A stretch of 64,000 nucleotides of DNA, from IMG/VR virus record IMGVR_UViG_3300024991_000250. One strand, written 5' to 3'. Both the position numbers and the translations under genes were made by a program. Positions 1 through 64,000 of the stretch are shown here, in pieces (positions within the stretch are counted from its first letter, which is position 1; the number at the start of each line of letters is the position of its first letter). This stretch comes from a virus. Below the pieces are notes generated by a model. The model saw only the letters and a program-made list of their open reading frames with translations, made no database searches and had not been told where the DNA came from.

Positions 1-877
1 CACGGTCATAGGCCTTGTCGAGCGGCAGGACGAGCACCACGCCAAAACTGGTGGCGGGCGCCGGACCCATGATTTCCTGAATGGTCAGCCCTGCCCCGCC
101 CCGCGCGAAACTGGTTTGCGATAAGCCGTCGCGCTCGGTGACGCGGCCGAGAAAGGCCATGCGTTGCAGCAAGGCAGGGGCCGCGCCCGGGTCCGCGATG
201 AACAGCACCCGGCTGCCGCGCTTGGCCGACCGCAGGAAATCATAGCCTGCGCCGAACAATTCGGCTTCCGGAAGGTGATCGAAAGAGCCGCGCCAGGCCC
301 GAGGCTCCGCCCGGCTGCGCACCAGGTCCTCGCCATTCAAGCTGGTCGCGACAACTGCGCGATCGATGAAGCGCAGATTGTTGCCCTCGTAGCCATAATT
401 GATCGAGGGCTGGAAGAACGGGCCGACGAAAAAGCTGGCGATGTCGAGATAGCCGCTGGGGTTGAACGGGTCTTCGATTTCGATCCGAACGGCGCGGGCG
501 GCAACCGCACTATCGAGAATGATGTAAATTGACGGCGATCGATCCTCGTCAGCCTCGGCCGGCACTAGCCCTTCCAGCCATCCTGTCGTCACGGCGGGCG
601 GCGCGGACATGTCCAGCGTCGGCCAGAAGCTGGCGCGCACCCGCGCAGCCGGCGTGCAGTTGGTCCACCCTATATAGACCGCTGCCAGATCGGTGGTCTC
701 CGCCAAGGCCGCATCGAACCTTGTATCGAGCGGCGAGACCGTGCGCGAGCGGGCGATGAACTCCATGCGCTCTTCGAGCAGGTTTTTCAGCGGCAGTTCA
801 TCGATCCAGTCGCCACCCGAAAGCGTCATGGGCGGCGGCGAATGAACGAACAGCGCGCGGCGGAGGCTGGTGGCCAT
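1..877 (-). CDS. Tail protein, 5' part, cut by window edge (complete copy 46175-47635)
   Basis: Same sequence as 46759-47635; lies in the tail operon. Confidence 0.75.
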   Translation of the reverse strand, partial: MATSLRRALFVHSPPPMTLSGGDWIDELPLKNLLEERMEFIARSRTVSPLDTRFDAALAETTDLAAVYIGWTNCTPAARVRASFWPTLDMSAPPAVTTGWLEGLVPAEADEDRSPSIYIILDSAVAARAVRIEIEDPFNPSGYLDIASFFVGPFFQPSINYGYEGNNLRFIDRAVVATSLNGEDLVRSRAEPRAWRGSFDHLPEAELFGAGYDFLRSAKRGSRVLFIADPGAAPALLQRMAFLGRVTERDGLSQTSFARGGAGLTIQEIMGPAPATSFGVVLVLPLDKAYDR

Positions 878-882
878 TGCGG

Positions 883-1284
883 TCAGGTCCAGTGTTCTTC
901 GGATCGATAGTCAGGAGGAATCGGCACCATGGCCTCCAGCCGATCAGCAGCGGCGCGCAGGGCAGCGCGCTCGGCAAGAACGCTCTCCGGCACCGGGCGG
1001 CCATCGGTCGGGTCGGCGGCGCGCGTCACATACCAGTCGGTATATTTCAGCCGGCGGCCGGCCTCGCGCTTCACCATCTCGACAGTGACGGGCTCCGGTG
1101 GTGGCGGCACGAATTCACCATCGACGTAGCGCCATCCCGGCATGATCTCGATACCGGCATGGATTTCATGGCCTTCCGGGCAGTAATCGAACTGGGTCTG
1201 CAATTGCAGGTCGGACCCGGCCTGGCCGGAGCTGGTCACAAGACCATCCTCGCTGCGCACGATGGTAAAGGCGAAATCGCTCAT
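883..1284 (-). CDS. Tail fibre assembly-like protein (133 aa)
   Basis: Tail operon; C-terminal 'LKYTDWYVTRAAD...VPESVLAERAALR' resembles tail-fibre chaperones. Confidence 0.6.
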   Translation of the reverse strand: MSDFAFTIVRSEDGLVTSSGQAGSDLQLQTQFDYCPEGHEIHAGIEIMPGWRYVDGEFVPPPPEPVTVEMVKREAGRRLKYTDWYVTRAADPTDGRPVPESVLAERAALRAAADRLEAMVPIPPDYRSEEHWT

Positions 1285-1287
1285 GGC

Positions 1288-2664
1288 TCACCGCTTGAGG
1301 TTCATGATCGCGAAGGTGGAGCCGGGCAGCATTTTCCAATAGGCAAGCCCGCTCTCATTGTCCGCGTGGAAGGTGAAATTGTAGGTGCCGGGATTGATGT
1401 TCTGCCCATGCACCACCGAGACGCCAAAGGCGAAATTGTCGTCGTAGAAGGCCCGATACGACTTCATCTCGATACCGTTGTACTTCAGCGAATACCGGAT
1501 ATAGCCGGTCACTTCAGCGCCCGAAGTTGGACGATCGAGGAAGCCCGCCGCGATGATAACAACGCGGCCCGTGGTGACGGTGAAATTGCCGGAGGCCAAG
1601 ATGCCTTGCTCGCCATTGCCGGTGAACACGGCCATGTCGGTGATGGCGTTTGCTTCAACCGAACCGGTCGCCACCACCGGAACGCCGTTCACAAACAGGG
1701 CCTTCGTGTCGATCACACCTGCTGAAAGCCTCCCTGGCAGAAGCAATCCGTTTTGATCGAAGACGGAAATAGGGCTGCCGCCTGCGTCGAGGAACTTGAA
1801 GCGACCGGCCTGGAACCGCATTTCGTAATTGGTGCCGACGCGAGAGATTTCCATGCCAGCGCCCGCAGCCACGCCACCTGAAACGCTGCGAACCATAAGC
1901 TGAAAGTTGGTAGCGGCGCTCGTCGGCCCGGCATTGGCCAAAAACTGTATCCGACCGTTAGCACTATTGCCGTTGGCTAGAGCCTCAACTTCTGTGGTTT
2001 TGGACGACAGTGACCCAAACTGATCGGCGCGGGTCGTCTCTTCTATCAGCAGCCGCGCCCTGGTTGCGGCAAGGCCGGTGGTGCCATTGTTGACACTGCT
2101 TTCCAACGTACTGGTGCGATTGGCGAGTGCGCTGTCCGCACTCACCCGAGCGCTTTCTTCTGTGCTGATCCGCGACGACAGCGCAGCGAAGCCGGTCGAT
2201 GGGTTGGTTGCAGATGCCTCCAAAGACGAGGTGCGCGTGGCCAGAGCGCTATCCGCTGTGACCCGCGAATTCGTCTCGTTGGTGATCTTGGTATTGTAGT
2301 CGAGTTTGATCGCGTCGAGATCGCCCTGGATCGGCGCCGTCGTGGCCGAAACCACATAGCCGCCGCTCGCAGACGCCGGGAACCAGACCCCTTCATTGCC
2401 CGAAGGATCAATCGCGCGCACCCACACATACCGAGCCGTCGTCGTTGTCAGCCCGGCGCGCGTATAGACAGGCAGAACCGTCTCAGCGATCTTCGTGGCG
2501 GCCGCGCGGTTATTGGTCGTCGCCTCCCAGATCTCGAACTTGGCCGGCTGCATATAGCTCCGACAGCCCTGCCCGCTTGGGGCGGCATAGGAGATGTTGA
2601 GGATGTAGCCGCCCACCACGCTCGCAACGCCGAGCGCGGTAACCGCAATCAGCGATGTCGCCAT
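1288..2664 (-). CDS. Tail tip/fibre protein (458 aa)
   Basis: FnIII-like N-terminus (YVWVRAIDPSGN), two 'R(V/S)xADSALAxRTSxLExS' coiled repeats, gpJ C-terminal-like region; tail operon position. Confidence 0.65.
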   Translation of the reverse strand: MATSLIAVTALGVASVVGGYILNISYAAPSGQGCRSYMQPAKFEIWEATTNNRAAATKIAETVLPVYTRAGLTTTTARYVWVRAIDPSGNEGVWFPASASGGYVVSATTAPIQGDLDAIKLDYNTKITNETNSRVTADSALATRTSSLEASATNPSTGFAALSSRISTEESARVSADSALANRTSTLESSVNNGTTGLAATRARLLIEETTRADQFGSLSSKTTEVEALANGNSANGRIQFLANAGPTSAATNFQLMVRSVSGGVAAGAGMEISRVGTNYEMRFQAGRFKFLDAGGSPISVFDQNGLLLPGRLSAGVIDTKALFVNGVPVVATGSVEANAITDMAVFTGNGEQGILASGNFTVTTGRVVIIAAGFLDRPTSGAEVTGYIRYSLKYNGIEMKSYRAFYDDNFAFGVSVVHGQNINPGTYNFTFHADNESGLAYWKMLPGSTFAIMNLKR

Positions 2665-2667
2665 GAA

Positions 2668-4221
2668 CTAGCCCCAGAGCGTGAGAATGACTTTGTCGTC
2701 CTTGGCCACTTCCTGGCGGCCGATGACGACCATCGGCTTGCCAGCCTGGTAGCCGAGCCGTGGCAGAGTGAGCGTGCCGGTGGAGCCCAGCAGCATTGAT
2801 GTTGCGTCTTGCCAGTTCACAGAGACCTGCAGAACGTCGCGGCGAACCTTGTAGAGCGCCAGATAACGGGCCGCTTCGGCTGCAGCGTCGGCCGCCGAGG
2901 TGAGGCAGGTTTCGATGACCAGCTCACCGGCCATCGGATGCTTGATCTTGATCGACGCGTCTTCGGCAATCGCCTCACGCCACTCGTTTTCGACGAAGCT
3001 GACAAATGGGTTGCTAGCCTCATCGAGCACGCAAGGCGCGATCTCGCTGCGACTATGGACCCGGTAGCAGCGCGAATGGCGCACCACCACCCGCCAGACA
3101 GGCAGGCCGTTTTCCGTGTCGCGCGACAGCTCGCGCGCAATGCTTGACCCTTCGGTCAGGATGAAGGGCTCCGTCAGCGACCAGGTTGGCACCCCGACAC
3201 CAACAAACCGGCCAACTTGAAGCACGCCGGTCGGGCTTGGCACAATCCAGCCCTGCACCGATTGCAGGATCTCAGACACAACCGAAAGCGCTGTCCGCTC
3301 CTGCGCGATGTAGATACCCAGCACGAATGGCGCGGCCGCATTGAGGGCTGCAATCGAGGCCATGTCCAAGGCTGGCGACGTGATGCCAATCTTGGCCAGG
3401 ATACGCTGCACCAAGGCCCCTGCCCGCTGGTTCGAGCCTTCAACCACGTCACAGGTCAGAACGTCATCGGTGATGTGGCCCAGGCGGAACAGCCCCAGCG
3501 ACAGACACGTCAGATAAGTGCCCGGCGACGGCGAGGCTGCAGCCAAGGCCGCCAGAGTGGCAACATTGCCCGCATTGGTCAGCGCCACCCCACCATCGAA
3601 TGCCGCGATGCTCACGACTGCACCGTCATGGGCCTGGTAGATTTCCTGTGGCCGGTTTACGCAAATCGGCTCGATGCGAAAGGTCCAGCCGAAGTTCAGC
3701 GGCTTGAGCTGATCCTTCAGGTTCTCATCGCCATCAGCCTTGTTGACGCTGGATGCATCGATTGTGGTGCCACCATATCGATTGGCCTGCACCGGCTTGT
3801 CGAGGTCGAGCAGCTTGTCGTAGAGGTGAACGCGCACATCGTTGTACGCATCGCCCGACGACACGCCGGTCATGGTGGTCCGAAACAGCACCGTCGACGA
3901 GGCATAGCTGGCCCGCGCATTGGCGAGCCGCCGCACCGTGAAGTCCCGGCTATCGACCCCGAAGGCAAAGAGCCCATCGAGCCACCCATCGACATTGACC
4001 AATGTGGCCTCGCCTGGGTCGCAGCTCGACGGCCCAAAGGTCCGGCCCGGCTGGAACAGTGTACGCTCGAGCGTACCGGGATCAGCCACCCGGCGCGTAT
4101 AGATCGCATTGGCCGCGCTTTCGGTCGGCCGCGTCACCAGCCCATGGCTCGAATAACGCAGCGTCTCGACGGAGGCCCCGTTGTGGGCCCCCATCTCGAT
4201 GAGGTATTCGCAGGCATCCAT
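2668..4221 (-). CDS. Tail hub/baseplate-type protein (517 aa)
   Basis: Directly after the tape measure with overlapping start/stop; typical alphaproteobacterial siphovirus tail-tip gene. Confidence 0.6.
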   Translation of the reverse strand: MDACEYLIEMGAHNGASVETLRYSSHGLVTRPTESAANAIYTRRVADPGTLERTLFQPGRTFGPSSCDPGEATLVNVDGWLDGLFAFGVDSRDFTVRRLANARASYASSTVLFRTTMTGVSSGDAYNDVRVHLYDKLLDLDKPVQANRYGGTTIDASSVNKADGDENLKDQLKPLNFGWTFRIEPICVNRPQEIYQAHDGAVVSIAAFDGGVALTNAGNVATLAALAAASPSPGTYLTCLSLGLFRLGHITDDVLTCDVVEGSNQRAGALVQRILAKIGITSPALDMASIAALNAAAPFVLGIYIAQERTALSVVSEILQSVQGWIVPSPTGVLQVGRFVGVGVPTWSLTEPFILTEGSSIARELSRDTENGLPVWRVVVRHSRCYRVHSRSEIAPCVLDEASNPFVSFVENEWREAIAEDASIKIKHPMAGELVIETCLTSAADAAAEAARYLALYKVRRDVLQVSVNWQDATSMLLGSTGTLTLPRLGYQAGKPMVVIGRQEVAKDDKVILTLWG

Positions 4222-7200
4222 CAGCTGGCCTTTCGCATCGCTGCGAGGCGAGCCGCCTGCCCATTGTCGCTGACAGCCTTGGCCACCGAGCGAGTGGCCT
4301 CGACATTGCTCGATGCGATCTGATCGCCCTGCCGCCGCTCTGCCCGAAGTTGGGCCAGCTCCTGCCGGAGTTCATCCCTGAGCTGCTGCAATTCACGCAC
4401 CACGTCGGCCGAGCCATTGCCGTTGGCCGCCGCCATCTGCATCGATGCGCCGGTCGGATAGACCTGAGCGCCGCGCGGCAGGTTGAGCAGTTCCGGCCCG
4501 CGCTCGCCAACCCAGGCCAAACCGCCGGGATGGAAGCTGGTGCCGTCCGCATAGCCCGGGACACCCCACTTCATCGCCGCCGAGGTCAACGGGCTTTCGC
4601 CAGCACCAAGAGCCGTGCCTATGAACTGCCGATAGAGTTCAGAGCCGGTCATCCCGCCTGCGATCTTGCTCTGCCAATAGGCGGCGCCCTCAGCATCCGG
4701 AGCCCGGCCCAGCACATCCCGATAAAGCCCCAACACGTCCTGGCTGTAGCCGGAACCAGTGTTGTAGTTATCGTTTGCCGCCCGCTGCAGCGCCATGACG
4801 TTGGTGAGGTTGGCAATGGCCTGTGCCACCGACATCACACCAGAGTTCAGGTCGATCAGCAGGCCAACCTGCTTGTCGAGCGCGGCAAGCTGCTTTTCGG
4901 CTTCGGTGAGCTGACCATCCGATACCGCCAAAGCTTGGTCGAGGAGGGTCTCGACCTCCTTGAAAATGGCGAAATAGGTCTCGCTATTCCGGTAATAGGC
5001 ACGGGCCTCGGTGAGATAATCCCGGCTCACATTCTCCAGATCAGCAAGAGCATTGGCATCGCCGCCGAGCGCCTTCTGGCTGACATCGGCGAACTTGCGC
5101 TGCACCTCCTGGAACCGCTCCCACTGAGACAGCGGAGAGAGGTTACTGTCGAGCCGCAGCCCGTCGCGGAACTGCTGCAGCGAACCGATATAGGCCCGCG
5201 TCCGATCGATCACTTCATTGAGCGAGCGCGCCTCTGCGTCATAGGCCGTGCGCAGGTCCGACCGCGCACTTTCAACCGCACGATTGGCCTCCTCGACCAT
5301 GGCGAACAGTCGTTCTGGCGACAGCCCGTTTACGAGCTCGTCGATATACGGCTTCACCATGCCCAGCGCGTTCGCCAGGTCAGGGAACCGCACCGCCAGA
5401 TCGCTGATCTGATCGGCCGTCAGCTTGCTCTCGTCGATGATCTTCTGCAGCGTCAGGGTGAGCTCTTCGCCGGCCTTGGGGGCATCGGTGAGCAGGAACG
5501 CGGCATCCTTCATGCGCATGTTGAACTGGTCGAGCGCATCGGCTGCCTGGTTCACATATTCCATGCCGCTGAGGGCGAGGATATTGCGCTCGATCTCGTC
5601 ATTGAGCGCTCTGCCCATCGTCCCCTGCAGGCGCTCGAAGCTGTCCTGCAACTTGCGGGCATAGTCACCGTCGCCGGCCGCCCAGGCGAGCGCGCGAGCC
5701 TCGATCACCTGCTTCTCGTAATCGGCAAAGGCTGCCGCATAGGAGGAGATTTTCTCTCCATCCATCGCCGCCATCATCTTCTCGAGCGCCGGCCGGGCTT
5801 CGTTGAGCTTCTGCTTGGCCTTTTCCAGTTCGGCATTCATGCCGAAAAGGCCACCGACCACACCGGCAATGCCGCCGATGACGGCGCCAAGAGGATTGCC
5901 ACCCATGGCGACAAAACCCTGCAACGCGCCGCCAAGCCCGCCCATCAGCGGGTTTGCCGATTGATAGCCGAGCCCCAGCCCGCCAAGGCCAGCCGAAATC
6001 GCCCCGCCCTGCCCCTTCAGCGCGGCGAAGATGCCCCCGGCAGCGCCCGCCTGTGTGCCTTCCTTGGCGCCGGCCTTCACCGCATCGCCGATCAGGCCAA
6101 AGCCGTTGTCATTGGCGGCCAGGCTGCCGCCGGTCAGTAGCCCATCGAACACCTTGCCGAGATTGGCCTGCCCGATCTGCGCAAAGCCGGAAAACACCCG
6201 GTCAAGGAAGTCGTCGAGGTCCGAAATCGGCTTGGAGAACAGGTCCGACAATACCGAGCCAAGCGTGCTCTCGATCGCTTCCGCCGCCTGCCGTCCGGCG
6301 CTCTTGGCATCGTCCGACAGCGACCGCAGGCCCAGCGAAGAGGCCTTGAACAGGTTCCCGATCTCCGCCTCGACCGCGCGGCGCTGAAAATCATCGAGCT
6401 TGCTGCCATACATGTCGAGCGCGGCCTGCAGCTGCTGCGCCTCCCGCATCGCATATTCGCCGGGAAACAGCGCTTCGGCCAGCTTGTCGGCCGTCGAGAT
6501 GAAGCTGTTGAAATCCTTCTCTGCCGCCCTGAGCGCCTTGCCTGCCGCGCCGGAACTGGCCTCGGTGCGGTCGAACTGCGCATTGGTATTGCCCAGCGCC
6601 ACGGCCAGCTGTTCATTGTTCAGCGCCAAGAGCCGGTCGACATCGGCCTGCGCCGCGCCATTGGCCAGCGTGGCCGAAATGGTCTTGGCCTGTTCGGCAT
6701 ATTGCTGGTTCACCCGCGCCAGCGCCTGCTGGCGGCCGGTCAGCGCGTCGATACTGTTCTGCGCCGTGACCGTCGAAAGCTGCTGCTCGGCAGCAGCCAG
6801 CCCGGTCACTTCGGCCTTGGCCTTCTGATAGGCTTCGGTCAGCGCCTCGGTACGCTGGACATATTCGTCACGCGACAGGCCCGCCGCGCGCATCGCCTCC
6901 AGGCTTTCGCGACCCTTGTCATAATCGATGGTAGCGGCAGCAAGCCGGTTGCCGGCTTCCTGCGCCGCCGCAACCGCTGGAATGAGCGCCTGCAGCCGCT
7001 GCAACGAGCCAGCATAGATATTGGCCGCGCCGGCCGCCTCGCCATAGCCGCGCGCCGCCTGCAGGGCAGCAGCCTTGGATGCGTCGATGGCTGCAGCCGT
7101 GCGCCGCGCCTGTTCTTCCAGCCGCCGTTGCTGATCGACCAGCTCCTGGACGCCAGGTCGGATGTCAGCGAAGCTCTGAAGCTCGAGATTGAGCGCCACC

Positions 7201-8393
7201 TGCGCCCGCTCAGCTTCGTTGGCGCGCTCACGTAGCCCCATGAGCTGACGAGCCAACTTGAACACATTGTCAGCAAGATCGGAGATGATCGAATTACCTG
7301 TCTCGAAGAACAGCCCGCGCGCGGCCTCCGCAGCTGCATCGAGTTCTTCGCGCGTATTTGACGTCGAGAGGCCAAGCTGCAGCATGTAATCGACCTGCTG
7401 TCGAATACTATCCAGCTGATCGCCATCGACGCCGAATATGCTCGGCGCACTTGGACTATTGAGGTCTGCAAGGACGGTCGACAGGCTGTCATGGACAGCG
7501 TCCATATTGGCCTGCAAGACCATGGTCTCACCGGCTATCTCCCTTATCCCCGCGGCAAGCTCCAGAGCAACGACGCCCTTCGGCAGGCGCGCCGCCGCCT
7601 CCCCTGCGTCATTCGCGGCCTGACGAACACTCTCATAGCCGCGCAGAATGTCGTCGAGCCACTTATCATGTTTTTCAAGCGCTTCTGCCGCCCTGTCAGC
7701 TTCACCTTTGGCGGACGCGAACCACTGAATGGCGGCCGCTCCCAAGGCCACAAACCCGATCGTCAGCAGGCTCACCGGATTGATGATCGACACGAAAGCC
7801 GTCGCCAGCCCGCGCAGCGGGTTCTGCATCGTGTTGAGCACGGCCGAGAGCTGCGTACCCTGTTGCAGCGCGATCATGATGGGGTTCATCCCCATGGCGG
7901 CCGTGACGCCGATATCCTGGAACTGCGCCGCGATATTGGCGGTCGAGCCAACAGCATTGTCGTTCGCCGCCGCCACCCTGTGCATGGATCTGGCGAGATT
8001 GTCATTGGCCGAGGCCAGGCCATTGGCATTGGCCCGCGCCCGCTCCTCCGCCGCCACCAGCCGCTGATATTTCGTCTCCAGCAAGCCCACTGCGTTTGCA
8101 TGTTGCATGGCATCGATGGCGCCCTGCTCGAAGGCCCGACTGACCACAGCCGCTTCGCGGGCCATCTGCGCCTGCAGCGCGATCATGCGGTCGTTGCGCT
8201 CCATCACCCGCTGGTAGTCGCGGGCGGCCGAAACCTGCCGGCGCGTGCTGGTTTCGGTCACCCGGGCCGCGGTCTCGCCCGTGGCTGCCACCTTTTCCTG
8301 CGCCGCGCTGACCTTGTTAAGATCGCGCTCGACCTTGTCCAGGCCCTCGCTCTGGCCGCGCACGGTCACCGAGCGGACGACATTGACCTGCAT
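4221..8393 (-). CDS. Tail tape measure protein (1390 aa)
   Basis: Long Ala-rich helical ORF after the tail chaperones; lambda-H-like motif NIAAQFQDIGVTAAMGMNPIMIALQQGTQL; Gly-rich hydrophobic stretch; C-terminal GYADG..PGGLAWVGERGPEL motif. Confidence 0.93.
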   Translation of the reverse strand: MQVNVVRSVTVRGQSEGLDKVERDLNKVSAAQEKVAATGETAARVTETSTRRQVSAARDYQRVMERNDRMIALQAQMAREAAVVSRAFEQGAIDAMQHANAVGLLETKYQRLVAAEERARANANGLASANDNLARSMHRVAAANDNAVGSTANIAAQFQDIGVTAAMGMNPIMIALQQGTQLSAVLNTMQNPLRGLATAFVSIINPVSLLTIGFVALGAAAIQWFASAKGEADRAAEALEKHDKWLDDILRGYESVRQAANDAGEAAARLPKGVVALELAAGIREIAGETMVLQANMDAVHDSLSTVLADLNSPSAPSIFGVDGDQLDSIRQQVDYMLQLGLSTSNTREELDAAAEAARGLFFETGNSIISDLADNVFKLARQLMGLRERANEAERAQVALNLELQSFADIRPGVQELVDQQRRLEEQARRTAAAIDASKAAALQAARGYGEAAGAANIYAGSLQRLQALIPAVAAAQEAGNRLAAATIDYDKGRESLEAMRAAGLSRDEYVQRTEALTEAYQKAKAEVTGLAAAEQQLSTVTAQNSIDALTGRQQALARVNQQYAEQAKTISATLANGAAQADVDRLLALNNEQLAVALGNTNAQFDRTEASSGAAGKALRAAEKDFNSFISTADKLAEALFPGEYAMREAQQLQAALDMYGSKLDDFQRRAVEAEIGNLFKASSLGLRSLSDDAKSAGRQAAEAIESTLGSVLSDLFSKPISDLDDFLDRVFSGFAQIGQANLGKVFDGLLTGGSLAANDNGFGLIGDAVKAGAKEGTQAGAAGGIFAALKGQGGAISAGLGGLGLGYQSANPLMGGLGGALQGFVAMGGNPLGAVIGGIAGVVGGLFGMNAELEKAKQKLNEARPALEKMMAAMDGEKISSYAAAFADYEKQVIEARALAWAAGDGDYARKLQDSFERLQGTMGRALNDEIERNILALSGMEYVNQAADALDQFNMRMKDAAFLLTDAPKAGEELTLTLQKIIDESKLTADQISDLAVRFPDLANALGMVKPYIDELVNGLSPERLFAMVEEANRAVESARSDLRTAYDAEARSLNEVIDRTRAYIGSLQQFRDGLRLDSNLSPLSQWERFQEVQRKFADVSQKALGGDANALADLENVSRDYLTEARAYYRNSETYFAIFKEVETLLDQALAVSDGQLTEAEKQLAALDKQVGLLIDLNSGVMSVAQAIANLTNVMALQRAANDNYNTGSGYSQDVLGLYRDVLGRAPDAEGAAYWQSKIAGGMTGSELYRQFIGTALGAGESPLTSAAMKWGVPGYADGTSFHPGGLAWVGERGPELLNLPRGAQVYPTGASMQMAAANGNGSADVVRELQQLRDELRQELAQLRAERRQGDQIASSNVEATRSVAKAVSDNGQAARLAAMRKAS

Positions 8394-8420
8394 CGCAAAC
8401 TCCTGGTGGCGGGAAGCCGT

Positions 8421-8774
8421 CTAGCGGCCAGATTGAGGTTTGGTTTTGGATCGCTCTGCGACCCATTTGAGATAGACCCCATCCAGGCTGCGGATGAGGA
8501 ACCGGAAGGCCTCGAAATCATCGGTGCCGGTCACACCGAAACGGGCGGCATAGGCGTCGAGCGCAGTGAAAGGCACCGGCCCGACGCCCATGCCCATCGG
8601 CCGGTCGGTATGGACTTCCCACCACGCCGACCAGGCGAATTGCAGATGCATTTCCATCTCGGGGCGGTTGGCCAGCGCCTTTGGCGTCTCGCCAGTCTCC
8701 GCCTCGAGGTCTTCAAGCCATTCTAGCTTGTCTGCCCAGTCGAGCTGCCAGACGAGCGCGGCTTCGAGTTTTTT
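8421..8774 (-). CDS. Tail assembly chaperone frameshift extension (gpT-like)
   Basis: The -1 frame from the slippery site reads KKLEAALVWQLDWADKLEWLEDLE...MEMHLQFAWSAW to the stop at 8421. Confidence 0.8.
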   Translation of the reverse strand, partial: KKLEAALVWQLDWADKLEWLEDLEAETGETPKALANRPEMEMHLQFAWSAWWEVHTDRPMGMGVGPVPFTALDAYAARFGVTGTDDFEAFRFLIRSLDGVYLKWVAERSKTKPQSGR

Positions 8775-9181
8775 GCGTCATCCTCCAGGGAGACGCGGGC
8801 CTCTTCTTCGGCGACGCCGGCAGCCCAGACCACGGCATCGCGCAGCGCCTGCATATCCACTTCGCTCAGCAGCTGCTTAGCCAGCTCAGGCGAATAGGCC
8901 AGCGGCTTGTTGTCGTCGTCCTCGAACCCCTTCCAATCGACGAGAATGGTATCGGCAAGGCAGCGTCCATCCACCTGCGCCTTCATCTCGGGATCGGTGA
9001 TGGCGCCTGCCCGCTTCTTGCCGCGGGGCACCGTCTGGATCAGCCGCTGGTAGAGCACGCGGTAATCCGGATTGCCCTGCGGGCGCACCTTCAGTTCGAC
9101 ACCGGGAAAATCCGGTATGTCGCCGATCCAGATGCCCGCTTCGGCCTTGGCCAGATCAGTCTTGAGGCTGTTCATTTTCAT
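8723..9181 (-). CDS. Tail assembly chaperone (gpG-like)
   Basis: Between tail tube and tape measure; start MKMNSL at 9181; ends at a slippery sequence. Confidence 0.8.
   Translation of the reverse strand: MKMNSLKTDLAKAEAGIWIGDIPDFPGVELKVRPQGNPDYRVLYQRLIQTVPRGKKRAGAITDPEMKAQVDGRCLADTILVDWKGFEDDDNKPLAYSPELAKQLLSEVDMQALRDAVVWAAGVAEEEARVSLEDDAKNSKPRSSGSSTGQTS
8768..8774 (-). other. Programmed -1 frameshift heptamer A AAA AAC
   Basis: GCA AAA AAC in the zero frame; the -1 frame is open to 8421; canonical G/GT position. Confidence 0.85.
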
Positions 9182-9371
9182 GGGAAGTGTCCTTTTCGCC
9201 GGCCCCTTCGGCCGGCTCGTTCTGTTGCTCCGGCCGGATGGCGCCATGCCCCTTGCCGACCACCAGGTCGGCATAGGCATCGGCCAGGATCGGCGTTTCG
9301 CCCTTGGCGAAATGCCGTCTTTTGCCGTTGGGATAGCCGGTAAACCCGACGGCAATTTCGACGCGTTTCAT
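9156..9371 (-). CDS. Small hypothetical virion-operon protein (71 aa)
   Basis: Fills the gap between tail tube and chaperone. Confidence 0.55.
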   Translation of the reverse strand: MKRVEIAVGFTGYPNGKRRHFAKGETPILADAYADLVVGKGHGAIRPEQQNEPAEGAGEKDTSHENEQPQD

Positions 9372-9376
9372 GGCCG

Positions 9377-10303
9377 TCAGGCCACTTCGCGGGTGATCAT
9401 CAGCGTGCAGTCATCAGCCCCAAGCAGGCCGCGATAGGGGATCGACACCATGATGTCGTCGTCATTGCCCCCAGCCGTGACATTCCCATCGCCAAGCCGC
9501 AGCTTGTCGATGTCGAACTGGTACTTGTCGCCGCTGGCATTGCCGACCTGCAGCGTCAGGTCGGCAAGGCCATGGTCGAGGCAGGCCTGGTACAGTGCCT
9601 TGCTCTGGAAATAGCATTCCAGCGTGCCGCTCACGTCGAACCGGCCGGCCCCGAACTCATGGCTGAACTTGGTGCCGACCGCAGGGCGGGTGCGCAGATT
9701 GTTGCTGATCTCCAGCGTCAGGCTGCGCACCACCGGGGCCGGCGTGATGCTGCCGATCGACAGGGCCGCCACATTGGCCGAGGCGGTCGAGACCGGCGTG
9801 TCGGTCGGGTCGAGATAGGTCGCACCCGCAACAATCGCTTCCGCCACCGTTTCTGCGCGGCCCATAATGCCGAACGAGCCGGTAATGGCCGCGCGCGCGC
9901 CGATCGACAGCGACATCGTATTGATCATGCAGCCGGCGAAACGGCGAAACACATCGGTCGCGCCCATCTCATAGGTTTCTTCGAAGGTGAAGGATTTTGG
10001 CGTGATGCCGTTCTTCAGCACATCATTGTCCCAGGCGCCGAACATCAGCCCCTCGAGCAGAAAGTCGAAGGTGCCATAGGTCAGCTCGAAATCGTAGGAG
10101 CCGGTCACGTCCTGGCCCAGTTCGAATTCGTCGCGCACATTGCGGTCGGCCTGGCGCTCATTGCTGGTGCCGGTCGATTTCTGCGTGCGCAGACCGCCAT
10201 TGCTGCTGCGGATGGTCTGGAAGGCCGGCGTGGCCGGGGTAACACCGAAGGCGGTTTCGGCAATGGCAGCAACGCGCACACCGCTTCCCGACGCAAAAGC
10301 CAT
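9377..10303 (-). CDS. Major tail tube protein (308 aa)
   Basis: ETAFGVTP N-terminus, FTFEE, G.L.CYF motifs; SD aggag; position. Confidence 0.85.
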   Translation of the reverse strand: MAFASGSGVRVAAIAETAFGVTPATPAFQTIRSSNGGLRTQKSTGTSNERQADRNVRDEFELGQDVTGSYDFELTYGTFDFLLEGLMFGAWDNDVLKNGITPKSFTFEETYEMGATDVFRRFAGCMINTMSLSIGARAAITGSFGIMGRAETVAEAIVAGATYLDPTDTPVSTASANVAALSIGSITPAPVVRSLTLEISNNLRTRPAVGTKFSHEFGAGRFDVSGTLECYFQSKALYQACLDHGLADLTLQVGNASGDKYQFDIDKLRLGDGNVTAGGNDDDIMVSIPYRGLLGADDCTLMITREVA

Positions 10304-10335
10304 GTCAATTCTCCTGAGATGAAGGGTTTGCCGGC

Positions 10336-10746
10336 TCAGCCGGTGATGTCGAACCTGTAAGGAACCGCAATCGCCACCACGAAATAAAGGCCATTGCTGT
10401 TGCCGCTATCGGCGGAGCTGGGAGCGAAGGTCTCGACCCCGTCGAAGTGTTTGCCGCGAAAATGGCTGGCAAGGCTGTCAGCCCAGGCGCGCGCCTCCTC
10501 GGTGCCGCTGCCACGCTGGACATGCAGCACCAGCCGCGCCGCTCCCTCTTCGCGATAGATATTGTTGCCCGGCGCCCCGAACGACGCGCGGACCGATTCC
10601 GAGAACGGAAACTGCATCACCATGTATGGCGAGCCATCGGCCGGCACCTGGCCACCTGTATTCTCGTCGATGATCGGGCAGAGGCCGATCTGCGCCCACG
10701 AACTGAGCCTGGCCGCAAAGGCGGCCACCACGGCAGCTTGCGCCAT
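10336..10746 (-). CDS. Tail terminator-like protein (136 aa)
   Basis: Position before the tail tube; YREEG...LHVQRGSG motif. Confidence 0.7.
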   Translation of the reverse strand: MAQAAVVAAFAARLSSWAQIGLCPIIDENTGGQVPADGSPYMVMQFPFSESVRASFGAPGNNIYREEGAARLVLHVQRGSGTEEARAWADSLASHFRGKHFDGVETFAPSSADSGNSNGLYFVVAIAVPYRFDITG

Positions 10747-10748
10747 CC

Positions 10749-11348
10749 CTACCTCCCCAGCCGCACGATAATCGCCGGCTGCCGCTCGGCCGACTTGTTG
10801 GACCGGCTTCCGGCAACCGTCCGATAGCCGAACAGCACCCGCGCAACATTGCCGAACCGCCGCGCGGCCACCACGGCCACGGCCTGATAGACGCCATCGG
10901 GTGCCTGATCGGACAGCCCGGCTTCGATCTTGCGGGCATAGGGCAGCATGTTGACGAAGATATACTCCGCCGCATCCGGGATCTTGCTGGTCACTTCAGT
11001 GCCATCGGCAAACATCACATGATTGCGCGCATAGGCGCCGGTCAGGACCGGCGATGTCAGCACCAGCTGCCGGCCGATCCACTCGAGCGCGTCATTGACC
11101 AGGTCGAACTCGGCCACGATCACGCCATCCGGCCGCACGCTGGTCAGTGCGGCCGCACGCCGCCCATCGACGAACACTTCCCGATGCACCGCCGTGCCGA
11201 GCGCCGCCCGGTTCTGCCGATCGGCCTCGGCAATCTGCTCGCCGGCATAGTCTGCCAGCGCCCGGCTGCGCGCCTCCGGCGACAGGTCTTGGGCAACGAT
11301 GAAAGCGATGTCGCGCGCAATCGGCTCGACCTTGGTCGAAACTCTCAT
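10749..11348 (-). CDS. Tail completion protein, HK97 gp10-like (199 aa)
   Basis: SPVLTGAY...N..PYARKIEAGLS.QAP.G motif. Confidence 0.7.
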   Translation of the reverse strand: MRVSTKVEPIARDIAFIVAQDLSPEARSRALADYAGEQIAEADRQNRAALGTAVHREVFVDGRRAAALTSVRPDGVIVAEFDLVNDALEWIGRQLVLTSPVLTGAYARNHVMFADGTEVTSKIPDAAEYIFVNMLPYARKIEAGLSDQAPDGVYQAVAVVAARRFGNVARVLFGYRTVAGSRSNKSAERQPAIIVRLGR

Positions 11349-11671
11349 CCGCGCACCTGCATATTGAGCCGCACCAGCACGTCGGCCACATAGACCAGCT
11401 CGACATTCTCCACATGACGGCGCCGGCCGAACATCACCACGAAATCGCCCCGATGCGGCGGCTCCGCTGCAAATGCCGAGCCGACAAGACCACTGGGCGA
11501 AATCACCACCTGACTATCGCCCTGCATGATCCCCTCGCTGATCTCGTCCGGCTTGTACTGGCGCGGGAACCCCCGTACCTCGTGCGGCACCCCGCCACGC
11601 TCAATCCGCACCGCGCTGCCATGACGGTCAATCTGCCGATCCAGCATCCCGATCGCTTGGTCGGGGGTCAT
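11345..11671 (-). CDS. Head closure/head-tail joining protein (108 aa)
   Basis: Position and size; ATGA coupling on both sides. Confidence 0.65.
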   Translation of the reverse strand: MTPDQAIGMLDRQIDRHGSAVRIERGGVPHEVRGFPRQYKPDEISEGIMQGDSQVVISPSGLVGSAFAAEPPHRGDFVVMFGRRRHVENVELVYVADVLVRLNMQVRG

Positions 11672-12270
11672 ATCCAGTACACCCTAAGCGGCTGCAGCAG
11701 CATGTCGGTTGCAGCCTTCACCGCTTGGGTGGCCGCCTCGGACACCGTGTAAACCGTAGAGCCGACGCCCTCGACATCCTCCTGGCGAAGATAGAGGCTT
11801 TGCGCGCCCATGGCCTTGAGCTGCTGCACACCAATGATCACGGCCTGCTTTGCGTTCGCCGGAACATCTTCGGCTGCATAACCAGCCTTATAGGTGATCG
11901 TCACCGCATCGGCCGAGCATTCGGTTTGAGGCAGCGCAAAACCGGTTCCGAACTGGCACCGGTTTCCACCCGACAGGCGATAGTGGCTCTCATCCACCAC
12001 CTGCTCGACACCATCTGCGTCTCGATAGACGACGCTGACAATATCGATGACTGGCTCATAGGGCAGTCGAATGACGCGTGAGAACCGAGGCAGCGAATAC
12101 TCCAGCTCCTGCTCGCCCAGCGACCGCCCCAGCCATCCGGTCGGTCCATCAATCCCAGCCTGCACGGCGGCGATCAGCGCAATCACCCCTGCGTGGGATG
12201 CGCCTTGCTCGCTGGGGACATCGTCAGACGTGACAATAGGTGCGGGACCGGAGAGGCGACGAACGGCCAT
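11668..12270 (-). CDS. Head-tail connector, gp6-like (200 aa)
   Basis: WLGRSL..Q.L...LP..PV..IVSV.Y.D...ITYKAGY...VP...KQA motif. Confidence 0.8.
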   Translation of the reverse strand: MAVRRLSGPAPIVTSDDVPSEQGASHAGVIALIAAVQAGIDGPTGWLGRSLGEQELEYSLPRFSRVIRLPYEPVIDIVSVVYRDADGVEQVVDESHYRLSGGNRCQFGTGFALPQTECSADAVTITYKAGYAAEDVPANAKQAVIIGVQQLKAMGAQSLYLRQEDVEGVGSTVYTVSEAATQAVKAATDMLLQPLRVYWI

Positions 12271-12272
12271 AA

Positions 12273-12767
12273 TTAAGCAGCGGCCTTAAGCGCGGCCAAT
12301 ATGCCAGCCACATCGGTAGCGGAAGAGATGTCGATGGACTTTTTCGCAGCAAAAGCCTTGAGCTCGTCCACCGTCATGTCGTCAAGGTGCTTTTCCTTCA
12401 TATCGGCAGCTATCAGGGTAGCGATCACATCACCCTTGTTGCGGGCCGCAGAAACATCCACCCCTCGCTTGGCGGCCAGAGCGTCAAGCTGCGGGCGGGT
12501 AAGCGCACCAAGCTCCGCTGCAACATTGCTGTCCGCCGCCGAAATGTCGTCCCCCACGGGATCATCATTGGACGCATCAACTACAACCGCCACGCCACGC
12601 TGCAGCCAGCGATTCATGAAGGCCTGAAGCCATTCGTCGGTCGGATCCTGCTGCAGGCCGAGTTTTTCGCGGACATCTTCGCTGGCGAGAATGGAACCGG
12701 CCTCAAAGGTCGGGCCCTTGCCAGGCGCGGCTTCATAAATCTGGGTAGAAAGGAACCGGATGCGCAT
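12273..12767 (-). CDS. Hypothetical protein with two HeH/LEM-like helical repeats (164 aa)
   Basis: LTRPQLDALAAKRGVD and MTVDELKAFAAKKSID repeats. Confidence 0.6.
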   Translation of the reverse strand: MRIRFLSTQIYEAAPGKGPTFEAGSILASEDVREKLGLQQDPTDEWLQAFMNRWLQRGVAVVVDASNDDPVGDDISAADSNVAAELGALTRPQLDALAAKRGVDVSAARNKGDVIATLIAADMKEKHLDDMTVDELKAFAAKKSIDISSATDVAGILAALKAAA

Positions 12768-12789
12768 GGCGCCAACCTCAATGAATGAG

Positions 12790-12817
12790 AAAAGGGAAAG
12801 CGGGGCCGGAGCCCCGC
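12790..12817 (-). terminator. Rho-independent terminator after the capsid genes
   Basis: GCGGGGC-TCCG-GCCCCGC followed by TTTCCCTTTT on the minus strand. Confidence 0.75.
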
Positions 12818-12821
12818 CCTA

Positions 12822-13334
12822 TCAGTCGACGATCGCGCTTGCGGCAGCAGCGCCAGCGAACTTGGCGCCGCGCAGGATGTAGAGTGCGGCGATCAGCTGC
12901 GAGCCCGCAGAACCAGTATCAGGAACCTGGAGCTGAATGCAGTCGAAGCCATTGTTGACGTCGAGATCTTCAGCATCGAACTCGATCAGGAACAGCCCCT
13001 GAGCCTCAGCACTGGCCGCGTCGGTATAGGTATTGGCCGCAGCCTGCGTGACGGTCGTGAAAGTGCCGATACCAGTCTGGACACCAACCTTGGCGTCGAT
13101 GCGGGTAAAGTTCAGCGCCTTGGCATCGGTGCCCGACACATCCTTGGCCTGACGCACTGTGATAACCGGGTCATCGCCGGCCACACCGGCCGCCTTCATC
13201 AGCACGATGGTGCAGCGCTCGTAATTCTTGAGCGACACCCAATCGCCATTGTTGGCAGCAGCCTGAGAATCGACCGGGACGATTGCCGTCACGATCTGCG
13301 TATCCTCCGCGAGGAGGTTGTTGAGGTAACCCAT
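12822..13334 (-). CDS. Capsid-associated (decoration/cement-like) protein
   Basis: Immediately after the major capsid gene; beta-rich; GGAG upstream of ATG 13334. Confidence 0.55.
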   Translation of the reverse strand: MGYLNNLLAEDTQIVTAIVPVDSQAAANNGDWVSLKNYERCTIVLMKAAGVAGDDPVITVRQAKDVSGTDAKALNFTRIDAKVGVQTGIGTFTTVTQAAANTYTDAASAEAQGLFLIEFDAEDLDVNNGFDCIQLQVPDTGSAGSQLIAALYILRGAKFAGAAAASAIVD

Positions 13335-13409
13335 GATGGAAAACTCCAAGCGCCCATTAGGCGAGGGTGAAAGGGGAGACGCGCCGATTCATCCCGGCGC
13401 GCTGATCGC

Positions 13410-14894
13410 TTAGCGGGAAGCGAGGGTGATGTAAGGCGACTGGGCGTTCGCGCCGTCGCGCTGCGCGATAGCCGACGGCCACCACGGCTGGCCGGCAACC
13501 CGCATGGTGAAGCGAAACGCCACCATGTCCTGGTCGAACCAGAGATGGATCGACACATCGGACTTGATGCCGTTGGCATCGCGGCCGCCGCCGGTCTTGG
13601 TGACCGTCAGATACTGGGCGAGGTCAACCAGCATCACATCGCCAAGATCGCCGATGGTTTCCGCAACCTGATGCGGGATCACCGGACGGCCCCAGAGGGT
13701 GCCATACATGTTGCCGGAGACGCCGCCGGGAGGCAGATAGACCGGCTGGTTGGCCAGGCTCATCAGCGGCAGGGTAGCTTCGACGTCCGGGTGCATCAGC
13801 CACACCGCAGTGCGGCGCGAGGACACGGGCAGACGGCCCCACATCTTCGCCAGATTGGTCACATTGACGGTGTCGGCCGTCTGGCCGGCCTCGGCGGCAA
13901 CGGTCACCAGAGCGGGCGAATTGAGGAACCCGAGCGGCATGCCAACGCCAGTACCGCGCACGATCGCGTCGGATACCTTGAAGTCCATCTTTTCCGGAGC
14001 TTTCCGGTTCAGATAGGCGCCCATTGCAGGCGCATCTTCAAGCAGTTCTTCGGTGACCGGCACGAGAGTGGCCAGAGTGTGCAGCTTCAGCGTGGTTTCG
14101 CCGAGAGCAGGCTTGCTCTGCTGCTTCACACCAGCTTCGGCCGTCCAGTAGGACTGGATGCCGCCGGAGGTCTGCCAGGGAGTGGTCGAGTCTGTCGGCA
14201 GCGTGATCGTGTTCGAGCTCGACTGCAGACGATCGGTCATGGCCAGAAGGCTGTCTTCATTGAAGACCGGAGCCAAGATTTCGGTGCGGAAGTCGGCCGG
14301 AACTGCGAAACCGCCGTCGGCACCAGTGCCTTCATTGCCATAGGTCGATACCGCAGCATTACGCAGACGGGGGTCCATGTCGCCACCACGCTGGGACGCC
14401 TGGCGAACTGCATTGGCGAATTCGCCGAGGTGACGGAAGCCATTGGTGCCGCGAGCAGTAGCCGCCGGCTGAGCCGGAACAGGGCGCGCGGTGCCACGCG
14501 TAGCCGCATTGCTCGGCCGCTGCCCAGCGGAATTGTTCGGCTGGTCGACAGTGTCCGCATTGTCGTCGGGATCGGTCTGACGGCCACGCGGAGCAGTCAG
14601 CATCGCATTCTGGGTGTTGACGCGATTGCGCAGTTCGATCTGGCGCTCGAGGTCGTCGAACTCGTTGGTCAGACCTTCGATTTCGGTCTGCTCCTGGTTG
14701 GTCAGATCGCGGCTTTCGCTTTCCGCCCGGGCCAGAATAGCCTGGGACGATTCCATCAGCGCCTGCTGACGATCGCGATGCGCATCAATGGTCGCGTCGG
14801 TCGGGCCATCGGCAAACATGCCGAAGCCGTAGGGAAGTGCGCCAATGGCCAGCACGGCCAAGACGCTGGACGGCACCGTGAAGTGCTTACCCAT
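13410..14894 (-). CDS. HK97-fold major capsid protein (494 aa)
   Basis: Coiled delta domain, GGFAVP, LVPVTEELLED, D...FRF..RV.G motifs; SD aggag before ATG 14894. Confidence 0.95.
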   Translation of the reverse strand: MGKHFTVPSSVLAVLAIGALPYGFGMFADGPTDATIDAHRDRQQALMESSQAILARAESESRDLTNQEQTEIEGLTNEFDDLERQIELRNRVNTQNAMLTAPRGRQTDPDDNADTVDQPNNSAGQRPSNAATRGTARPVPAQPAATARGTNGFRHLGEFANAVRQASQRGGDMDPRLRNAAVSTYGNEGTGADGGFAVPADFRTEILAPVFNEDSLLAMTDRLQSSSNTITLPTDSTTPWQTSGGIQSYWTAEAGVKQQSKPALGETTLKLHTLATLVPVTEELLEDAPAMGAYLNRKAPEKMDFKVSDAIVRGTGVGMPLGFLNSPALVTVAAEAGQTADTVNVTNLAKMWGRLPVSSRRTAVWLMHPDVEATLPLMSLANQPVYLPPGGVSGNMYGTLWGRPVIPHQVAETIGDLGDVMLVDLAQYLTVTKTGGGRDANGIKSDVSIHLWFDQDMVAFRFTMRVAGQPWWPSAIAQRDGANAQSPYITLASR

Positions 14895-14993
14895 GTCTAT
14901 ACTCCTAAGAAAATGGCCCGCCGAAGCGAGCCGTTGGCCGTGGCCGGTTGGCCACCTCACTGCCGGCACCGTGCCAGCAGAATCTCTATGTGA

Positions 14994-15725
14994 TCAGGCG
15001 GCTTTGCCTGCCTGATGCTTGAGCTTCATCGTCGCGATCCGTGACCGCGCCGCATCCATGTTGGGCGTCCCGGCCAAAGCTGCCGGCGCCTTGTTGAACC
15101 GATGCTTTGCCGGGTCGAAACGCGCTGCGAGCCGCATATTGTCGGCCACATCAGTCGCAAAACCATTGTCAACGGCTTCCTGCGCAGTGAACCAGGTCTC
15201 GACGTCCATCCAGTTCTTGATCTCAGCCTCGGTCTTGCCGGTGCGGGCGATGTAGACGTCACGGATGCTCTGTGTGGTGCGATCGAGCAGCCCAGCCATG
15301 GTCCGCATGTCCTCGCTGTCGCCCATGGCGAAGCCCCAGGCATTGTGGATCATCAGGAAGCCGGATTCGCTGATGTGGATTTCCTCACCGGCCATGGCGA
15401 TTACCGACGCAATCGAAGCGGCAAGGCCGTCGATATGCACGATGACCTTTGCCTTGTGGTCGACGAGAAGCCGGTAAATCGTCAGGCCATCAAAGACATC
15501 ACCGCCAGGGCTGTTGATGCGCAGGCGGATCGTATCGACGTTCCCGGCCGCCTTCAGATCATCAGCAAACTGCTTCGCCGTGACGCCGCCGAACCATGAA
15601 TCTCCGACATCGCCGTAGAGCATGATTTCGGCTTCTTTGCCCTTGGCCTTGATACTGAAACCGCTTGGCACTTTCGTGCCAGCGTCATTCAGAACGAGGC
15701 TGAGCGCGGTTGAGGACGATGCCAT
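14994..15725 (-). CDS. ClpP-type (S14) prohead protease
   Basis: INSPGGDVF, AASIAS (Ser), MIHN (His), ETWFTAQEAVDNGFA; GGAG before ATG 15725. Confidence 0.92.
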   Translation of the reverse strand: MASSSTALSLVLNDAGTKVPSGFSIKAKGKEAEIMLYGDVGDSWFGGVTAKQFADDLKAAGNVDTIRLRINSPGGDVFDGLTIYRLLVDHKAKVIVHIDGLAASIASVIAMAGEEIHISESGFLMIHNAWGFAMGDSEDMRTMAGLLDRTTQSIRDVYIARTGKTEAEIKNWMDVETWFTAQEAVDNGFATDVADNMRLAARFDPAKHRFNKAPAALAGTPNMDAARSRIATMKLKHQAGKAA

Positions 15726-16986
15726 GCGGAACTCCATTGGCTTGCGGCTGCGGGCTTGTGTCGGAGTGGTCGGTCGGCTGGTCTGTGCTGGTGGTGGCTG
15801 GGTCTTCGCCACGGATGAGACGCCCCAACACCTGAACCTGCTGGGAAACGAGGCTGACATCGCCGTCGGGGCCAATGCCGTTCATGTCCTCGAGCGCCAG
15901 AATGCGGTTCAGCGGGACGCCCAGATCGAGCAAGCCCTTGTAGAATTTCATGCGGCTGTCATTGTCGCCGCGCATCAGCGCCTGCACCGAAACCTTCGTG
16001 TACAGTCCCTGACGATTGGCGCCGAAAAGCTTGTAATCGGCTTCCTGCTCGAAAACTCTGATCCAAGGCGTGATGCTGTCGACGACGACTTCGATCGACT
16101 GGTGTTCGATGTTCGAGAAGGTCGAGCGCAACAGGTGCATGACTTTGTGTGGGGGCACCCCGAACCAGCGGCAGATCTCTTCGACCTGATGCTGGCGAGT
16201 TTCGATGAACTGAGACTTGTTCGCCTCCAGCGTCAGCGGCTTGAAGTCCATGTCAGCATCGAGAATAACCGTCCGGTCGCCCTTGGGTCCACTATATAGC
16301 CGCTTGAAGCTGGCCTTGAGCTCTTCGAGCGCCGGAACTGACAGTGCCTTCTTCGTCGTGACTACCCCACTGGGGTTCATTCCCTGGCCAAAGAACGTTG
16401 AGCCGAAAACTTCCGTCGCCTTTGCCCAGCCAATCGACTGTGCAGCATACGAGATCACGCTGTAGCCAACAGGGCCATCACCGAGACCGCGGACATGAAA
16501 CATGTCTTCGGCGTTCAGGATGGTCGACCCTGCCCGGCCGGTGACCTCATACTGAAGCGCCCCATCTTCTGCGCGAAGCACCGTCACCCGATCGGGATGG
16601 ATCGGCCAAAGCGCATACGGCATGTTTCGATTGTCGCGCTCGATTTCTGCATACGCGTTGCCGCGCAACAGGATATTCATCAGCATCGACTGGCGCCAAG
16701 AGAACGCGCTCATATCTGGGCACGGCCGGGTGTTCAGCAGCCGGTCAACCTGATGGCCAGAAGAGACGACCGCATTGCCGTTCGCGTCCTTGGTCATAAC
16801 GTGCCAAGGCAGTTGCGCTACCGTCCGGGTTAGGTACTGAACGCAAGCCCATACCGTCGCATTCTTCAGGGCATTGTCGGCATCGACATAGATGCCTGCA
16901 TCCGTCTTGCCCAGCGAGTAGACGCGGGTTTCCGAGGGGCGATCCCAGCCTGTGATGCGGTTGAGGACACGACCGAACCAATTCAT
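15685..16986 (-). CDS. HK97-family portal protein (433 aa)
   Basis: [37 protein letters not shown] motifs. Confidence 0.95.
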
Positions 16987-18698
16987 TGCGCCTCCTCAGC
17001 AGCTCTTTGCAAGGCAAGCTGCTCGTAAACAGACACGCCGCCACCCATTGCTTCCGGGTTCCGGCTCATCAACTGGGCCGCATTAAAAACCGCAATCAGC
17101 GGATCGATCTTGGCCTTGCCGGCCGCCTGCTTGGTGATCAGCACCGCATTACCGCGCTGCTCGGTCTTGGCATTGCCGACAGCCCAGGCCATCAGCTTCT
17201 GACCGCAATGCCAGAACGTCCCATCCTTGAGCTTCCGCTCGACGCCCCATACCGCTCCGGAGAGCTTATAGCCCTGGGAGACCGCCGCCATCTGCTCGTC
17301 GCCGATGCCCCGACCCGATAGCTCGTCGACCATGGCGGTCACGCCCATCGGGTCCAAACCAACGGCGCCCTTTTCCGGCAGCAGGCCGGCATCCTTCAGC
17401 CGCTCGACGATGTCGGCGACCTCTTGGATATCCTGCGTCGGGTGCTGACAAATGGTCAGTTCCCCGCACGCCTCGAAATCGCGAAGCAAAGTCACGATTT
17501 CCTTGCGCTGTTTGAGAGCATCGGTCTGTGCCCAGGCATGGCCCCAATGCAGCCATTCACGGGTGTTCCTGTCCCGGCCGATCACACCCAGGCCCAGCAG
17601 GTCGTCGAGGCCGCCCCCATCAATACCGACGACAGCGACATCCGATCGCTCGATGATCTCATCGAGGTCCAACCCGGACTGTTCTGCAGCCTCCCAATAG
17701 GCCGCACCGGCCCAGCGATCCCGCCGCAGCTTCAGCCCGATCTGGACATTGAGGTGCTTGGCTAGAAATGTCTGCTTGTCTTCTCCTACCTCCCCTTCGC
17801 CGCGCAAAACCTTGCGTAGCTTGTCCTCGAGCCATGATCGCCGAACCGAGCGACCAATATTGGGGTTGGTGACATAGAAGTTTTCGGGGTCGAGATAGGC
17901 TTCGCTGTCGAGCATGGCCTGCGGCCACTCGAACAGCATGCCAAAGGACCGCTTGTCCGCGATGACGCCATCACGAACGTCGCGAAAATATTCCAGCCGA
18001 TCCTTGAACACCCCGGATGGTGCCTCGTCGCTATGGGTCGAAAGGTAGATCACGAACCCTTCCGACTTTGACACCAGCCCACCGGTGGCCTCTTCCAGCA
18101 TCGCTGCAGCGCCGGCCATTTTGCCGAATAGCCAAAGCTCGTCGATCAGCACAAATCCCGCCTTCTTGCCGGCGACTGTGTTCGTGTCCGCCGCGACAAC
18201 TTTCAACTCAGCCCGCGTCACCAGGTGCTTGATCGTTTTCTGGTGGTCGACAGGCTTCAGGATCTTGGACAGTTCAGCATCTGCCCGGATCATTGCAGCC
18301 GCGGGCTTATAGCTATTGTTCGCGACTTCCAGCGTCGGCGCCAAGATCAGGAGCTCCGCATCGAACCGCCAGTTTCGGATCAGCGCCGTCACCATGATGC
18401 CGGCGGCGATGGTAGATTTCGCGTTCTTCTTGCTGATCAGGAGGAAGAACTCGGCGATATGACGGGTCATCTCCGCATGCTCATAAGCGCCGAAGATCGC
18501 CCGCACGAAATCGAAAACGAACGGCTCGCATGCCTCCCCGAAGGTCGGCATACCGGGCACGTCCACGATACGCAGCGACTTGAACACGGCAAGCGCAGCG
18601 TCTGCCTCGTCGGGAAACAGCGGCTCAAACGGCACCAGCGATTGCCGCTCGACGATCCGGGTCTCCCAGTCCGGGCAAGCCGTCGACCAGTCCAGCAT
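16983..18698 (-). CDS. terL: Terminase large subunit (571 aa)
   Basis: [10 protein letters not shown] Walker A, VLIDELW Walker [13 protein letters not shown] nuclease motif, KIDP. Confidence 0.96.
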
Positions 18699-19171
18699 CA
18701 GTTCAACCGCTCCGGCGGTGACGGAGGAGCGAAGAGCCCGGTTACACCGGCCGCGACCTCTTCCGCCATCTCCTTCTTGCCCTTCTTCACCTCTGCTGGC
18801 GGCCGGGTCTGATGACCACGGTTCTTGATCACCTCGGCCAGCTGGTCCAGGTCGTGCTTGTCGAAGCGCCGCGACATCTCCTTGATCGCGGCGACGTTGC
18901 CGGCATCGACCTGATCGAGCAGGGCGGCGATCAGCTTGGCATCCGCCCTTGCTCTTGCCTCTGCCCGCGACTTCAGCTCGCGAAAATAATTCTTCCGCAA
19001 AGTGGGTGGCGTGATCGACAGCGCGGCGGCAATCTTCTCTATCGACCAGTCAAACGCCTGTAAGGCCATGACAAGCCTACGTTTTTCGTCGGTCGGCACA
19101 TGCGCCGGCCGCCCGCGCTTGCCAAATCCTTCCGGAATTGGATCGCCGAGCAGGTCAAAATCCTGCGCCAT
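18698..19171 (-). CDS. terS: Terminase small subunit
   Basis: [31 protein letters not shown]; coupled to terL. Confidence 0.85.
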
Positions 19172-19174
19172 CAA

Positions 19175-19255
19175 AAAAAAATCTCCACATGACCCCCAAG
19201 CCGGTCAGCGGCCCCAGGCGGGTCCAGACTTCCGCCCCCCCCTCCCCGTCGCTGG
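19175..19255. other. Probable cos/packaging initiation region
   Basis: Non-coding gap between HNH and terS with G-run and T-run, where HK97-like phages carry cos; exact cut site not determinable. Confidence 0.45.
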
Positions 19256-19633
19256 TCAGTCCCAGCGGCCGGTGGGGATGGACTGCTCTTCGGCCTGGAT
19301 GAGCTTGTCGTGGACCGACTTGGCCACGGTCTCGATGTTGTTCATGTCCCAGAACAGCGCCGGGTCACCGCGATGCGGGCGCTTGTGGTTGGCCACAGGG
19401 CTGTCGGGCGCAGGGTGCTTGCCGATGACCAGCTGGCCGGTCCGCTGGCACTTGAAGCCGTCACGGGCGAACACCGCGATGCGCAGGTCTCGCCAGCGTT
19501 TGGTGCGATACCAGGCGCGCCACGGCGCGGCATCGTTGCGCGCCTTGTCACCGGCCTTCTCGTCGCCACTGGCATAGCCAATGCGCGGCGCCATCGGCTG
19601 GACGCGCGCGGGCAACGTCTTGAGCCTGCCCAT
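19256..19633 (-). CDS. Packaging-associated HNH endonuclease (gp74-like)
   Basis: WYRTKRWRDLR..V..RDGFKC, NHKRPHRGD..LFWD..N...H. Confidence 0.85.
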   Translation of the reverse strand: MGRLKTLPARVQPMAPRIGYASGDEKAGDKARNDAAPWRAWYRTKRWRDLRIAVFARDGFKCQRTGQLVIGKHPAPDSPVANHKRPHRGDPALFWDMNNIETVAKSVHDKLIQAEEQSIPTGRWD

Positions 19634-19709
19634 CCCGCACCCCAGAAACGCAAAAGGCGCTCCGGTTGCCCGATGCGCCTGTCTCAAGACCTGATTTGTT
19701 GTGGTGAAG

Positions 19710-20318
19710 CTACGTCAATTTTTGCGGAACCGTCAATGCCCCTTCTGCAAATTCCCACGGCCGGACCGCAACGGCTGGCAAAAGCGCCTCGTGGTCGACC
19801 ATTTCGGCATTGAGCAGCGGCACCAGATCGACAAGCGCATAGCGCCAGACATCGTAAGCCCGACGCGCCTCCTCGACTTCGGCCGGATCGTTCCCCTCGA
19901 GCACCGGCCGCGCATAGCCTATGAAGCCGCGCTTGGCATGCGGGTCGATATAGAGCTTCTTGGGGTTGCCAGCCTTGTCGACCTGGCAGACCCAGCGGCC
20001 AGGACCATCCTCGATCCAATCGGGCCGCGTCCCGTTTCGACCATGGCGGATCAGCAGCATGGTCGCCTCTGCCGGCAGCGCCATCACCGCGTCATAGATG
20101 ACCGCCGCATCCTCGTGACATTGCACCGCCATATGCATCGCGCCGGCCGACGATGTCTGCACCCTGCACCCCAATGCCAAGACCTGCGCCAGATTGCTCT
20201 CCGGCGACGGCTGCAAGCCGCTTGGCCCTGCCAGCCGCGCCGCCACCGCCTCGATCTTCTGGTCGCGGAAGGCCCAGACCACCAAGTCCTCTACATCCAC
20301 GGCCTTTGGCATAGCCAA
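19710..20318 (-). CDS. Putative late-gene regulator (202 aa)
   Basis: Position between replication and packaging modules; 'VEDLVVWAFRDQK' N-terminus; function inferred from synteny. Confidence 0.5.
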   Translation of the reverse strand: MAMPKAVDVEDLVVWAFRDQKIEAVAARLAGPSGLQPSPESNLAQVLALGCRVQTSSAGAMHMAVQCHEDAAVIYDAVMALPAEATMLLIRHGRNGTRPDWIEDGPGRWVCQVDKAGNPKKLYIDPHAKRGFIGYARPVLEGNDPAEVEEARRAYDVWRYALVDLVPLLNAEMVDHEALLPAVAVRPWEFAEGALTVPQKLT

Positions 20319-20329
20319 ATCTCCCTTGG

Positions 20330-20700
20330 GACAGTCCGTAGAGGTTTGAATGGGAACCTCTATCGGAGAAAGCGAAGCGAAATGAGTGTGTTAGAGAGGG
20401 TGGAACAGTTGGGAGGGTTGCCAATAGCACATGAGCTGCTTTTCCCGCCGCGATCCACCATCCTACACCCCACACCCCTTCCCCCTTTACTATACGTGCG
20501 CGAGACAGTCCCGACCCTCTAAATTTCAGGCCAAGACATTGATTTAGCTATTGAATTGAGAACGGGAGTTTTGCATTCACCCTCCCGCAAACCTCCCAAC
20601 CCTCTATCGCGCCGCGTGAGCGGCGGGAGGGTTGGGACTGCCGCTTCTCTGTAAAAAGGGGGTGCGGGGCGCGGGGCGAAGGCTCTAACCCTCTGCCCCG
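20330..20700. repeat. Iterated CCAACCCTC-type motifs and long hairpin, candidate origin
   Basis: CAGTCCCGACCCTC at 20506-20519; TCCCAACCCTC at 20594-20604 with inverted copy at 20627-20637; GGGAGGGTTG near 20411; directly downstream of the helicase. Confidence 0.5.
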
Positions 20701-20718
20701 CTTCAGGCCGTTGGCGGG

Positions 20719-22563
20719 TCAGTACCCCGGGTCGTCCGGGTCGCGCTGCGGCGGGGTGTTGGCGTAGCCGGTGCCGGCCAGGCCTTCTTTCAGCTTGATG
20801 TCGGTGTAATAGTAGAAATTGGAACGCTTCTTCTGGAAGCCCAGATCGTTGAGCCGGTCGCCAAAGCTGCGATTGCTGGCCGGCTTGAGCTGGTTGACCT
20901 CGCACCAGCGCAGATAAGCCTTGTAGAGATCGCCGGCCTGCACCTTCATATTGAGCGCAGGATCGACCTTCTCGATGCCGACATCGGCAAACACACCGAC
21001 ATTGTCGCGCTCCTCCCGGTGCTCCTGGGCGAACTGCTTGGCCTCGGACGGCGTATAGTAGTTCAGCCCGTTGCTGAGATACATCACGGCGCCCTCGAGC
21101 AGCCAGTTGAGCACCCCTGCCCGCTCCGCATCGAGCCGCGCCGCCAATTCTGCCGGGTCCATCCGCTCCTCGGTCGGGATATAGACGCCCCAGAGCACGA
21201 ACAGGAAGCGCCGCCAGATGCCTTCATCCTGCCCCGTGATCGCCGGCTTGTTATTGCCGGAGAGCATCGGGGTAAACTTTGGCATGAACTCGAAGAAGTC
21301 CTTGTTGAGGAAACGTGCAAGGATCTTGGTGCCGCCGGTCAGCGCCTTGATCAGCTCCTCCTTGAGCGGCGTGTTTTTCGGCAGCTCTTCGATGGTCACC
21401 AGGCGCGCATTGTGCAGGCGCGCAATGTCGGGATTGGCCTGCTGGCCAGCGCGCTGCCCGTCGCCGGTGATCGATTCCGGCGAGGCGATCTGCCGGTAGC
21501 TGCCGCCGAGGCGGCCGATCAGCTCGAAAAAGGCCGACTTGCCGTTCGCACCCTTGCCATAGTGATAAAACATGACCTGCGCCGCATTGCCGCCGAACAG
21601 CAGCGCCACCGCCGTCGACACCTGAATGAAGGTGCGCCAGTGCTGTTCCGGCTGCACCTTGGCGAGAAAGGTGTCGTGGAAGAATGGCGCCTTGGCGCCC
21701 GGGTCATAGGACACATCGGCCATCTTGGTGATGAGATCGTCGCGATCATGCGGCTCGAAACTATAGCCCCCGATCATGCGCGTGCCGCCCTCCGGCTGGT
21801 CCGGGTCGAGTTCCTTCCAGAAGCGGATCGTGCCGTTCGCGACATTGAACTTCATGTCGTCGGCATCGAGCCGGTCGATCGGCAGGGATTTGAGCGATTG
21901 CGCCTGCTCCAGCATCGCCTTGGTGCGGCCGGCATTGCCCGAGGTTACCGCCCAGGCGATCCGCGACGAGCGGCGCTTGCCCAGGGCCGCCATGACTTCG
22001 GTCGCGGTCTTGATGATCCGCTCCTCGGCCGCGCTGAGATCGTCCTTCTTGCGCAACAGCTCGTCGGCGCGGGCGCAGATCTTCTTCTGCTTTTCGCTGG
22101 CCTCCAGCTCGACGGCCTCGAGCTTGATCTTGTCGACGATCATCTGCGCCAAAAGCCGCACATCGAGGTCTGCCTCGTCCCGCTGCCAATGGGTGCCGCG
22201 CCAATAGAGCCAGCCGAGGCCGGTCACATAGCGCAGGTTTTCGCCGAACCAGGCTACCAGGCGCCGGCCATTGTCGCGATCGTTCTGGTCCAGCCCGGCG
22301 CACCAGCGCGACACGATGCGAGACGCTTCGTCCAGCCCGTCATTGCTGCCGAAATCGTCGGCATCCATGAAATCGGCATCGCTCGGACCAGGGTCGTCGG
22401 CATCAGCCGGCGGCGGACCTTCTTTGGCCTTGGCCTTACGCGCCGGCTTATCGGCCGATGCCGCGCCCTTGCCACCCTCGATAACACCGAGTTTGACAGT
22501 GCGTTTCTTGGCAGCCGCCTTCTTGACGGCATCGGACTTGTCGTCTTCGGTATCGTCAGACAT
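20719..22563 (-). CDS. P4/D5-family SF3 helicase (primase-associated ATPase, 614 aa)
   Basis: D5_N motif NDRDNGRRL, Walker A YGKGANGKS, IKALTGG, NNKP, DEGIWRR, C-terminal winged helix. Confidence 0.93.
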   Translation of the reverse strand: MSDDTEDDKSDAVKKAAAKKRTVKLGVIEGGKGAASADKPARKAKAKEGPPPADADDPGPSDADFMDADDFGSNDGLDEASRIVSRWCAGLDQNDRDNGRRLVAWFGENLRYVTGLGWLYWRGTHWQRDEADLDVRLLAQMIVDKIKLEAVELEASEKQKKICARADELLRKKDDLSAAEERIIKTATEVMAALGKRRSSRIAWAVTSGNAGRTKAMLEQAQSLKSLPIDRLDADDMKFNVANGTIRFWKELDPDQPEGGTRMIGGYSFEPHDRDDLITKMADVSYDPGAKAPFFHDTFLAKVQPEQHWRTFIQVSTAVALLFGGNAAQVMFYHYGKGANGKSAFFELIGRLGGSYRQIASPESITGDGQRAGQQANPDIARLHNARLVTIEELPKNTPLKEELIKALTGGTKILARFLNKDFFEFMPKFTPMLSGNNKPAITGQDEGIWRRFLFVLWGVYIPTEERMDPAELAARLDAERAGVLNWLLEGAVMYLSNGLNYYTPSEAKQFAQEHREERDNVGVFADVGIEKVDPALNMKVQAGDLYKAYLRWCEVNQLKPASNRSFGDRLNDLGFQKKRSNFYYYTDIKLKEGLAGTGYANTPPQRDPDDPGY

Positions 22564-23320
22564 GGAGGCTACATTGCATTGGCGTGAACACTGGAAGGCT
22601 ATCGCAATCTTTGCCGCTTTTACTTGGTTGATCGCCTATATCGTGGTGTGGGTTCACCGATCTAGTTGCGACAGCTTGCAGCAAGCCGCATGTGCAGCCC
22701 GAGCCCTGATGACGGCGGGCGCAGACGTGGTCACCTTTCAATGGGTGTGGGACAATCAGACCCTGGCGGCGGGCATGTTCACTTCCGGGGCCGCAGGGAT
22801 CGCCCTCGTGGTGCTCTTCATTCAGCGCCAGTGGCAAATCGATAGCGAAAAGAAAGCCAAATACGCAGAAGCTCTCAATGCTCTGAATTGGACCAAGATC
22901 CTGCTGCGCTCGATTGCAGATACCGCGGGGCGAAAGGAACGGCAGGCGACAATCGGCGAAATCGACAAGCTTGATGACCATCTGGTCGCACTTGCGACTG
23001 TATCTCCCATGCTCGCAGAGACCGTTAGGGATATGATCCAACGCCTCAAAGCTTACGCAAAAAATCGCGAAGACAGCTTTGCCCTTCCATCTCTCGACGA
23101 CGATTTTGGCTTTGAAGTCGACGGCCTGGAATGGGCATTCGTGATGGCCACCTGTTTCACAGCATTTTTCCGCGAACCGGAAAGACTGCTCGATAGCGAT
23201 GCCAACTTCATATTCAAGCGACAGAAATTCGCGGCAGTAGCTGGCGATCTCACCAACTACCCCAATCTCGCCTTTTGGGAATGGAGGCATGTGCGCGACT
23301 TTTTCGAAATCTGACCTCAC
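22556..23320 (-). CDS. Bridge ORF D (254 aa), antisense to a nested membrane-protein gene
   Basis: GTG overlaps the primase TGA (GTGA); its TGA overlaps the helicase start (ATGTCTGA); the peptide itself is not recognisable. Confidence 0.45.
   Translation of the reverse strand: MRSDFEKVAHMPPFPKGEIGVVGEIASYCREFLSLEYEVGIAIEQSFRFAEKCCETGGHHECPFQAVDFKAKIVVERWKGKAVFAIFCVSFEALDHIPNGLCEHGRYSRKCDQMVIKLVDFADCRLPFLSPRGICNRAQQDLGPIQSIESFCVFGFLFAIDLPLALNEEHHEGDPCGPGSEHARRQGLIVPHPLKGDHVCARRHQGSGCTCGLLQAVATRSVNPHHDIGDQPSKSGKDCDSLPVFTPMQCSLHV
22574..23314 (+). CDS. Nested antisense membrane protein D (two TM segments, ~246 aa)
   Basis: GGAGG 5 nt before TTG 22574 (alternative ATG 22562); hydrophobic segments AIAIFAAFTWLIAYIVVWV and LAAGMFTSGAAGIALVVLFI; AT-richer than flanks. 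Confidence 0.75.
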   Translation: MHWREHWKAIAIFAAFTWLIAYIVVWVHRSSCDSLQQAACAARALMTAGADVVTFQWVWDNQTLAAGMFTSGAAGIALVVLFIQRQWQIDSEKKAKYAEALNALNWTKILLRSIADTAGRKERQATIGEIDKLDDHLVALATVSPMLAETVRDMIQRLKAYAKNREDSFALPSLDDDFGFEVDGLEWAFVMATCFTAFFREPERLLDSDANFIFKRQKFAAVAGDLTNYPNLAFWEWRHVRDFFEI

Positions 23321-24495
23321 AAAATCACCCGTACCAAATCATTGAGGTCTTTGCCGTCGCCAATCGGCTCGACGAATGAGCAGTCCAGCACCGACAGCGC
23401 CGGGTTCTCCTGCAGGCGGCGTTCACGCCAGGCCTGGGCGCGCAGCAGGCCGCGCGTCACCTTTTCCACAGTGCGCTTGTCCGGCTCGTCGCTGTCGCAG
23501 AGATAGACCAGCTCTTCGGCCCAGTCGGGCGGCAAGAAACAGTCCCAATCCGTGAGGTCCGGCAGGCCATGCTGCTGGCGCCCTTCGGCATCGCGGGCGG
23601 CCTTGCCGGCCATATTGCCGAGATCGACCCCGGCCCAATAGGCCGTATCAGCCTCGAAATTGTGGGCCAGCGCGGTCAGCGTGGTTTCGATGCCTTCACC
23701 CATGACGATGCGGCGCGGTCGATCCGGGGTGTAGAGCCTGATCGCTCCGCCCTTCTTGGCCCCGCGCACCTTCTTGGAGGGAATGGCTTTGCCGGTGTCG
23801 GTGTTGTTGCCCGGCACGGCCTTGCCTTTCGGCTGGTCGAGGTCGAGCCAGGTAGCATGGCTGGCGCCGAACCTGTCGTCAGGCTGCTGCACCGCGGCGA
23901 TCATGGCCGGGCCGGTCCATGCCGTTTGCCAGGCCCCGCCCATATGCTCGACCAGCTTCAAATGCGGATGCTCCCAGAGCTTGATCGCATCGATCGGCAC
24001 ATGCCGGCCGATCAGGTCAAAGCCGATGCCGCGCAAGGCGAGATAGCGGCCGAGAGTGTCGCGGCCATGATTGGCCCGGGCCTCGGAGAATATCCGCCAG
24101 CCATCCCGTCGCGCCTCTTCCCGGTAGCGTGCCGCCTCGTCGGCCCGGCGCTGCTCATCCCTGGCATTCTGTTCGGCAATCTGCCGCGCCCGGTCAGGAT
24201 CGAGCGGAGCCGAGGCCTTGCGGCCGGTGACGATCTCGCAGGCCTCGACGAAGCCGACGCTTTCCGTCGCCTCGACCAGCTTGATCACGCCCGACCCGCT
24301 GATGCCGCAACCCCGGCACAAAAAGGTGTTCTTCTTGGTGTGGATGGCAAAGCGATCGGTGCCACCACAGACCGGGCAGGGTCCGGCCCGGTCGATCCCC
24401 GGCGCCAGCTTCCAGCGTCTGCGGATCGCCCAGCTTTCACAGCTGGTCTGCATGGCGTCGTCGCGCAGCGCGATCAGTTCGGGCGATAGGGTCAT
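23317..24495 (-). CDS. Primase: zinc-binding domain plus TOPRIM
   Basis: GPCPVCGGTDRF...CRGC zinc finger; MGEGIET; YLCDSD. Confidence 0.88.
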   Translation of the reverse strand: MTLSPELIALRDDAMQTSCESWAIRRRWKLAPGIDRAGPCPVCGGTDRFAIHTKKNTFLCRGCGISGSGVIKLVEATESVGFVEACEIVTGRKASAPLDPDRARQIAEQNARDEQRRADEAARYREEARRDGWRIFSEARANHGRDTLGRYLALRGIGFDLIGRHVPIDAIKLWEHPHLKLVEHMGGAWQTAWTGPAMIAAVQQPDDRFGASHATWLDLDQPKGKAVPGNNTDTGKAIPSKKVRGAKKGGAIRLYTPDRPRRIVMGEGIETTLTALAHNFEADTAYWAGVDLGNMAGKAARDAEGRQQHGLPDLTDWDCFLPPDWAEELVYLCDSDEPDKRTVEKVTRGLLRAQAWRERRLQENPALSVLDCSFVEPIGDGKDLNDLVRVIL

Positions 24496-24674
24496 CACCG
24501 CCCTCCCCACTTCGACAGACCGGCCATGGCCGCCTTGATATCGGCCATGCAGGCAGAGGCGCCGCGCCCTTCCTCATAGTCGCGGATGATCTTTGCCACG
24601 GCGGCCAGTGCGCGCTTGCGCGATGCCCCCCGGCGCCCGGCCCGCTCCGCCTCGATGCGACCGATATCGCTCAC
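24495..24674 (-). CDS. Hypothetical protein (59 aa, MSDIGRIEAERAG...)
   Basis: GTGA and TGATG overlaps with its neighbours. Confidence 0.55.
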   Translation of the reverse strand: MSDIGRIEAERAGRRGASRKRALAAVAKIIRDYEEGRGASACMADIKAAMAGLSKWGGR

Positions 24675-24889
24675 AAGACTGCCCTCACCTTGGGCTTTGG
24701 CCTGGCCTTGCCCAGCATCCGCTGCAGCGTGCGGCGGTGAATGCCGAGGCGGCGAGCCGTGGCGGAAATGCAGCCGCCTTCGGCCGCCAACGCGGCGCGG
24801 ACATAGTGAAACGCCACTTCATTGGGCGAGAGGTCGAGCAGGTCGATGGCCTGCTGCAGGGCAGCGTGATGGGCATGGGAGACTGTCAC
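24671..24889 (-). CDS. Standalone RegA/PrrA/ActR-like Fis-type HTH protein (72 aa)
   Basis: ISATARRLGIHRRTLQRMLGK matches the RegA-type HTH (SETARRLNMHRRTLQRIL). Confidence 0.75.
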   Translation of the reverse strand: MTVSHAHHAALQQAIDLLDLSPNEVAFHYVRAALAAEGGCISATARRLGIHRRTLQRMLGKARPKPKVRAVL

Positions 24890-25077
24890 GCCGCCACCCC
24901 GCTTCGGCGCGTGGCCAGGTCTAGTTCGTCGGCCGCCACGATATGACCCCGCGCCTTCAAGAAGCCGATCGCATCCTCATAGGCCTCGACCAGCCCATCA
25001 AGCCGCGCCGCCTCGATGCGCGCATCGATCTCGCTGCGCACCGACATGCCGGGAATGGTTTTCATGGGCAGTCTCAT
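24886..25077 (-). CDS. Hypothetical protein (63 aa)
   Basis: ATGA/GTGA coupled at both ends. Confidence 0.55.
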   Translation of the reverse strand: MRLPMKTIPGMSVRSEIDARIEAARLDGLVEAYEDAIGFLKARGHIVAADELDLATRRSGVAA

Positions 25078-25385
25078 CGCTTGCACCACTCTGTGGCGTC
25101 GAACTCGACATAAAGCTCGGCAAACTCACCATCGGGATCATCCTGGACGATGTGAAAGCCGAACCATGGGCAGCCATTTTCGGCATGGTCGAGTGCGTCA
25201 GGGATATTGTCATCCTCGAAACACTCGCAGCCATCACGCATGTGCAAACGATAGGCGTTGAGATAGAAGCCCTCGACCTCGACGACTGCACTTTCACCTA
25301 GGCTCGTGCCACGCATTAGCACCGCCAGCTTCGTGCCTTCTGCGATCTGCGGCTTCTCGCCCGCATGCTTCCATGGCCCGGTCAT
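25074..25385 (-). CDS. Hypothetical protein (103 aa, MTGPWKH...)
   Basis: ATGA coupled at both ends; acidic, Cys/His-containing. Confidence 0.55.
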   Translation of the reverse strand: MTGPWKHAGEKPQIAEGTKLAVLMRGTSLGESAVVEVEGFYLNAYRLHMRDGCECFEDDNIPDALDHAENGCPWFGFHIVQDDPDGEFAELYVEFDATEWCKR

Positions 25386-28021
25386 GCCACTTCTCCCTTC
25401 TCTTCCTGATGTTCGATTTCCATCACGCCGAACAAATCCGGCATGGCCAGCTCGTCTTCCATGGCCTTCACATAGGCGCAGCCATCCACGAAATAGCCGG
25501 GGTTGAGCTCGACGGCCCGGCCGCGCCGCTTCAGTTTCAGCGCGCGATAGGGCACGCTCATGAGCCCCCCGAACGGATCGAAAACTGTCTCGCCCGGCTC
25601 GGAATATTGCGCGATGCAGCGGTCGATGATGTCGAACTGCAGCGGGCAGAGATGCATTTCGCGGCCAGCCTGGGCCTGCAGCGTGTTCATCGACAGCATG
25701 CGGGCCACGTCGGACCACACATCGTCATGCTTGGAATGGGGCGGCAGCAGCATGAAGGTCGAGGGCAGCGAACCGTGCTGCTCGAGCTCTTCGGCAATGG
25801 TCACATGATGTTCGAAGTCATAGACCGCGTTGAGCTGGTAGGCCTTCCAGAGCTTGTAGATGACATTGGCATCGAGGCTGCGCAGCTCGTCGCCGGTCAG
25901 CAGGCGATTGCCCGACACCGGCATATAGCCATGGGCATCGAGCTGCCAGCGTGCGCGGCTATAGCCGTCATTATCGGTCCAGTGCCCTGCCTTCCATTCG
26001 CGCTTGCCCTTGGCCACCGGCTTGTCGGCATAGCCATTGGAATTGTCGGTCGGGGGCTTGCGGAAGATCAGCAGATATTCGGGCAGGCCATTGCCCATGC
26101 GGCTGCCATCCTTGCACTGCTCTGTCCAGCCCAACCGATAGGTCTGGTTGTTCTCCCGCACCACGTCGGTGGTGATGGTCTTGCGACTGAGGAAGGCAAA
26201 GCCATGCTTGGTGAAGGCGCGGATGCAGTCGTCGGAGAAAGGATAGACCGATTGAAAGCCCAGCCCGGTCATGCCACCCGGCACGATGCGATCTTTCACA
26301 TGGATGGCCGCCACCCGCCCCGGCGCCAGCACCCGCAGCAGCTGCGGGATCAGGTAATCCATCTGGGCCCAGAAGTGGCCATTGTCGTCGGTATGGCCGA
26401 AATCGGCATAGTTGGGGCTATATTCGTACTGGGTCGAGAACGGGATCGAGGTGACGATCAGATCGACCGCGTTTTCCGCCATGCCGGCGCATTCGGGCAC
26501 GCAGTCGTTGTTGACCAGCACATAGCTATCCCCGCGAACCTCCACCCGCTCCACGCCCATCGCCCTGGTCAGGCTCTGCGCCATGGCCGCCGAGGTCAGC
26601 CCATATTCCTTGATGATTGAGGTCATGATCGCCACCTGCTCGTTATGGCGGCGCCATTTCGCTTCCAGGCTGTCGCGCACGGGACGTTCGGCCTCGGTAT
26701 AGATGAGGTCGACGCGCACGGTTTGCGTCTGCAGGAATCGGTAGCACCGATGAATGGCTTGGATCAGGTCGTTAAATTTGAACCCGATCCCGAGAAAGAT
26801 TTCCCAGGCGCAATGCCGTTGGAAATTGCTGCCAGAGCCGAGCATGCTGGGCTTGCCGGCCAGCTCGGCCCGGCGCCCATCGGCAAAGTCGGCCAACAGG
26901 GTTTCGCGGGCGTCGAGGTCCTGGCTGCCATAGACCGTGGCAATGCCGGGAATGGCCGCCTCGATGGCGTGCCGCTCCGCCTCGAGATCATGCCAGATGA
27001 TCCGGTGCGCCTTCGGGTCGATGGCGCGCAACTCCAGCATCTTGGCGATGCGGATGGAAAGGCTGTCGCGCTTTTCGCGTGCCGCATCGCTGAGGCTGGC
27101 CGCCGCATTGCGCAAGAGGCGCCCCTGCCCGCTTTTCTCCACCCCGGCCGATGCATGATCGGCCGGCAATTCGTGCCAATGCACCTCGAGCGGCGGCAGG
27201 TCATAGCCTGCGTCGGAAAAACCGAGATCGCTGGGTTTCTGCACGAACAGGCCCCAGCTGGCCACCCACAGCCAGAACTCTTCCTGCTTGTGCGGGTGGA
27301 TGGTGAGGCTGTCGGCCTTCTCGCTATTGCGCTTGAAGAACCGCGTCTTGGCCTGGCCGACATCCATGACTTCGAGGAAGGCCGAATAGGCCAGGAGCTC
27401 GATATATTCGTTCGGGCTCGGCGTGGCCGTGGCGACGAATTTGAACCGCACCCCGTCGAACAGCCGCATGAATTCGCGGAAGGTCTTGGTCCCGCCAAAA
27501 CCGCGCAATACCGAAGCCTCGTCGAGGCTGGTGGCGGTAAAACCGCGCGGATCGAGCTTGCCGTCACGCACCGTCTCGTAATTGGCGATATAGAGCTGGC
27601 CATCGGCCGTGCCTTCGATGCCCCGGATAAAGCGCAGGTTGGGCACCCGCTCCGGCCGCCCATCCGCCCAGGCGCGCAATTCTGCCCGCTGCGCATCGCT
27701 CACCGCCGGGTGCTCGCCTGTCGCCAGCGCCCGCGCATCGGCCAAAAATTCGCGGCGCACACCCAAGGGCGCCACCACCAGGCCCTTGCCGCCAAAACGG
27801 GCGACGACAATGCGCAGGATTTCCAGCTGCACAAAGGTCTTGCCCAGCCCGAAGGCCGCGAACAGCGCCCGCCGCCCGCCCAGGCAGGCCCATTTGACCA
27901 TGGCCTTCTGGTGCGGGCTCAGCAGCGGATTGATCTCATCGTTCTCGACGATGAAACCCGAAACCGGCGCCCTGGCCACCTTGGCGGCAAGAAAATCTTC
28001 GTAGCGGAGGGGCATATTCAT
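25382..28021 (-). CDS. SNF2-like helicase fused to an amino (N4/N6) DNA methyltransferase (879 aa)
   Basis: GLGKT Walker A, LDEAS, TATPSPN, QAIHRCYRF helicase motifs; TSIPF (motif IV variant) and FDPFGG (motif I). Confidence 0.88.
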   Translation of the reverse strand: MNMPLRYEDFLAAKVARAPVSGFIVENDEINPLLSPHQKAMVKWACLGGRRALFAAFGLGKTFVQLEILRIVVARFGGKGLVVAPLGVRREFLADARALATGEHPAVSDAQRAELRAWADGRPERVPNLRFIRGIEGTADGQLYIANYETVRDGKLDPRGFTATSLDEASVLRGFGGTKTFREFMRLFDGVRFKFVATATPSPNEYIELLAYSAFLEVMDVGQAKTRFFKRNSEKADSLTIHPHKQEEFWLWVASWGLFVQKPSDLGFSDAGYDLPPLEVHWHELPADHASAGVEKSGQGRLLRNAAASLSDAAREKRDSLSIRIAKMLELRAIDPKAHRIIWHDLEAERHAIEAAIPGIATVYGSQDLDARETLLADFADGRRAELAGKPSMLGSGSNFQRHCAWEIFLGIGFKFNDLIQAIHRCYRFLQTQTVRVDLIYTEAERPVRDSLEAKWRRHNEQVAIMTSIIKEYGLTSAAMAQSLTRAMGVERVEVRGDSYVLVNNDCVPECAGMAENAVDLIVTSIPFSTQYEYSPNYADFGHTDDNGHFWAQMDYLIPQLLRVLAPGRVAAIHVKDRIVPGGMTGLGFQSVYPFSDDCIRAFTKHGFAFLSRKTITTDVVRENNQTYRLGWTEQCKDGSRMGNGLPEYLLIFRKPPTDNSNGYADKPVAKGKREWKAGHWTDNDGYSRARWQLDAHGYMPVSGNRLLTGDELRSLDANVIYKLWKAYQLNAVYDFEHHVTIAEELEQHGSLPSTFMLLPPHSKHDDVWSDVARMLSMNTLQAQAGREMHLCPLQFDIIDRCIAQYSEPGETVFDPFGGLMSVPYRALKLKRRGRAVELNPGYFVDGCAYVKAMEDELAMPDLFGVMEIEHQEEKGEVA

Positions 28022-28902
28022 GCTGCCGTCTCCATTGACGAAGACGCCGTATCGCAGCGAGTGTGTGCAATCAGCTGGGGGGTGCTGCTTTGAAGCCGAG
28101 GATTTTTGGCCTGCGAATAGAGCGCAGCGCTCTCTACCTTATGTTCTTCGCCTGCGGAATTCTTGGAGGCATAGCCATTATTGCTTTTGCTCCGGGCGCG
28201 CCTTGGAGCACGAACATTGAACCGACTGGCGCCACAACCGCCGAGGCTCTGGACCTGGCCACCCAACGCAGCATGGCTGCCTCTGCCTGGTGGATGGTCG
28301 TTGCAAGTGCCGCTGCGGCAGCCGTCGGACTGGCAACATTGGTGCTTGTCGCCAATACGCTCAATGAGGCCAGGCGAAGCGCAGACGCCGCAAGAGACGC
28401 GGTTAAGGCCACGCTCACCGTGGGCAAAAAACAAACCCGAGCCTATCTGGTGGTCGAGAATGCTAACCTGATCGCGACTGACCTCTTGCCTAGCCTCACA
28501 TTCACAGTCGATGTTCGAAATACAGGTCAGTCGCCCGCGCAAAAGGTGCGAGCCCGTGGGACGCTTAAGATAGTGAAAACCAGCACAAATGCCGAAGGCG
28601 AAGTCGCAGAAACGATAAGACTTTCGATGGAAGGCAGCATGCAAATGCCAGACATTTCGGCCGCACAATCTATGCCATTTTCCTTCGGCGAATTGTACCT
28701 CAACGACGATCCTGGTCTGCATGAGCGACTGGACGATATTTTTCTCACGGCGAAGGCAAACATCTGGATCGATTACGAAGATGTTTTTGGTGACGAAGAT
28801 ACCGTAGAAGTCCGGTTTTCCGGAGGCATCCGGACACCTGAACACACCCGCCAGGGCGTCAAACTCAAACCCGTTGTGTAGCTCTCCCTGTGCAGCACTC
28901 AT
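28018..28902 (-). CDS. Bridge ORF C (294 aa, MSAAQGEL...METAA), antisense to a nested membrane-protein gene
   Basis: ATGA overlaps at both ends; carries the GGAG SD of the methyltransferase. Confidence 0.45.
   Translation of the reverse strand: MSAAQGELHNGFEFDALAGVFRCPDASGKPDFYGIFVTKNIFVIDPDVCLRREKNIVQSLMQTRIVVEVQFAEGKWHRLCGRNVWHLHAAFHRKSYRFCDFAFGICAGFHYLKRPTGSHLLRGRLTCISNIDCECEARQEVSRDQVSILDHQIGSGLFFAHGERGLNRVSCGVCASPGLIERIGDKHQCCQSDGCRSGTCNDHPPGRGSHAALGGQVQSLGGCGASRFNVRAPRRARSKSNNGYASKNSAGEEHKVESAALYSQAKNPRLQSSTPQLIAHTRCDTASSSMETAA
28090..28881 (+). CDS. Nested antisense membrane protein C (~263 aa)
   Basis: GGGGG before TTG 28090 (alternative GTG 28063); two hydrophobic segments followed by an Ig-like 'RAYLVV...VRNTGQSPA' domain. 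Confidence 0.8.
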   Translation: MKPRIFGLRIERSALYLMFFACGILGGIAIIAFAPGAPWSTNIEPTGATTAEALDLATQRSMAASAWWMVVASAAAAAVGLATLVLVANTLNEARRSADAARDAVKATLTVGKKQTRAYLVVENANLIATDLLPSLTFTVDVRNTGQSPAQKVRARGTLKIVKTSTNAEGEVAETIRLSMEGSMQMPDISAAQSMPFSFGELYLNDDPGLHERLDDIFLTAKANIWIDYEDVFGDEDTVEVRFSGGIRTPEHTRQGVKLKPVV

Positions 28903-29138
28903 CGCCCCACCTCGATCGGCACGATCCTGCGATTGTGAAAATCCCTTCCGCCATCGGTGACGGTCACGAGCCGCTTGAACTGCTCGATGGCCCTTTCCAG
29001 CTGCTCGACCTGGCCCAGATCGTAATCGGCCAGCACCAGGCTGCCCTCGTTCTCGACCAGGAGGCGATGATCGCCGGAGGGGTCGAGCTGCGCGCGCGGA
29101 TGGATGGACGGCGAATGATATTGCGGGGCGCGTCTCAT
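28899..29138 (-). CDS. Hypothetical protein (79 aa)
   Basis: ATGA coupled at both ends. Confidence 0.6.
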   Translation of the reverse strand: MRRAPQYHSPSIHPRAQLDPSGDHRLLVENEGSLVLADYDLGQVEQLERAIEQFKRLVTVTDGGRDFHNRRIVPIEVGR

Positions 29139-30271
29139 GCCTCGCCCCCGAAGCGCTTCTGGTTGGCGAGCATGCGGGCGGCATTGGTCAGGCCGAGCCG
29201 ATTGGCCCAGCCGGCAATCGTGCCATGCGGATGGCCGAGGTCTTGCGCCATCAGCACCAGCGGCACTTCGGCCGCATAGCCGGCGCGCATCGCCGCCTCC
29301 GCCTCTTTCATGCTCAGCTTGCCCTTGCGCGCCGCCAATAGGGCCACTTCACCCTCATAGGCCTCTCGCAGGGCGAGCTTAGCCGCGAAATCGGGTGCGG
29401 ATGGCGGCTGCTCCACCATAGCTTCAACATGCCCGCCATCCGCTGCGGCGTCCGGTGAAGGTGCCGCGCTCTGTTCAGCCGCTTCCGGCAGAATTGGTGA
29501 GACGTTTTCAGTCACTACGGTTAGCCTGCGGCCGTCTCGGGCCTGATCCTGTTCCTCGCCACCATCCAGCGCCCGCAGCGCCGCCATGGCGAGGCTCCCC
29601 ATCGCCTCGATGGCTTCCTTGGTGAAATCCACCGTGTCGCCATCGCGCTCGAGAATGCCGGTGAATTCGCCCAGCTTGAGAATGGCCTCGCTGCCGACCC
29701 GGTCGCTGGCCATGCACAGGGCAATCACCGAAAACGCGAACTGATGCCATTTGCGGGGCGGCAGCGGCTCCAGCGCCTTGGCCTCGGCAACCGGCTTGAC
29801 CACTTTCGGCTTGGGCGGGCTGACCACTGGCGCCTCGGCCGCAAGGATCTTCTCGCGCGTGTCGCTGACAGCGCTTTCGAATGTCTCATCATCCAGCGCC
29901 GCCGCCTTTTGCGCGCGGCTGGAGAGTTTCTTGTCGACACCGATATCGGCCAGGGTGAAGGGCGTATTGTCGAAAACCGGTTCCGCCTCGGCACCGGTTT
30001 CGGGCTCGCTCACATTCGAGCGCTCCGCCGACGGCCGCCCGCCCTGGCTCATCAGCCCATCATCCTTGGCGGCGCGCAGCATGATGCCCAGCTTGCGTTC
30101 GGCGCGCGCCACGATTTCGGCGGCGTCGGCCTGCAACTTGCGGTCCCGGGCAATGCGGGCATAGGCCTTGGCCTGTTCGGCGGCGCTATGGATGCGCGTC
30201 ACCTCGTCGAAGCGCACGGCAGCGGCCAACGCTTCCTTGGCATGCTCATAGACAGCGAGCTGCTGGGTCAT
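29135..30271 (-). CDS. Phage protein with C-terminal GcrA-like HTH (378 aa)
   Basis: Helical N-terminus AYARIARDRKLQADAAEI..RAERKLG; C-terminal MAQDLGHPHGTIAGWANRLGL. Confidence 0.6.
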   Translation of the reverse strand: MTQQLAVYEHAKEALAAAVRFDEVTRIHSAAEQAKAYARIARDRKLQADAAEIVARAERKLGIMLRAAKDDGLMSQGGRPSAERSNVSEPETGAEAEPVFDNTPFTLADIGVDKKLSSRAQKAAALDDETFESAVSDTREKILAAEAPVVSPPKPKVVKPVAEAKALEPLPPRKWHQFAFSVIALCMASDRVGSEAILKLGEFTGILERDGDTVDFTKEAIEAMGSLAMAALRALDGGEEQDQARDGRRLTVVTENVSPILPEAAEQSAAPSPDAAADGGHVEAMVEQPPSAPDFAAKLALREAYEGEVALLAARKGKLSMKEAEAAMRAGYAAEVPLVLMAQDLGHPHGTIAGWANRLGLTNAARMLANQKRFGGEA

Positions 30272-30567
30272 GCCGGCTCTCCCACCGTGTCGAGGTGGTG
30301 GGTGAAGAGGGCGACATCGTCGGACTGATCAACAAGCGGGCGAAACCAGACGCAGTTGAACAAGCACTCGCCATAGCCATCGATAGCTGAAGAATACGGT
30401 TCGTTGATGATTTCTGCGAAGGTTAAACCAGTGCCTCCGGACACCGTTTCGACAGTGCGGACCGTCAAAACCTGCCCATACCCCGGCACCTTTTCGCCAG
30501 GAGAAGAGCCCCAGCCACCATCTTTGACGCACACGCACTTTGCCCCCGGCCGCGCCCAGCTGCTCAT
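30268..30567 (-). CDS. Hypothetical protein (99 aa, CAP-Gly/SH3-like 'PGAKCVCV...GQVLTVR')
   Basis: ATGA coupled at both ends. Confidence 0.6.
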   Translation of the reverse strand: MSSWARPGAKCVCVKDGGWGSSPGEKVPGYGQVLTVRTVETVSGGTGLTFAEIINEPYSSAIDGYGECLFNCVWFRPLVDQSDDVALFTHHLDTVGEPA

Positions 30568-30764
30568 TGCGCATCTCCCGACTGGAGAGCGGCGATCTTC
30601 TCGCGCAAAGCCGTCTTGAGCTCGCCCATGGGCAGGTGCCCAAAGCCACGCAGCACCAGACCTTCGAGGACTGCGGTAAAGTTGAGGCTTTTGCCTGCAC
30701 CCCAAATCTCCCGCGCCACCGCGTCGATCGCTATCGACAGCGCGATATTCCCGCCCGTACTCAT
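30564..30764 (-). CDS. Hypothetical protein (66 aa)
   Basis: ATGA coupled at both ends. Confidence 0.6.
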   Translation of the reverse strand: MSTGGNIALSIAIDAVAREIWGAGKSLNFTAVLEGLVLRGFGHLPMGELKTALREKIAALQSGDAQ

Positions 30765-31243
30765 TCCAACCCCTCCACGCTGGCCTGCACCTGGAAGCGC
30801 AGCGCCATGAGCTTGATGATGGCTTCTTCGATTTCACCCTCGACGCGCGCGGCATCGGCGGCGCAGAGCCGGCCGTCGCCCCAGCCTTCGGCCAGCGCCA
30901 CGAACACATCGGACGTTTCCTTGAGCGCCCTGGCGGTGATCGCCCCCAGCGCCGTGCCGGATTTGACCACGCTCGGCTCCGGCACCAGCAGGTGCCCGCT
31001 GAGCTTGGCCAGCGCCCGTGTCAGCACCGGCTGGCCGCATTCGCTTTCGAGATCGGCAATCACATCGGCGGGCATGAAGCGCTCGCCATCGTCGGGCTGC
31101 GCCGAACCATAGCGGCCGATATTCTGGTGCCCGCCCCGCGTCACGGCCGAGGCGGCCACGGCGCCGCCGGCATGGGTCACCAGCTGGCGCGTGGCGGCCT
31201 TGAGCGCGGCATAATCGTTGGCGGGCAGCTGGCGGCCGGTCAT
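30761..31243 (-). CDS. Phage regulatory CII-like protein (160 aa)
   Basis: LKAATRQLV...GG...FMPADVIADLE...PVLTRALA motif; downstream of cro. Confidence 0.7.
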   Translation of the reverse strand: MTGRQLPANDYAALKAATRQLVTHAGGAVAASAVTRGGHQNIGRYGSAQPDDGERFMPADVIADLESECGQPVLTRALAKLSGHLLVPEPSVVKSGTALGAITARALKETSDVFVALAEGWGDGRLCAADAARVEGEIEEAIIKLMALRFQVQASVEGLE

Positions 31244-31596
31244 GGCGCAGCCCGCCCGAACTCTGCGCCGTGACAAACTGCGGCGAAAGCCGCAAACCCA
31301 TTGCGACCAGCCGGAGAAGACAGGTGACCCGACGCTTTCCCGATTACCGCCCCAGCACTGCCCTGCGCCAGGCCATCGCGGCGCTGCGAGAGGCGCGCGA
31401 AAAGCGCCGGACAGCGGAAACGGCGCGTCAATCCGCTCCACCGTCCGGCCAAGTTCAGGGAGGCCCCGACCTCACCACAACGCCGGGGCGGGAGGACACC
31501 GAAACGGCCCTTAGGCCCGATCCGCACCATTGCGAACCGATCCCTCGTTTCGATGCCCTCTCGTCCAGACGCAAGCAAGATGATTGATCCGCTCAT
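31240..31596 (-). CDS. Bridge ORF B (118 aa)
   Basis: ATGA overlaps at both ends; peptide not recognisable. Confidence 0.4.
   Translation of the reverse strand: MSGSIILLASGREGIETRDRFAMVRIGPKGRFGVLPPRRCGEVGASLNLAGRWSGLTRRFRCPALFARLSQRRDGLAQGSAGAVIGKASGHLSSPAGRNGFAAFAAVCHGAEFGRAAP
31324..31587 (+). CDS. Nested antisense small protein B (87 aa)
   Basis: GGAGA before GTG 31324; helical stretch TALRQAIAALREAREKRR. Confidence 0.4.
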   Translation: MTRRFPDYRPSTALRQAIAALREAREKRRTAETARQSAPPSGQVQGGPDLTTTPGREDTETALRPDPHHCEPIPRFDALSSRRKQDD

Positions 31597-31757
31597 GCTG
31601 GCCGCCGCACGATCTGGCCCTTGCGGGCCCTGGCGCCATGGCCGACGCCACCCAGGCGCACCAGCTCGCGATAGCCGACACCCTGCCGGCCCATATGGCG
31701 CAGCGCATCGGCCAGGGCGGCCCGCTCGGCTTTGCTCATATTGCGCGGGGCGGTCAT
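31593..31757 (-). CDS. Hypothetical protein (54 aa, MTAPRNMSKAERAALADALRHM...)
   Basis: Not in the ORF track; SD GGGGGAG; ATGA overlaps at both ends. Confidence 0.6.
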   Translation of the reverse strand: MTAPRNMSKAERAALADALRHMGRQGVGYRELVRLGGVGHGARARKGQIVRRPA

Positions 31758-32344
31758 TCGACTCTCCCCCGCAAAACCGCTCTGATGCGGGCGAAGAACC
31801 CACGGAGAATCACATGCACGCTGCGAACAGTGACACCCAGACCGAACTGGTTGCCGAACAGACGGCGACCATGATCCTGGCCGACGCCATTATCGACCTG
31901 GCAACCGGCCTCGCCGAAAACACCGATGACCCCCGCATGGTCGATGCCGTGGTGGGCGCCGTTCATGACGCGATTGAGCGGGCGAGCGCTTCCTTCGTTT
32001 TTCCCGGCCAGGCGCCTCTGGAGCGCGCCGATGAAGAACGAGCCCTCGTTATGGCCCGGAACCGCGCCCGGGTCATTGCTGAGATGATCAAGCAGGCGTG
32101 CGAAAGTCGACTGACTGCGAAGATGGGTCCGAAGCACTGATGGTCGGCGATCGAGACCATTCGCCCGGCGCCATTGCAGATAGGCATCATGCAGAGCCGC
32201 GGCCTCCGCATGCATCGACAGCATGGGACGGAACACTGGCGCATGATCGAACGCACCGGGATGCAGAAATCGAGCCCGGCGCTTCGCTGCGATACGCCCA
32301 TAGCTGCCAGCCAACCGCGCCAGGAACATGCGGAACGCGCTCAT
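31754..32344 (-). CDS. Bridge ORF A (196 aa)
   Basis: ATG overlaps the cro TGA; TGA overlaps the next ATG; the N-terminal third may be a genuine small phage protein. Confidence 0.5.
   Translation of the reverse strand: MSAFRMFLARLAGSYGRIAAKRRARFLHPGAFDHAPVFRPMLSMHAEAAALHDAYLQWRRANGLDRRPSVLRTHLRSQSTFARLLDHLSNDPGAVPGHNEGSFFIGALQRRLAGKNEGSARPLNRVMNGAHHGIDHAGVIGVFGEAGCQVDNGVGQDHGRRLFGNQFGLGVTVRSVHVILRGFFARIRAVLRGRVE
31814..32140 (+). CDS. Nested antisense helical protein A (108 aa)
   Basis: GGAGA 5 nt before ATG 31814; amphipathic helical sequence MILADAIIDLATGLAEN...VVGAVHDAIERA. Confidence 0.65.
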   Translation: MHAANSDTQTELVAEQTATMILADAIIDLATGLAENTDDPRMVDAVVGAVHDAIERASASFVFPGQAPLERADEERALVMARNRARVIAEMIKQACESRLTAKMGPKH

Positions 32345-32568
32345 GGCTGGGCCTCGAGCGCTGCGGGCGCGGGCCCATACACGTCCGGCCTGAGGATGTA
32401 GCGCGACACGCCAGTAAGGCGCTCGACTTCAAGGCATCGCTCCGCAGGGATCTTGCGCCGACCATTTTCCCAACGGCTCCACATTGCCGCCGTAACACCA
32501 ATAGCCCTTGCAGCACTTTCGACACCGTGCCGCGACTTCTCTCGCCAATCTTTAAGGGGACTGTTCAT
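32341..32568 (-). CDS. cro: Cro-like XRE HTH regulator (75 aa)
   Basis: SAARAIGVTAAMWSRWENGRRKIP; divergent from the repressor. Confidence 0.85.
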   Translation of the reverse strand: MNSPLKDWREKSRHGVESAARAIGVTAAMWSRWENGRRKIPAERCLEVERLTGVSRYILRPDVYGPAPAALEAQP

Positions 32569-32574
32569 GCGCTA

Positions 32575-32648
32575 TGATTTCCATATCGGAAATCACACGT
32601 CAACGCCAAAAATTCCACATTGGAAATTTTGACTTTCCAATGTGGAAA
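32575..32648. promoter_or_regulatory. Three operators plus leftward promoter (-35 TTGACG, minus strand 32598-32603)
   Basis: ATTTCCATATCGGAAAT 32577-32593, AATTCCACATTGGAAATT 32611-32628, TTTCCAATGTGGAAA 32634-32648. Confidence 0.88.
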
Positions 32649-32664
32649 ATGATAGAAGTTGCAA

Positions 32665-32985
32665 ATGGTTGAGCGAATTCATCCCAGAACACCACCACGC
32701 ATTTTCATCCGCGAATGGATGGAAAGAGTGCCCGGGCTTGACCAAAAGCGGCTGGCCGAACGAATGGGTAGAACTCCGGGAGCCATCTCCAAGAAGTTAA
32801 ACTCGCCCGGCAAAATCGATACCGAATGGCTCGCTGAGTTCGCCGATGCTCTCGGAGTGCAGGTGCCCGACCTCTTCCGCGATCCAATGGCACCAACTCC
32901 CGCCGACTTGCTCAAAGGTTTGTCGGACGAGCAGCGTAACGAAGTCCTGCATTTTGCTGACTTTGTACGAAGGCGCGCTAGCTAA
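32665..32985 (+). CDS. cI: CI-like XRE repressor lacking an S24 peptidase domain (~106 aa)
   Basis: IREWMERVPGLDQKRLAERMGRTPGAISKKL HTH; divergent from cro across the operators. Confidence 0.82.
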   Translation: MVERIHPRTPPRIFIREWMERVPGLDQKRLAERMGRTPGAISKKLNSPGKIDTEWLAEFADALGVQVPDLFRDPMAPTPADLLKGLSDEQRNEVLHFADFVRRRAS

Positions 32986-33045
32986 TCCCGCAAGACTCCA
33001 TTGATAGATCTGACGTACAAGCATGTGTTCATTTAGGGGGAACAC

Positions 33046-33600
33046 ATGTCTTGGCTTAATATTCTCGCTTGCACATCGTTATGCGCGATCGCACTATCCG
33101 CTTGCGCCTCAACATCTTCTACACCTCAGCATAAGGCCCCTCCACCGATATCGGAGGGAGAAGTGTCGGCCAGCGGCTTTATCACAACTAGGCATCCCGA
33201 CGGCTCTGGCGGCCTCCGGCTAGCATCTGACAGCGGAGGCAATGGATGGTCTGTCGACTGTCGAAAAGACGCCATGACAGACCGCCGAACCTGTCAGTTT
33301 TCCAATCGAGGAATTTTTGTATACTACGGCGTATCTTCTACCCCTCAAGAAATTTGCGCTTTTGGGCACAGCTTTCCCGGCCGCATTGCTCAAATTAGGA
33401 TCGACAGCAATGCGCCCGTTTCCACCAACGGAGATGGCTGCGCCCCTGCGTCCAAGCTGCTTGCTCAGATGACGGGAGCCAACCAGGTCACTACTCGCGT
33501 CTACACTTGGCCCTACGATTACCCGGTCGACAAGGTGTTCACACTGGCTGGTTTTAAGGAAGCGATCGCTCTAGCCGATGACCTGAGAAAGCTGCCATAA
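33046..33600 (+). CDS. Lipoprotein, superinfection-exclusion candidate (184 aa)
   Basis: Lipobox LSAC at residue 20; follows cI in the immunity region. Confidence 0.75.
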   Translation: MSWLNILACTSLCAIALSACASTSSTPQHKAPPPISEGEVSASGFITTRHPDGSGGLRLASDSGGNGWSVDCRKDAMTDRRTCQFSNRGIFVYYGVSSTPQEICAFGHSFPGRIAQIRIDSNAPVSTNGDGCAPASKLLAQMTGANQVTTRVYTWPYDYPVDKVFTLAGFKEAIALADDLRKLP

Positions 33601-33650
33601 TTTCCATTTTGGATATTTTGCATTGACATTGTGATTTCCATATCGGAAAT
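33600..33650 (+). promoter_or_regulatory. Two operators plus rightward promoter (-35 TTGACA 33623-33628)
   Basis: TGATTTCCATATCGGAAAT 33632-33650 is identical to 32575-32593; ATTTCCATTTTGGATAT 33600-33616. Confidence 0.85.
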
Positions 33651-33679
33651 TCCCTCCAGTTTCACCGCTGGAGGGCATC

Positions 33680-34129
33680 ATGCCTCATTCCCAAACCACC
33701 CGCGTCCAGGCGCAGGCCAAGATCGCGGCTCTTGCCGCCGCCGACGACCGGCCGTTGACCCACGAGGAGCAACTGTCCCGCTTCGTCGAGGACATCATCA
33801 CCCTCGACACTGAGGGCGGCGCGACTGAGGGCAGGCTTTATGAGCTTGGCTGGCCGCCACTCTTCATCAAGACCAATCTCGAAAAGGCCGCACAACTGGC
33901 CAATAAGCGCGTCGTGCGCGATATCCAGACCCCGAGCCAGAAATCGCTCGAGGAAATCGCCGGTGACATGAGCGACGCCATCGCCTCGCTGCTGCCGCCC
34001 ACTCAGCTGCTCGTGGCCGAGCTGCAGGGCCGCGGCTTTGCCAGTGGCGAGATCGACCTGCTCCTGCCCAAGGCCCGCGCCAAGGCCGCCCTCAGCTTCG
34101 CCGAAGGCCAGACCGGGTGGACCAACTGA
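33680..34129 (+). CDS. Hypothetical early protein (149 aa)
   Basis: First gene of the rightward operon; GGAGGG SD. Confidence 0.7.
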   Translation: MPHSQTTRVQAQAKIAALAAADDRPLTHEEQLSRFVEDIITLDTEGGATEGRLYELGWPPLFIKTNLEKAAQLANKRVVRDIQTPSQKSLEEIAGDMSDAIASLLPPTQLLVAELQGRGFASGEIDLLLPKARAKAALSFAEGQTGWTN

Positions 34130-34329
34130 TGGAAACCACCTTCAAACCGGACGCTATGGCGGCTGAGGCCGTCGCCCGCATCGCTCGCGTCATCGACCTG
34201 GCCGAAAGCAGCTGCGTCAACTCCGCCACCAATCACCAGCGTATTGCCGAGGCGCGCGCAGCGCTGGCCGATGTCGCCGGCATTTTCGATGTCGACGTGC
34301 CGGCGGCCAACCCGGTGGAGCGCAACTGA
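34129..34329 (+). CDS. Hypothetical protein (66 aa)
   Basis: TGATG coupling at both ends. Confidence 0.6.
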   Translation: METTFKPDAMAAEAVARIARVIDLAESSCVNSATNHQRIAEARAALADVAGIFDVDVPAANPVERN

Positions 34330-34484
34330 TGGAGCCCCAGACCGAAAAGCGCGTGGCGTCTACCCGCACCAAAAAACGCAGCCGCTCCGGCGCCCAAACG
34401 CCCTGCCCGCATTGCGACAAGAAGCTCCGCGGCGAAAAAGGCCTCAAGGCGCACATCGCCGAAGCCCATGGGGACGGCAAATGA
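34329..34484 (+). CDS. C2H2 zinc-finger protein (51 aa)
   Basis: Not in the ORF track; CPHC-x12-HIAEAH; TGATG/ATGA coupled. Confidence 0.7.
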   Translation: MEPQTEKRVASTRTKKRSRSGAQTPCPHCDKKLRGEKGLKAHIAEAHGDGK

Positions 34485-34579
34485 CCGAACGCCTCTGCAC
34501 CGCCCTCAACTCCGATGCTGGCCAGCTCTGCGCCGGCATCCTCGTTCTCATCCTGATGATCGGAGGGCTCGGCACATGA
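34481..34579 (+). CDS. Small membrane peptide (32 aa)
   Basis: MTERLCTALNSDAGQLCAGILVLILMIGGLGT; ATGA at both ends. Confidence 0.45.
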   Translation: MTERLCTALNSDAGQLCAGILVLILMIGGLGT

Positions 34580-35148
34580 GCCTTCCCCCATTCTGCAAGA
34601 CCATGCCCTCCGGCCGCGCCTTCGACTTTGCCGATCCGCGTCCGGAAATGATCTGCCTCGACGACATCGTGCATGTGCTCAGCCGCATCAATCGCTGGGG
34701 CGGCAATATCTGGCCTGTCAGCTTCTCGGTGGCCCAGCACAGCCTCGTTGTCGCCTCGGCCTGCAAGCGGCCGGAAGCCCGGGTCTATGCCCTGCTGCAC
34801 GACGCGGCCGAGGCCTATATCGGTGACCTGCCGACCCCGTTCAAACTGTTCATGACCGAAGCCGGCTTCAACATCGTCAAGCTCGAGATGAAGATCCTCT
34901 ACACGGCCATCTTCCCGGCCTTCGGCCTGGAGCCGCCTGAACCCAGCCTCACGGCCGATGTTCACGACGCTGGCCAGATCGCCCTCGCCACCGAATATCG
35001 CGACATCGTCGCCGGCCGTCATGCCGGCTGGGCTCCCACCGCCCCGCCGCTCAAGACCACGATCAAATTCATGGCTACCCCCAAGGTCGAAGAACAGTTC
35101 CGCCAGGCCCTCGAAGGCGTGCTGCCGGCCTTTGCGAGGGGGGAATGA
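34576..35148 (+). CDS. HD-domain phosphohydrolase (YfbR/5'-deoxynucleotidase-like, 190 aa)
   Basis: LSRINRWGG, SVAQHS, ALLHDAAEAYIGD. Confidence 0.88.
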   Translation: MSLPPFCKTMPSGRAFDFADPRPEMICLDDIVHVLSRINRWGGNIWPVSFSVAQHSLVVASACKRPEARVYALLHDAAEAYIGDLPTPFKLFMTEAGFNIVKLEMKILYTAIFPAFGLEPPEPSLTADVHDAGQIALATEYRDIVAGRHAGWAPTAPPLKTTIKFMATPKVEEQFRQALEGVLPAFARGE

Positions 35149-35292
35149 TGTCCCCCGATCTGCTCTTCGGCCTCGGCTGCATCGTCGCGGGCCTCGTCGG
35201 CATGGCCTTTGGGAGGGGCAAATGAGCCCCAAGCGGCTGCTGGAAATCGTCAATCGAGCCGAGGGAGCGGACGGCACCCCGTCCTGACCGCA

Positions 35293-35550
35293 ATGCGCTA
35301 CCGCGTGCAGCCCCGCTGCGTTCCAAAACCCATCGCCGCGCGCCGCCTTGGCCTCACCGAAGCCCGTTTCGCGGAAAGCGAGCCCCAACTGCGCCAGAAC
35401 GGCTTCCCCCTGCCCGACGCCGTCACCGGCCATTACGATCTAGTCGCCATCGACGCCTGGCTTGACCGCAAGGCGGGCCTATCAAATTCTAGGCCAACGG
35501 CGATAGATGCCGCTGATGGTTTTGCGGAGAGGCTCGCCAGCCTTGGCTGA
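35293..35550 (+). CDS. Excisionase-like protein (85 aa)
   Basis: AARRLGLT...GFPLPD..TGHYDLVAIDAWLDRKAG; overlaps the int start. Confidence 0.7.
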   Translation: MRYRVQPRCVPKPIAARRLGLTEARFAESEPQLRQNGFPLPDAVTGHYDLVAIDAWLDRKAGLSNSRPTAIDAADGFAERLASLG

Positions 35551-36736
35551 GATCAAGCTCAAACACTACGTGGTCCGCAAGGGCAAGCATGGCTATTGGT
35601 TGCCAACGGCCAAGATGAAGGCCATGGGCTTTCAGATCGTGCCCTGCGGCCATGACGGCCCGGATGCGTGGAAGATTGCCCAGGAGTGGGAGCAGCGTTA
35701 CCAGCGGGCCCGCAAGGGGCTGGAAGAGGCACCCGCCGGACGCATTTATCCGCCCGGCAGCGTCGGTGATGGTTTCGCCCGCTTCCGAATGACCCATGAA
35801 TGGCAGAACAAGCCCACACGGACCCGGGAAGACTGGGAAAGAGGATGGCGCTACATCGAGCCAGTCTTTGCCGCCTCAGCCCCTTCTACGGTCACCCTGG
35901 AGCTTCTGGATCGCTGGTATCACCACATGGTCGCCAAGAAAGGTGTCGGCGAAGCGGGCCGCGCTCTCAAGATTTGGCGAGCCCTGTATAACATCCTGGT
36001 CAGCTTCAAACTGGTCGCCGGCGAGGATCCGTCTCTTGGTATCCGCAAACAGAGCGTCAAGGGCCGCACGCAGACCTGGCGCGAAGGCGAAGTGATCCGG
36101 ATGGTGAAACAGGCAATTCGCGACGGCTATCACGGCCTCGCATGCATCATCGCAATCTGCTGGGACACACAATTTTCGCCTGTCGATGCGCGCACACTGA
36201 CGCCGGCCCAGGCGATTGAGAGCGAATCGGACATGGCGTTCACCATTGAGCGCGGCAAAACCAACGAGGCTGCCGTTGGCATCCTGTGCCGCCGCACGCG
36301 CCGACTGGTGGAGACTTATATTGCCAGCCTGCCTTTCGAGCTGCACGAGGATGCCCCGATCTTTTGGAGCCGGGGCTACCAGCCGGGCAAAAAGGGCGGA
36401 CGCCCCCAGCCACCCAAGCCCTACACCAAGGATAGCCTGGTCGACGATTTTGCTGATCTGCGGGAGAGAGTATTTGGCCCGGACGAAAGGCGGCGCCTGA
36501 TGGATATGCGGCGGACCGGCGCGGTCGAAGCCAATGCCGGCGGCGCATCGGTCGAATCAATTGCGGCGAAGATGGGCAATTCGATCGACGACAATCGGAA
36601 ACTGCAAAAAACCTACATGCCGGTGAATTTCGCCGCCGTTCGCCAGGCCGATGAAGCCCGAAAAATCGGACGCCAAAAGCTGGCATCGGAACAGAACATG
36701 TTCAAAAAGTTGAAACTGCCCAACGTAAAAAGTTGA
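35543..36736 (+). CDS. int: Tyrosine integrase (~397 aa)
   Basis: GGAGAGG before TTG 35543; DAR, KT, DMRRTG, MGNS, KTY motifs; adjacent to a tRNA-derived att core. Confidence 0.9.
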   Translation: MAEIKLKHYVVRKGKHGYWLPTAKMKAMGFQIVPCGHDGPDAWKIAQEWEQRYQRARKGLEEAPAGRIYPPGSVGDGFARFRMTHEWQNKPTRTREDWERGWRYIEPVFAASAPSTVTLELLDRWYHHMVAKKGVGEAGRALKIWRALYNILVSFKLVAGEDPSLGIRKQSVKGRTQTWREGEVIRMVKQAIRDGYHGLACIIAICWDTQFSPVDARTLTPAQAIESESDMAFTIERGKTNEAAVGILCRRTRRLVETYIASLPFELHEDAPIFWSRGYQPGKKGGRPQPPKPYTKDSLVDDFADLRERVFGPDERRRLMDMRRTGAVEANAGGASVESIAAKMGNSIDDNRKLQKTYMPVNFAAVRQADEARKIGRQKLASEQNMFKKLKLPNVKS

Positions 36737-36927
36737 AACAGCGCAGAGCCATCCAGCGCCACCCTTACAAATTCTCTAACAATTTCATAGAGAAAGGGTG
36801 GCGCGAGAGACGGGGCTCGAACCCGCGACCTCCGGCGTGACAGGCCGACACATTCTATTTTGAAGACTATGAGCGGTTTCAACTCACGCTCATACATTAT
36901 TGGCCTGGCAACGCCTAAAGTTGAAAC
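36704..36927. repeat. Integrase arm-type sites AGTTGAAAC x4
   Basis: AAAAAGTTGAAAC 36704-36716 and 36727-36739, inverted GTTTCAACT 36876-36884, AAAGTTGAAAC 36917-36927. Confidence 0.8.
36799..36847 (-). other. attP core: 3' half of tRNA-Asp(GTC), not a complete tRNA
   Basis: Minus strand reads CGGCCTGTCACGCCGGAGGTCGCGGGTTCGAGCCCCGTCTCTCGCGCCA (anticodon arm, T arm, CCA); D arm and 5' acceptor strand absent. Confidence 0.92.
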
Positions 36928-36935
36928 CGCATTTG

Positions 36936-37169
36936 CTACCAAGGAGCCTTTGGCACAACTGGCTGTGGTTGCGCTGTCTTGCCCTTGCCAACGCATACCG
37001 GGCGCCCGAACTCCCAACCGCAATAATTGACCCGGCCGTCAGCGCGAGCGATGCCGAATGCTGCGTTCGGAGCATTGCACTCAACACAGAAGTAGATTGG
37101 AAAGAACGGCCCTGCCCCGGCATTGGTCGGAACGATCTCGCCTGTGGTCATCTGGTACTTGGTGGTCAT
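36936..37169 (-). CDS. Small Cys-rich hypothetical protein (77 aa)
   Basis: FCVECNAP...YCGW...PVC; start uncertain. Confidence 0.4.
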   Translation of the reverse strand: MTTKYQMTTGEIVPTNAGAGPFFPIYFCVECNAPNAAFGIARADGRVNYCGWEFGRPVCVGKGKTAQPQPVVPKAPW

Positions 37170-37214
37170 GTCGTCAGTAGCAATCTGTAGCGGGTGGGAG
37201 AATCGCGTGTAATT

Positions 37215-37640
37215 ATGCTTGGCATGGCCCGCGTCCCGAATACAGCAGGCAGCGACCTGACCAATACCCAGCTCGATCGCATGGTTGATGCGCGCTGGGC
37301 TGCGGCCCAGCGTAAGCGTATCTACCGCTGGACAACCGACCAGGACGAGACCTCGTCGGATTGCATAATGGTTGGGATAGGCGGCACCAGCGTCGACATG
37401 CTGACCGCTGGCCCCTCCTACGTTGAGCCTCAAGCAAGTATCTATTGGTGCTCGCAGATGACTAGGCTGGGGTTTTTCGAAGCGGGCGGCGATAGCGGTC
37501 CCTACCCCGTGCTCGAAGCGCTCCAGCAAGCCGACCTCATCGCCAGCCTCATGGGCTATGCGGGCGTGGTGATCCTGCTCAACGAGGCGGGGATATGGCG
37601 TCCCGAGTGGGGCATCTTGGCAGAAAACGAGGGTTTGTGA
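37215..37640 (+). CDS. Hypothetical protein (141 aa)
   Basis: TGATG-coupled to the SRAP gene. Confidence 0.6.
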   Translation: MLGMARVPNTAGSDLTNTQLDRMVDARWAAAQRKRIYRWTTDQDETSSDCIMVGIGGTSVDMLTAGPSYVEPQASIYWCSQMTRLGFFEAGGDSGPYPVLEALQQADLIASLMGYAGVVILLNEAGIWRPEWGILAENEGL

Positions 37641-38323
37641 TGTGCGGTCGGTTCACCAATGAGATGACCTGGGCGCAGATCCACGCGCTTTATTCGATCC
37701 ACGACGCGCCGCCGGCAGCAACAAACTCCCGGCCGCGGTTCAATATCGCGCCGACGCAAGAAGTCGATTTCGCGCATCTGGACAAGACCGGCAACATAGA
37801 GCTCGATCGCGGCCGATGGTGGTTGGTGCCGTTTTATGCAAAAGAGCTACCAAAGAACGCGATGTTCAACGCTCGGATTGAGAGCGTCGACACCTCTGGC
37901 GCGTTCCGGGAGGGCTTCAAGTCGCGGCGCTGCCTTATTCCGGCCGATGGCTATTTCGAATGGACCGTCAGCGAGGAAGACGGCAAGAAAGACCCTTGGC
38001 TACTGCAGCTTCCGAGCGCCTTGCCCTTCAGTTTCGCCGGCATATGGGCGCACAACGACAATCTTGGCGTGACCAGTTGCACAATCATCACGGCGCCGGC
38101 GGTGCCTGAGATTGCACACATTCATAAGCGCATGCCAATCATCCTCGCTCCAGAGGCCTACCGCACATGGCTCAATACCGAGATCCAGGGCAAGGATGCG
38201 AAGACCCTGCTGCTGGACGCGCAAATAGATAGCCAGCTCGAGTTCCACCGAGTGGGCCGAGACGTTAACTCCAGCCGGTACGAGGGGACGGACACCAAGA
38301 AGCCGCTCCTCAATTCGCTTTAA
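37640..38323 (+). CDS. SOS response-associated peptidase (SRAP/YedK/HMCES family, 227 aa)
   Basis: Starts MCGRF (catalytic Cys2); RFNIAPTQ, FNARIES, RRCLIPADGYFEW, IHKRMP. Confidence 0.95.
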   Translation: MCGRFTNEMTWAQIHALYSIHDAPPAATNSRPRFNIAPTQEVDFAHLDKTGNIELDRGRWWLVPFYAKELPKNAMFNARIESVDTSGAFREGFKSRRCLIPADGYFEWTVSEEDGKKDPWLLQLPSALPFSFAGIWAHNDNLGVTSCTIITAPAVPEIAHIHKRMPIILAPEAYRTWLNTEIQGKDAKTLLLDAQIDSQLEFHRVGRDVNSSRYEGTDTKKPLLNSL

Positions 38324-38871
38324 CGGCGCCGCCGGCGGCGGTATCCGCCCGATATGGCCTCACCCTTTGGCTGGTCTGGTATCTCGCCGCTCTCCCGTCT
38401 TCGCGCAAACTCGGAAGATATCTGACGGTAGAGGTTGGAGAGCACAGGATGCTCTGCAGCTATCTCTTCGCCATAGGCTCGGTGGAGGTGCCACATCACC
38501 TTGCGAAGGAATTCAGCATCCTCTGCAAAAAGGCTATTCGGCACCGGCTGCACAGGCGCACGCGCCACTACCATCGCCGCCTCTAAGTCGATGTTTCGCG
38601 GCGGCTCGGTTTGGACACATCGCCACCATGCGTCTGTGGCCTTGTCCGCAGCGCCTTGCTTGTCGGGCCAGAAGCCATGCTCTGCAAACCATCCATCCCA
38701 ACGGACGCGCCAAAGCCAGTGCTGAGTGGGCCCATAAGGCAACACGTCGGTGTTGTAGCCGGTGCTGTGAAGGCGAATCTCTGCATAACGCTGCTCATGA
38801 TCCGTCGCGGTTGGATAGGCGACAAATCTGTCGACTTCCTTGCGCCACTTTAGGCGTTGCAGCTCGCCCAT
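38320..38871 (-). CDS. Hypothetical Trp-rich protein (183 aa)
   Basis: Converges on SRAP; follows the 49-aa gene. Confidence 0.6.
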   Translation of the reverse strand: MGELQRLKWRKEVDRFVAYPTATDHEQRYAEIRLHSTGYNTDVLPYGPTQHWLWRVRWDGWFAEHGFWPDKQGAADKATDAWWRCVQTEPPRNIDLEAAMVVARAPVQPVPNSLFAEDAEFLRKVMWHLHRAYGEEIAAEHPVLSNLYRQISSEFARRRESGEIPDQPKGEAISGGYRRRRRR

Positions 38872-38874
38872 AGG

Positions 38875-39024
38875 TCACTTCTTTATCGGGCGCTCGACGG
38901 ACAGCGCTTCTCGCACGACGGCCGGCGGCCAGCCCGTCAGCTTGGCAATGTCCTTTGCATCCAGCCCGGTTTGATGAAGGCGACGTATCCGAACAGCGCG
39001 CGGGACTTTGATGGCGATTCCCAT
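38875..39024 (-). CDS. Small HTH-like protein (49 aa)
   Basis: IRRLHQTGLDAKDIAKLTGWPPAVVREAL; GGAGA SD. Confidence 0.55.
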   Translation of the reverse strand: MGIAIKVPRAVRIRRLHQTGLDAKDIAKLTGWPPAVVREALSVERPIKK

Positions 39025-39048
39025 TGCGATCTCCACTTGAAAATGTGA

Positions 39049-39063
39049 GAACGAAATAGGAAC
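39049..39063. promoter_or_regulatory. Alphaproteobacterial LexA (SOS) box
   Basis: GAAC-gaaatag-GAAC in a 52-bp divergent intergenic gap. Confidence 0.8.
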
Positions 39064-39076
39064 ACGGAGACCACTC

Positions 39077-39331
39077 ATGTCAACTACCACCACCACCAGA
39101 TTGATCGTGATGCTGGCGTTTGTCCGCGACGACGAAGGCGAACTGCAGCCTGCTTTTGAAGCGCGAGAATGCCAAAGCGAGGGGCAGGCCAAGCAGCAGG
39201 CTCTGCTGGCCAAAAGCAGTGGAAAATACGCTGGCGTAATAGCCTGGTCGCGCGAAGCTAACCTTGTAAATGGAGAGTTTGGTCCGCCAGAACCGATCTT
39301 CCAATGGGGTGAAATCCCTCAGATGGAATAG
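39077..39331 (+). CDS. Small acidic hypothetical protein (84 aa), probably SOS-induced
   Basis: GGAGA SD; 13 bp downstream of the LexA box. Confidence 0.7.
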   Translation: MSTTTTTRLIVMLAFVRDDEGELQPAFEARECQSEGQAKQQALLAKSSGKYAGVIAWSREANLVNGEFGPPEPIFQWGEIPQME

Positions 39332-39354
39332 GCCATGAGCGGTTTATTGCCCGC

Positions 39355-39564
39355 TCAAGACACCTTGCGGAGTCCGCGCCTCAGCACTTCAGATTGAAGC
39401 CGCTCAATCCAGTGGGTTGCGATCAGGCTGGGCGAGTGGAGCCGATCAAACGAGTATAGCAGTTGCTCATCCGTCATTTCGGCAACACGTTTGGCCGCCG
39501 TGATGTCATCGACGCCAGCGCCAAGGAAATAGCTAACATACTGGTCAACACCCTGATCTGTCAT
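39355..39564 (-). CDS. Hypothetical protein (69 aa)
   Basis: MTDQGVDQYVSYFL...; start uncertain. Confidence 0.4.
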   Translation of the reverse strand: MTDQGVDQYVSYFLGAGVDDITAAKRVAEMTDEQLLYSFDRLHSPSLIATHWIERLQSEVLRRGLRKVS

Positions 39565-39648
39565 ATGCGGACCCGCGAGCAAGAAGGAGTGGGGCACAAG
39601 TACAGTACCCGCGGGGTCACAGCAACGTGAAACGAGGTGCCGGCACAC

Positions 39649-40329
39649 TCACATCGTTAATGCGATACGCATGAGGTCGGCTGTGTTGCGCGCGCCAAGT
39701 TTTTCCATAACGTGGGCCCTGTGGACTTCGACGGTGCGCGGTGAGATGCCGAGCTCCTTTCCTGCCTGCTTATTGGACCTTCCATTGACCACGCACTGCA
39801 TTACTTCGCGCTCTCGCGGAGTGAGTTTCTTAAAACCCTTCACTTCGACAGTTACATCGCCACCGGCGACTGCCGGCACAATGTGAACGTCCTTTCGAAG
39901 TTCATTACATACTGAGTTCACCAGTAGCTCGCCATCAATCGGCCTTACGAATACGTCCCGAGCTCCCATTTTCATGGCCGACACGGCCAGGCCGATGTCA
40001 GACGGGCTGGCCAGCATGATGACTGGCGTTCCAACTTTTAGGGAACGCACGCGGTGAAGAAGGTCTAGGCCACTTTGTTCGCCCACCGACAAGTTAATTA
40101 TCGCAACATCTGGCCGAAGCCGCTCAAGCGATGCCACGAAATGCGCAGCATCGAGCGAAAACGTAGTTTGAAACCCCTCGAGACGGAACAGTACACTCAA
40201 CGCCTCGCAGATGCGTGCATCAGGGTCGACTATATGAATCAATCGCTTGGCTAAATCGTGTTTCCGGATTGCACCGTAATAGCTATCTATCCTCTTTGCG
40301 ACATTCGCTTCCAACCGCATTATTGTCAC
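39649..40329 (-). CDS. FixJ/NarL-family response regulator with atypical receiver (~226 aa)
   Basis: IHIVDPD receiver; LuxR HTH LTPREREV...SNKQAGKELGISPRTVEVHRAHVMEKLGA. Confidence 0.9.
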   Translation of the reverse strand: MTIMRLEANVAKRIDSYYGAIRKHDLAKRLIHIVDPDARICEALSVLFRLEGFQTTFSLDAAHFVASLERLRPDVAIINLSVGEQSGLDLLHRVRSLKVGTPVIMLASPSDIGLAVSAMKMGARDVFVRPIDGELLVNSVCNELRKDVHIVPAVAGGDVTVEVKGFKKLTPREREVMQCVVNGRSNKQAGKELGISPRTVEVHRAHVMEKLGARNTADLMRIALTM

Positions 40330-40521
40330 CTTTCTCAGACCTGAATCAGAAAAGACGAATGAGGAAGATACTAACAGCTATTCTGCGGTCAGAATTTTAT
40401 CTATCACTAGGGATTTATACTGAGAGAGCTCCCATTTAGAGACTAGTCAGCAGCGGGCTTATGAGCGGCTCCCCAGCAATAGCCTACCCGAGATAAGCAA
40501 AAGCGTGCATCAACCGGGCCG

Positions 40522-40869
40522 CTAGCGCCGCAATTCCCGATCCAGGCGCATCTCTTCGCGGATGCGGTCAATGCCCTTGGCCAGCGCGGCGTGACCTTCG
40601 GCGATCTCTTCGCCGGTGCGGCGCAGTTCGCGCAGTTCGCCTGTCAGCTCATCGACAGCCTTGGTCGCCAGCTGCAGCGCTGTCGGATCGACGATGACGG
40701 CCGCCACCTGGGCCGACGACTGCGACGAGGCCGGACCTGCCGCCTTGCCGCGCCGCTCGCCCAGCCAGGCGAGGCCGATAATGATGGCGAGGCTGATGCC
40801 AAAGGCAATCACGGCCAGGGGCGGCAGCTGGGAGAGATCAGGAAGTGCCACGGCTCTCTCCAGCGTCAT
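40522..40869 (-). CDS. Lysis-module membrane protein (holin/spanin-like)
   Basis: One TM segment plus coiled C-terminus; end of lysis operon. Confidence 0.5.
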   Translation of the reverse strand: MTLERAVALPDLSQLPPLAVIAFGISLAIIIGLAWLGERRGKAAGPASSQSSAQVAAVIVDPTALQLATKAVDELTGELRELRRTGEEIAEGHAALAKGIDRIREEMRLDRELRR

Positions 40870-41293
40870 GGGATGCGCGATAGATATTGACCAGCTCGAG
40901 CACGGCAAAGGCCGGATAGATCGCAAGCCAGGTAGTGACGACGCCCGAAGCCGCGAAGGCGAAGGTCCAGCCCACGAACAGCAGAAAACCGCCACCGGCC
41001 GAGACTTGGCGAATGCGCGGCGTGACGTGACGCCGGGCCCCATTGATGATCAGCCCGACAATGCGCATGAGGCCGATGAGCACCATGAACCAGCCGAGCA
41101 GGTTTTCGTCTCCGAAAATGGCCCGGAACCCGGCCCATGCGGGCTGGTCGAAGGTTTCGTCGGGCAGGAGCAGGACCATGCCAAGCGCCAGGGTCACGAA
41201 GGCCAGAAACCATTCCGGGATGCGAGGGCCGAATCGGTGGGTGATTTGCACCCACAGACCCGGCCCCGCATATGGCGCTTGGCCGCCGGTCAT
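40838..41293 (-). CDS. Multi-pass membrane protein, holin-like (151 aa)
   Basis: 3-4 hydrophobic segments; lysis operon. Confidence 0.55.
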   Translation of the reverse strand: MTGGQAPYAGPGLWVQITHRFGPRIPEWFLAFVTLALGMVLLLPDETFDQPAWAGFRAIFGDENLLGWFMVLIGLMRIVGLIINGARRHVTPRIRQVSAGGGFLLFVGWTFAFAASGVVTTWLAIYPAFAVLELVNIYRASHDAGESRGTS

Positions 41294-41799
41294 TTCGCCC
41301 GGCCGATCAGCGTGTCGCCATTCGGCAGGACAACCGGCAGCTTCGGCGTCAGCAGGCGATCGAGCGCCGCCTTGCCGGCTGCTGTCGCCGGATCGATGCC
41401 GAACGTCTGCAGAGCTTCAGGAACAGAGCTTTCGACATAGCCCCTGGCCGTCGAGAGGATGGCTTGCGAAATGACGTTGCCGGGCACCCAGCCCGCCTTC
41501 TGCAAGGCATAAAGCACACCATTCATCAGCGCCGATTGCAGCGCCTCACGGTGGCGAGCCTCGATGTCGATGCCGGTCTTGGCCTTGAGCATGGCCACGC
41601 CCCAGCCCACCAGCGCTGTAATGAAAAGGCCAAAGGCCGGAACCAGGGCCGTGACCACCTGCTGGATCATCGTCAGCTCGGACGTGACCGTGACGAGCCC
41701 ATCCTGCGCAAAGGCCGCCACCGGCGCCAGCATGACCGCGCCGATGACGAGGCCGAACATGAGGGCAGCGAACATCGCCGCCTGCTTGAGCAGTCGCAT
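41290..41799 (-). CDS. Membrane protein, holin-like (169 aa)
   Basis: AGGAG SD; two hydrophobic segments; IDIEARHREALQSAL motif; follows the endolysin. Confidence 0.55.
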   Translation of the reverse strand: MRLLKQAAMFAALMFGLVIGAVMLAPVAAFAQDGLVTVTSELTMIQQVVTALVPAFGLFITALVGWGVAMLKAKTGIDIEARHREALQSALMNGVLYALQKAGWVPGNVISQAILSTARGYVESSVPEALQTFGIDPATAAGKAALDRLLTPKLPVVLPNGDTLIGRAK

Positions 41800-41888
41800 T
41801 GTAGTCTCCTGTGATGTTGAGAGGGGTGACACTTCAGTTTTGCGGCCAGAACGACCGCACACTTCAATCGACCTTCGCGGTCGGTAGG

Positions 41889-42674
41889 CTATGCAGCCAG
41901 CTGGCCGAGCGGATCGGCCGGTACGCTGAAGCAGGGGCAGGCCTTGGCGGCATATTCGTTGTGGCCGCTGATGCGGCGGACGCCCTTGTGCCTGGCCACA
42001 AGCTCGCGGACCAACCACAGCAGCGAAGCCTGCTGCGCAGCCGTGCGGGTATCCTTGGCCGCCTTGCCATCGGCCGAGGTGCCGCCGATATAGCAAATGC
42101 CGATCGTGCCGGTATTGCGGCCGGCGACATGGCTGCCCACCTGGCCCACCGGCCGGCCAAGCATCACCCGACCGTCGCGATAGACGACATAGTGATAGCC
42201 GATATCGCTCCAGCCGCGCTGCTTATGCCAGGCGCGGATATCGGCGACGGTGAAATCCTTGCCTTCCGGCGTCGCCGCGCAGTGGAGGATGATTTCAGAG
42301 ATCGGTCGGGCCGTAACCAGCAGCTGCAGCGTCATTGCATTGGGCGGCAGGTCGCCGCCGTGCGGCCAGGCCGGCACAGCGTTCGGGTCAGGCTGAACGG
42401 CTGCCGGCGCCTTCCCCATGGCCGCCTTGTCCGGCTCTGCCCGGCCCGGCTTGGCCGCCTCGGCCGCACGCTTGAGCGCGGTCATGGTCTGCGGCCCGGC
42501 TTTGCCATCGACGATGAGGCCAAGCCGCTGCTGCGCCGCGCGCACCGCCTTGTCGGTTTCCCGGCCGAAATGGCCATCGACGGCAATGGGCGGGTCGCCG
42601 GATACCTGGTTGATGAGGATCTGCAGAGCGCGCACGGCAGCGCCCCGCGCCTCGAGCTTGAGGAGCGTGGTCAA
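41889..42674 (-). CDS. Endolysin: PG-binding domain plus amidase_2 (261 aa)
   Basis: DGHFGRET..AV..AQ...GL.VDGKAG; IILHCAAT, DIGYHY, GHNEY, KACP. Confidence 0.93.
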   Translation of the reverse strand: MTTLLKLEARGAAVRALQILINQVSGDPPIAVDGHFGRETDKAVRAAQQRLGLIVDGKAGPQTMTALKRAAEAAKPGRAEPDKAAMGKAPAAVQPDPNAVPAWPHGGDLPPNAMTLQLLVTARPISEIILHCAATPEGKDFTVADIRAWHKQRGWSDIGYHYVVYRDGRVMLGRPVGQVGSHVAGRNTGTIGICYIGGTSADGKAAKDTRTAAQQASLLWLVRELVARHKGVRRISGHNEYAAKACPCFSVPADPLGQLAA

Positions 42675-42782
42675 AAGATTTCTCCAATTTTACGTTTTAG
42701 AAGGTCACCTATCGGCGGCGTTTTTGGCGCTGGCACACAAACTGGATAAGTTCGTGCATCTCAGCATCACTGGGCTCGAAGC

Positions 42783-43163
42783 TCATCGTTGCGCAGGCAT
42801 CGAGGACCGCAGCACGAATGCTTGTCCCTTCGAGATTTTCGCAATCGTATCGAAGAGCCCGCTCGGATACTTCGCGAAGATGCATGCGGCGCACATAGTA
42901 TCCCGCCACTGACGAGCCCGGCGCTTGGGCCCGAACACGAACGGCAGGATGCCAACGGTCGAAACAACGAACAGCGCCGGCAGGGCCAGCCACCAGAGCC
43001 CGGCGTCCCAGACGCAGTGAGCGAAGGCGACATTGGCCTGGTCGAAGATGGACCAGTCCGTGGTGTCGAACAGGGTCACATCGTGGATATCGCAGCAGTG
43101 GCGGATCGAGATGCCGGCGATGATGTCAGGGATGCCGGTGCAGCCGTCCATTGCGGTCAACAT
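42783..43163 (-). CDS. Phospholipase A2-like protein (126 aa)
   Basis: DGCT...HCCDIHD motif followed by a hydrophobic segment. Confidence 0.5.
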   Translation of the reverse strand: MLTAMDGCTGIPDIIAGISIRHCCDIHDVTLFDTTDWSIFDQANVAFAHCVWDAGLWWLALPALFVVSTVGILPFVFGPKRRARQWRDTMCAACIFAKYPSGLFDTIAKISKGQAFVLRSSMPAQR

Positions 43164-43498
43164 GGGCTACTCGACTCTTTGCAAGCACAATGCAAATAAT
43201 CGGAAGCAAAATAGCCTTTGAGGGACGCTATGCCATCAAAACTGATCTTCGTTATTATGCTTTCTGCATCACTTCTGGGGTGCGCCCACAATAAAAACCA
43301 GCAAGTCATGGTGTCACCGCCTGACAAGGTATGCACCGACCCCATCACAGATTGCCCGGTGGTTACCGGAAATGGGGCGGCCGGCAAGTCGACCCAGGCC
43401 ACGACGCCTCCAGACAAATACTGCTCCGACCCAATCACAAACTGCCCAGACGTGAAGAGCACGAAACCAACGAAGCAGTAAGCGCAGCTCAGCATCAC
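43157..43498 (-). CDS. Bridge ORF E (113 aa), antisense to a nested lipoprotein
   Basis: GTG/ATG overlaps the TGA of 43495-44007; its TGA overlaps the next start (ATGTTGA). Confidence 0.4.
   Translation of the reverse strand: MMLSCAYCFVGFVLFTSGQFVIGSEQYLSGGVVAWVDLPAAPFPVTTGQSVMGSVHTLSGGDTMTCWFLLWAHPRSDAESIITKISFDGIASLKGYFASDYLHCACKESSSPC
43230..43481 (+). CDS. Nested antisense lipoprotein E with duplicated Cys motif (83 aa)
   Basis: GAGGGA SD; lipobox LLGC; PPDKVCTDPITDCP and PPDKYCSDPITNCP. Confidence 0.75.
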   Translation: MPSKLIFVIMLSASLLGCAHNKNQQVMVSPPDKVCTDPITDCPVVTGNGAAGKSTQATTPPDKYCSDPITNCPDVKSTKPTKQ

Positions 43499-44007
43499 AA
43501 AGCCGCCGCGTAAGCCCAGAGATCGTCGAGCTCGCTGGCCTGGAGACCAAGCGCCAGGCGCGCGGCTTCGACCAGCGGGTGATCGCGGCGGTATTCCTGC
43601 GAAAATTCCAGCATGGCCGAGGCATGGGCCCAGGCGAGCGGATCATAGGCCTCGGCCTCCGGATCGTTGAGGCTATCCACCCAGGCGCGCAGCGGGACCT
43701 CGTGGCCGGTGGCGCGGAGGACGCCCCAAAACTGATAGGGCTTCAGCGTCGGCAACGGCTGCGGTTCGGGCTCTGGAGCGTCTGCCAGATCATGCACAAA
43801 CTTCACCGCACCGCCGACCCGCTTCACGGTCTGGCCGGTGCTGACCTTGCCGTCCGGCACCGGGTCGGCCGGGGCCGGATTGTAGAGCCCGATGGCATTA
43901 AGATCGGCTTCCGGCCAGAGGCTGGCAATGGCGCGAGGGTATACGACGCCGGATATAGCTTCGCCGGCCCAGGGGGCGAACCCCTGAGGTGTTTCGAGAT
44001 AGGCCAT
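43495..44007 (-). CDS. Tail fibre chaperone-like protein (170 aa)
   Basis: Follows the fibre gene; PVPDGKVSTG, RRDHPLV...LGL...LDDLW motifs. Confidence 0.6.
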   Translation of the reverse strand: MAYLETPQGFAPWAGEAISGVVYPRAIASLWPEADLNAIGLYNPAPADPVPDGKVSTGQTVKRVGGAVKFVHDLADAPEPEPQPLPTLKPYQFWGVLRATGHEVPLRAWVDSLNDPEAEAYDPLAWAHASAMLEFSQEYRRDHPLVEAARLALGLQASELDDLWAYAAAL

Positions 44008-44023
44008 GATGTGATCCTATGGG

Positions 44024-44989
44024 TTATGCGGGGGCGCGAATGGCAATGCCACAAACGCGGTCTCCTGTGGCTGTAAACCCAAGTAGGTTCACGCCGTCAG
44101 AGCGGTTGGAAACGATATCACCTGATAACTCTGCTGCAGAAGAGTTCGCTTGTAGTACAGCTTCACTTCCTGACCACGCTGGAGTGCGGACTCTGTCGAC
44201 GATGTACCAAGGCCCAACCCGCGAAATGTATTTCAAGATAATAAATTGCACGGGCCAACCTGTAATAATGGGGTCATTACCGGACCCACTGCATGTGACA
44301 TCAAATGCCTGAATAACCCCATCCGGGTCAGGGTCGTGAGCCCATGCGTAAAGTATGTAATTGCCGCTCGGTGCGCTGGCTAAAAACGTGGCCACATTGC
44401 CAATCATCACCAAATTTGCACCCGAACTATATCGTGCATCGGTCGTATTGAGTTTAAGGTTGAAACCATAGGCTAGACCCCGAACCCAAGTTGCCCAATC
44501 TGAATTCGTGTCCAGTCGCTTAATAGTTACTAGTCCAACATTTCCTAAGCCTGAAAGATCAATCGAAGTGTCGGCACCATTTGTATGGGTGAACGTCACA
44601 ACCTTGAAAAAGCGGTCCTCATCAACAAATGACCACGAGACGTAATTGTTTAAATTTCCGTTCAGCCCACCGGCATTTGATCCAAGGAAGTACCCATTAT
44701 TGTTAAATGCGGTAAGTCCATATTCAAGACCCTGTTGCGCATCGCTAGAGCTTGTTTTTAACGCCCCAGCGCCAACCCCCCTCAGGCCATCGATGAGAAA
44801 ATGGTCGAACGGCTGATTTCTCACCTTGGTCCAGACCAACCCTCGCGCACCGGAGAGGTCGATACCATTGACAATAGTCTGCGTTGCGCCATTTCCAATA
44901 TAGCCCTTTGTGGCGAAGACCTTAGAAACATCCGGGGCAGCCCCGCCGGCCCCACCCATCAGCATCGCTGAACTCAGCCCCGGCAACAT
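44024..44989 (-). CDS. Putative receptor-binding/tail fibre protein (321 aa)
   Basis: YIGNGATQTI.NGIDLS..GLVWTK.R repeats; AT-rich codons; TGATG-coupled start at 44989. Confidence 0.6.
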   Translation of the reverse strand: MLPGLSSAMLMGGAGGAAPDVSKVFATKGYIGNGATQTIVNGIDLSGARGLVWTKVRNQPFDHFLIDGLRGVGAGALKTSSSDAQQGLEYGLTAFNNNGYFLGSNAGGLNGNLNNYVSWSFVDEDRFFKVVTFTHTNGADTSIDLSGLGNVGLVTIKRLDTNSDWATWVRGLAYGFNLKLNTTDARYSSGANLVMIGNVATFLASAPSGNYILYAWAHDPDPDGVIQAFDVTCSGSGNDPIITGWPVQFIILKYISRVGPWYIVDRVRTPAWSGSEAVLQANSSAAELSGDIVSNRSDGVNLLGFTATGDRVCGIAIRAPA

Positions 44990-45666
44990 CAGCTCACCTT
45001 CTTTCCGGCGAGGCTGATCAGCACCTTGCCACTGGAGAGAACCGTCCCCACCACCACATTGAGCGCATTGGCCGTGGTGTCGATCGCCAGCGCCGCCCCA
45101 CCGGCCGTTTGCCAATAGGTTGCGTTGTGCGCCAGCGTCCGGCCACCCGTCGCGTCCTGCAGCAGTTCGAGCACGAAGGTCTGCCCCACCTTGAGATTGC
45201 TGGTGGCGCCCAGCGTCACCGCCCCGGTCATGGTGCCCTTGGCCGAGCCGAGGAAGTTGGAGAAGTTGATGCCGACGGTCCCGGTCAGATTGCCGAGATT
45301 GACGTTCGCCGCTGCCAGCCAGAGGTCATCAGCGACAATAACCTTGTCCGCAGCAGCGGCCCGGATTTCAGCTGCCGTTGCAATCGCCGCCGCCTGCAGC
45401 GCTGTATCGGCTTTTGCCAAGGAAGCAAGAGCTGGCGCAGAAAGTGCCAGCTCTCGATTAGTAGACAAATCCCCCCCTCCAGCGAGGCCGGAGCCGGCGG
45501 AAATAACCCGGGTTGACAGAACCGGACCATCCTCGGCCATGACCGCGCTATCCGCCAAATCCTTCACCCGCTGGCGGACATAGGCTTCGGTGATGTCCCC
45601 GCCGGCATTGTCGGCGAGGTATGTTTCGGCGTCAGCGTTGAGCTGCGCTCGCGTGCGGACGGTCAT
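44989..45666 (-). CDS. Tail fibre protein (225 aa)
   Basis: AGSGLAGGGDLSTNREL and LLQDATGGRTL fibre motifs. Confidence 0.65.
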   Translation of the reverse strand: MTVRTRAQLNADAETYLADNAGGDITEAYVRQRVKDLADSAVMAEDGPVLSTRVISAGSGLAGGGDLSTNRELALSAPALASLAKADTALQAAAIATAAEIRAAAADKVIVADDLWLAAANVNLGNLTGTVGINFSNFLGSAKGTMTGAVTLGATSNLKVGQTFVLELLQDATGGRTLAHNATYWQTAGGAALAIDTTANALNVVVGTVLSSGKVLISLAGKKVS

Positions 45667-45676
45667 TGCGGCCTCC

Positions 45677-46123
45677 TCAGGCGTTCAGGATGCGATAGAC
45701 GCCAAGTGCATTGACGGTGATCTTGAACGGCGTGCCCTCATTGGCCGTGCGCGGCGCGTCGAGATCGATGAACCAGAGCGGCCGCGAATTGGTCTTGTCG
45801 ATGATGATATAGGCCTCGGTCGGCCCGATATCGCCGCCGGTGGCCGTGACCTCGATATCGGTGCCGTCCAGCATGGCGCCGGAACCTTCAACCGTAGTCA
45901 CGGTCACCGCGAAGGCCTCGCCACCCTCATCCCAGCCATTGCCATAGACTTCACGCGGACGGTGGCCGCCGGAGACGGCGCCGGCCACCTGGTCAAGGGT
46001 GGTGTTGGCCGCGTTGAAGGTCGCCGCGCCGGTCAGAAGCATGATGGCGAGATTGTTGAGATCGACCCCGCCATTGAGGAACAGCGCAGACGTGTGGTTA
46101 TAGCGACTGATGGTGTCAGCCAT
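45677..46123 (-). CDS. Virion structural protein (148 aa)
   Basis: Tail operon; beta-rich. Confidence 0.6.
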   Translation of the reverse strand: MADTISRYNHTSALFLNGGVDLNNLAIMLLTGAATFNAANTTLDQVAGAVSGGHRPREVYGNGWDEGGEAFAVTVTTVEGSGAMLDGTDIEVTATGGDIGPTEAYIIIDKTNSRPLWFIDLDAPRTANEGTPFKITVNALGVYRILNA

Positions 46124-46174
46124 GGTGCATTCCCTTCGAATGTAAGGATGGGCTCTCGCCCGGAGGTATCGGTC

Positions 46175-47635
46175 CTAGCGGAAGCCGAAATTGAACCCGG
46201 ACGAGAAGGCCGGGATGCGCGGCGCGGCGTCATCCGCCGCCGCATTATCGACAGGCACGGTGAGCACCGCGCCGGTCAGGATTGTTGGGGCGAACTCGAC
46301 CTGATCTGTCACATCGACCGGGATCGCCACCGAAGCGCCACCACCCGCCTGGGCCAGATAGTCATGGGCGAAGGTCGTGTCGGTCGGGATTTGCAGCACC
46401 ACGGCCTGGCCGGTGAACGGCGCAATATCGACCTGCACAGTTGCGTCCATCGGCATTGCCAGGATGACGCCAGTCGCAATGGTTGGGGCAATGTCGAACT
46501 GCTCGAGGATGTCGGGCGGCAGGCTCATCGCCGCCCCGCCGCCGCCCATGGCCGGGAAGTCGTGGCCATAGGTCACGTCGACGGGGATCTGAAGTGCCAC
46601 GCCACCACCGGCCTGGACCAGATAGTCGTGGGCGAAGGTCGTATCGGTCGGCAGGGCAAGCGCAACGCCGGTCAGTACGCCCGGCACGAATTGATGAATG
46701 GCGCCGCTATCGGTCGGAATTTCCAGCGTGGCGCCGGAACCGGTCAGGATCGGGTAGTCACGGTCATAGGCCTTGTCGAGCGGCAGGACGAGCACCACGC
46801 CAAAACTGGTGGCGGGCGCCGGACCCATGATTTCCTGAATGGTCAGCCCTGCCCCGCCCCGCGCGAAACTGGTTTGCGATAAGCCGTCGCGCTCGGTGAC
46901 GCGGCCGAGAAAGGCCATGCGTTGCAGCAAGGCAGGGGCCGCGCCCGGGTCCGCGATGAACAGCACCCGGCTGCCGCGCTTGGCCGACCGCAGGAAATCA
47001 TAGCCTGCGCCGAACAATTCGGCTTCCGGAAGGTGATCGAAAGAGCCGCGCCAGGCCCGAGGCTCCGCCCGGCTGCGCACCAGGTCCTCGCCATTCAAGC
47101 TGGTCGCGACAACTGCGCGATCGATGAAGCGCAGATTGTTGCCCTCGTAGCCATAATTGATCGAGGGCTGGAAGAACGGGCCGACGAAAAAGCTGGCGAT
47201 GTCGAGATAGCCGCTGGGGTTGAACGGGTCTTCGATTTCGATCCGAACGGCGCGGGCGGCAACCGCACTATCGAGAATGATGTAAATTGACGGCGATCGA
47301 TCCTCGTCAGCCTCGGCCGGCACTAGCCCTTCCAGCCATCCTGTCGTCACGGCGGGCGGCGCGGACATGTCCAGCGTCGGCCAGAAGCTGGCGCGCACCC
47401 GCGCAGCCGGCGTGCAGTTGGTCCACCCTATATAGACCGCTGCCAGATCGGTGGTCTCCGCCAAGGCCGCATCGAACCTTGTATCGAGCGGCGAGACCGT
47501 GCGCGAGCGGGCGATGAACTCCATGCGCTCTTCGAGCAGGTTTTTCAGCGGCAGTTCATCGATCCAGTCGCCACCCGAAAGCGTCATGGGCGGCGGCGAA
47601 TGAACGAACAGCGCGCGGCGGAGGCTGGTGGCCAT
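46175..47635 (-). CDS. Tail protein with nine C-terminal 22-aa repeats (486 aa)
   Basis: Distal-tail-like N-terminus; G-x-x-L-x-I-P-x-D repeats. Confidence 0.7.
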   Translation of the reverse strand: MATSLRRALFVHSPPPMTLSGGDWIDELPLKNLLEERMEFIARSRTVSPLDTRFDAALAETTDLAAVYIGWTNCTPAARVRASFWPTLDMSAPPAVTTGWLEGLVPAEADEDRSPSIYIILDSAVAARAVRIEIEDPFNPSGYLDIASFFVGPFFQPSINYGYEGNNLRFIDRAVVATSLNGEDLVRSRAEPRAWRGSFDHLPEAELFGAGYDFLRSAKRGSRVLFIADPGAAPALLQRMAFLGRVTERDGLSQTSFARGGAGLTIQEIMGPAPATSFGVVLVLPLDKAYDRDYPILTGSGATLEIPTDSGAIHQFVPGVLTGVALALPTDTTFAHDYLVQAGGGVALQIPVDVTYGHDFPAMGGGGAAMSLPPDILEQFDIAPTIATGVILAMPMDATVQVDIAPFTGQAVVLQIPTDTTFAHDYLAQAGGGASVAIPVDVTDQVEFAPTILTGAVLTVPVDNAAADDAAPRIPAFSSGFNFGFR

Positions 47636-47640
47636 TGCGG

Positions 47641-48042
47641 TCAGGTCCAGTGTTCTTCGGATCGATAGTCAGGAGGAATCGGCACCATGGCCTCCAGCCG
47701 ATCAGCAGCGGCGCGCAGGGCAGCGCGCTCGGCAAGAACGCTCTCCGGCACCGGGCGGCCATCGGTCGGGTCGGCGGCGCGCGTCACATACCAGTCGGTA
47801 TATTTCAGCCGGCGGCCGGCCTCGCGCTTCACCATCTCGACAGTGACGGGCTCCGGTGGTGGCGGCACGAATTCACCATCGACGTAGCGCCATCCCGGCA
47901 TGATCTCGATACCGGCATGGATTTCATGGCCTTCCGGGCAGTAATCGAACTGGGTCTGCAATTGCAGGTCGGACCCGGCCTGGCCGGAGCTGGTCACAAG
48001 ACCATCCTCGCTGCGCACGATGGTAAAGGCGAAATCGCTCAT
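47641..48042 (-). CDS. Tail fibre assembly-like protein (copy 2)
   Basis: Identical to 883-1284. Confidence 0.6.
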   Translation of the reverse strand: MSDFAFTIVRSEDGLVTSSGQAGSDLQLQTQFDYCPEGHEIHAGIEIMPGWRYVDGEFVPPPPEPVTVEMVKREAGRRLKYTDWYVTRAADPTDGRPVPESVLAERAALRAAADRLEAMVPIPPDYRSEEHWT

Positions 48043-48045
48043 GGC

Positions 48046-49422
48046 TCACCGCTTGAGGTTCATGATCGCGAAGGTGGAGCCGGGCAGCATTTTCCAATAG
48101 GCAAGCCCGCTCTCATTGTCCGCGTGGAAGGTGAAATTGTAGGTGCCGGGATTGATGTTCTGCCCATGCACCACCGAGACGCCAAAGGCGAAATTGTCGT
48201 CGTAGAAGGCCCGATACGACTTCATCTCGATACCGTTGTACTTCAGCGAATACCGGATATAGCCGGTCACTTCAGCGCCCGAAGTTGGACGATCGAGGAA
48301 GCCCGCCGCGATGATAACAACGCGGCCCGTGGTGACGGTGAAATTGCCGGAGGCCAAGATGCCTTGCTCGCCATTGCCGGTGAACACGGCCATGTCGGTG
48401 ATGGCGTTTGCTTCAACCGAACCGGTCGCCACCACCGGAACGCCGTTCACAAACAGGGCCTTCGTGTCGATCACACCTGCTGAAAGCCTCCCTGGCAGAA
48501 GCAATCCGTTTTGATCGAAGACGGAAATAGGGCTGCCGCCTGCGTCGAGGAACTTGAAGCGACCGGCCTGGAACCGCATTTCGTAATTGGTGCCGACGCG
48601 AGAGATTTCCATGCCAGCGCCCGCAGCCACGCCACCTGAAACGCTGCGAACCATAAGCTGAAAGTTGGTAGCGGCGCTCGTCGGCCCGGCATTGGCCAAA
48701 AACTGTATCCGACCGTTAGCACTATTGCCGTTGGCTAGAGCCTCAACTTCTGTGGTTTTGGACGACAGTGACCCAAACTGATCGGCGCGGGTCGTCTCTT
48801 CTATCAGCAGCCGCGCCCTGGTTGCGGCAAGGCCGGTGGTGCCATTGTTGACACTGCTTTCCAACGTACTGGTGCGATTGGCGAGTGCGCTGTCCGCACT
48901 CACCCGAGCGCTTTCTTCTGTGCTGATCCGCGACGACAGCGCAGCGAAGCCGGTCGATGGGTTGGTTGCAGATGCCTCCAAAGACGAGGTGCGCGTGGCC
49001 AGAGCGCTATCCGCTGTGACCCGCGAATTCGTCTCGTTGGTGATCTTGGTATTGTAGTCGAGTTTGATCGCGTCGAGATCGCCCTGGATCGGCGCCGTCG
49101 TGGCCGAAACCACATAGCCGCCGCTCGCAGACGCCGGGAACCAGACCCCTTCATTGCCCGAAGGATCAATCGCGCGCACCCACACATACCGAGCCGTCGT
49201 CGTTGTCAGCCCGGCGCGCGTATAGACAGGCAGAACCGTCTCAGCGATCTTCGTGGCGGCCGCGCGGTTATTGGTCGTCGCCTCCCAGATCTCGAACTTG
49301 GCCGGCTGCATATAGCTCCGACAGCCCTGCCCGCTTGGGGCGGCATAGGAGATGTTGAGGATGTAGCCGCCCACCACGCTCGCAACGCCGAGCGCGGTAA
49401 CCGCAATCAGCGATGTCGCCAT
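48046..49422 (-). CDS. Tail tip/fibre protein (copy 2)
   Basis: Identical to 1288-2664. Confidence 0.65.
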   Translation of the reverse strand: MATSLIAVTALGVASVVGGYILNISYAAPSGQGCRSYMQPAKFEIWEATTNNRAAATKIAETVLPVYTRAGLTTTTARYVWVRAIDPSGNEGVWFPASASGGYVVSATTAPIQGDLDAIKLDYNTKITNETNSRVTADSALATRTSSLEASATNPSTGFAALSSRISTEESARVSADSALANRTSTLESSVNNGTTGLAATRARLLIEETTRADQFGSLSSKTTEVEALANGNSANGRIQFLANAGPTSAATNFQLMVRSVSGGVAAGAGMEISRVGTNYEMRFQAGRFKFLDAGGSPISVFDQNGLLLPGRLSAGVIDTKALFVNGVPVVATGSVEANAITDMAVFTGNGEQGILASGNFTVTTGRVVIIAAGFLDRPTSGAEVTGYIRYSLKYNGIEMKSYRAFYDDNFAFGVSVVHGQNINPGTYNFTFHADNESGLAYWKMLPGSTFAIMNLKR

Positions 49423-49425
49423 GAA

Positions 49426-50979
49426 CTAGCCCCAGAGCGTGAGAATGACTTTGTCGTCCTTGGCCACTTCCTGGCGGCCGATGACGACCATCGGCTTGCC
49501 AGCCTGGTAGCCGAGCCGTGGCAGAGTGAGCGTGCCGGTGGAGCCCAGCAGCATTGATGTTGCGTCTTGCCAGTTCACAGAGACCTGCAGAACGTCGCGG
49601 CGAACCTTGTAGAGCGCCAGATAACGGGCCGCTTCGGCTGCAGCGTCGGCCGCCGAGGTGAGGCAGGTTTCGATGACCAGCTCACCGGCCATCGGATGCT
49701 TGATCTTGATCGACGCGTCTTCGGCAATCGCCTCACGCCACTCGTTTTCGACGAAGCTGACAAATGGGTTGCTAGCCTCATCGAGCACGCAAGGCGCGAT
49801 CTCGCTGCGACTATGGACCCGGTAGCAGCGCGAATGGCGCACCACCACCCGCCAGACAGGCAGGCCGTTTTCCGTGTCGCGCGACAGCTCGCGCGCAATG
49901 CTTGACCCTTCGGTCAGGATGAAGGGCTCCGTCAGCGACCAGGTTGGCACCCCGACACCAACAAACCGGCCAACTTGAAGCACGCCGGTCGGGCTTGGCA
50001 CAATCCAGCCCTGCACCGATTGCAGGATCTCAGACACAACCGAAAGCGCTGTCCGCTCCTGCGCGATGTAGATACCCAGCACGAATGGCGCGGCCGCATT
50101 GAGGGCTGCAATCGAGGCCATGTCCAAGGCTGGCGACGTGATGCCAATCTTGGCCAGGATACGCTGCACCAAGGCCCCTGCCCGCTGGTTCGAGCCTTCA
50201 ACCACGTCACAGGTCAGAACGTCATCGGTGATGTGGCCCAGGCGGAACAGCCCCAGCGACAGACACGTCAGATAAGTGCCCGGCGACGGCGAGGCTGCAG
50301 CCAAGGCCGCCAGAGTGGCAACATTGCCCGCATTGGTCAGCGCCACCCCACCATCGAATGCCGCGATGCTCACGACTGCACCGTCATGGGCCTGGTAGAT
50401 TTCCTGTGGCCGGTTTACGCAAATCGGCTCGATGCGAAAGGTCCAGCCGAAGTTCAGCGGCTTGAGCTGATCCTTCAGGTTCTCATCGCCATCAGCCTTG
50501 TTGACGCTGGATGCATCGATTGTGGTGCCACCATATCGATTGGCCTGCACCGGCTTGTCGAGGTCGAGCAGCTTGTCGTAGAGGTGAACGCGCACATCGT
50601 TGTACGCATCGCCCGACGACACGCCGGTCATGGTGGTCCGAAACAGCACCGTCGACGAGGCATAGCTGGCCCGCGCATTGGCGAGCCGCCGCACCGTGAA
50701 GTCCCGGCTATCGACCCCGAAGGCAAAGAGCCCATCGAGCCACCCATCGACATTGACCAATGTGGCCTCGCCTGGGTCGCAGCTCGACGGCCCAAAGGTC
50801 CGGCCCGGCTGGAACAGTGTACGCTCGAGCGTACCGGGATCAGCCACCCGGCGCGTATAGATCGCATTGGCCGCGCTTTCGGTCGGCCGCGTCACCAGCC
50901 CATGGCTCGAATAACGCAGCGTCTCGACGGAGGCCCCGTTGTGGGCCCCCATCTCGATGAGGTATTCGCAGGCATCCAT
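49426..50979 (-). CDS. Tail hub/baseplate-type protein (copy 2)
   Basis: Identical to 2668-4221. Confidence 0.6.
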   Translation of the reverse strand: MDACEYLIEMGAHNGASVETLRYSSHGLVTRPTESAANAIYTRRVADPGTLERTLFQPGRTFGPSSCDPGEATLVNVDGWLDGLFAFGVDSRDFTVRRLANARASYASSTVLFRTTMTGVSSGDAYNDVRVHLYDKLLDLDKPVQANRYGGTTIDASSVNKADGDENLKDQLKPLNFGWTFRIEPICVNRPQEIYQAHDGAVVSIAAFDGGVALTNAGNVATLAALAAASPSPGTYLTCLSLGLFRLGHITDDVLTCDVVEGSNQRAGALVQRILAKIGITSPALDMASIAALNAAAPFVLGIYIAQERTALSVVSEILQSVQGWIVPSPTGVLQVGRFVGVGVPTWSLTEPFILTEGSSIARELSRDTENGLPVWRVVVRHSRCYRVHSRSEIAPCVLDEASNPFVSFVENEWREAIAEDASIKIKHPMAGELVIETCLTSAADAAAEAARYLALYKVRRDVLQVSVNWQDATSMLLGSTGTLTLPRLGYQAGKPMVVIGRQEVAKDDKVILTLWG

Positions 50980-53900
50980 CAGCTGGCCTTTCGCATCGCT
51001 GCGAGGCGAGCCGCCTGCCCATTGTCGCTGACAGCCTTGGCCACCGAGCGAGTGGCCTCGACATTGCTCGATGCGATCTGATCGCCCTGCCGCCGCTCTG
51101 CCCGAAGTTGGGCCAGCTCCTGCCGGAGTTCATCCCTGAGCTGCTGCAATTCACGCACCACGTCGGCCGAGCCATTGCCGTTGGCCGCCGCCATCTGCAT
51201 CGATGCGCCGGTCGGATAGACCTGAGCGCCGCGCGGCAGGTTGAGCAGTTCCGGCCCGCGCTCGCCAACCCAGGCCAAACCGCCGGGATGGAAGCTGGTG
51301 CCGTCCGCATAGCCCGGGACACCCCACTTCATCGCCGCCGAGGTCAACGGGCTTTCGCCAGCACCAAGAGCCGTGCCTATGAACTGCCGATAGAGTTCAG
51401 AGCCGGTCATCCCGCCTGCGATCTTGCTCTGCCAATAGGCGGCGCCCTCAGCATCCGGAGCCCGGCCCAGCACATCCCGATAAAGCCCCAACACGTCCTG
51501 GCTGTAGCCGGAACCAGTGTTGTAGTTATCGTTTGCCGCCCGCTGCAGCGCCATGACGTTGGTGAGGTTGGCAATGGCCTGTGCCACCGACATCACACCA
51601 GAGTTCAGGTCGATCAGCAGGCCAACCTGCTTGTCGAGCGCGGCAAGCTGCTTTTCGGCTTCGGTGAGCTGACCATCCGATACCGCCAAAGCTTGGTCGA
51701 GGAGGGTCTCGACCTCCTTGAAAATGGCGAAATAGGTCTCGCTATTCCGGTAATAGGCACGGGCCTCGGTGAGATAATCCCGGCTCACATTCTCCAGATC
51801 AGCAAGAGCATTGGCATCGCCGCCGAGCGCCTTCTGGCTGACATCGGCGAACTTGCGCTGCACCTCCTGGAACCGCTCCCACTGAGACAGCGGAGAGAGG
51901 TTACTGTCGAGCCGCAGCCCGTCGCGGAACTGCTGCAGCGAACCGATATAGGCCCGCGTCCGATCGATCACTTCATTGAGCGAGCGCGCCTCTGCGTCAT
52001 AGGCCGTGCGCAGGTCCGACCGCGCACTTTCAACCGCACGATTGGCCTCCTCGACCATGGCGAACAGTCGTTCTGGCGACAGCCCGTTTACGAGCTCGTC
52101 GATATACGGCTTCACCATGCCCAGCGCGTTCGCCAGGTCAGGGAACCGCACCGCCAGATCGCTGATCTGATCGGCCGTCAGCTTGCTCTCGTCGATGATC
52201 TTCTGCAGCGTCAGGGTGAGCTCTTCGCCGGCCTTGGGGGCATCGGTGAGCAGGAACGCGGCATCCTTCATGCGCATGTTGAACTGGTCGAGCGCATCGG
52301 CTGCCTGGTTCACATATTCCATGCCGCTGAGGGCGAGGATATTGCGCTCGATCTCGTCATTGAGCGCTCTGCCCATCGTCCCCTGCAGGCGCTCGAAGCT
52401 GTCCTGCAACTTGCGGGCATAGTCACCGTCGCCGGCCGCCCAGGCGAGCGCGCGAGCCTCGATCACCTGCTTCTCGTAATCGGCAAAGGCTGCCGCATAG
52501 GAGGAGATTTTCTCTCCATCCATCGCCGCCATCATCTTCTCGAGCGCCGGCCGGGCTTCGTTGAGCTTCTGCTTGGCCTTTTCCAGTTCGGCATTCATGC
52601 CGAAAAGGCCACCGACCACACCGGCAATGCCGCCGATGACGGCGCCAAGAGGATTGCCACCCATGGCGACAAAACCCTGCAACGCGCCGCCAAGCCCGCC
52701 CATCAGCGGGTTTGCCGATTGATAGCCGAGCCCCAGCCCGCCAAGGCCAGCCGAAATCGCCCCGCCCTGCCCCTTCAGCGCGGCGAAGATGCCCCCGGCA
52801 GCGCCCGCCTGTGTGCCTTCCTTGGCGCCGGCCTTCACCGCATCGCCGATCAGGCCAAAGCCGTTGTCATTGGCGGCCAGGCTGCCGCCGGTCAGTAGCC
52901 CATCGAACACCTTGCCGAGATTGGCCTGCCCGATCTGCGCAAAGCCGGAAAACACCCGGTCAAGGAAGTCGTCGAGGTCCGAAATCGGCTTGGAGAACAG
53001 GTCCGACAATACCGAGCCAAGCGTGCTCTCGATCGCTTCCGCCGCCTGCCGTCCGGCGCTCTTGGCATCGTCCGACAGCGACCGCAGGCCCAGCGAAGAG
53101 GCCTTGAACAGGTTCCCGATCTCCGCCTCGACCGCGCGGCGCTGAAAATCATCGAGCTTGCTGCCATACATGTCGAGCGCGGCCTGCAGCTGCTGCGCCT
53201 CCCGCATCGCATATTCGCCGGGAAACAGCGCTTCGGCCAGCTTGTCGGCCGTCGAGATGAAGCTGTTGAAATCCTTCTCTGCCGCCCTGAGCGCCTTGCC
53301 TGCCGCGCCGGAACTGGCCTCGGTGCGGTCGAACTGCGCATTGGTATTGCCCAGCGCCACGGCCAGCTGTTCATTGTTCAGCGCCAAGAGCCGGTCGACA
53401 TCGGCCTGCGCCGCGCCATTGGCCAGCGTGGCCGAAATGGTCTTGGCCTGTTCGGCATATTGCTGGTTCACCCGCGCCAGCGCCTGCTGGCGGCCGGTCA
53501 GCGCGTCGATACTGTTCTGCGCCGTGACCGTCGAAAGCTGCTGCTCGGCAGCAGCCAGCCCGGTCACTTCGGCCTTGGCCTTCTGATAGGCTTCGGTCAG
53601 CGCCTCGGTACGCTGGACATATTCGTCACGCGACAGGCCCGCCGCGCGCATCGCCTCCAGGCTTTCGCGACCCTTGTCATAATCGATGGTAGCGGCAGCA
53701 AGCCGGTTGCCGGCTTCCTGCGCCGCCGCAACCGCTGGAATGAGCGCCTGCAGCCGCTGCAACGAGCCAGCATAGATATTGGCCGCGCCGGCCGCCTCGC
53801 CATAGCCGCGCGCCGCCTGCAGGGCAGCAGCCTTGGATGCGTCGATGGCTGCAGCCGTGCGCCGCGCCTGTTCTTCCAGCCGCCGTTGCTGATCGACCAG

Positions 53901-55151
53901 CTCCTGGACGCCAGGTCGGATGTCAGCGAAGCTCTGAAGCTCGAGATTGAGCGCCACCTGCGCCCGCTCAGCTTCGTTGGCGCGCTCACGTAGCCCCATG
54001 AGCTGACGAGCCAACTTGAACACATTGTCAGCAAGATCGGAGATGATCGAATTACCTGTCTCGAAGAACAGCCCGCGCGCGGCCTCCGCAGCTGCATCGA
54101 GTTCTTCGCGCGTATTTGACGTCGAGAGGCCAAGCTGCAGCATGTAATCGACCTGCTGTCGAATACTATCCAGCTGATCGCCATCGACGCCGAATATGCT
54201 CGGCGCACTTGGACTATTGAGGTCTGCAAGGACGGTCGACAGGCTGTCATGGACAGCGTCCATATTGGCCTGCAAGACCATGGTCTCACCGGCTATCTCC
54301 CTTATCCCCGCGGCAAGCTCCAGAGCAACGACGCCCTTCGGCAGGCGCGCCGCCGCCTCCCCTGCGTCATTCGCGGCCTGACGAACACTCTCATAGCCGC
54401 GCAGAATGTCGTCGAGCCACTTATCATGTTTTTCAAGCGCTTCTGCCGCCCTGTCAGCTTCACCTTTGGCGGACGCGAACCACTGAATGGCGGCCGCTCC
54501 CAAGGCCACAAACCCGATCGTCAGCAGGCTCACCGGATTGATGATCGACACGAAAGCCGTCGCCAGCCCGCGCAGCGGGTTCTGCATCGTGTTGAGCACG
54601 GCCGAGAGCTGCGTACCCTGTTGCAGCGCGATCATGATGGGGTTCATCCCCATGGCGGCCGTGACGCCGATATCCTGGAACTGCGCCGCGATATTGGCGG
54701 TCGAGCCAACAGCATTGTCGTTCGCCGCCGCCACCCTGTGCATGGATCTGGCGAGATTGTCATTGGCCGAGGCCAGGCCATTGGCATTGGCCCGCGCCCG
54801 CTCCTCCGCCGCCACCAGCCGCTGATATTTCGTCTCCAGCAAGCCCACTGCGTTTGCATGTTGCATGGCATCGATGGCGCCCTGCTCGAAGGCCCGACTG
54901 ACCACAGCCGCTTCGCGGGCCATCTGCGCCTGCAGCGCGATCATGCGGTCGTTGCGCTCCATCACCCGCTGGTAGTCGCGGGCGGCCGAAACCTGCCGGC
55001 GCGTGCTGGTTTCGGTCACCCGGGCCGCGGTCTCGCCCGTGGCTGCCACCTTTTCCTGCGCCGCGCTGACCTTGTTAAGATCGCGCTCGACCTTGTCCAG
55101 GCCCTCGCTCTGGCCGCGCACGGTCACCGAGCGGACGACATTGACCTGCAT
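50979..55151 (-). CDS. Tape measure protein (copy 2)
   Basis: Identical to 4221-8393. Confidence 0.93.
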   Translation of the reverse strand: MQVNVVRSVTVRGQSEGLDKVERDLNKVSAAQEKVAATGETAARVTETSTRRQVSAARDYQRVMERNDRMIALQAQMAREAAVVSRAFEQGAIDAMQHANAVGLLETKYQRLVAAEERARANANGLASANDNLARSMHRVAAANDNAVGSTANIAAQFQDIGVTAAMGMNPIMIALQQGTQLSAVLNTMQNPLRGLATAFVSIINPVSLLTIGFVALGAAAIQWFASAKGEADRAAEALEKHDKWLDDILRGYESVRQAANDAGEAAARLPKGVVALELAAGIREIAGETMVLQANMDAVHDSLSTVLADLNSPSAPSIFGVDGDQLDSIRQQVDYMLQLGLSTSNTREELDAAAEAARGLFFETGNSIISDLADNVFKLARQLMGLRERANEAERAQVALNLELQSFADIRPGVQELVDQQRRLEEQARRTAAAIDASKAAALQAARGYGEAAGAANIYAGSLQRLQALIPAVAAAQEAGNRLAAATIDYDKGRESLEAMRAAGLSRDEYVQRTEALTEAYQKAKAEVTGLAAAEQQLSTVTAQNSIDALTGRQQALARVNQQYAEQAKTISATLANGAAQADVDRLLALNNEQLAVALGNTNAQFDRTEASSGAAGKALRAAEKDFNSFISTADKLAEALFPGEYAMREAQQLQAALDMYGSKLDDFQRRAVEAEIGNLFKASSLGLRSLSDDAKSAGRQAAEAIESTLGSVLSDLFSKPISDLDDFLDRVFSGFAQIGQANLGKVFDGLLTGGSLAANDNGFGLIGDAVKAGAKEGTQAGAAGGIFAALKGQGGAISAGLGGLGLGYQSANPLMGGLGGALQGFVAMGGNPLGAVIGGIAGVVGGLFGMNAELEKAKQKLNEARPALEKMMAAMDGEKISSYAAAFADYEKQVIEARALAWAAGDGDYARKLQDSFERLQGTMGRALNDEIERNILALSGMEYVNQAADALDQFNMRMKDAAFLLTDAPKAGEELTLTLQKIIDESKLTADQISDLAVRFPDLANALGMVKPYIDELVNGLSPERLFAMVEEANRAVESARSDLRTAYDAEARSLNEVIDRTRAYIGSLQQFRDGLRLDSNLSPLSQWERFQEVQRKFADVSQKALGGDANALADLENVSRDYLTEARAYYRNSETYFAIFKEVETLLDQALAVSDGQLTEAEKQLAALDKQVGLLIDLNSGVMSVAQAIANLTNVMALQRAANDNYNTGSGYSQDVLGLYRDVLGRAPDAEGAAYWQSKIAGGMTGSELYRQFIGTALGAGESPLTSAAMKWGVPGYADGTSFHPGGLAWVGERGPELLNLPRGAQVYPTGASMQMAAANGNGSADVVRELQQLRDELRQELAQLRAERRQGDQIASSNVEATRSVAKAVSDNGQAARLAAMRKAS

Positions 55152-55178
55152 CGCAAACTCCTGGTGGCGGGAAGCCGT

Positions 55179-55939
55179 CTAGCGGCCAGATTGAGGTTTG
55201 GTTTTGGATCGCTCTGCGACCCATTTGAGATAGACCCCATCCAGGCTGCGGATGAGGAACCGGAAGGCCTCGAAATCATCGGTGCCGGTCACACCGAAAC
55301 GGGCGGCATAGGCGTCGAGCGCAGTGAAAGGCACCGGCCCGACGCCCATGCCCATCGGCCGGTCGGTATGGACTTCCCACCACGCCGACCAGGCGAATTG
55401 CAGATGCATTTCCATCTCGGGGCGGTTGGCCAGCGCCTTTGGCGTCTCGCCAGTCTCCGCCTCGAGGTCTTCAAGCCATTCTAGCTTGTCTGCCCAGTCG
55501 AGCTGCCAGACGAGCGCGGCTTCGAGTTTTTTGCGTCATCCTCCAGGGAGACGCGGGCCTCTTCTTCGGCGACGCCGGCAGCCCAGACCACGGCATCGCG
55601 CAGCGCCTGCATATCCACTTCGCTCAGCAGCTGCTTAGCCAGCTCAGGCGAATAGGCCAGCGGCTTGTTGTCGTCGTCCTCGAACCCCTTCCAATCGACG
55701 AGAATGGTATCGGCAAGGCAGCGTCCATCCACCTGCGCCTTCATCTCGGGATCGGTGATGGCGCCTGCCCGCTTCTTGCCGCGGGGCACCGTCTGGATCA
55801 GCCGCTGGTAGAGCACGCGGTAATCCGGATTGCCCTGCGGGCGCACCTTCAGTTCGACACCGGGAAAATCCGGTATGTCGCCGATCCAGATGCCCGCTTC
55901 GGCCTTGGCCAGATCAGTCTTGAGGCTGTTCATTTTCAT
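55179..55939 (-). CDS. Tail assembly chaperones G/GT with -1 frameshift at 55526-55532 (copy 2)
   Basis: Identical to 8421-9181. Confidence 0.8.
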
Positions 55940-56129
55940 GGGAAGTGTCCTTTTCGCCGGCCCCTTCGGCCGGCTCGTTCTGTTGCTCCGGCCGGATGGC
56001 GCCATGCCCCTTGCCGACCACCAGGTCGGCATAGGCATCGGCCAGGATCGGCGTTTCGCCCTTGGCGAAATGCCGTCTTTTGCCGTTGGGATAGCCGGTA
56101 AACCCGACGGCAATTTCGACGCGTTTCAT
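55914..56129 (-). CDS. Small hypothetical protein (copy 2)
   Basis: Identical to 9156-9371. Confidence 0.55.
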   Translation of the reverse strand: MKRVEIAVGFTGYPNGKRRHFAKGETPILADAYADLVVGKGHGAIRPEQQNEPAEGAGEKDTSHENEQPQD

Positions 56130-56134
56130 GGCCG

Positions 56135-57061
56135 TCAGGCCACTTCGCGGGTGATCATCAGCGTGCAGTCATCAGCCCCAAGCAGGCCGCGATAGGGGAT
56201 CGACACCATGATGTCGTCGTCATTGCCCCCAGCCGTGACATTCCCATCGCCAAGCCGCAGCTTGTCGATGTCGAACTGGTACTTGTCGCCGCTGGCATTG
56301 CCGACCTGCAGCGTCAGGTCGGCAAGGCCATGGTCGAGGCAGGCCTGGTACAGTGCCTTGCTCTGGAAATAGCATTCCAGCGTGCCGCTCACGTCGAACC
56401 GGCCGGCCCCGAACTCATGGCTGAACTTGGTGCCGACCGCAGGGCGGGTGCGCAGATTGTTGCTGATCTCCAGCGTCAGGCTGCGCACCACCGGGGCCGG
56501 CGTGATGCTGCCGATCGACAGGGCCGCCACATTGGCCGAGGCGGTCGAGACCGGCGTGTCGGTCGGGTCGAGATAGGTCGCACCCGCAACAATCGCTTCC
56601 GCCACCGTTTCTGCGCGGCCCATAATGCCGAACGAGCCGGTAATGGCCGCGCGCGCGCCGATCGACAGCGACATCGTATTGATCATGCAGCCGGCGAAAC
56701 GGCGAAACACATCGGTCGCGCCCATCTCATAGGTTTCTTCGAAGGTGAAGGATTTTGGCGTGATGCCGTTCTTCAGCACATCATTGTCCCAGGCGCCGAA
56801 CATCAGCCCCTCGAGCAGAAAGTCGAAGGTGCCATAGGTCAGCTCGAAATCGTAGGAGCCGGTCACGTCCTGGCCCAGTTCGAATTCGTCGCGCACATTG
56901 CGGTCGGCCTGGCGCTCATTGCTGGTGCCGGTCGATTTCTGCGTGCGCAGACCGCCATTGCTGCTGCGGATGGTCTGGAAGGCCGGCGTGGCCGGGGTAA
57001 CACCGAAGGCGGTTTCGGCAATGGCAGCAACGCGCACACCGCTTCCCGACGCAAAAGCCAT
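56135..57061 (-). CDS. Major tail tube protein (copy 2)
   Basis: Identical to 9377-10303. Confidence 0.85.
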   Translation of the reverse strand: MAFASGSGVRVAAIAETAFGVTPATPAFQTIRSSNGGLRTQKSTGTSNERQADRNVRDEFELGQDVTGSYDFELTYGTFDFLLEGLMFGAWDNDVLKNGITPKSFTFEETYEMGATDVFRRFAGCMINTMSLSIGARAAITGSFGIMGRAETVAEAIVAGATYLDPTDTPVSTASANVAALSIGSITPAPVVRSLTLEISNNLRTRPAVGTKFSHEFGAGRFDVSGTLECYFQSKALYQACLDHGLADLTLQVGNASGDKYQFDIDKLRLGDGNVTAGGNDDDIMVSIPYRGLLGADDCTLMITREVA

Positions 57062-57093
57062 GTCAATTCTCCTGAGATGAAGGGTTTGCCGGC

Positions 57094-57504
57094 TCAGCCG
57101 GTGATGTCGAACCTGTAAGGAACCGCAATCGCCACCACGAAATAAAGGCCATTGCTGTTGCCGCTATCGGCGGAGCTGGGAGCGAAGGTCTCGACCCCGT
57201 CGAAGTGTTTGCCGCGAAAATGGCTGGCAAGGCTGTCAGCCCAGGCGCGCGCCTCCTCGGTGCCGCTGCCACGCTGGACATGCAGCACCAGCCGCGCCGC
57301 TCCCTCTTCGCGATAGATATTGTTGCCCGGCGCCCCGAACGACGCGCGGACCGATTCCGAGAACGGAAACTGCATCACCATGTATGGCGAGCCATCGGCC
57401 GGCACCTGGCCACCTGTATTCTCGTCGATGATCGGGCAGAGGCCGATCTGCGCCCACGAACTGAGCCTGGCCGCAAAGGCGGCCACCACGGCAGCTTGCG
57501 CCAT
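57094..57504 (-). CDS. Tail terminator-like protein (copy 2)
   Basis: Identical to 10336-10746. Confidence 0.7.
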   Translation of the reverse strand: MAQAAVVAAFAARLSSWAQIGLCPIIDENTGGQVPADGSPYMVMQFPFSESVRASFGAPGNNIYREEGAARLVLHVQRGSGTEEARAWADSLASHFRGKHFDGVETFAPSSADSGNSNGLYFVVAIAVPYRFDITG

Positions 57505-57506
57505 CC

Positions 57507-58106
57507 CTACCTCCCCAGCCGCACGATAATCGCCGGCTGCCGCTCGGCCGACTTGTTGGACCGGCTTCCGGCAACCGTCCGATAGCCGAACAGCACCCGC
57601 GCAACATTGCCGAACCGCCGCGCGGCCACCACGGCCACGGCCTGATAGACGCCATCGGGTGCCTGATCGGACAGCCCGGCTTCGATCTTGCGGGCATAGG
57701 GCAGCATGTTGACGAAGATATACTCCGCCGCATCCGGGATCTTGCTGGTCACTTCAGTGCCATCGGCAAACATCACATGATTGCGCGCATAGGCGCCGGT
57801 CAGGACCGGCGATGTCAGCACCAGCTGCCGGCCGATCCACTCGAGCGCGTCATTGACCAGGTCGAACTCGGCCACGATCACGCCATCCGGCCGCACGCTG
57901 GTCAGTGCGGCCGCACGCCGCCCATCGACGAACACTTCCCGATGCACCGCCGTGCCGAGCGCCGCCCGGTTCTGCCGATCGGCCTCGGCAATCTGCTCGC
58001 CGGCATAGTCTGCCAGCGCCCGGCTGCGCGCCTCCGGCGACAGGTCTTGGGCAACGATGAAAGCGATGTCGCGCGCAATCGGCTCGACCTTGGTCGAAAC
58101 TCTCAT
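57507..58106 (-). CDS. Tail completion protein (copy 2)
   Basis: Identical to 10749-11348. Confidence 0.7.
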   Translation of the reverse strand: MRVSTKVEPIARDIAFIVAQDLSPEARSRALADYAGEQIAEADRQNRAALGTAVHREVFVDGRRAAALTSVRPDGVIVAEFDLVNDALEWIGRQLVLTSPVLTGAYARNHVMFADGTEVTSKIPDAAEYIFVNMLPYARKIEAGLSDQAPDGVYQAVAVVAARRFGNVARVLFGYRTVAGSRSNKSAERQPAIIVRLGR

Positions 58107-58429
58107 CCGCGCACCTGCATATTGAGCCGCACCAGCACGTCGGCCACATAGACCAGCTCGACATTCTCCACATGACGGCGCCGGCCGAACATCACCACGA
58201 AATCGCCCCGATGCGGCGGCTCCGCTGCAAATGCCGAGCCGACAAGACCACTGGGCGAAATCACCACCTGACTATCGCCCTGCATGATCCCCTCGCTGAT
58301 CTCGTCCGGCTTGTACTGGCGCGGGAACCCCCGTACCTCGTGCGGCACCCCGCCACGCTCAATCCGCACCGCGCTGCCATGACGGTCAATCTGCCGATCC
58401 AGCATCCCGATCGCTTGGTCGGGGGTCAT
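58103..58429 (-). CDS. Head closure protein (copy 2)
   Basis: Identical to 11345-11671. Confidence 0.65.
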   Translation of the reverse strand: MTPDQAIGMLDRQIDRHGSAVRIERGGVPHEVRGFPRQYKPDEISEGIMQGDSQVVISPSGLVGSAFAAEPPHRGDFVVMFGRRRHVENVELVYVADVLVRLNMQVRG

Positions 58430-59028
58430 ATCCAGTACACCCTAAGCGGCTGCAGCAGCATGTCGGTTGCAGCCTTCACCGCTTGGGTGGCCGCCTCGGA
58501 CACCGTGTAAACCGTAGAGCCGACGCCCTCGACATCCTCCTGGCGAAGATAGAGGCTTTGCGCGCCCATGGCCTTGAGCTGCTGCACACCAATGATCACG
58601 GCCTGCTTTGCGTTCGCCGGAACATCTTCGGCTGCATAACCAGCCTTATAGGTGATCGTCACCGCATCGGCCGAGCATTCGGTTTGAGGCAGCGCAAAAC
58701 CGGTTCCGAACTGGCACCGGTTTCCACCCGACAGGCGATAGTGGCTCTCATCCACCACCTGCTCGACACCATCTGCGTCTCGATAGACGACGCTGACAAT
58801 ATCGATGACTGGCTCATAGGGCAGTCGAATGACGCGTGAGAACCGAGGCAGCGAATACTCCAGCTCCTGCTCGCCCAGCGACCGCCCCAGCCATCCGGTC
58901 GGTCCATCAATCCCAGCCTGCACGGCGGCGATCAGCGCAATCACCCCTGCGTGGGATGCGCCTTGCTCGCTGGGGACATCGTCAGACGTGACAATAGGTG
59001 CGGGACCGGAGAGGCGACGAACGGCCAT
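58426..59028 (-). CDS. Head-tail connector (copy 2)
   Basis: Identical to 11668-12270. Confidence 0.8.
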   Translation of the reverse strand: MAVRRLSGPAPIVTSDDVPSEQGASHAGVIALIAAVQAGIDGPTGWLGRSLGEQELEYSLPRFSRVIRLPYEPVIDIVSVVYRDADGVEQVVDESHYRLSGGNRCQFGTGFALPQTECSADAVTITYKAGYAAEDVPANAKQAVIIGVQQLKAMGAQSLYLRQEDVEGVGSTVYTVSEAATQAVKAATDMLLQPLRVYWI

Positions 59029-59030
59029 AA

Positions 59031-59525
59031 TTAAGCAGCGGCCTTAAGCGCGGCCAATATGCCAGCCACATCGGTAGCGGAAGAGATGTCGATGGACTTT
59101 TTCGCAGCAAAAGCCTTGAGCTCGTCCACCGTCATGTCGTCAAGGTGCTTTTCCTTCATATCGGCAGCTATCAGGGTAGCGATCACATCACCCTTGTTGC
59201 GGGCCGCAGAAACATCCACCCCTCGCTTGGCGGCCAGAGCGTCAAGCTGCGGGCGGGTAAGCGCACCAAGCTCCGCTGCAACATTGCTGTCCGCCGCCGA
59301 AATGTCGTCCCCCACGGGATCATCATTGGACGCATCAACTACAACCGCCACGCCACGCTGCAGCCAGCGATTCATGAAGGCCTGAAGCCATTCGTCGGTC
59401 GGATCCTGCTGCAGGCCGAGTTTTTCGCGGACATCTTCGCTGGCGAGAATGGAACCGGCCTCAAAGGTCGGGCCCTTGCCAGGCGCGGCTTCATAAATCT
59501 GGGTAGAAAGGAACCGGATGCGCAT
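59031..59525 (-). CDS. HeH-repeat hypothetical protein (copy 2)
   Basis: Identical to 12273-12767. Confidence 0.6.
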   Translation of the reverse strand: MRIRFLSTQIYEAAPGKGPTFEAGSILASEDVREKLGLQQDPTDEWLQAFMNRWLQRGVAVVVDASNDDPVGDDISAADSNVAAELGALTRPQLDALAAKRGVDVSAARNKGDVIATLIAADMKEKHLDDMTVDELKAFAAKKSIDISSATDVAGILAALKAAA

Positions 59526-59579
59526 GGCGCCAACCTCAATGAATGAGAAAAGGGAAAGCGGGGCCGGAGCCCCGCCCTA

Positions 59580-60092
59580 TCAGTCGACGATCGCGCTTGC
59601 GGCAGCAGCGCCAGCGAACTTGGCGCCGCGCAGGATGTAGAGTGCGGCGATCAGCTGCGAGCCCGCAGAACCAGTATCAGGAACCTGGAGCTGAATGCAG
59701 TCGAAGCCATTGTTGACGTCGAGATCTTCAGCATCGAACTCGATCAGGAACAGCCCCTGAGCCTCAGCACTGGCCGCGTCGGTATAGGTATTGGCCGCAG
59801 CCTGCGTGACGGTCGTGAAAGTGCCGATACCAGTCTGGACACCAACCTTGGCGTCGATGCGGGTAAAGTTCAGCGCCTTGGCATCGGTGCCCGACACATC
59901 CTTGGCCTGACGCACTGTGATAACCGGGTCATCGCCGGCCACACCGGCCGCCTTCATCAGCACGATGGTGCAGCGCTCGTAATTCTTGAGCGACACCCAA
60001 TCGCCATTGTTGGCAGCAGCCTGAGAATCGACCGGGACGATTGCCGTCACGATCTGCGTATCCTCCGCGAGGAGGTTGTTGAGGTAACCCAT
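59580..60092 (-). CDS. Capsid-associated protein (copy 2)
   Basis: Identical to 12822-13334. Confidence 0.55.
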   Translation of the reverse strand: MGYLNNLLAEDTQIVTAIVPVDSQAAANNGDWVSLKNYERCTIVLMKAAGVAGDDPVITVRQAKDVSGTDAKALNFTRIDAKVGVQTGIGTFTTVTQAAANTYTDAASAEAQGLFLIEFDAEDLDVNNGFDCIQLQVPDTGSAGSQLIAALYILRGAKFAGAAAASAIVD

Positions 60093-60167
60093 GATGGAAA
60101 ACTCCAAGCGCCCATTAGGCGAGGGTGAAAGGGGAGACGCGCCGATTCATCCCGGCGCGCTGATCGC

Positions 60168-61652
60168 TTAGCGGGAAGCGAGGGTGATGTAAGGCGACTG
60201 GGCGTTCGCGCCGTCGCGCTGCGCGATAGCCGACGGCCACCACGGCTGGCCGGCAACCCGCATGGTGAAGCGAAACGCCACCATGTCCTGGTCGAACCAG
60301 AGATGGATCGACACATCGGACTTGATGCCGTTGGCATCGCGGCCGCCGCCGGTCTTGGTGACCGTCAGATACTGGGCGAGGTCAACCAGCATCACATCGC
60401 CAAGATCGCCGATGGTTTCCGCAACCTGATGCGGGATCACCGGACGGCCCCAGAGGGTGCCATACATGTTGCCGGAGACGCCGCCGGGAGGCAGATAGAC
60501 CGGCTGGTTGGCCAGGCTCATCAGCGGCAGGGTAGCTTCGACGTCCGGGTGCATCAGCCACACCGCAGTGCGGCGCGAGGACACGGGCAGACGGCCCCAC
60601 ATCTTCGCCAGATTGGTCACATTGACGGTGTCGGCCGTCTGGCCGGCCTCGGCGGCAACGGTCACCAGAGCGGGCGAATTGAGGAACCCGAGCGGCATGC
60701 CAACGCCAGTACCGCGCACGATCGCGTCGGATACCTTGAAGTCCATCTTTTCCGGAGCTTTCCGGTTCAGATAGGCGCCCATTGCAGGCGCATCTTCAAG
60801 CAGTTCTTCGGTGACCGGCACGAGAGTGGCCAGAGTGTGCAGCTTCAGCGTGGTTTCGCCGAGAGCAGGCTTGCTCTGCTGCTTCACACCAGCTTCGGCC
60901 GTCCAGTAGGACTGGATGCCGCCGGAGGTCTGCCAGGGAGTGGTCGAGTCTGTCGGCAGCGTGATCGTGTTCGAGCTCGACTGCAGACGATCGGTCATGG
61001 CCAGAAGGCTGTCTTCATTGAAGACCGGAGCCAAGATTTCGGTGCGGAAGTCGGCCGGAACTGCGAAACCGCCGTCGGCACCAGTGCCTTCATTGCCATA
61101 GGTCGATACCGCAGCATTACGCAGACGGGGGTCCATGTCGCCACCACGCTGGGACGCCTGGCGAACTGCATTGGCGAATTCGCCGAGGTGACGGAAGCCA
61201 TTGGTGCCGCGAGCAGTAGCCGCCGGCTGAGCCGGAACAGGGCGCGCGGTGCCACGCGTAGCCGCATTGCTCGGCCGCTGCCCAGCGGAATTGTTCGGCT
61301 GGTCGACAGTGTCCGCATTGTCGTCGGGATCGGTCTGACGGCCACGCGGAGCAGTCAGCATCGCATTCTGGGTGTTGACGCGATTGCGCAGTTCGATCTG
61401 GCGCTCGAGGTCGTCGAACTCGTTGGTCAGACCTTCGATTTCGGTCTGCTCCTGGTTGGTCAGATCGCGGCTTTCGCTTTCCGCCCGGGCCAGAATAGCC
61501 TGGGACGATTCCATCAGCGCCTGCTGACGATCGCGATGCGCATCAATGGTCGCGTCGGTCGGGCCATCGGCAAACATGCCGAAGCCGTAGGGAAGTGCGC
61601 CAATGGCCAGCACGGCCAAGACGCTGGACGGCACCGTGAAGTGCTTACCCAT
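60168..61652 (-). CDS. HK97-fold major capsid protein (copy 2)
   Basis: Identical to 13410-14894. Confidence 0.95.
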   Translation of the reverse strand: MGKHFTVPSSVLAVLAIGALPYGFGMFADGPTDATIDAHRDRQQALMESSQAILARAESESRDLTNQEQTEIEGLTNEFDDLERQIELRNRVNTQNAMLTAPRGRQTDPDDNADTVDQPNNSAGQRPSNAATRGTARPVPAQPAATARGTNGFRHLGEFANAVRQASQRGGDMDPRLRNAAVSTYGNEGTGADGGFAVPADFRTEILAPVFNEDSLLAMTDRLQSSSNTITLPTDSTTPWQTSGGIQSYWTAEAGVKQQSKPALGETTLKLHTLATLVPVTEELLEDAPAMGAYLNRKAPEKMDFKVSDAIVRGTGVGMPLGFLNSPALVTVAAEAGQTADTVNVTNLAKMWGRLPVSSRRTAVWLMHPDVEATLPLMSLANQPVYLPPGGVSGNMYGTLWGRPVIPHQVAETIGDLGDVMLVDLAQYLTVTKTGGGRDANGIKSDVSIHLWFDQDMVAFRFTMRVAGQPWWPSAIAQRDGANAQSPYITLASR

Positions 61653-61751
61653 GTCTATACTCCTAAGAAAATGGCCCGCCGAAGCGAGCCGTTGGCCGTG
61701 GCCGGTTGGCCACCTCACTGCCGGCACCGTGCCAGCAGAATCTCTATGTGA

Positions 61752-62483
61752 TCAGGCGGCTTTGCCTGCCTGATGCTTGAGCTTCATCGTCGCGATCCGT
61801 GACCGCGCCGCATCCATGTTGGGCGTCCCGGCCAAAGCTGCCGGCGCCTTGTTGAACCGATGCTTTGCCGGGTCGAAACGCGCTGCGAGCCGCATATTGT
61901 CGGCCACATCAGTCGCAAAACCATTGTCAACGGCTTCCTGCGCAGTGAACCAGGTCTCGACGTCCATCCAGTTCTTGATCTCAGCCTCGGTCTTGCCGGT
62001 GCGGGCGATGTAGACGTCACGGATGCTCTGTGTGGTGCGATCGAGCAGCCCAGCCATGGTCCGCATGTCCTCGCTGTCGCCCATGGCGAAGCCCCAGGCA
62101 TTGTGGATCATCAGGAAGCCGGATTCGCTGATGTGGATTTCCTCACCGGCCATGGCGATTACCGACGCAATCGAAGCGGCAAGGCCGTCGATATGCACGA
62201 TGACCTTTGCCTTGTGGTCGACGAGAAGCCGGTAAATCGTCAGGCCATCAAAGACATCACCGCCAGGGCTGTTGATGCGCAGGCGGATCGTATCGACGTT
62301 CCCGGCCGCCTTCAGATCATCAGCAAACTGCTTCGCCGTGACGCCGCCGAACCATGAATCTCCGACATCGCCGTAGAGCATGATTTCGGCTTCTTTGCCC
62401 TTGGCCTTGATACTGAAACCGCTTGGCACTTTCGTGCCAGCGTCATTCAGAACGAGGCTGAGCGCGGTTGAGGACGATGCCAT
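61752..62483 (-). CDS. ClpP-type prohead protease (copy 2)
   Basis: Identical to 14994-15725. Confidence 0.92.
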   Translation of the reverse strand: MASSSTALSLVLNDAGTKVPSGFSIKAKGKEAEIMLYGDVGDSWFGGVTAKQFADDLKAAGNVDTIRLRINSPGGDVFDGLTIYRLLVDHKAKVIVHIDGLAASIASVIAMAGEEIHISESGFLMIHNAWGFAMGDSEDMRTMAGLLDRTTQSIRDVYIARTGKTEAEIKNWMDVETWFTAQEAVDNGFATDVADNMRLAARFDPAKHRFNKAPAALAGTPNMDAARSRIATMKLKHQAGKAA

Positions 62484-63744
62484 GCGGAACTCCATTGGCT
62501 TGCGGCTGCGGGCTTGTGTCGGAGTGGTCGGTCGGCTGGTCTGTGCTGGTGGTGGCTGGGTCTTCGCCACGGATGAGACGCCCCAACACCTGAACCTGCT
62601 GGGAAACGAGGCTGACATCGCCGTCGGGGCCAATGCCGTTCATGTCCTCGAGCGCCAGAATGCGGTTCAGCGGGACGCCCAGATCGAGCAAGCCCTTGTA
62701 GAATTTCATGCGGCTGTCATTGTCGCCGCGCATCAGCGCCTGCACCGAAACCTTCGTGTACAGTCCCTGACGATTGGCGCCGAAAAGCTTGTAATCGGCT
62801 TCCTGCTCGAAAACTCTGATCCAAGGCGTGATGCTGTCGACGACGACTTCGATCGACTGGTGTTCGATGTTCGAGAAGGTCGAGCGCAACAGGTGCATGA
62901 CTTTGTGTGGGGGCACCCCGAACCAGCGGCAGATCTCTTCGACCTGATGCTGGCGAGTTTCGATGAACTGAGACTTGTTCGCCTCCAGCGTCAGCGGCTT
63001 GAAGTCCATGTCAGCATCGAGAATAACCGTCCGGTCGCCCTTGGGTCCACTATATAGCCGCTTGAAGCTGGCCTTGAGCTCTTCGAGCGCCGGAACTGAC
63101 AGTGCCTTCTTCGTCGTGACTACCCCACTGGGGTTCATTCCCTGGCCAAAGAACGTTGAGCCGAAAACTTCCGTCGCCTTTGCCCAGCCAATCGACTGTG
63201 CAGCATACGAGATCACGCTGTAGCCAACAGGGCCATCACCGAGACCGCGGACATGAAACATGTCTTCGGCGTTCAGGATGGTCGACCCTGCCCGGCCGGT
63301 GACCTCATACTGAAGCGCCCCATCTTCTGCGCGAAGCACCGTCACCCGATCGGGATGGATCGGCCAAAGCGCATACGGCATGTTTCGATTGTCGCGCTCG
63401 ATTTCTGCATACGCGTTGCCGCGCAACAGGATATTCATCAGCATCGACTGGCGCCAAGAGAACGCGCTCATATCTGGGCACGGCCGGGTGTTCAGCAGCC
63501 GGTCAACCTGATGGCCAGAAGAGACGACCGCATTGCCGTTCGCGTCCTTGGTCATAACGTGCCAAGGCAGTTGCGCTACCGTCCGGGTTAGGTACTGAAC
63601 GCAAGCCCATACCGTCGCATTCTTCAGGGCATTGTCGGCATCGACATAGATGCCTGCATCCGTCTTGCCCAGCGAGTAGACGCGGGTTTCCGAGGGGCGA
63701 TCCCAGCCTGTGATGCGGTTGAGGACACGACCGAACCAATTCAT
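62443..63744 (-). CDS. Portal protein (copy 2)
   Basis: Identical to 15685-16986. Confidence 0.95.
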
Positions 63745-64000
63745 TGCGCCTCCTCAGCAGCTCTTTGCAAGGCAAGCTGCTCGTAAACAGACACGCCGCC
63801 ACCCATTGCTTCCGGGTTCCGGCTCATCAACTGGGCCGCATTAAAAACCGCAATCAGCGGATCGATCTTGGCCTTGCCGGCCGCCTGCTTGGTGATCAGC
63901 ACCGCATTACCGCGCTGCTCGGTCTTGGCATTGCCGACAGCCCAGGCCATCAGCTTCTGACCGCAATGCCAGAACGTCCCATCCTTGAGCTTCCGCTCGA
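63741..64000 (-). CDS. terL: Terminase large subunit, 3' end (copy 2, cut by window edge)
   Basis: Identical to 16983-17242. Confidence 0.9.

Follow-up and report, generated by a model that had tools for sequence, protein, structure and literature searches.

Variable accessory genes that lie between conserved phage genes, carry their own promoter and have an atypical composition are known as morons (a concept of Hendrix and Juhala). Classical morons have a terminator as well, and nothing requires them to keep the host operon translated. In satellite phage P4, where the eta and kil genes are nested, it is the act of translation that matters, according to the summary of Forti et al. 1999 (J Bacteriol 181:5225) given in PMC10111431. 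As described there, translation crosses an immunity region on the same strand with an RNA-based terminator, and Eta and Kil are active proteins. In the B3-like Pseudomonas phage Fc02, gene 10 lies opposite olg1/olg2, and both ORFs have been reported to have exclusion phenotypes (PMC9936078). The Fc02 accessory gene is lysogen-expressed, sits just after a cro/ner-type gene and is fully antisense to an early lytic ORF; it is presented as a case of dual coding, without an argument from stop purging or filler (PMC9936078). Shadow ORFs and antisense overlapping genes (PMC3454372; for E. coli O157, PMC9927249) are long ORFs in register opposite real genes; shadow ORFs are a consequence of codon usage.

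The window analysed here, a stretch of 64,000 nucleotides, represents a wrapped phage genome of 46,758 bp with a GC content of 62%. Its early/replication operon, defined by a chain walk and Pfam matches, occupies 20719..32568 on the minus strand and consists of 18 ORFs, from a cro-like HTH gene (HTH/Cro, 32341-32568) to a D5-type helicase gene (D5_N/Pox_D5, 20719-22563). Between them, on the same strand, are an 879-aa methylase gene (N6_N4_Mtase, 25382-28021) and a primase gene (zinc ribbon plus DUF7146, 23317-24510). The first-pass annotation had described five bridge ORFs (A–E), stop-free frames on the operon strand that each contain an opposite-strand gene and overlap both neighbours, and an unbroken chain of overlaps from cro to helicase. 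We located all five ORFs with the proposed junction motifs, and a greedy walk starting at the cro stop recovered overlaps at 17 of 17 junctions. It was also borne out that nested genes A–D are in codon register with their bridges and E is in another register. The observation of the bridge ORFs and of the coupled chain is thereby confirmed as real. A scan of the 46,758-bp wrapped genome revealed no opposite-strand genes in lytic operons other than A–E.

Bridge C (28902->28018, minus strand) is a 294-codon stop-free frame with ATGA at both ends. Its ATG overlaps the stop of a 79-aa gene (28899..29138, minus strand) conserved in L110, L001, L003, L081, L161 and L163, and its TGA overlaps the ATG of the methylase gene. 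Nested gene C (28090..28881, plus strand), recognised by its homologues, fold and codon counts, encodes a 263-aa protein whose predicted fold combines two membrane helices with a long helix and a beta-sandwich (model pLDDT 88). It probably starts at TTG 28090, whereas gene callers took ATG 28141. Ahead of it are an SD-like GGGGGG run (28077..28082, plus strand), kept as a G-run in nine aligned cassettes, and TTGACG (28035..28040, plus strand), a candidate -35 box of the cassette promoter that is invariant in nine cassettes. This hexamer agrees with the alphaproteobacterial -35 consensus, TTGACG. A scan with an E. coli-type promoter consensus gave no match. The 3′ end of bridge C contains the candidate -35 box, at a distance of 14 nt from the start codon of the methylase gene, and the minus strand of the same stretch provides the GGAG and ATGA that serve the methylase gene.

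Bridge D (23320->22556, minus strand) runs for 254 codons without a stop. It begins with a GTG that overlaps the stop of the primase gene (GTGA), and its own stop lies 5 nt into the helicase gene (ATGTCTGA), whose start lacks an SD (duplex energy +0.9). Nested gene D (22562..23314, plus strand; called as 246 aa) encodes a protein of 250 aa made up of two membrane helices and a helical domain; a CATG is common to the ATG of this gene and the helicase start. We found no close relatives of the D protein, but a weak homologue is present at L169:3829-4551 (25% identity, E 2e-12). That the nested genes encode real proteins, as had been proposed, is supported for both C and D, as gene callers choose the plus strand, and for C by its predicted fold, by the size of its family (about 4000 relatives) and by comparison with its L161 homologue, in which identity amounts to 48% for the C protein (204 bits) and 30% for the bridge reading (67 bits). 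Both slots are variable. In sister loci L110, L081, L001 and L003, same-strand methylase genes occupy the C slot, and primase and helicase genes are directly adjacent, with no D insert between them. In a relative of ~96% identity, both slots are taken by other segments, and in one contig the C slot may be empty.

Bridges A, B and E share this geometry. Bridge A (32344->31754, minus strand; 196 codons, ATGA/ATGA) directly follows cro and is not significant alone; nested gene A (31814..32140, plus strand) is recognised as a 108-aa ORF with a GGAG SD, and a search returned no useful homologues. Bridge B (31596->31240, minus strand; 118 codons, ATGA/ATGA) is an arrangement kept in L081 and L110. 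Nested gene B (31324..31587, plus strand) encodes 87 aa if it starts at GTG 31324 and 105 aa if it starts at 31270, and is supported by homology: its protein is conserved in L081 (49%) and L110 (43%), the bridge reading in L081 only (40%). Bridge E (43498->43157, minus strand; 113 codons, GTGA/ATGTTGA) lies out of register in the late operon, opposite nested gene E (43230..43481, plus strand), which encodes an 83-aa lipoprotein with a lipobox (LLGC), a GAGGGA SD and a duplicated PPDKxCxDPITxCP motif; no relatives of it were found.

We then considered how surprising the open frames are. Synonymous codons of each nested gene were resampled with the phage's own codon usage, and stops were counted in the bridge frame. 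With low-GC3 usage, the class to which C and D belong (GC3 of the plus-strand genes 0.58 and 0.62), 5-8 antisense stops are expected in C and D and none is observed; the probability of no stop is <0.0005 in the case of C and 0.001 in that of D. Under mid-GC3 usage these values are no lower than 0.10 and 0.16; it is the homologues that give the case its strength. For A and B, the probability is about 0.5 with mid-GC3 usage, their own class, and 0.08-0.12 with low-GC3 usage; for E it is 0.2-0.4. Thus, the claim that five of five cases are special holds for C and D, which are stop-free beyond chance (P about 0.001 or less), but not for A, B and E, which are at chance level and whose open frames can be accounted for without selection. 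The accompanying argument, that frame preservation in all five would have a chance of (1/3)^5, misses the main point, since it is the absence of stops that is improbable, not the frame.

Codon counts tell the same story. The three codons whose complements are stops, TTA, CTA and TCA, are absent from C (0/263) and D (0/250), whereas low-GC3 genes of the same phage contain 16/363, 5/184 and 7/226. A-ending codons nevertheless make up 23-25% of the other four-fold families in C and D (23% in C). The caveat of antisense ORFs arising in register from high GC alone does not hold for these two genes. Calibration on homologues of three operon genes gave 2.0-2.3 TTA, CTA and TCA codons per 100 at GC3 0.55-0.65. 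It accounts for the total number of stops in a crude survey of related prophages, with 1103 seen and 1195 expected, and zero-stop ORFs there were in excess solely opposite the operon strand (5 against 0.56 expected; 1 against 0.77 in the comparison set).

The C family has 4057 representatives. Among 13 members, 11 of which are seen antisense within phage operons and two on short contigs, there are no antisense stops in 3406 codons, against 56 expected. The operon-strand frame is stop-free in every nested C homologue examined, and the nested members have at least four unrelated sets of flanks; the proposed stop check on homologous inserts thus came out in favour of the first-pass annotation. 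Purging depends on context: antisense stops number 10 (6.1 expected) in L170, a non-nested member on a chromosome, and two in L172. Among eight loci of the family, seven have a 4-nt overlap at the upstream junction and the eighth overlaps there by 1 nt; downstream there are five 4-nt overlaps, two of 16-17 nt and one 44-nt gap (L167). Both junctions are 4-nt overlaps in L174; in L173 this is so upstream only, a gap of 4 nt following the bridge. Two chained bridges cross the cargo in L175, and in L169 a single 738-codon bridge spans three cargo genes, including adjacent C and D homologues, all in register. The end of the C cassette (TTGACG, GGAG, ATG) is conserved beside unrelated downstream genes. 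In sister prophages, unrelated membrane-protein genes also lie under stop-free operon frames (L058, L062, L114, L006, L054, L064, L082 and L096), at four of these eight loci with 4-nt or near-4-nt overlaps at both ends. On the other hand, the proposal that translatability of the lytic strand is a condition for taking up cargo is contradicted by L165:1474-2337, where a gene called on the opposite strand, flanked by phage genes on the minus strand, has six antisense stops. In the crude survey, stops are as frequent as normal in the majority of low-GC3 ORFs on the opposite strand; since many opposite-strand genes in related prophages are unbridged, the constraint is conditional.

Is the bridge peptide itself under selection? 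Its identity between homologues equals the null obtained from the nested protein with random synonymous codons (mean z 0.37, 45 pairs), so that it is conserved no more than the nested protein forces, in agreement with the earlier impression of filler. At identical residues of C homologues, codon identity is 0.36 against a null of 0.35, which indicates that the lineages are independent and their synonymous sites saturated. While the nested C frame is conserved (48%), the bridge frame carries no signal of protein-level selection. Bridge peptides have no matches in Pfam or PHROG and none among sister-phage genes. Cys, His and Arg are abundant in them, a usual property of antisense translations. 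These results show that the operon-strand frame in register with the C and D cargo is kept stop-free, from the stop of the gene before it to a point at or beside the start of the gene after it, and that its amino-acid sequence is free of selection.

We consider it fairly probable that selection keeps ribosomes on the operon mRNA across C and D, through coupling and protection from polarity. C and D would be defence- or exclusion-type accessory cassettes, each a two-TM membrane protein with a candidate promoter and SD, set in reverse within an early operon whose genes are tightly coupled, in a temperate alphaproteobacterial phage, and we infer that the thing selected is translation itself. Ribosomes leaving the upstream gene would re-initiate, cross 250-740 filler codons and couple termination to reinitiation at the next gene, namely the methylase gene after C and the SD-less helicase gene after D. 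The translated mRNA would then not be a long naked stretch exposed to Rho-dependent termination or decay. The backward cargo may further be expressible in the lysogen and overrun by operon transcription after induction. The 4-nt overlaps at both ends point to re-initiation coupling, and the SD-less helicase start supports coupling after D. After C, coupling is perhaps not strictly needed, given the GGAG SD for the downstream gene at the cassette end, and the 44-nt gap after the L167 bridge counts against it. The bridge RNA shows no C-rich, G-poor signature of a strong Rho site.

Other explanations have to be weighed against ribosome retention. One is chance or composition: at 62% GC, in-register antisense frames are often open and overlaps are easy to find. 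The helicase and methylase genes, both of high GC3, face antisense frames of 416-523 codons, and there are 835 double-open segments of >=200 codons in 102 loci. For A, B and E, open with P of 0.2-0.5, chance remains the best account. For C and D, chance is refuted by the calibration and its match to the survey stop count, by codon counts at GC3 0.58-0.62, by resampling and by the stop-free C family set against its non-nested chromosomal member; as a general account it is scarcely credible. Only a little less improbable is a relic, in which the bridge is the unselected remnant of an ancestral operon gene and the cargo was inserted in frame or overprinted. The junction ATG and TGA do fall on ordinary gene boundaries, sister phages have same-strand methylase genes in the C slot, and the ~96%-identical relative has a different segment in exactly that slot. 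However, with synonymous sites saturated, a relic would have gained about 4-6 stops per lineage, and its peptide resembles no sister-phage gene. The cassette end, moreover, persists beside unrelated downstream genes, and the existence of the family outside operons with antisense stops (L170) argues that the cargo was not born on a bridge.

True dual coding, with the bridge ORFs making functional proteins in lytic growth, we regard as unlikely. The frames are long, coupled in operon fashion and persistent in evolution, and in Fc02 the lytic-operon gene that fully overlaps an opposite lysogen-expressed gene has exclusion activity (PMC9936078). Against it stand the null peptide identity, a composition like that of ordinary antisense translations, the lack of Pfam and PHROG matches, and the L169 frame, which passes through three unrelated cargo genes plus spacers. 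Somewhat less unlikely, though still improbable, is that translation is needed for another purpose, such as removing or preventing sense-antisense RNA duplexes (RNase III), protecting the mRNA from decay or helping RNA polymerase through head-on transcription from the cargo promoter. All the sequence evidence for coupling applies here equally, and with a conserved candidate cargo promoter facing the operon, duplex RNA and polymerase collisions are to be expected. Sequence gives no distinction between the two, except that 4-nt overlaps at both ends favour re-initiation.

Ribosome retention by coupling has its mechanistic precedent in P4 eta/kil, where it is translating as such that matters (PMC10111431). 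As in the eta/kil type, the start codon of the bridge and the stop of the gene before it overlap; the overlap is 4 nt at C and D and at seven of eight C-family loci. The differences from P4 are that translation here would run antisense through cargo bearing candidate promoters, that the peptide is unconstrained, and that no intrinsic terminators above chance level were found at C and D. Like the Fc02 accessory gene, which is linked to superinfection exclusion (PMC9936078), C and D are accessory genes antisense to the lytic strand; unlike in Fc02, the test for selection on the bridge peptide is negative. Compared with shadow ORFs, the C and D frames go far beyond codon usage and are tied to operon context and junction geometry. 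Like morons, C and D are found in some related phages and not in others, between genes that are conserved, have an atypical composition and are presumably prophage-expressed. TTGACG and a G-run SD are invariant upstream of nine C-family genes and make up a candidate promoter region. Unlike morons, they keep the opposite strand translatable, and no plus-strand terminator-like site was found downstream of either.

As for function, the C model matched a SMODS-associated 2TM beta-strand-rich effector (an AFDB cluster name) in Foldseek (E 1e-7, TM 0.46), with which it shares two N-terminal TM helices and a beta-rich domain. Of the named Atlas clusters, the one closest to D is that of the retron Ec48 membrane effector, likewise two TM helices plus a helical domain; its score of 0.83, below the 0.9 lead threshold, makes it a lead only. 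Unlike these effectors, neither C nor D has an HMM match in Pfam, PADLOC or NCBIfam (E<=0.01-0.1 for C in Pfam and PADLOC), C has replication genes and no cyclase nearby, and D has no retron reverse transcriptase nearby. With 11 of 13 sampled members antisense in phage operons, C-family proteins are candidates for prophage-encoded defence or exclusion.

More broadly, widespread promoter-bearing membrane-protein cassettes may have adapted to a backward life in operons, with a built-in translational bridge of stop-free filler whose ends permit coupling, and with an SD serving the gene that follows, so as to be swappable between unrelated operons without polar damage; operon translation would then generally constrain synonymous codons on the opposite strand. 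We see the arguments for and against this wider view as evenly balanced. A literature search found no description of such a codon-usage constraint. If translation continuity is selected, long "implausible" ORFs opposite GC-rich phage accessory genes would be functional, non-protein-coding frames, and the ORFs that annotation pipelines delete would not be artefacts. For phage engineers, it would provide a rule for carrying reverse-oriented cargo without polar effects. The analysis also brings to notice a large uncharacterised membrane-protein family (two TM plus beta-sandwich, ~4000 representatives), in whose nested members synonymous codon choice would be dictated by the readability of the opposite strand.

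The window is a single phage genome of 46,758 bp, wrapped on itself; at this period, every one of the 17,242 positions that can be compared matches (repeated parts 1–17242 and 46759–64000). It follows that the genome is circular or terminally redundant, or that it is present as a tandem copy. The phage, with a GC content of ~62%, comes from bioreactor/wastewater metagenomes and has Devosia prophages as its closest relatives. The lytic genes are all encoded by the minus strand. In the early operon, a Cro-type HTH gene (32341–32568, −) comes first, then a CII-like gene, a 79-aa gene, the gene for an 879-aa protein containing an N6/N4 methylase domain, a primase gene and, at the end, a D5-type helicase gene (20719–22563, −). 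Ordinary genes of this phage have a third-position GC (GC3) of ~0.8, and their in-register antisense frames stay open for hundreds of codons. Therefore, an antisense ORF by itself is uninformative here. As a separate observation, a 184-aa low-GC3 ORF with a lipoprotein-like N-terminus (…ALSACAS) is located at 33046–33600 (+), just downstream of a repressor-like HTH gene (32659–32985). It has no Pfam match and is probably a lysogen-expressed accessory gene.

The first-pass annotation had noted that every probable opposite-strand gene inside a lytic operon (plus-strand nested genes A–E) lies within a stop-free minus-strand frame, or bridge, that overlaps both neighboring operon genes. A mechanical walk from the stop codon of cro recovered the claimed chain exactly, as 18 ORFs with 17 overlapping junctions, mostly ATGA. 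The positions of bridges A (32344–31754), B (31596–31240), C (28902–28018), D (23320–22556) and E (43498–43157) and their junction motifs match as well; bridges A–D share the codon register of their plus-strand ORFs, and E does not. No further opposite-strand gene was found inside a lytic operon, the other low-GC3 stretches being same-strand genes. The observation as such is thus confirmed. The first 68 codons of bridge A (32141–32344, −), coupled directly to cro, are opposite no nested gene and might represent a small real gene.

We then considered which strand codes for protein. At least C, D, B and E are real genes, as several lines of evidence indicate. Public gene calls choose the plus-strand ORFs of C (28090–28881) and D (22562–23314). 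The C protein is 48% identical (204 bits) to its homologue in the relative locus L161, compared to 30% (67 bits) for the bridge reading, and conservation of the B protein in loci L081 and L110 likewise exceeds that of its bridge. The C family comprises 4057 representative sequences at E ≤ 0.001, and the confidently predicted fold of the C protein (pLDDT 88) consists of two membrane helices, a long helix and a β-sandwich. E (43230–43481, +) lies antisense within the late operon and precedes the amidase endolysin gene (41889–42674) by a few genes. It encodes an 83-aa lipoprotein with a signal peptide, an LLGC lipobox and a duplicated PPDKxCxDPITxCP motif, and has a good Shine–Dalgarno sequence (SD); the SD of A and that of B read GGAG. 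For the ten ORFs (five nested and five bridge), PHROGs and Pfam gave no match to a known family, and neither PADLOC nor NCBIfam gave a significant match to any of their proteins. Single-protein scans of viral contigs returned no relatives for E, no match for C or D and only a 28-residue match for A; D is also without a relative in a set of 5.8 billion proteins. A gene caller based on amino-acid composition and trained on high-GC3 genes separated nested from bridge readings only weakly and was not used for strand calls.

Could the bridges be open by chance? In-register antisense stops correspond to the sense codons TTA, CTA and TCA, which together occur at 2.0–2.3 per 100 codons at GC3 0.55–0.65. 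This rate was calibrated with homologues, spread over the GC range, of three genes of the operon. Low-GC3 genes of the same phage contain 16/363, 5/184 and 7/226 such codons; C contains 0/263 and D 0/250. C and D make free use of A-ending codons (23–25% in the other four-fold families), among them the rare ATA and AGA. Nevertheless, in C, its two closest homologues and D taken together, CTA accounts for 0/70, TCA for 0/28 and TTA for 0/22. When the nested genes were resampled with synonymous codons according to the phage's own usage, the probability of no stop under low-GC3 usage, the matching class for C and D, was <0.0005 for C and 0.001 for D (0.10 and 0.16 under mid-GC3 usage). Under mid-GC3 usage, the matching class for A and B, it was 0.53 for both (0.08 and 0.12 under low-GC3 usage); for E, the values were 0.20 (low) and 0.42 (mid). 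Thus, at matched GC3 class, the claim of five non-random bridges holds within the window for C and D, and not for A, B and E.

The C family bears on the same question. DNA could be recovered for 15 members, of which 11 lie opposite flanking phage operon genes and two more are on short contigs. All 13 are devoid of in-register antisense stops (0 in 3406 codons, 56 expected), so that operon-strand stops, which according to the first-pass annotation would have spoken against its reading if common in homologous inserts, are absent from these members. L170, which is not in an opposite-strand operon and whose neighbors are an ABC ATPase and a response regulator, contains ten antisense stops (6.1 expected), and L172, also not embedded in such an operon, has two. 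The flanks of the nested members belong to at least four unrelated sets, one of them a Mu-like late operon. Of the upstream junctions at eight loci, seven overlap by 4 nt and one by 1 nt; downstream, there are five 4-nt overlaps, two of 16–17 nt and one 44-nt gap. The overlap is 4 nt at either end in L174 and at the upstream end in L173, where the downstream end leaves a gap of 4 nt; L175 is crossed by two bridges in a chain. At identical residues of C homologues, codon identity is 0.36 versus a random expectation of 0.35. Synonymous sites are saturated, and each lineage therefore keeps the frame open independently. Across 45 pairs, bridge-peptide identity equals that expected from nested-protein conservation plus random synonymous codons (mean z 0.37), and no selection on the bridge amino-acid sequence was seen, in line with the earlier description of these peptides as mostly filler.

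Relatives also reveal how the cassettes are built and exchanged. In L169 (JAESGQ010000020.1), a single 738-codon stop-free frame (2896–5112) begins at the stop codon of a 134-aa operon gene (GTGA) and ends at the start codon of a 92-aa gene (ATGA). It runs antisense, in register, through three plus-strand membrane-protein genes, namely a C homologue, a D homologue (25% identity, E 2e-12) and a 142-aa protein, with 0 antisense stops in 637 codons. By eye, the product of the 92-aa gene resembles an excisionase/AlpA-type HTH protein; it has no Pfam match. C and D of the window also share one operon, in which each has a slot of its own. Sister prophages have same-strand methylase genes in the C slot, and their primase and helicase genes are directly adjacent. 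In a ~96%-identical relative from sequencing run X15, exactly 28023–28898 is replaced by 1213 other letters and 22498–23325 by 289; in a contig from run X16, the 79-aa gene is joined to the methylase gene with five letters between them, and in L163 an 88%-identical methylase gene stands beside a C allele that is only 33% identical. The C and D slots are thus exchange points, at which the bridge behaves as an ordinary operon gene. Also within the segment exchanged at D are the initial 22 codons of the helicase gene, which contain two TTGAC(A/G) boxes directed toward gene D. Nine C-family genes are preceded by an invariant TTGACG, which matches the alphaproteobacterial −35 consensus, and a conserved G-run SD. 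In the window, TTGACG is at 28035–28040, inside the 3′ end of bridge C, and 14 nt separate it from the ATG of the methylase gene, for which this stretch provides GGAG-N-ATGA on the minus strand. Promoter and terminator scans with E. coli-type consensus found nothing above chance.

How general is bridging? Among loci fetched through the methylase gene alone, eight more low-GC3 membrane-protein ORFs lie opposite the operon with stop-free in-register frames of 200–491 codons. Four of them (L058, L062, L114 and L006) have 4-nt overlaps, or nearly so, at both ends, and none of the eight matches the C or D profiles. L082:14278–15750 is a 491-codon segment open on both strands in register (GC3 0.51–0.57), and L064 has two adjacent opposite-strand ORFs without antisense stops (12664–13299 and 13389–14204) right after the methylase gene; both look like bridged cassettes of other protein families. 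In a survey well calibrated overall (1103 stops seen versus 1195 expected), zero-stop ORFs were in excess only opposite the operon strand (5 versus 0.56 expected, compared with 1 versus 0.77). The survey is crude: flank strands were inferred by rules on GC3, with a wrong class for at least two rows of the window, and only in-register bridges were covered. A separate look at the gaps between genes on one strand, lacking proper gene calls, gave too ambiguous a picture to use. The majority of surveyed opposite-strand ORFs do contain stops, and an unbridged counter-example, a called 287-aa gene opposite to its flanking minus-strand phage genes, L165:1474–2337 (+), has six in register and wider spacers (283 and 59 nt). 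Bridging is therefore conditional rather than universal, and the proposal that cargo is accepted only when the lytic strand stays translatable was too absolute.

As to cargo function, the predicted C fold resembles DUF4352 and the 'SMODS-associating 2TM beta-strand rich effector', and the nearest named Atlas cluster of D is a retron Ec48 membrane effector (score 0.83). We regard both as leads only, as Pfam, PADLOC and NCBIfam profiles did not place C or D in those effector families.

A literature search found no paper on filler frames kept free of stops opposite phage cargo genes. In the nearest documented arrangement, Fc02 gene 10 opposite olg1, both products are reported to act (PMC9936078). 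The nearest documented mechanism is that of P4 eta: as summarized in PMC10111431, eta is coupled to the gene upstream of it, and its translation keeps transcription from terminating. As a proxy for Rho sites, the C/G skew of the bridge RNA gave no information. The original interpretation is supported for C, D and their relatives, and is not supported for A, B and E. For the former, the sequence shows purged stops, junctions of the coupling type, a bridge peptide free of constraint and, after D, a helicase start that lacks an SD (duplex energy +0.9), from which we infer that ribosomes stay on the operon mRNA across the cargo. Such retention would preserve termination–reinitiation coupling and may prevent Rho-dependent polarity or decay.

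What the first reader, a model, noticed from the sequence alone, without database searches (positions are those of the whole stretch)
22556..23320. Membrane-protein gene wedged between primase and helicase with zero spacing
Seen: a plus-strand two-TM ORF fills the whole primase-helicase interval. Its ATG (22562) shares the palindrome CATG with the helicase start on the other strand, and its stop is 2 nt from the primase stop. No recognisable SD precedes the helicase ATG, so the 254-codon bridge ending in ATGTCTGA is the obvious route for its translation. The nested gene's promoter must lie within the helicase gene (a TTGACG sits at 22523-22528). Inference: superinfection-exclusion or defence cargo locked in by an essential replication gene.
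Basis: partly seen in the sequence, partly recalled or inferred. Interest (0 to 1): 0.65.

Follow-up and report, generated by a model that had tools for sequence, protein, structure and literature searches.

The report
Backward membrane gene bridged by stop-free ORF
A temperate Devosia-type phage carries a foreign membrane-protein gene inserted backwards exactly between its primase and helicase genes, and the opposite strand of that gene has been kept free of stop codons, apparently so that ribosomes can read across it from the primase to the helicase, which has no ribosome-binding site of its own.

Summary
A plus-strand gene (22574/22562..23314) fills the primase-helicase interval. A 254-codon minus-strand ORF (23320..22556) starts in the primase stop (GTGA) and ends over the helicase ATG (ATGTCTGA).

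- **Insertion.** Three Devosia prophage relatives have primase and helicase overlapping by 4 nt with nothing between. The window therefore holds a ~750-bp, lower-GC insertion at a coupled gene junction.
- **The plus gene is real.** It has 12 homologues (25-38% identity), AF2 pLDDT 82 with their alignment, two TM helices and a conserved Cys pair. It matches no known family or fold.
- **The minus frame is not a conserved protein, yet it is selected to stay open.** In six family members the gene's own codon usage predicts 6-14 codon-aligned antisense stops and none occurs. Two family members not covered by such an ORF have 5 and 8. The junction overlaps recur in at least three unrelated contexts.
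- **Ribosome-binding sites.** The helicase ATG has no SD (+0.8 kcal/mol). The bridge GTG keeps the ancestral helicase initiation site (-7.5).

Best reading: a backward cargo gene covered by a translational relay ORF. The cargo's function (exclusion or defence) is untested. Earlier notes of this scan describe the same rule in other prophages. I found no printed description for dsDNA phages.

The parts
23317..24510 (-). Primase gene (Zn-ribbon + DUF7146 + Toprim). The probable start is ATG 24495, with a GGGGAGGG SD. The stop TGA is at 23319..23317.
   Evidence: 80% identical to the L016 primase.
23317..23320 (-). GTGA overlap: the bridge-ORF start GTG (23320..23318) lies on the primase stop TGA. 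This is the position and SD context of the helicase start in relatives without the insert.
   Evidence: L004 reads GTGACC at the same place. SD duplex -7.5 against -6.8 and -6.4 in L004 and L003.
22556..23320 (-). Bridge (relay) ORF on the operon strand: 254 codons, codon-aligned antisense to the cargo gene. Its peptide is Cys/His/Pro-rich and not conserved.
   Evidence: It is not in the protein collection, although the look-up used the V-initial form as printed, not the M-initial form a record would carry. No Pfam or PHROG hit.
22574..23314 (+). Cargo gene: 246 aa from TTG 22574, or 250 aa from the alternative in-frame ATG 22562. TM1 about residues 13-31, a loop with a conserved CxxxxxxxC, TM2 about 67-88, then a helical C-terminal domain of about 160 aa predicted to be cytoplasmic. 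GC 0.54 against 0.63-0.66 in the flanks.
22564..22568 (+). GGAGG Shine-Dalgarno of the cargo gene, 5 nt before TTG 22574. Its complement CCTCC fills the place where a helicase SD would be.
   Evidence: L016 has GGGGGG at the same offset.
22556..22563 (-). ATGTCTGA: the helicase ATG (22563..22561) lies 5 nt upstream of, and overlaps, the bridge-ORF stop TGA (22558..22556). This is a termination-reinitiation junction.
   Evidence: Identical in L016.
20719..22563 (-). D5-like (P4-alpha-type) helicase gene with no SD. Its first ~50 residues are L016-like and the rest is L002/L003/L004-like (mosaic).

Best explanation
SHOWN. A ~750-bp cassette of lower GC carries one gene for a two-TM inner-membrane protein of a previously unnamed family. 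It sits backwards, exactly at the stop/start overlap that couples primase to helicase in related phages. The insertion cut the helicase ORF off from its initiation site. That site (an SD-like GGGTGA plus GTG on the primase stop) now opens a 254-codon frame that is codon-aligned antisense to the cargo gene. The cargo gene contains none of the three codons (TTA, CTA, TCA) that would read as stops on the operon strand.

INFERRED. Ribosomes leaving the primase reinitiate at this GTG and translate a meaningless polypeptide across the cassette. They terminate at the TGA in ATGTCTGA and reinitiate 5 nt back at the helicase ATG, which has no SD. The space for one is taken by the complement of the cargo's own SD. 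Continuous translation would also keep the early transcript covered by ribosomes and protect it from Rho-type polarity.

INFERRED. The cargo gene points the same way as the repressor side of the phage and has a strong SD of its own. It is therefore probably expressed from the prophage. Its most likely role is a membrane-level exclusion or abortive-infection factor, which is unproven.

The slot behaves as a hypervariable allele site. The window and L016 share the flanks (70-85% DNA identity) and both junctions, but carry family members that are near random at the DNA level.
For: 1. **Insertion.** In L002, L003 and L004 (helicase 70-75% identical) the primase stop and helicase start overlap by 4 nt with nothing between. 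GC drops to 0.51-0.59 in the interval.

2. **The cargo is a real gene.**
- A full HMMER scan found 12 homologues, with E down to 2.5e-36.
- The alignment keeps W30, R33, C36, C44, W61 and R89.
- AF2 pLDDT rises from 42 to 82 when the alignment is supplied.
- Codon-position identity is 0.38/0.43/0.31, with the third position most variable.
- Gene callers always chose this strand.

3. **The minus frame is not a protein family.** Pairwise BLASTP among minus-frame peptides mostly gives E > 0.01; the exception is L017/window at 1e-4 over 29 residues. The plus frame gives 1e-5 to 1e-26 for most pairs, with a few weaker. The minus peptides carry about 2-6% Cys.

4. **Selection against stops.**
- Expected codon-aligned antisense stops are 7.9, 14.1, 8.4, 6.0, 8.8 and 7.2 in window, L016, L017, L020, L021 and L026. 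None is observed in any of them.
- Controls L018 and L019 have 5 and 8 against 8.8 and 10.0 expected.
- The null overpredicts by only about 1.5-fold on 147 long ORFs.

5. **Exact junctions recur.**
- L016: GTGA / ATGTCTGA.
- L020: ATGA on the DUF4326 stop and ATGA on the DnaB start.
- L021: TTGA / ATGA.
- L025: ATGA at the downstream gene.
- L017: ATGCGTAA.

6. **SD pattern** in both window and L016: none at the helicase ATG, good at the bridge start, strong at the cargo start.

7. **A second real cargo gene in the same window** (28063..28881 +; homologues at 48-52%) has an ATGA/ATGA bridge with 7.8 stops expected and none observed.

8. **Precedent.** Translation of P4 eta, coupled to the upstream gene, prevents termination (PMC10111431, summarising Forti et al. 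1999).
Against: - There are no expression data of any kind. Translation of the bridge, dependence of the helicase on it, and transcription of the cargo in lysogens are all inferred.
- In L020, L021, L017 and L025 the downstream gene has a moderate SD (-4.7 to -7.8). Delivering ribosomes therefore cannot be the only reason for an open frame.
- L018 sits between two operon-strand genes but has 5 antisense stops, so the rule is not absolute. A strong AGGAGG lies just before the downstream gene there.
- L017's bridge start is not coupled to the upstream stop (95-nt gap).
- Window and L016 share ancestry at this locus and are not fully independent.
- No promoter or terminator for the cargo gene was found.
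- The cargo has no similarity to any known exclusion or defence protein.
Confidence: 0.68

Rival explanations
1. Shadow ORF. The open minus frame is a by-product of GC-rich codon usage, since TTA, CTA and TCA are rare codons, and it has no function.
For: The codon-aligned antisense frame is the one known to give long shadow ORFs in GC-rich genomes. The composition null overpredicts stops by about 1.5-fold in ordinary ORFs of these loci, and 17 of 147 long ORFs have none.
Against: The cargo genes have GC3 of only 0.52-0.72 and use A-ending codons freely elsewhere (16-30% at four-fold sites), yet six of eight members have zero. Calibrated P(0) runs from about 6e-3 down to 1e-5 per gene. None of 23 ORFs with GC3 < 0.6 had zero. 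Family members L018 and L019 carry 5 and 8. A shadow ORF would not start and stop precisely in the neighbours' stop and start codons in several unrelated contexts.
Confidence: 0.04
2. True antiparallel overlapping gene pair. The 254-aa minus-strand product is itself a functional protein of the replication operon.
For: It has an SD-like site and classic operon junctions at both ends. RcapNL has two small co-directional genes in the same interval.
Against: Minus-frame peptides of window, L016, L017, L020 and L021 show no meaningful similarity, and amino-acid identity over aligned codons is 0.13 against 0.20 for the plus frame. The window peptide has 16 Cys and 14 His in 254 residues. There is no Pfam or PHROG hit, and this exact sequence as printed (V-initial) is absent from about 15 billion collected proteins. 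Relatives with a working primase and helicase lack the interval altogether.
Confidence: 0.07
3. The bridge is translated and selected, but mainly to prevent Rho-dependent polarity or transcription-translation uncoupling across 750 nt. The helicase ATG is initiated independently (SD-independent or by standby binding).
For: In four other contexts the downstream gene has its own moderate SD, yet the frame is still kept open. P4 eta translation acts by preventing termination.
Against: In window and L016 the helicase ATG has the poorest SD of the operon, and its stop/start overlap with the bridge is conserved. The two mechanisms are not exclusive.
Confidence: 0.2
4. The minus ORF is the only real gene, and the plus 'membrane protein' is a mis-called shadow.
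For: Both ORFs fill the interval, and GC3 hardly discriminates between them (0.61 against 0.58).
Against: The plus-frame family is conserved with TM pattern and Cys pair, AF2 pLDDT is 82 with a 13-row alignment, the third codon position is the most variable, and there is a strong SD.
Confidence: 0.01

Closest known systems
Phage-plasmid P4 eta/kil reading frame (Forti et al. 1999, J Bacteriol 181:5225, as summarised in PMC10111431)
   Same: An ORF translationally coupled to the upstream gene, whose translation rather than its product lets the operon read through to downstream replication genes.
   Different: P4 eta runs over immunity RNA elements and encodes a Bro-type protein with nested Kil. 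Here the frame runs antisense across a complete, unrelated protein-coding gene, has no conserved product, and shows no homology to Eta (no Pfam hit).
Ambigrammatic narnaviruses (reverse ORF; PMC8316113, PMC8155312)
   Same: A codon-aligned reverse frame kept open by avoiding UUA, CUA and UCA. [quoted passage not shown]
   Different: Those are RNA viruses of eukaryotes in which the reverse ORF covers the whole genome segment. Here a dsDNA temperate phage has a local cassette whose reverse frame is tied to both neighbours by stop/start overlaps.
Shadow ORFs and stop-codon avoidance opposite genes in GC-rich prokaryotes (bioRxiv 10.1101/724807; PMC8850804)
   Same: Long antiparallel ORFs in the codon-aligned frame, with statistical avoidance of stops and no purifying selection on the antisense product.
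   Different: Those are discussed as by-products or as candidate overlapping genes. Here the avoidance depends on context (nested against non-nested family members) and the ORF ends are locked to neighbouring genes.
Phage morons and prophage superinfection-exclusion membrane proteins (P22 SieA, T4 Imm and HK97 gp15, recalled from general knowledge)
   Same: A single accessory gene of deviant GC, absent from close relatives, encoding a small inner-membrane protein in a temperate phage.
   Different: No sequence or fold similarity was found. No promoter or terminator pair was found. The orientation is backwards inside an essential, coupled replication gene pair.

Membership tests
Translationally coupled operon ORF (termination-reinitiation) | Start codon overlaps the stop codon of the upstream gene | tested here: met
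   GTGA at 23320..23317. The same holds in L016, L020 (ATGA) and L021 (TTGA).
Translationally coupled operon ORF (termination-reinitiation) | Stop codon overlaps or abuts the start codon of the downstream gene, which lacks its own SD | tested here: met
   ATGTCTGA. Helicase SD duplex +0.8 kcal/mol.
Translationally coupled operon ORF (termination-reinitiation) | Downstream expression depends on upstream translation | not testable with these tools
   Needs reporter fusions or ribosome profiling.
Shadow ORF explained by codon bias | Number of antisense stops agrees with the composition of the sense gene | tested here: not met
   7.9 expected, 0 observed. Five further members also have 0 against 6-14 expected. 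Controls fit the null.
Antiparallel overlapping protein-coding gene | Antisense product conserved under purifying selection | tested here: not met
   Minus-frame peptides are unrelated, with BLASTP E mostly > 0.01. The plus-frame third codon position is the most variable.
Ambigrammatic coding (narnavirus type) | Codon-aligned reverse frame lacking TTA, CTA and TCA | tested here: met
   Both frames are in the same register. Leu and Ser codon tables show zero TTA, CTA and TCA.
Ambigrammatic coding (narnavirus type) | RNA virus genome with a reverse ORF spanning the replicase segment | tested here: not met
   This is a 46.8-kb dsDNA phage, and the feature is local.
Moron | Absent from close relatives and of deviant base composition | tested here: met
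Moron | Own promoter and terminator | tested here: inconclusive
   The consensus scan found none. Alphaproteobacterial promoters may escape it.
Known exclusion or defence proteins (PHROGs, PADLOC; retron Ec48 2TM effector) | Sequence or fold homology | tested here: inconclusive
   No PHROG or PADLOC hit at E < 0.01. ESM Atlas lists the Ec48 effector cluster at only 0.83, which is chance level. PF28197 is not in the local library. Fold searches gave only generic helical bundles, Z <= 8.7.
Self-splicing intron, IS or homing-endonuclease insertion | Ribozyme core, terminal inverted repeats or a nuclease ORF | tested here: not met
   No Rfam match at E <= 1. No terminal inverted repeats. No nuclease domain.

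The most novel reading that the evidence does not exclude
Backward-pointing accessory genes in tightly coupled phage operons obey a general design rule. They must be 'ambigrammatic', meaning free of TTA, CTA and TCA in register, so that a meaningless relay ORF can carry ribosomes from the upstream stop codon to the downstream start codon. This membrane-protein family has adapted to that life style and is exchanged as deeply diverged alleles at fixed junctions. One of those junctions holds an essential helicase hostage to the cassette's integrity.
Probability: 0.55. Interest if true: 0.85.

Novelty: new variant of a known kind. Interest (0 to 1): 0.72.

Why it matters
If ribosome relay across backward genes is real, three things follow.
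- It explains how temperate phages can place lysogeny-expressed cargo inside essential, translationally coupled lytic operons without polar effects.
- It adds a selectable constraint on the synonymous codons of such cargo. That constraint is usable as a computational signature to find nested genes and to decide which strand codes.
- It warns annotators that a perfectly operon-like ORF can be a non-protein 'bridge'.

The finding also gives a clean experimental system: a single synonymous change in the cargo should switch off an essential helicase. Separately, it defines a new two-TM protein family of prophages whose function can be tested.

Tried and rejected
**Searches that found nothing**
- Pfam, PHROGs, PADLOC and a PDB profile search for the cargo protein and its 12 homologues gave nothing significant.
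- Foldseek against PDB and BFVD gave nothing at E <= 0.001.
- VIA-align wide gave only generic four-helix bundles, Z <= 8.7.
- The ESM Atlas lists only hypothetical clusters near the protein. The retron Ec48 effector scores 0.83, a lead I could not test because PF28197 is not in the local library.
- tblastn against 50,697 phage records found no match.
- IMG/VR scans with four family members found no match.
- The metagenome scan gave only two short contigs.

- No whole genome is held for the window.

**Ideas rejected**
- Intron, IS or homing element: no Rfam match and no terminal repeats.
- An 8-bp repeat GCCTCCAT near both ends and a possible TGA target duplication were considered. They are not distinguishable from chance.
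- TTGACG as a promoter element was rejected.
- The weak Devosiaceae and order-level hits L011-L015 and L022-L024 are at best remote single-TM relatives or unrelated. They were not counted as family, and all have antisense stops.
Full report
**What the window is.** Bases 1-17242 repeat exactly at 46759-64000, so the window is a wrapped 46,758-bp phage-type genome with GC 0.62. The cargo protein's 90% cluster also occurs on contigs of about 1.03 Mb. The closest relatives of the replication genes are prophages in Devosia chromosomes. The element is therefore a temperate Devosia-type phage.

**Check of the observation.**
- The helicase (D5_N, DUF5906, Pox_D5; PHROG 'DNA primase' positions 291-836 of 855) is 22563..20719 on the minus strand.
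- The primase (Zn-ribbon, DUF7146, Toprim) is 24510/24495..23317.
- The interval between them holds a plus ORF (ATG 22562 to TGA 23314) and a minus ORF of 254 codons (GTG 23320 to TGA 22556).
- The minus ORF starts with GTGA on the primase stop and ends with ATGTCTGA over the helicase ATG.
- Both ORFs are in the same codon register. Stops in the minus frame can therefore arise only from TTA, CTA or TCA codons of the plus gene.

**It is an insertion.**
- In three Devosia prophages with helicases 70-75% identical (L002, L003, L004), the primase stop and the helicase start overlap by 4 nt (ATGA or GTGA) and nothing lies between them.
- In L004 the junction reads CGGGTGAGCCTGTGACCGATACG. In the window the same CGGGTGATTTTGTGA is followed by about 750 bp of GC 0.51-0.59 (flanks 0.63-0.69), and then by CCATGTCTGACGATACC.
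- The bridge's GTG is thus the former helicase start codon, with its SD-like GGGTGA. The helicase now begins at a new ATG at the far end of the insert.
- Rhodobacter phage RcapNL has two small co-directional genes at this place, so the junction is a variable slot.
- No intron or ribozyme, terminal inverted repeats or nuclease were found.

**Which strand codes.**
- GC3 does not decide between the strands (0.61 against 0.58). Homology does.
- The word-indexed search found only the protein itself. A full HMMER scan of 1.84 billion representatives found 12 homologues of 223-273 aa, with E from 2.5e-36 to 9e-4 and 25-38% identity.
- Their alignment keeps two hydrophobic segments, W30, R33, C36, C44, W61-V62, R89 and a C-terminal FF..RL..DG motif.
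- AlphaFold2 goes from pLDDT 42 with the single sequence to 82 with this 13-row alignment.
- Across eight genomic members, nucleotide identity by plus-frame codon position is 0.38/0.43/0.31, the pattern of plus-strand coding. That alignment was built on the plus frame.
- The minus-frame peptides are unrelated to each other by BLASTP (E mostly > 0.01) and are about 2-6% Cys. The plus-frame proteins match at 1e-5 to 1e-26 for most pairs.
- Gene callers in public data always called the plus strand. The minus peptide, looked up as printed (V-initial), is not in the 15-billion-protein collection.
- The start is probably TTG 22574. GGAGG lies 5 nt upstream (duplex -9.3 kcal/mol against -3.1 for ATG 22562). 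In L016 the homologous ATG, preceded by GGGGGG, is at the same offset and matches the family N-terminus MKF...

**The bridge frame is under selection.**
- A Devosiaceae genome (G082, locus L016) has the same architecture: primase, backward family member, helicase. It has the same GTGAGGTCAG and CCATGTCTGACGATAC junctions and a 250-codon open minus frame.
- The two cargo proteins share only about 22% identity by direct BLASTP (36% in a tblastn hit that includes out-of-gene sequence). DNA identity falls from 70-85% in the flanks to 25-55% exactly between about 22560 and 23320.
- I took as null each gene's own use of A at four-fold sites and at A/G two-fold sites, excluding Leu and Ser codons. 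Expected codon-aligned antisense stops against observed:

| Locus | Expected | Observed |
|---|---|---|
| window | 7.9 | 0 |
| L016 | 14.1 | 0 |
| L017 | 8.4 | 0 |
| L020 | 6.0 | 0 |
| L021 | 8.8 | 0 |
| L026 | 7.2 | 0 |
| L018 (control) | 8.8 | 5 |
| L019 (control) | 10.0 | 8 |

- On 147 long ORFs of the same loci the null overpredicts by a factor of about 1.5 (observed/expected 0.66). None of 23 ORFs with GC3 < 0.6 has zero.
- After that calibration the Poisson P(0) values are about 6e-3, 1e-5, 1e-3, 2.5e-2 and 5e-3 for the first five. These are my arithmetic.
- L019, with 8 stops, is co-directional with its upstream neighbour (a PD-(D/E)XK nuclease gene) and convergent with the other neighbour. 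It needs no bridge.
- L018 lies between two operon-strand genes but has stops. An AGGAGG precedes the downstream region there.

**The junction pattern recurs in unrelated contexts.**
- L020: the bridge starts ATGA on the stop of a DUF4326 gene and ends ATGA on the start of a DnaB-type helicase gene.
- L021: TTGA on a 117-aa gene, ATGA at the next ORF.
- L025/L026 (soil metagenome): the bridge ends ATGA on a Cys-rich gene.
- L017: it ends ATGCGTAA on a small ORF, but its start is not coupled.
- In two contexts the gene immediately downstream is a replicative helicase.

**SD pattern.** With a CACCUCCUU anti-SD, the helicase ATG scores +0.8 kcal/mol, the poorest of 16 operon genes (random positions have median -3.0). 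The bridge GTG scores -7.5, like the helicase starts of L003 and L004 (-6.4, -6.8). L016 repeats this pattern at -2.1, -6.8 and -9.3 for helicase, bridge and cargo. The complement of the cargo's SD (CCTCC) directly precedes the helicase ATG.

**Mosaicism.** The window's primase and the first ~50 helicase residues are L016-like (79-85%). The rest of the helicase is L002-L004-like (74-100% in most 50-residue blocks). The cassette travels with its flanks by homologous recombination, and the breakpoint lies in the disordered helicase N-terminus.

**The cargo protein.**
- TM1 is about residues 13-31 and TM2 about 67-88.
- The loop carries the conserved Cys pair, which fits a periplasmic disulfide.
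- K/R-rich sequence follows TM2, so the ~160-aa helical C-terminal domain is predicted to be cytoplasmic. This is inferred from the positive-inside rule.
- No family, defence model or fold match was found.
- The ESM Atlas lists only hypothetical Pseudomonadota clusters near it. A retron Ec48 effector cluster scores a chance-level 0.83.
- The function is therefore open. I favour a lysogen-expressed exclusion or abortive-infection role at about 40%. The grounds are position, orientation (the same as the repressor side), topology and allelic hypervariability.

**Generality in this genome.**
- A second backward gene, 28063..28881 (+), is real, with homologues at 48-52%. It lies under a minus ORF that starts ATGA and ends ATGA on the next gene, with 7.8 stops expected and 0 observed.
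I did not test them further.

**Comparison with what is known.**
[quoted passage not shown] 1999).
- Ambigrammatic narnaviruses keep a codon-aligned reverse ORF open. [quoted passage not shown]
- Stop avoidance opposite prokaryotic genes has been quantified without a mechanism (bioRxiv 10.1101/724807).
- Four literature searches found no description of relay ORFs across backward phage genes.
- Earlier AI notes of this scan report the same rule in Stenotrophomonas-type and Janthinobacterium-type prophages and in this genome. I used them as leads only.

**Verdict.** The insertion, the reality of the cargo gene and selection on the stop-free bridge frame are well supported by comparative sequence evidence. 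Translation relay is the best mechanism but is inferred. The cargo's function is unknown.

Noticed in passing
window 28018-28902 (-) and 28063-28881 (+): A second backward cargo gene (two TM helices plus a beta-rich domain; homologues at 48-52% identity) lies under an operon-strand ORF. That ORF starts ATGA on the upstream gene and ends ATGA on the 879-aa SNF2/methylase-type gene. 7.8 antisense stops expected, 0 observed.
   Followed up: partly
window 31754-32344 (-) / 31814-32140 (+), and 43157-43498 (-) / 43218-43481 (+): Two more backward ORFs (a 108-aa helical protein next to cro, and an 87-aa lipoprotein) are each covered by an operon-strand ORF whose ends overlap both neighbours. The second pair is out of codon register, and the minus frame has only its terminal stop.
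   Followed up: partly
window 20719-22563 against L016 and L002-L004: The helicase is a mosaic. Residues 1-50 are L016-like (79%) and residues from about 100 onward are L002-4-like (up to 100% per block). The recombination breakpoint lies in the acidic, disordered N-terminal linker.
   Followed up: yes
window 1-17242 = 46759-64000: The window wraps a 46,758-bp circular or permuted genome, so every feature below 17.2 kb appears twice.
   Followed up: yes
L020 (G186) 8381-11759: A different prophage replication module reads Dam methylase, DUF4326, backward family member, then DnaB helicase. The cassette again sits immediately upstream of the replicative helicase.
   Followed up: partly
L012, L013, L014, L015, L022, L023: Weak profile hits share a (Y/F)QTL(I/V)AG transmembrane motif followed by a helical domain. 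They look like a wider single-TM superfamily. All have ordinary numbers of antisense stops.
   Followed up: no
protein cluster of P0005: One public variant (P0008) lacks four residues (GADV) in the periplasmic loop. This 12-nt deletion preserves both reading frames.
   Followed up: no
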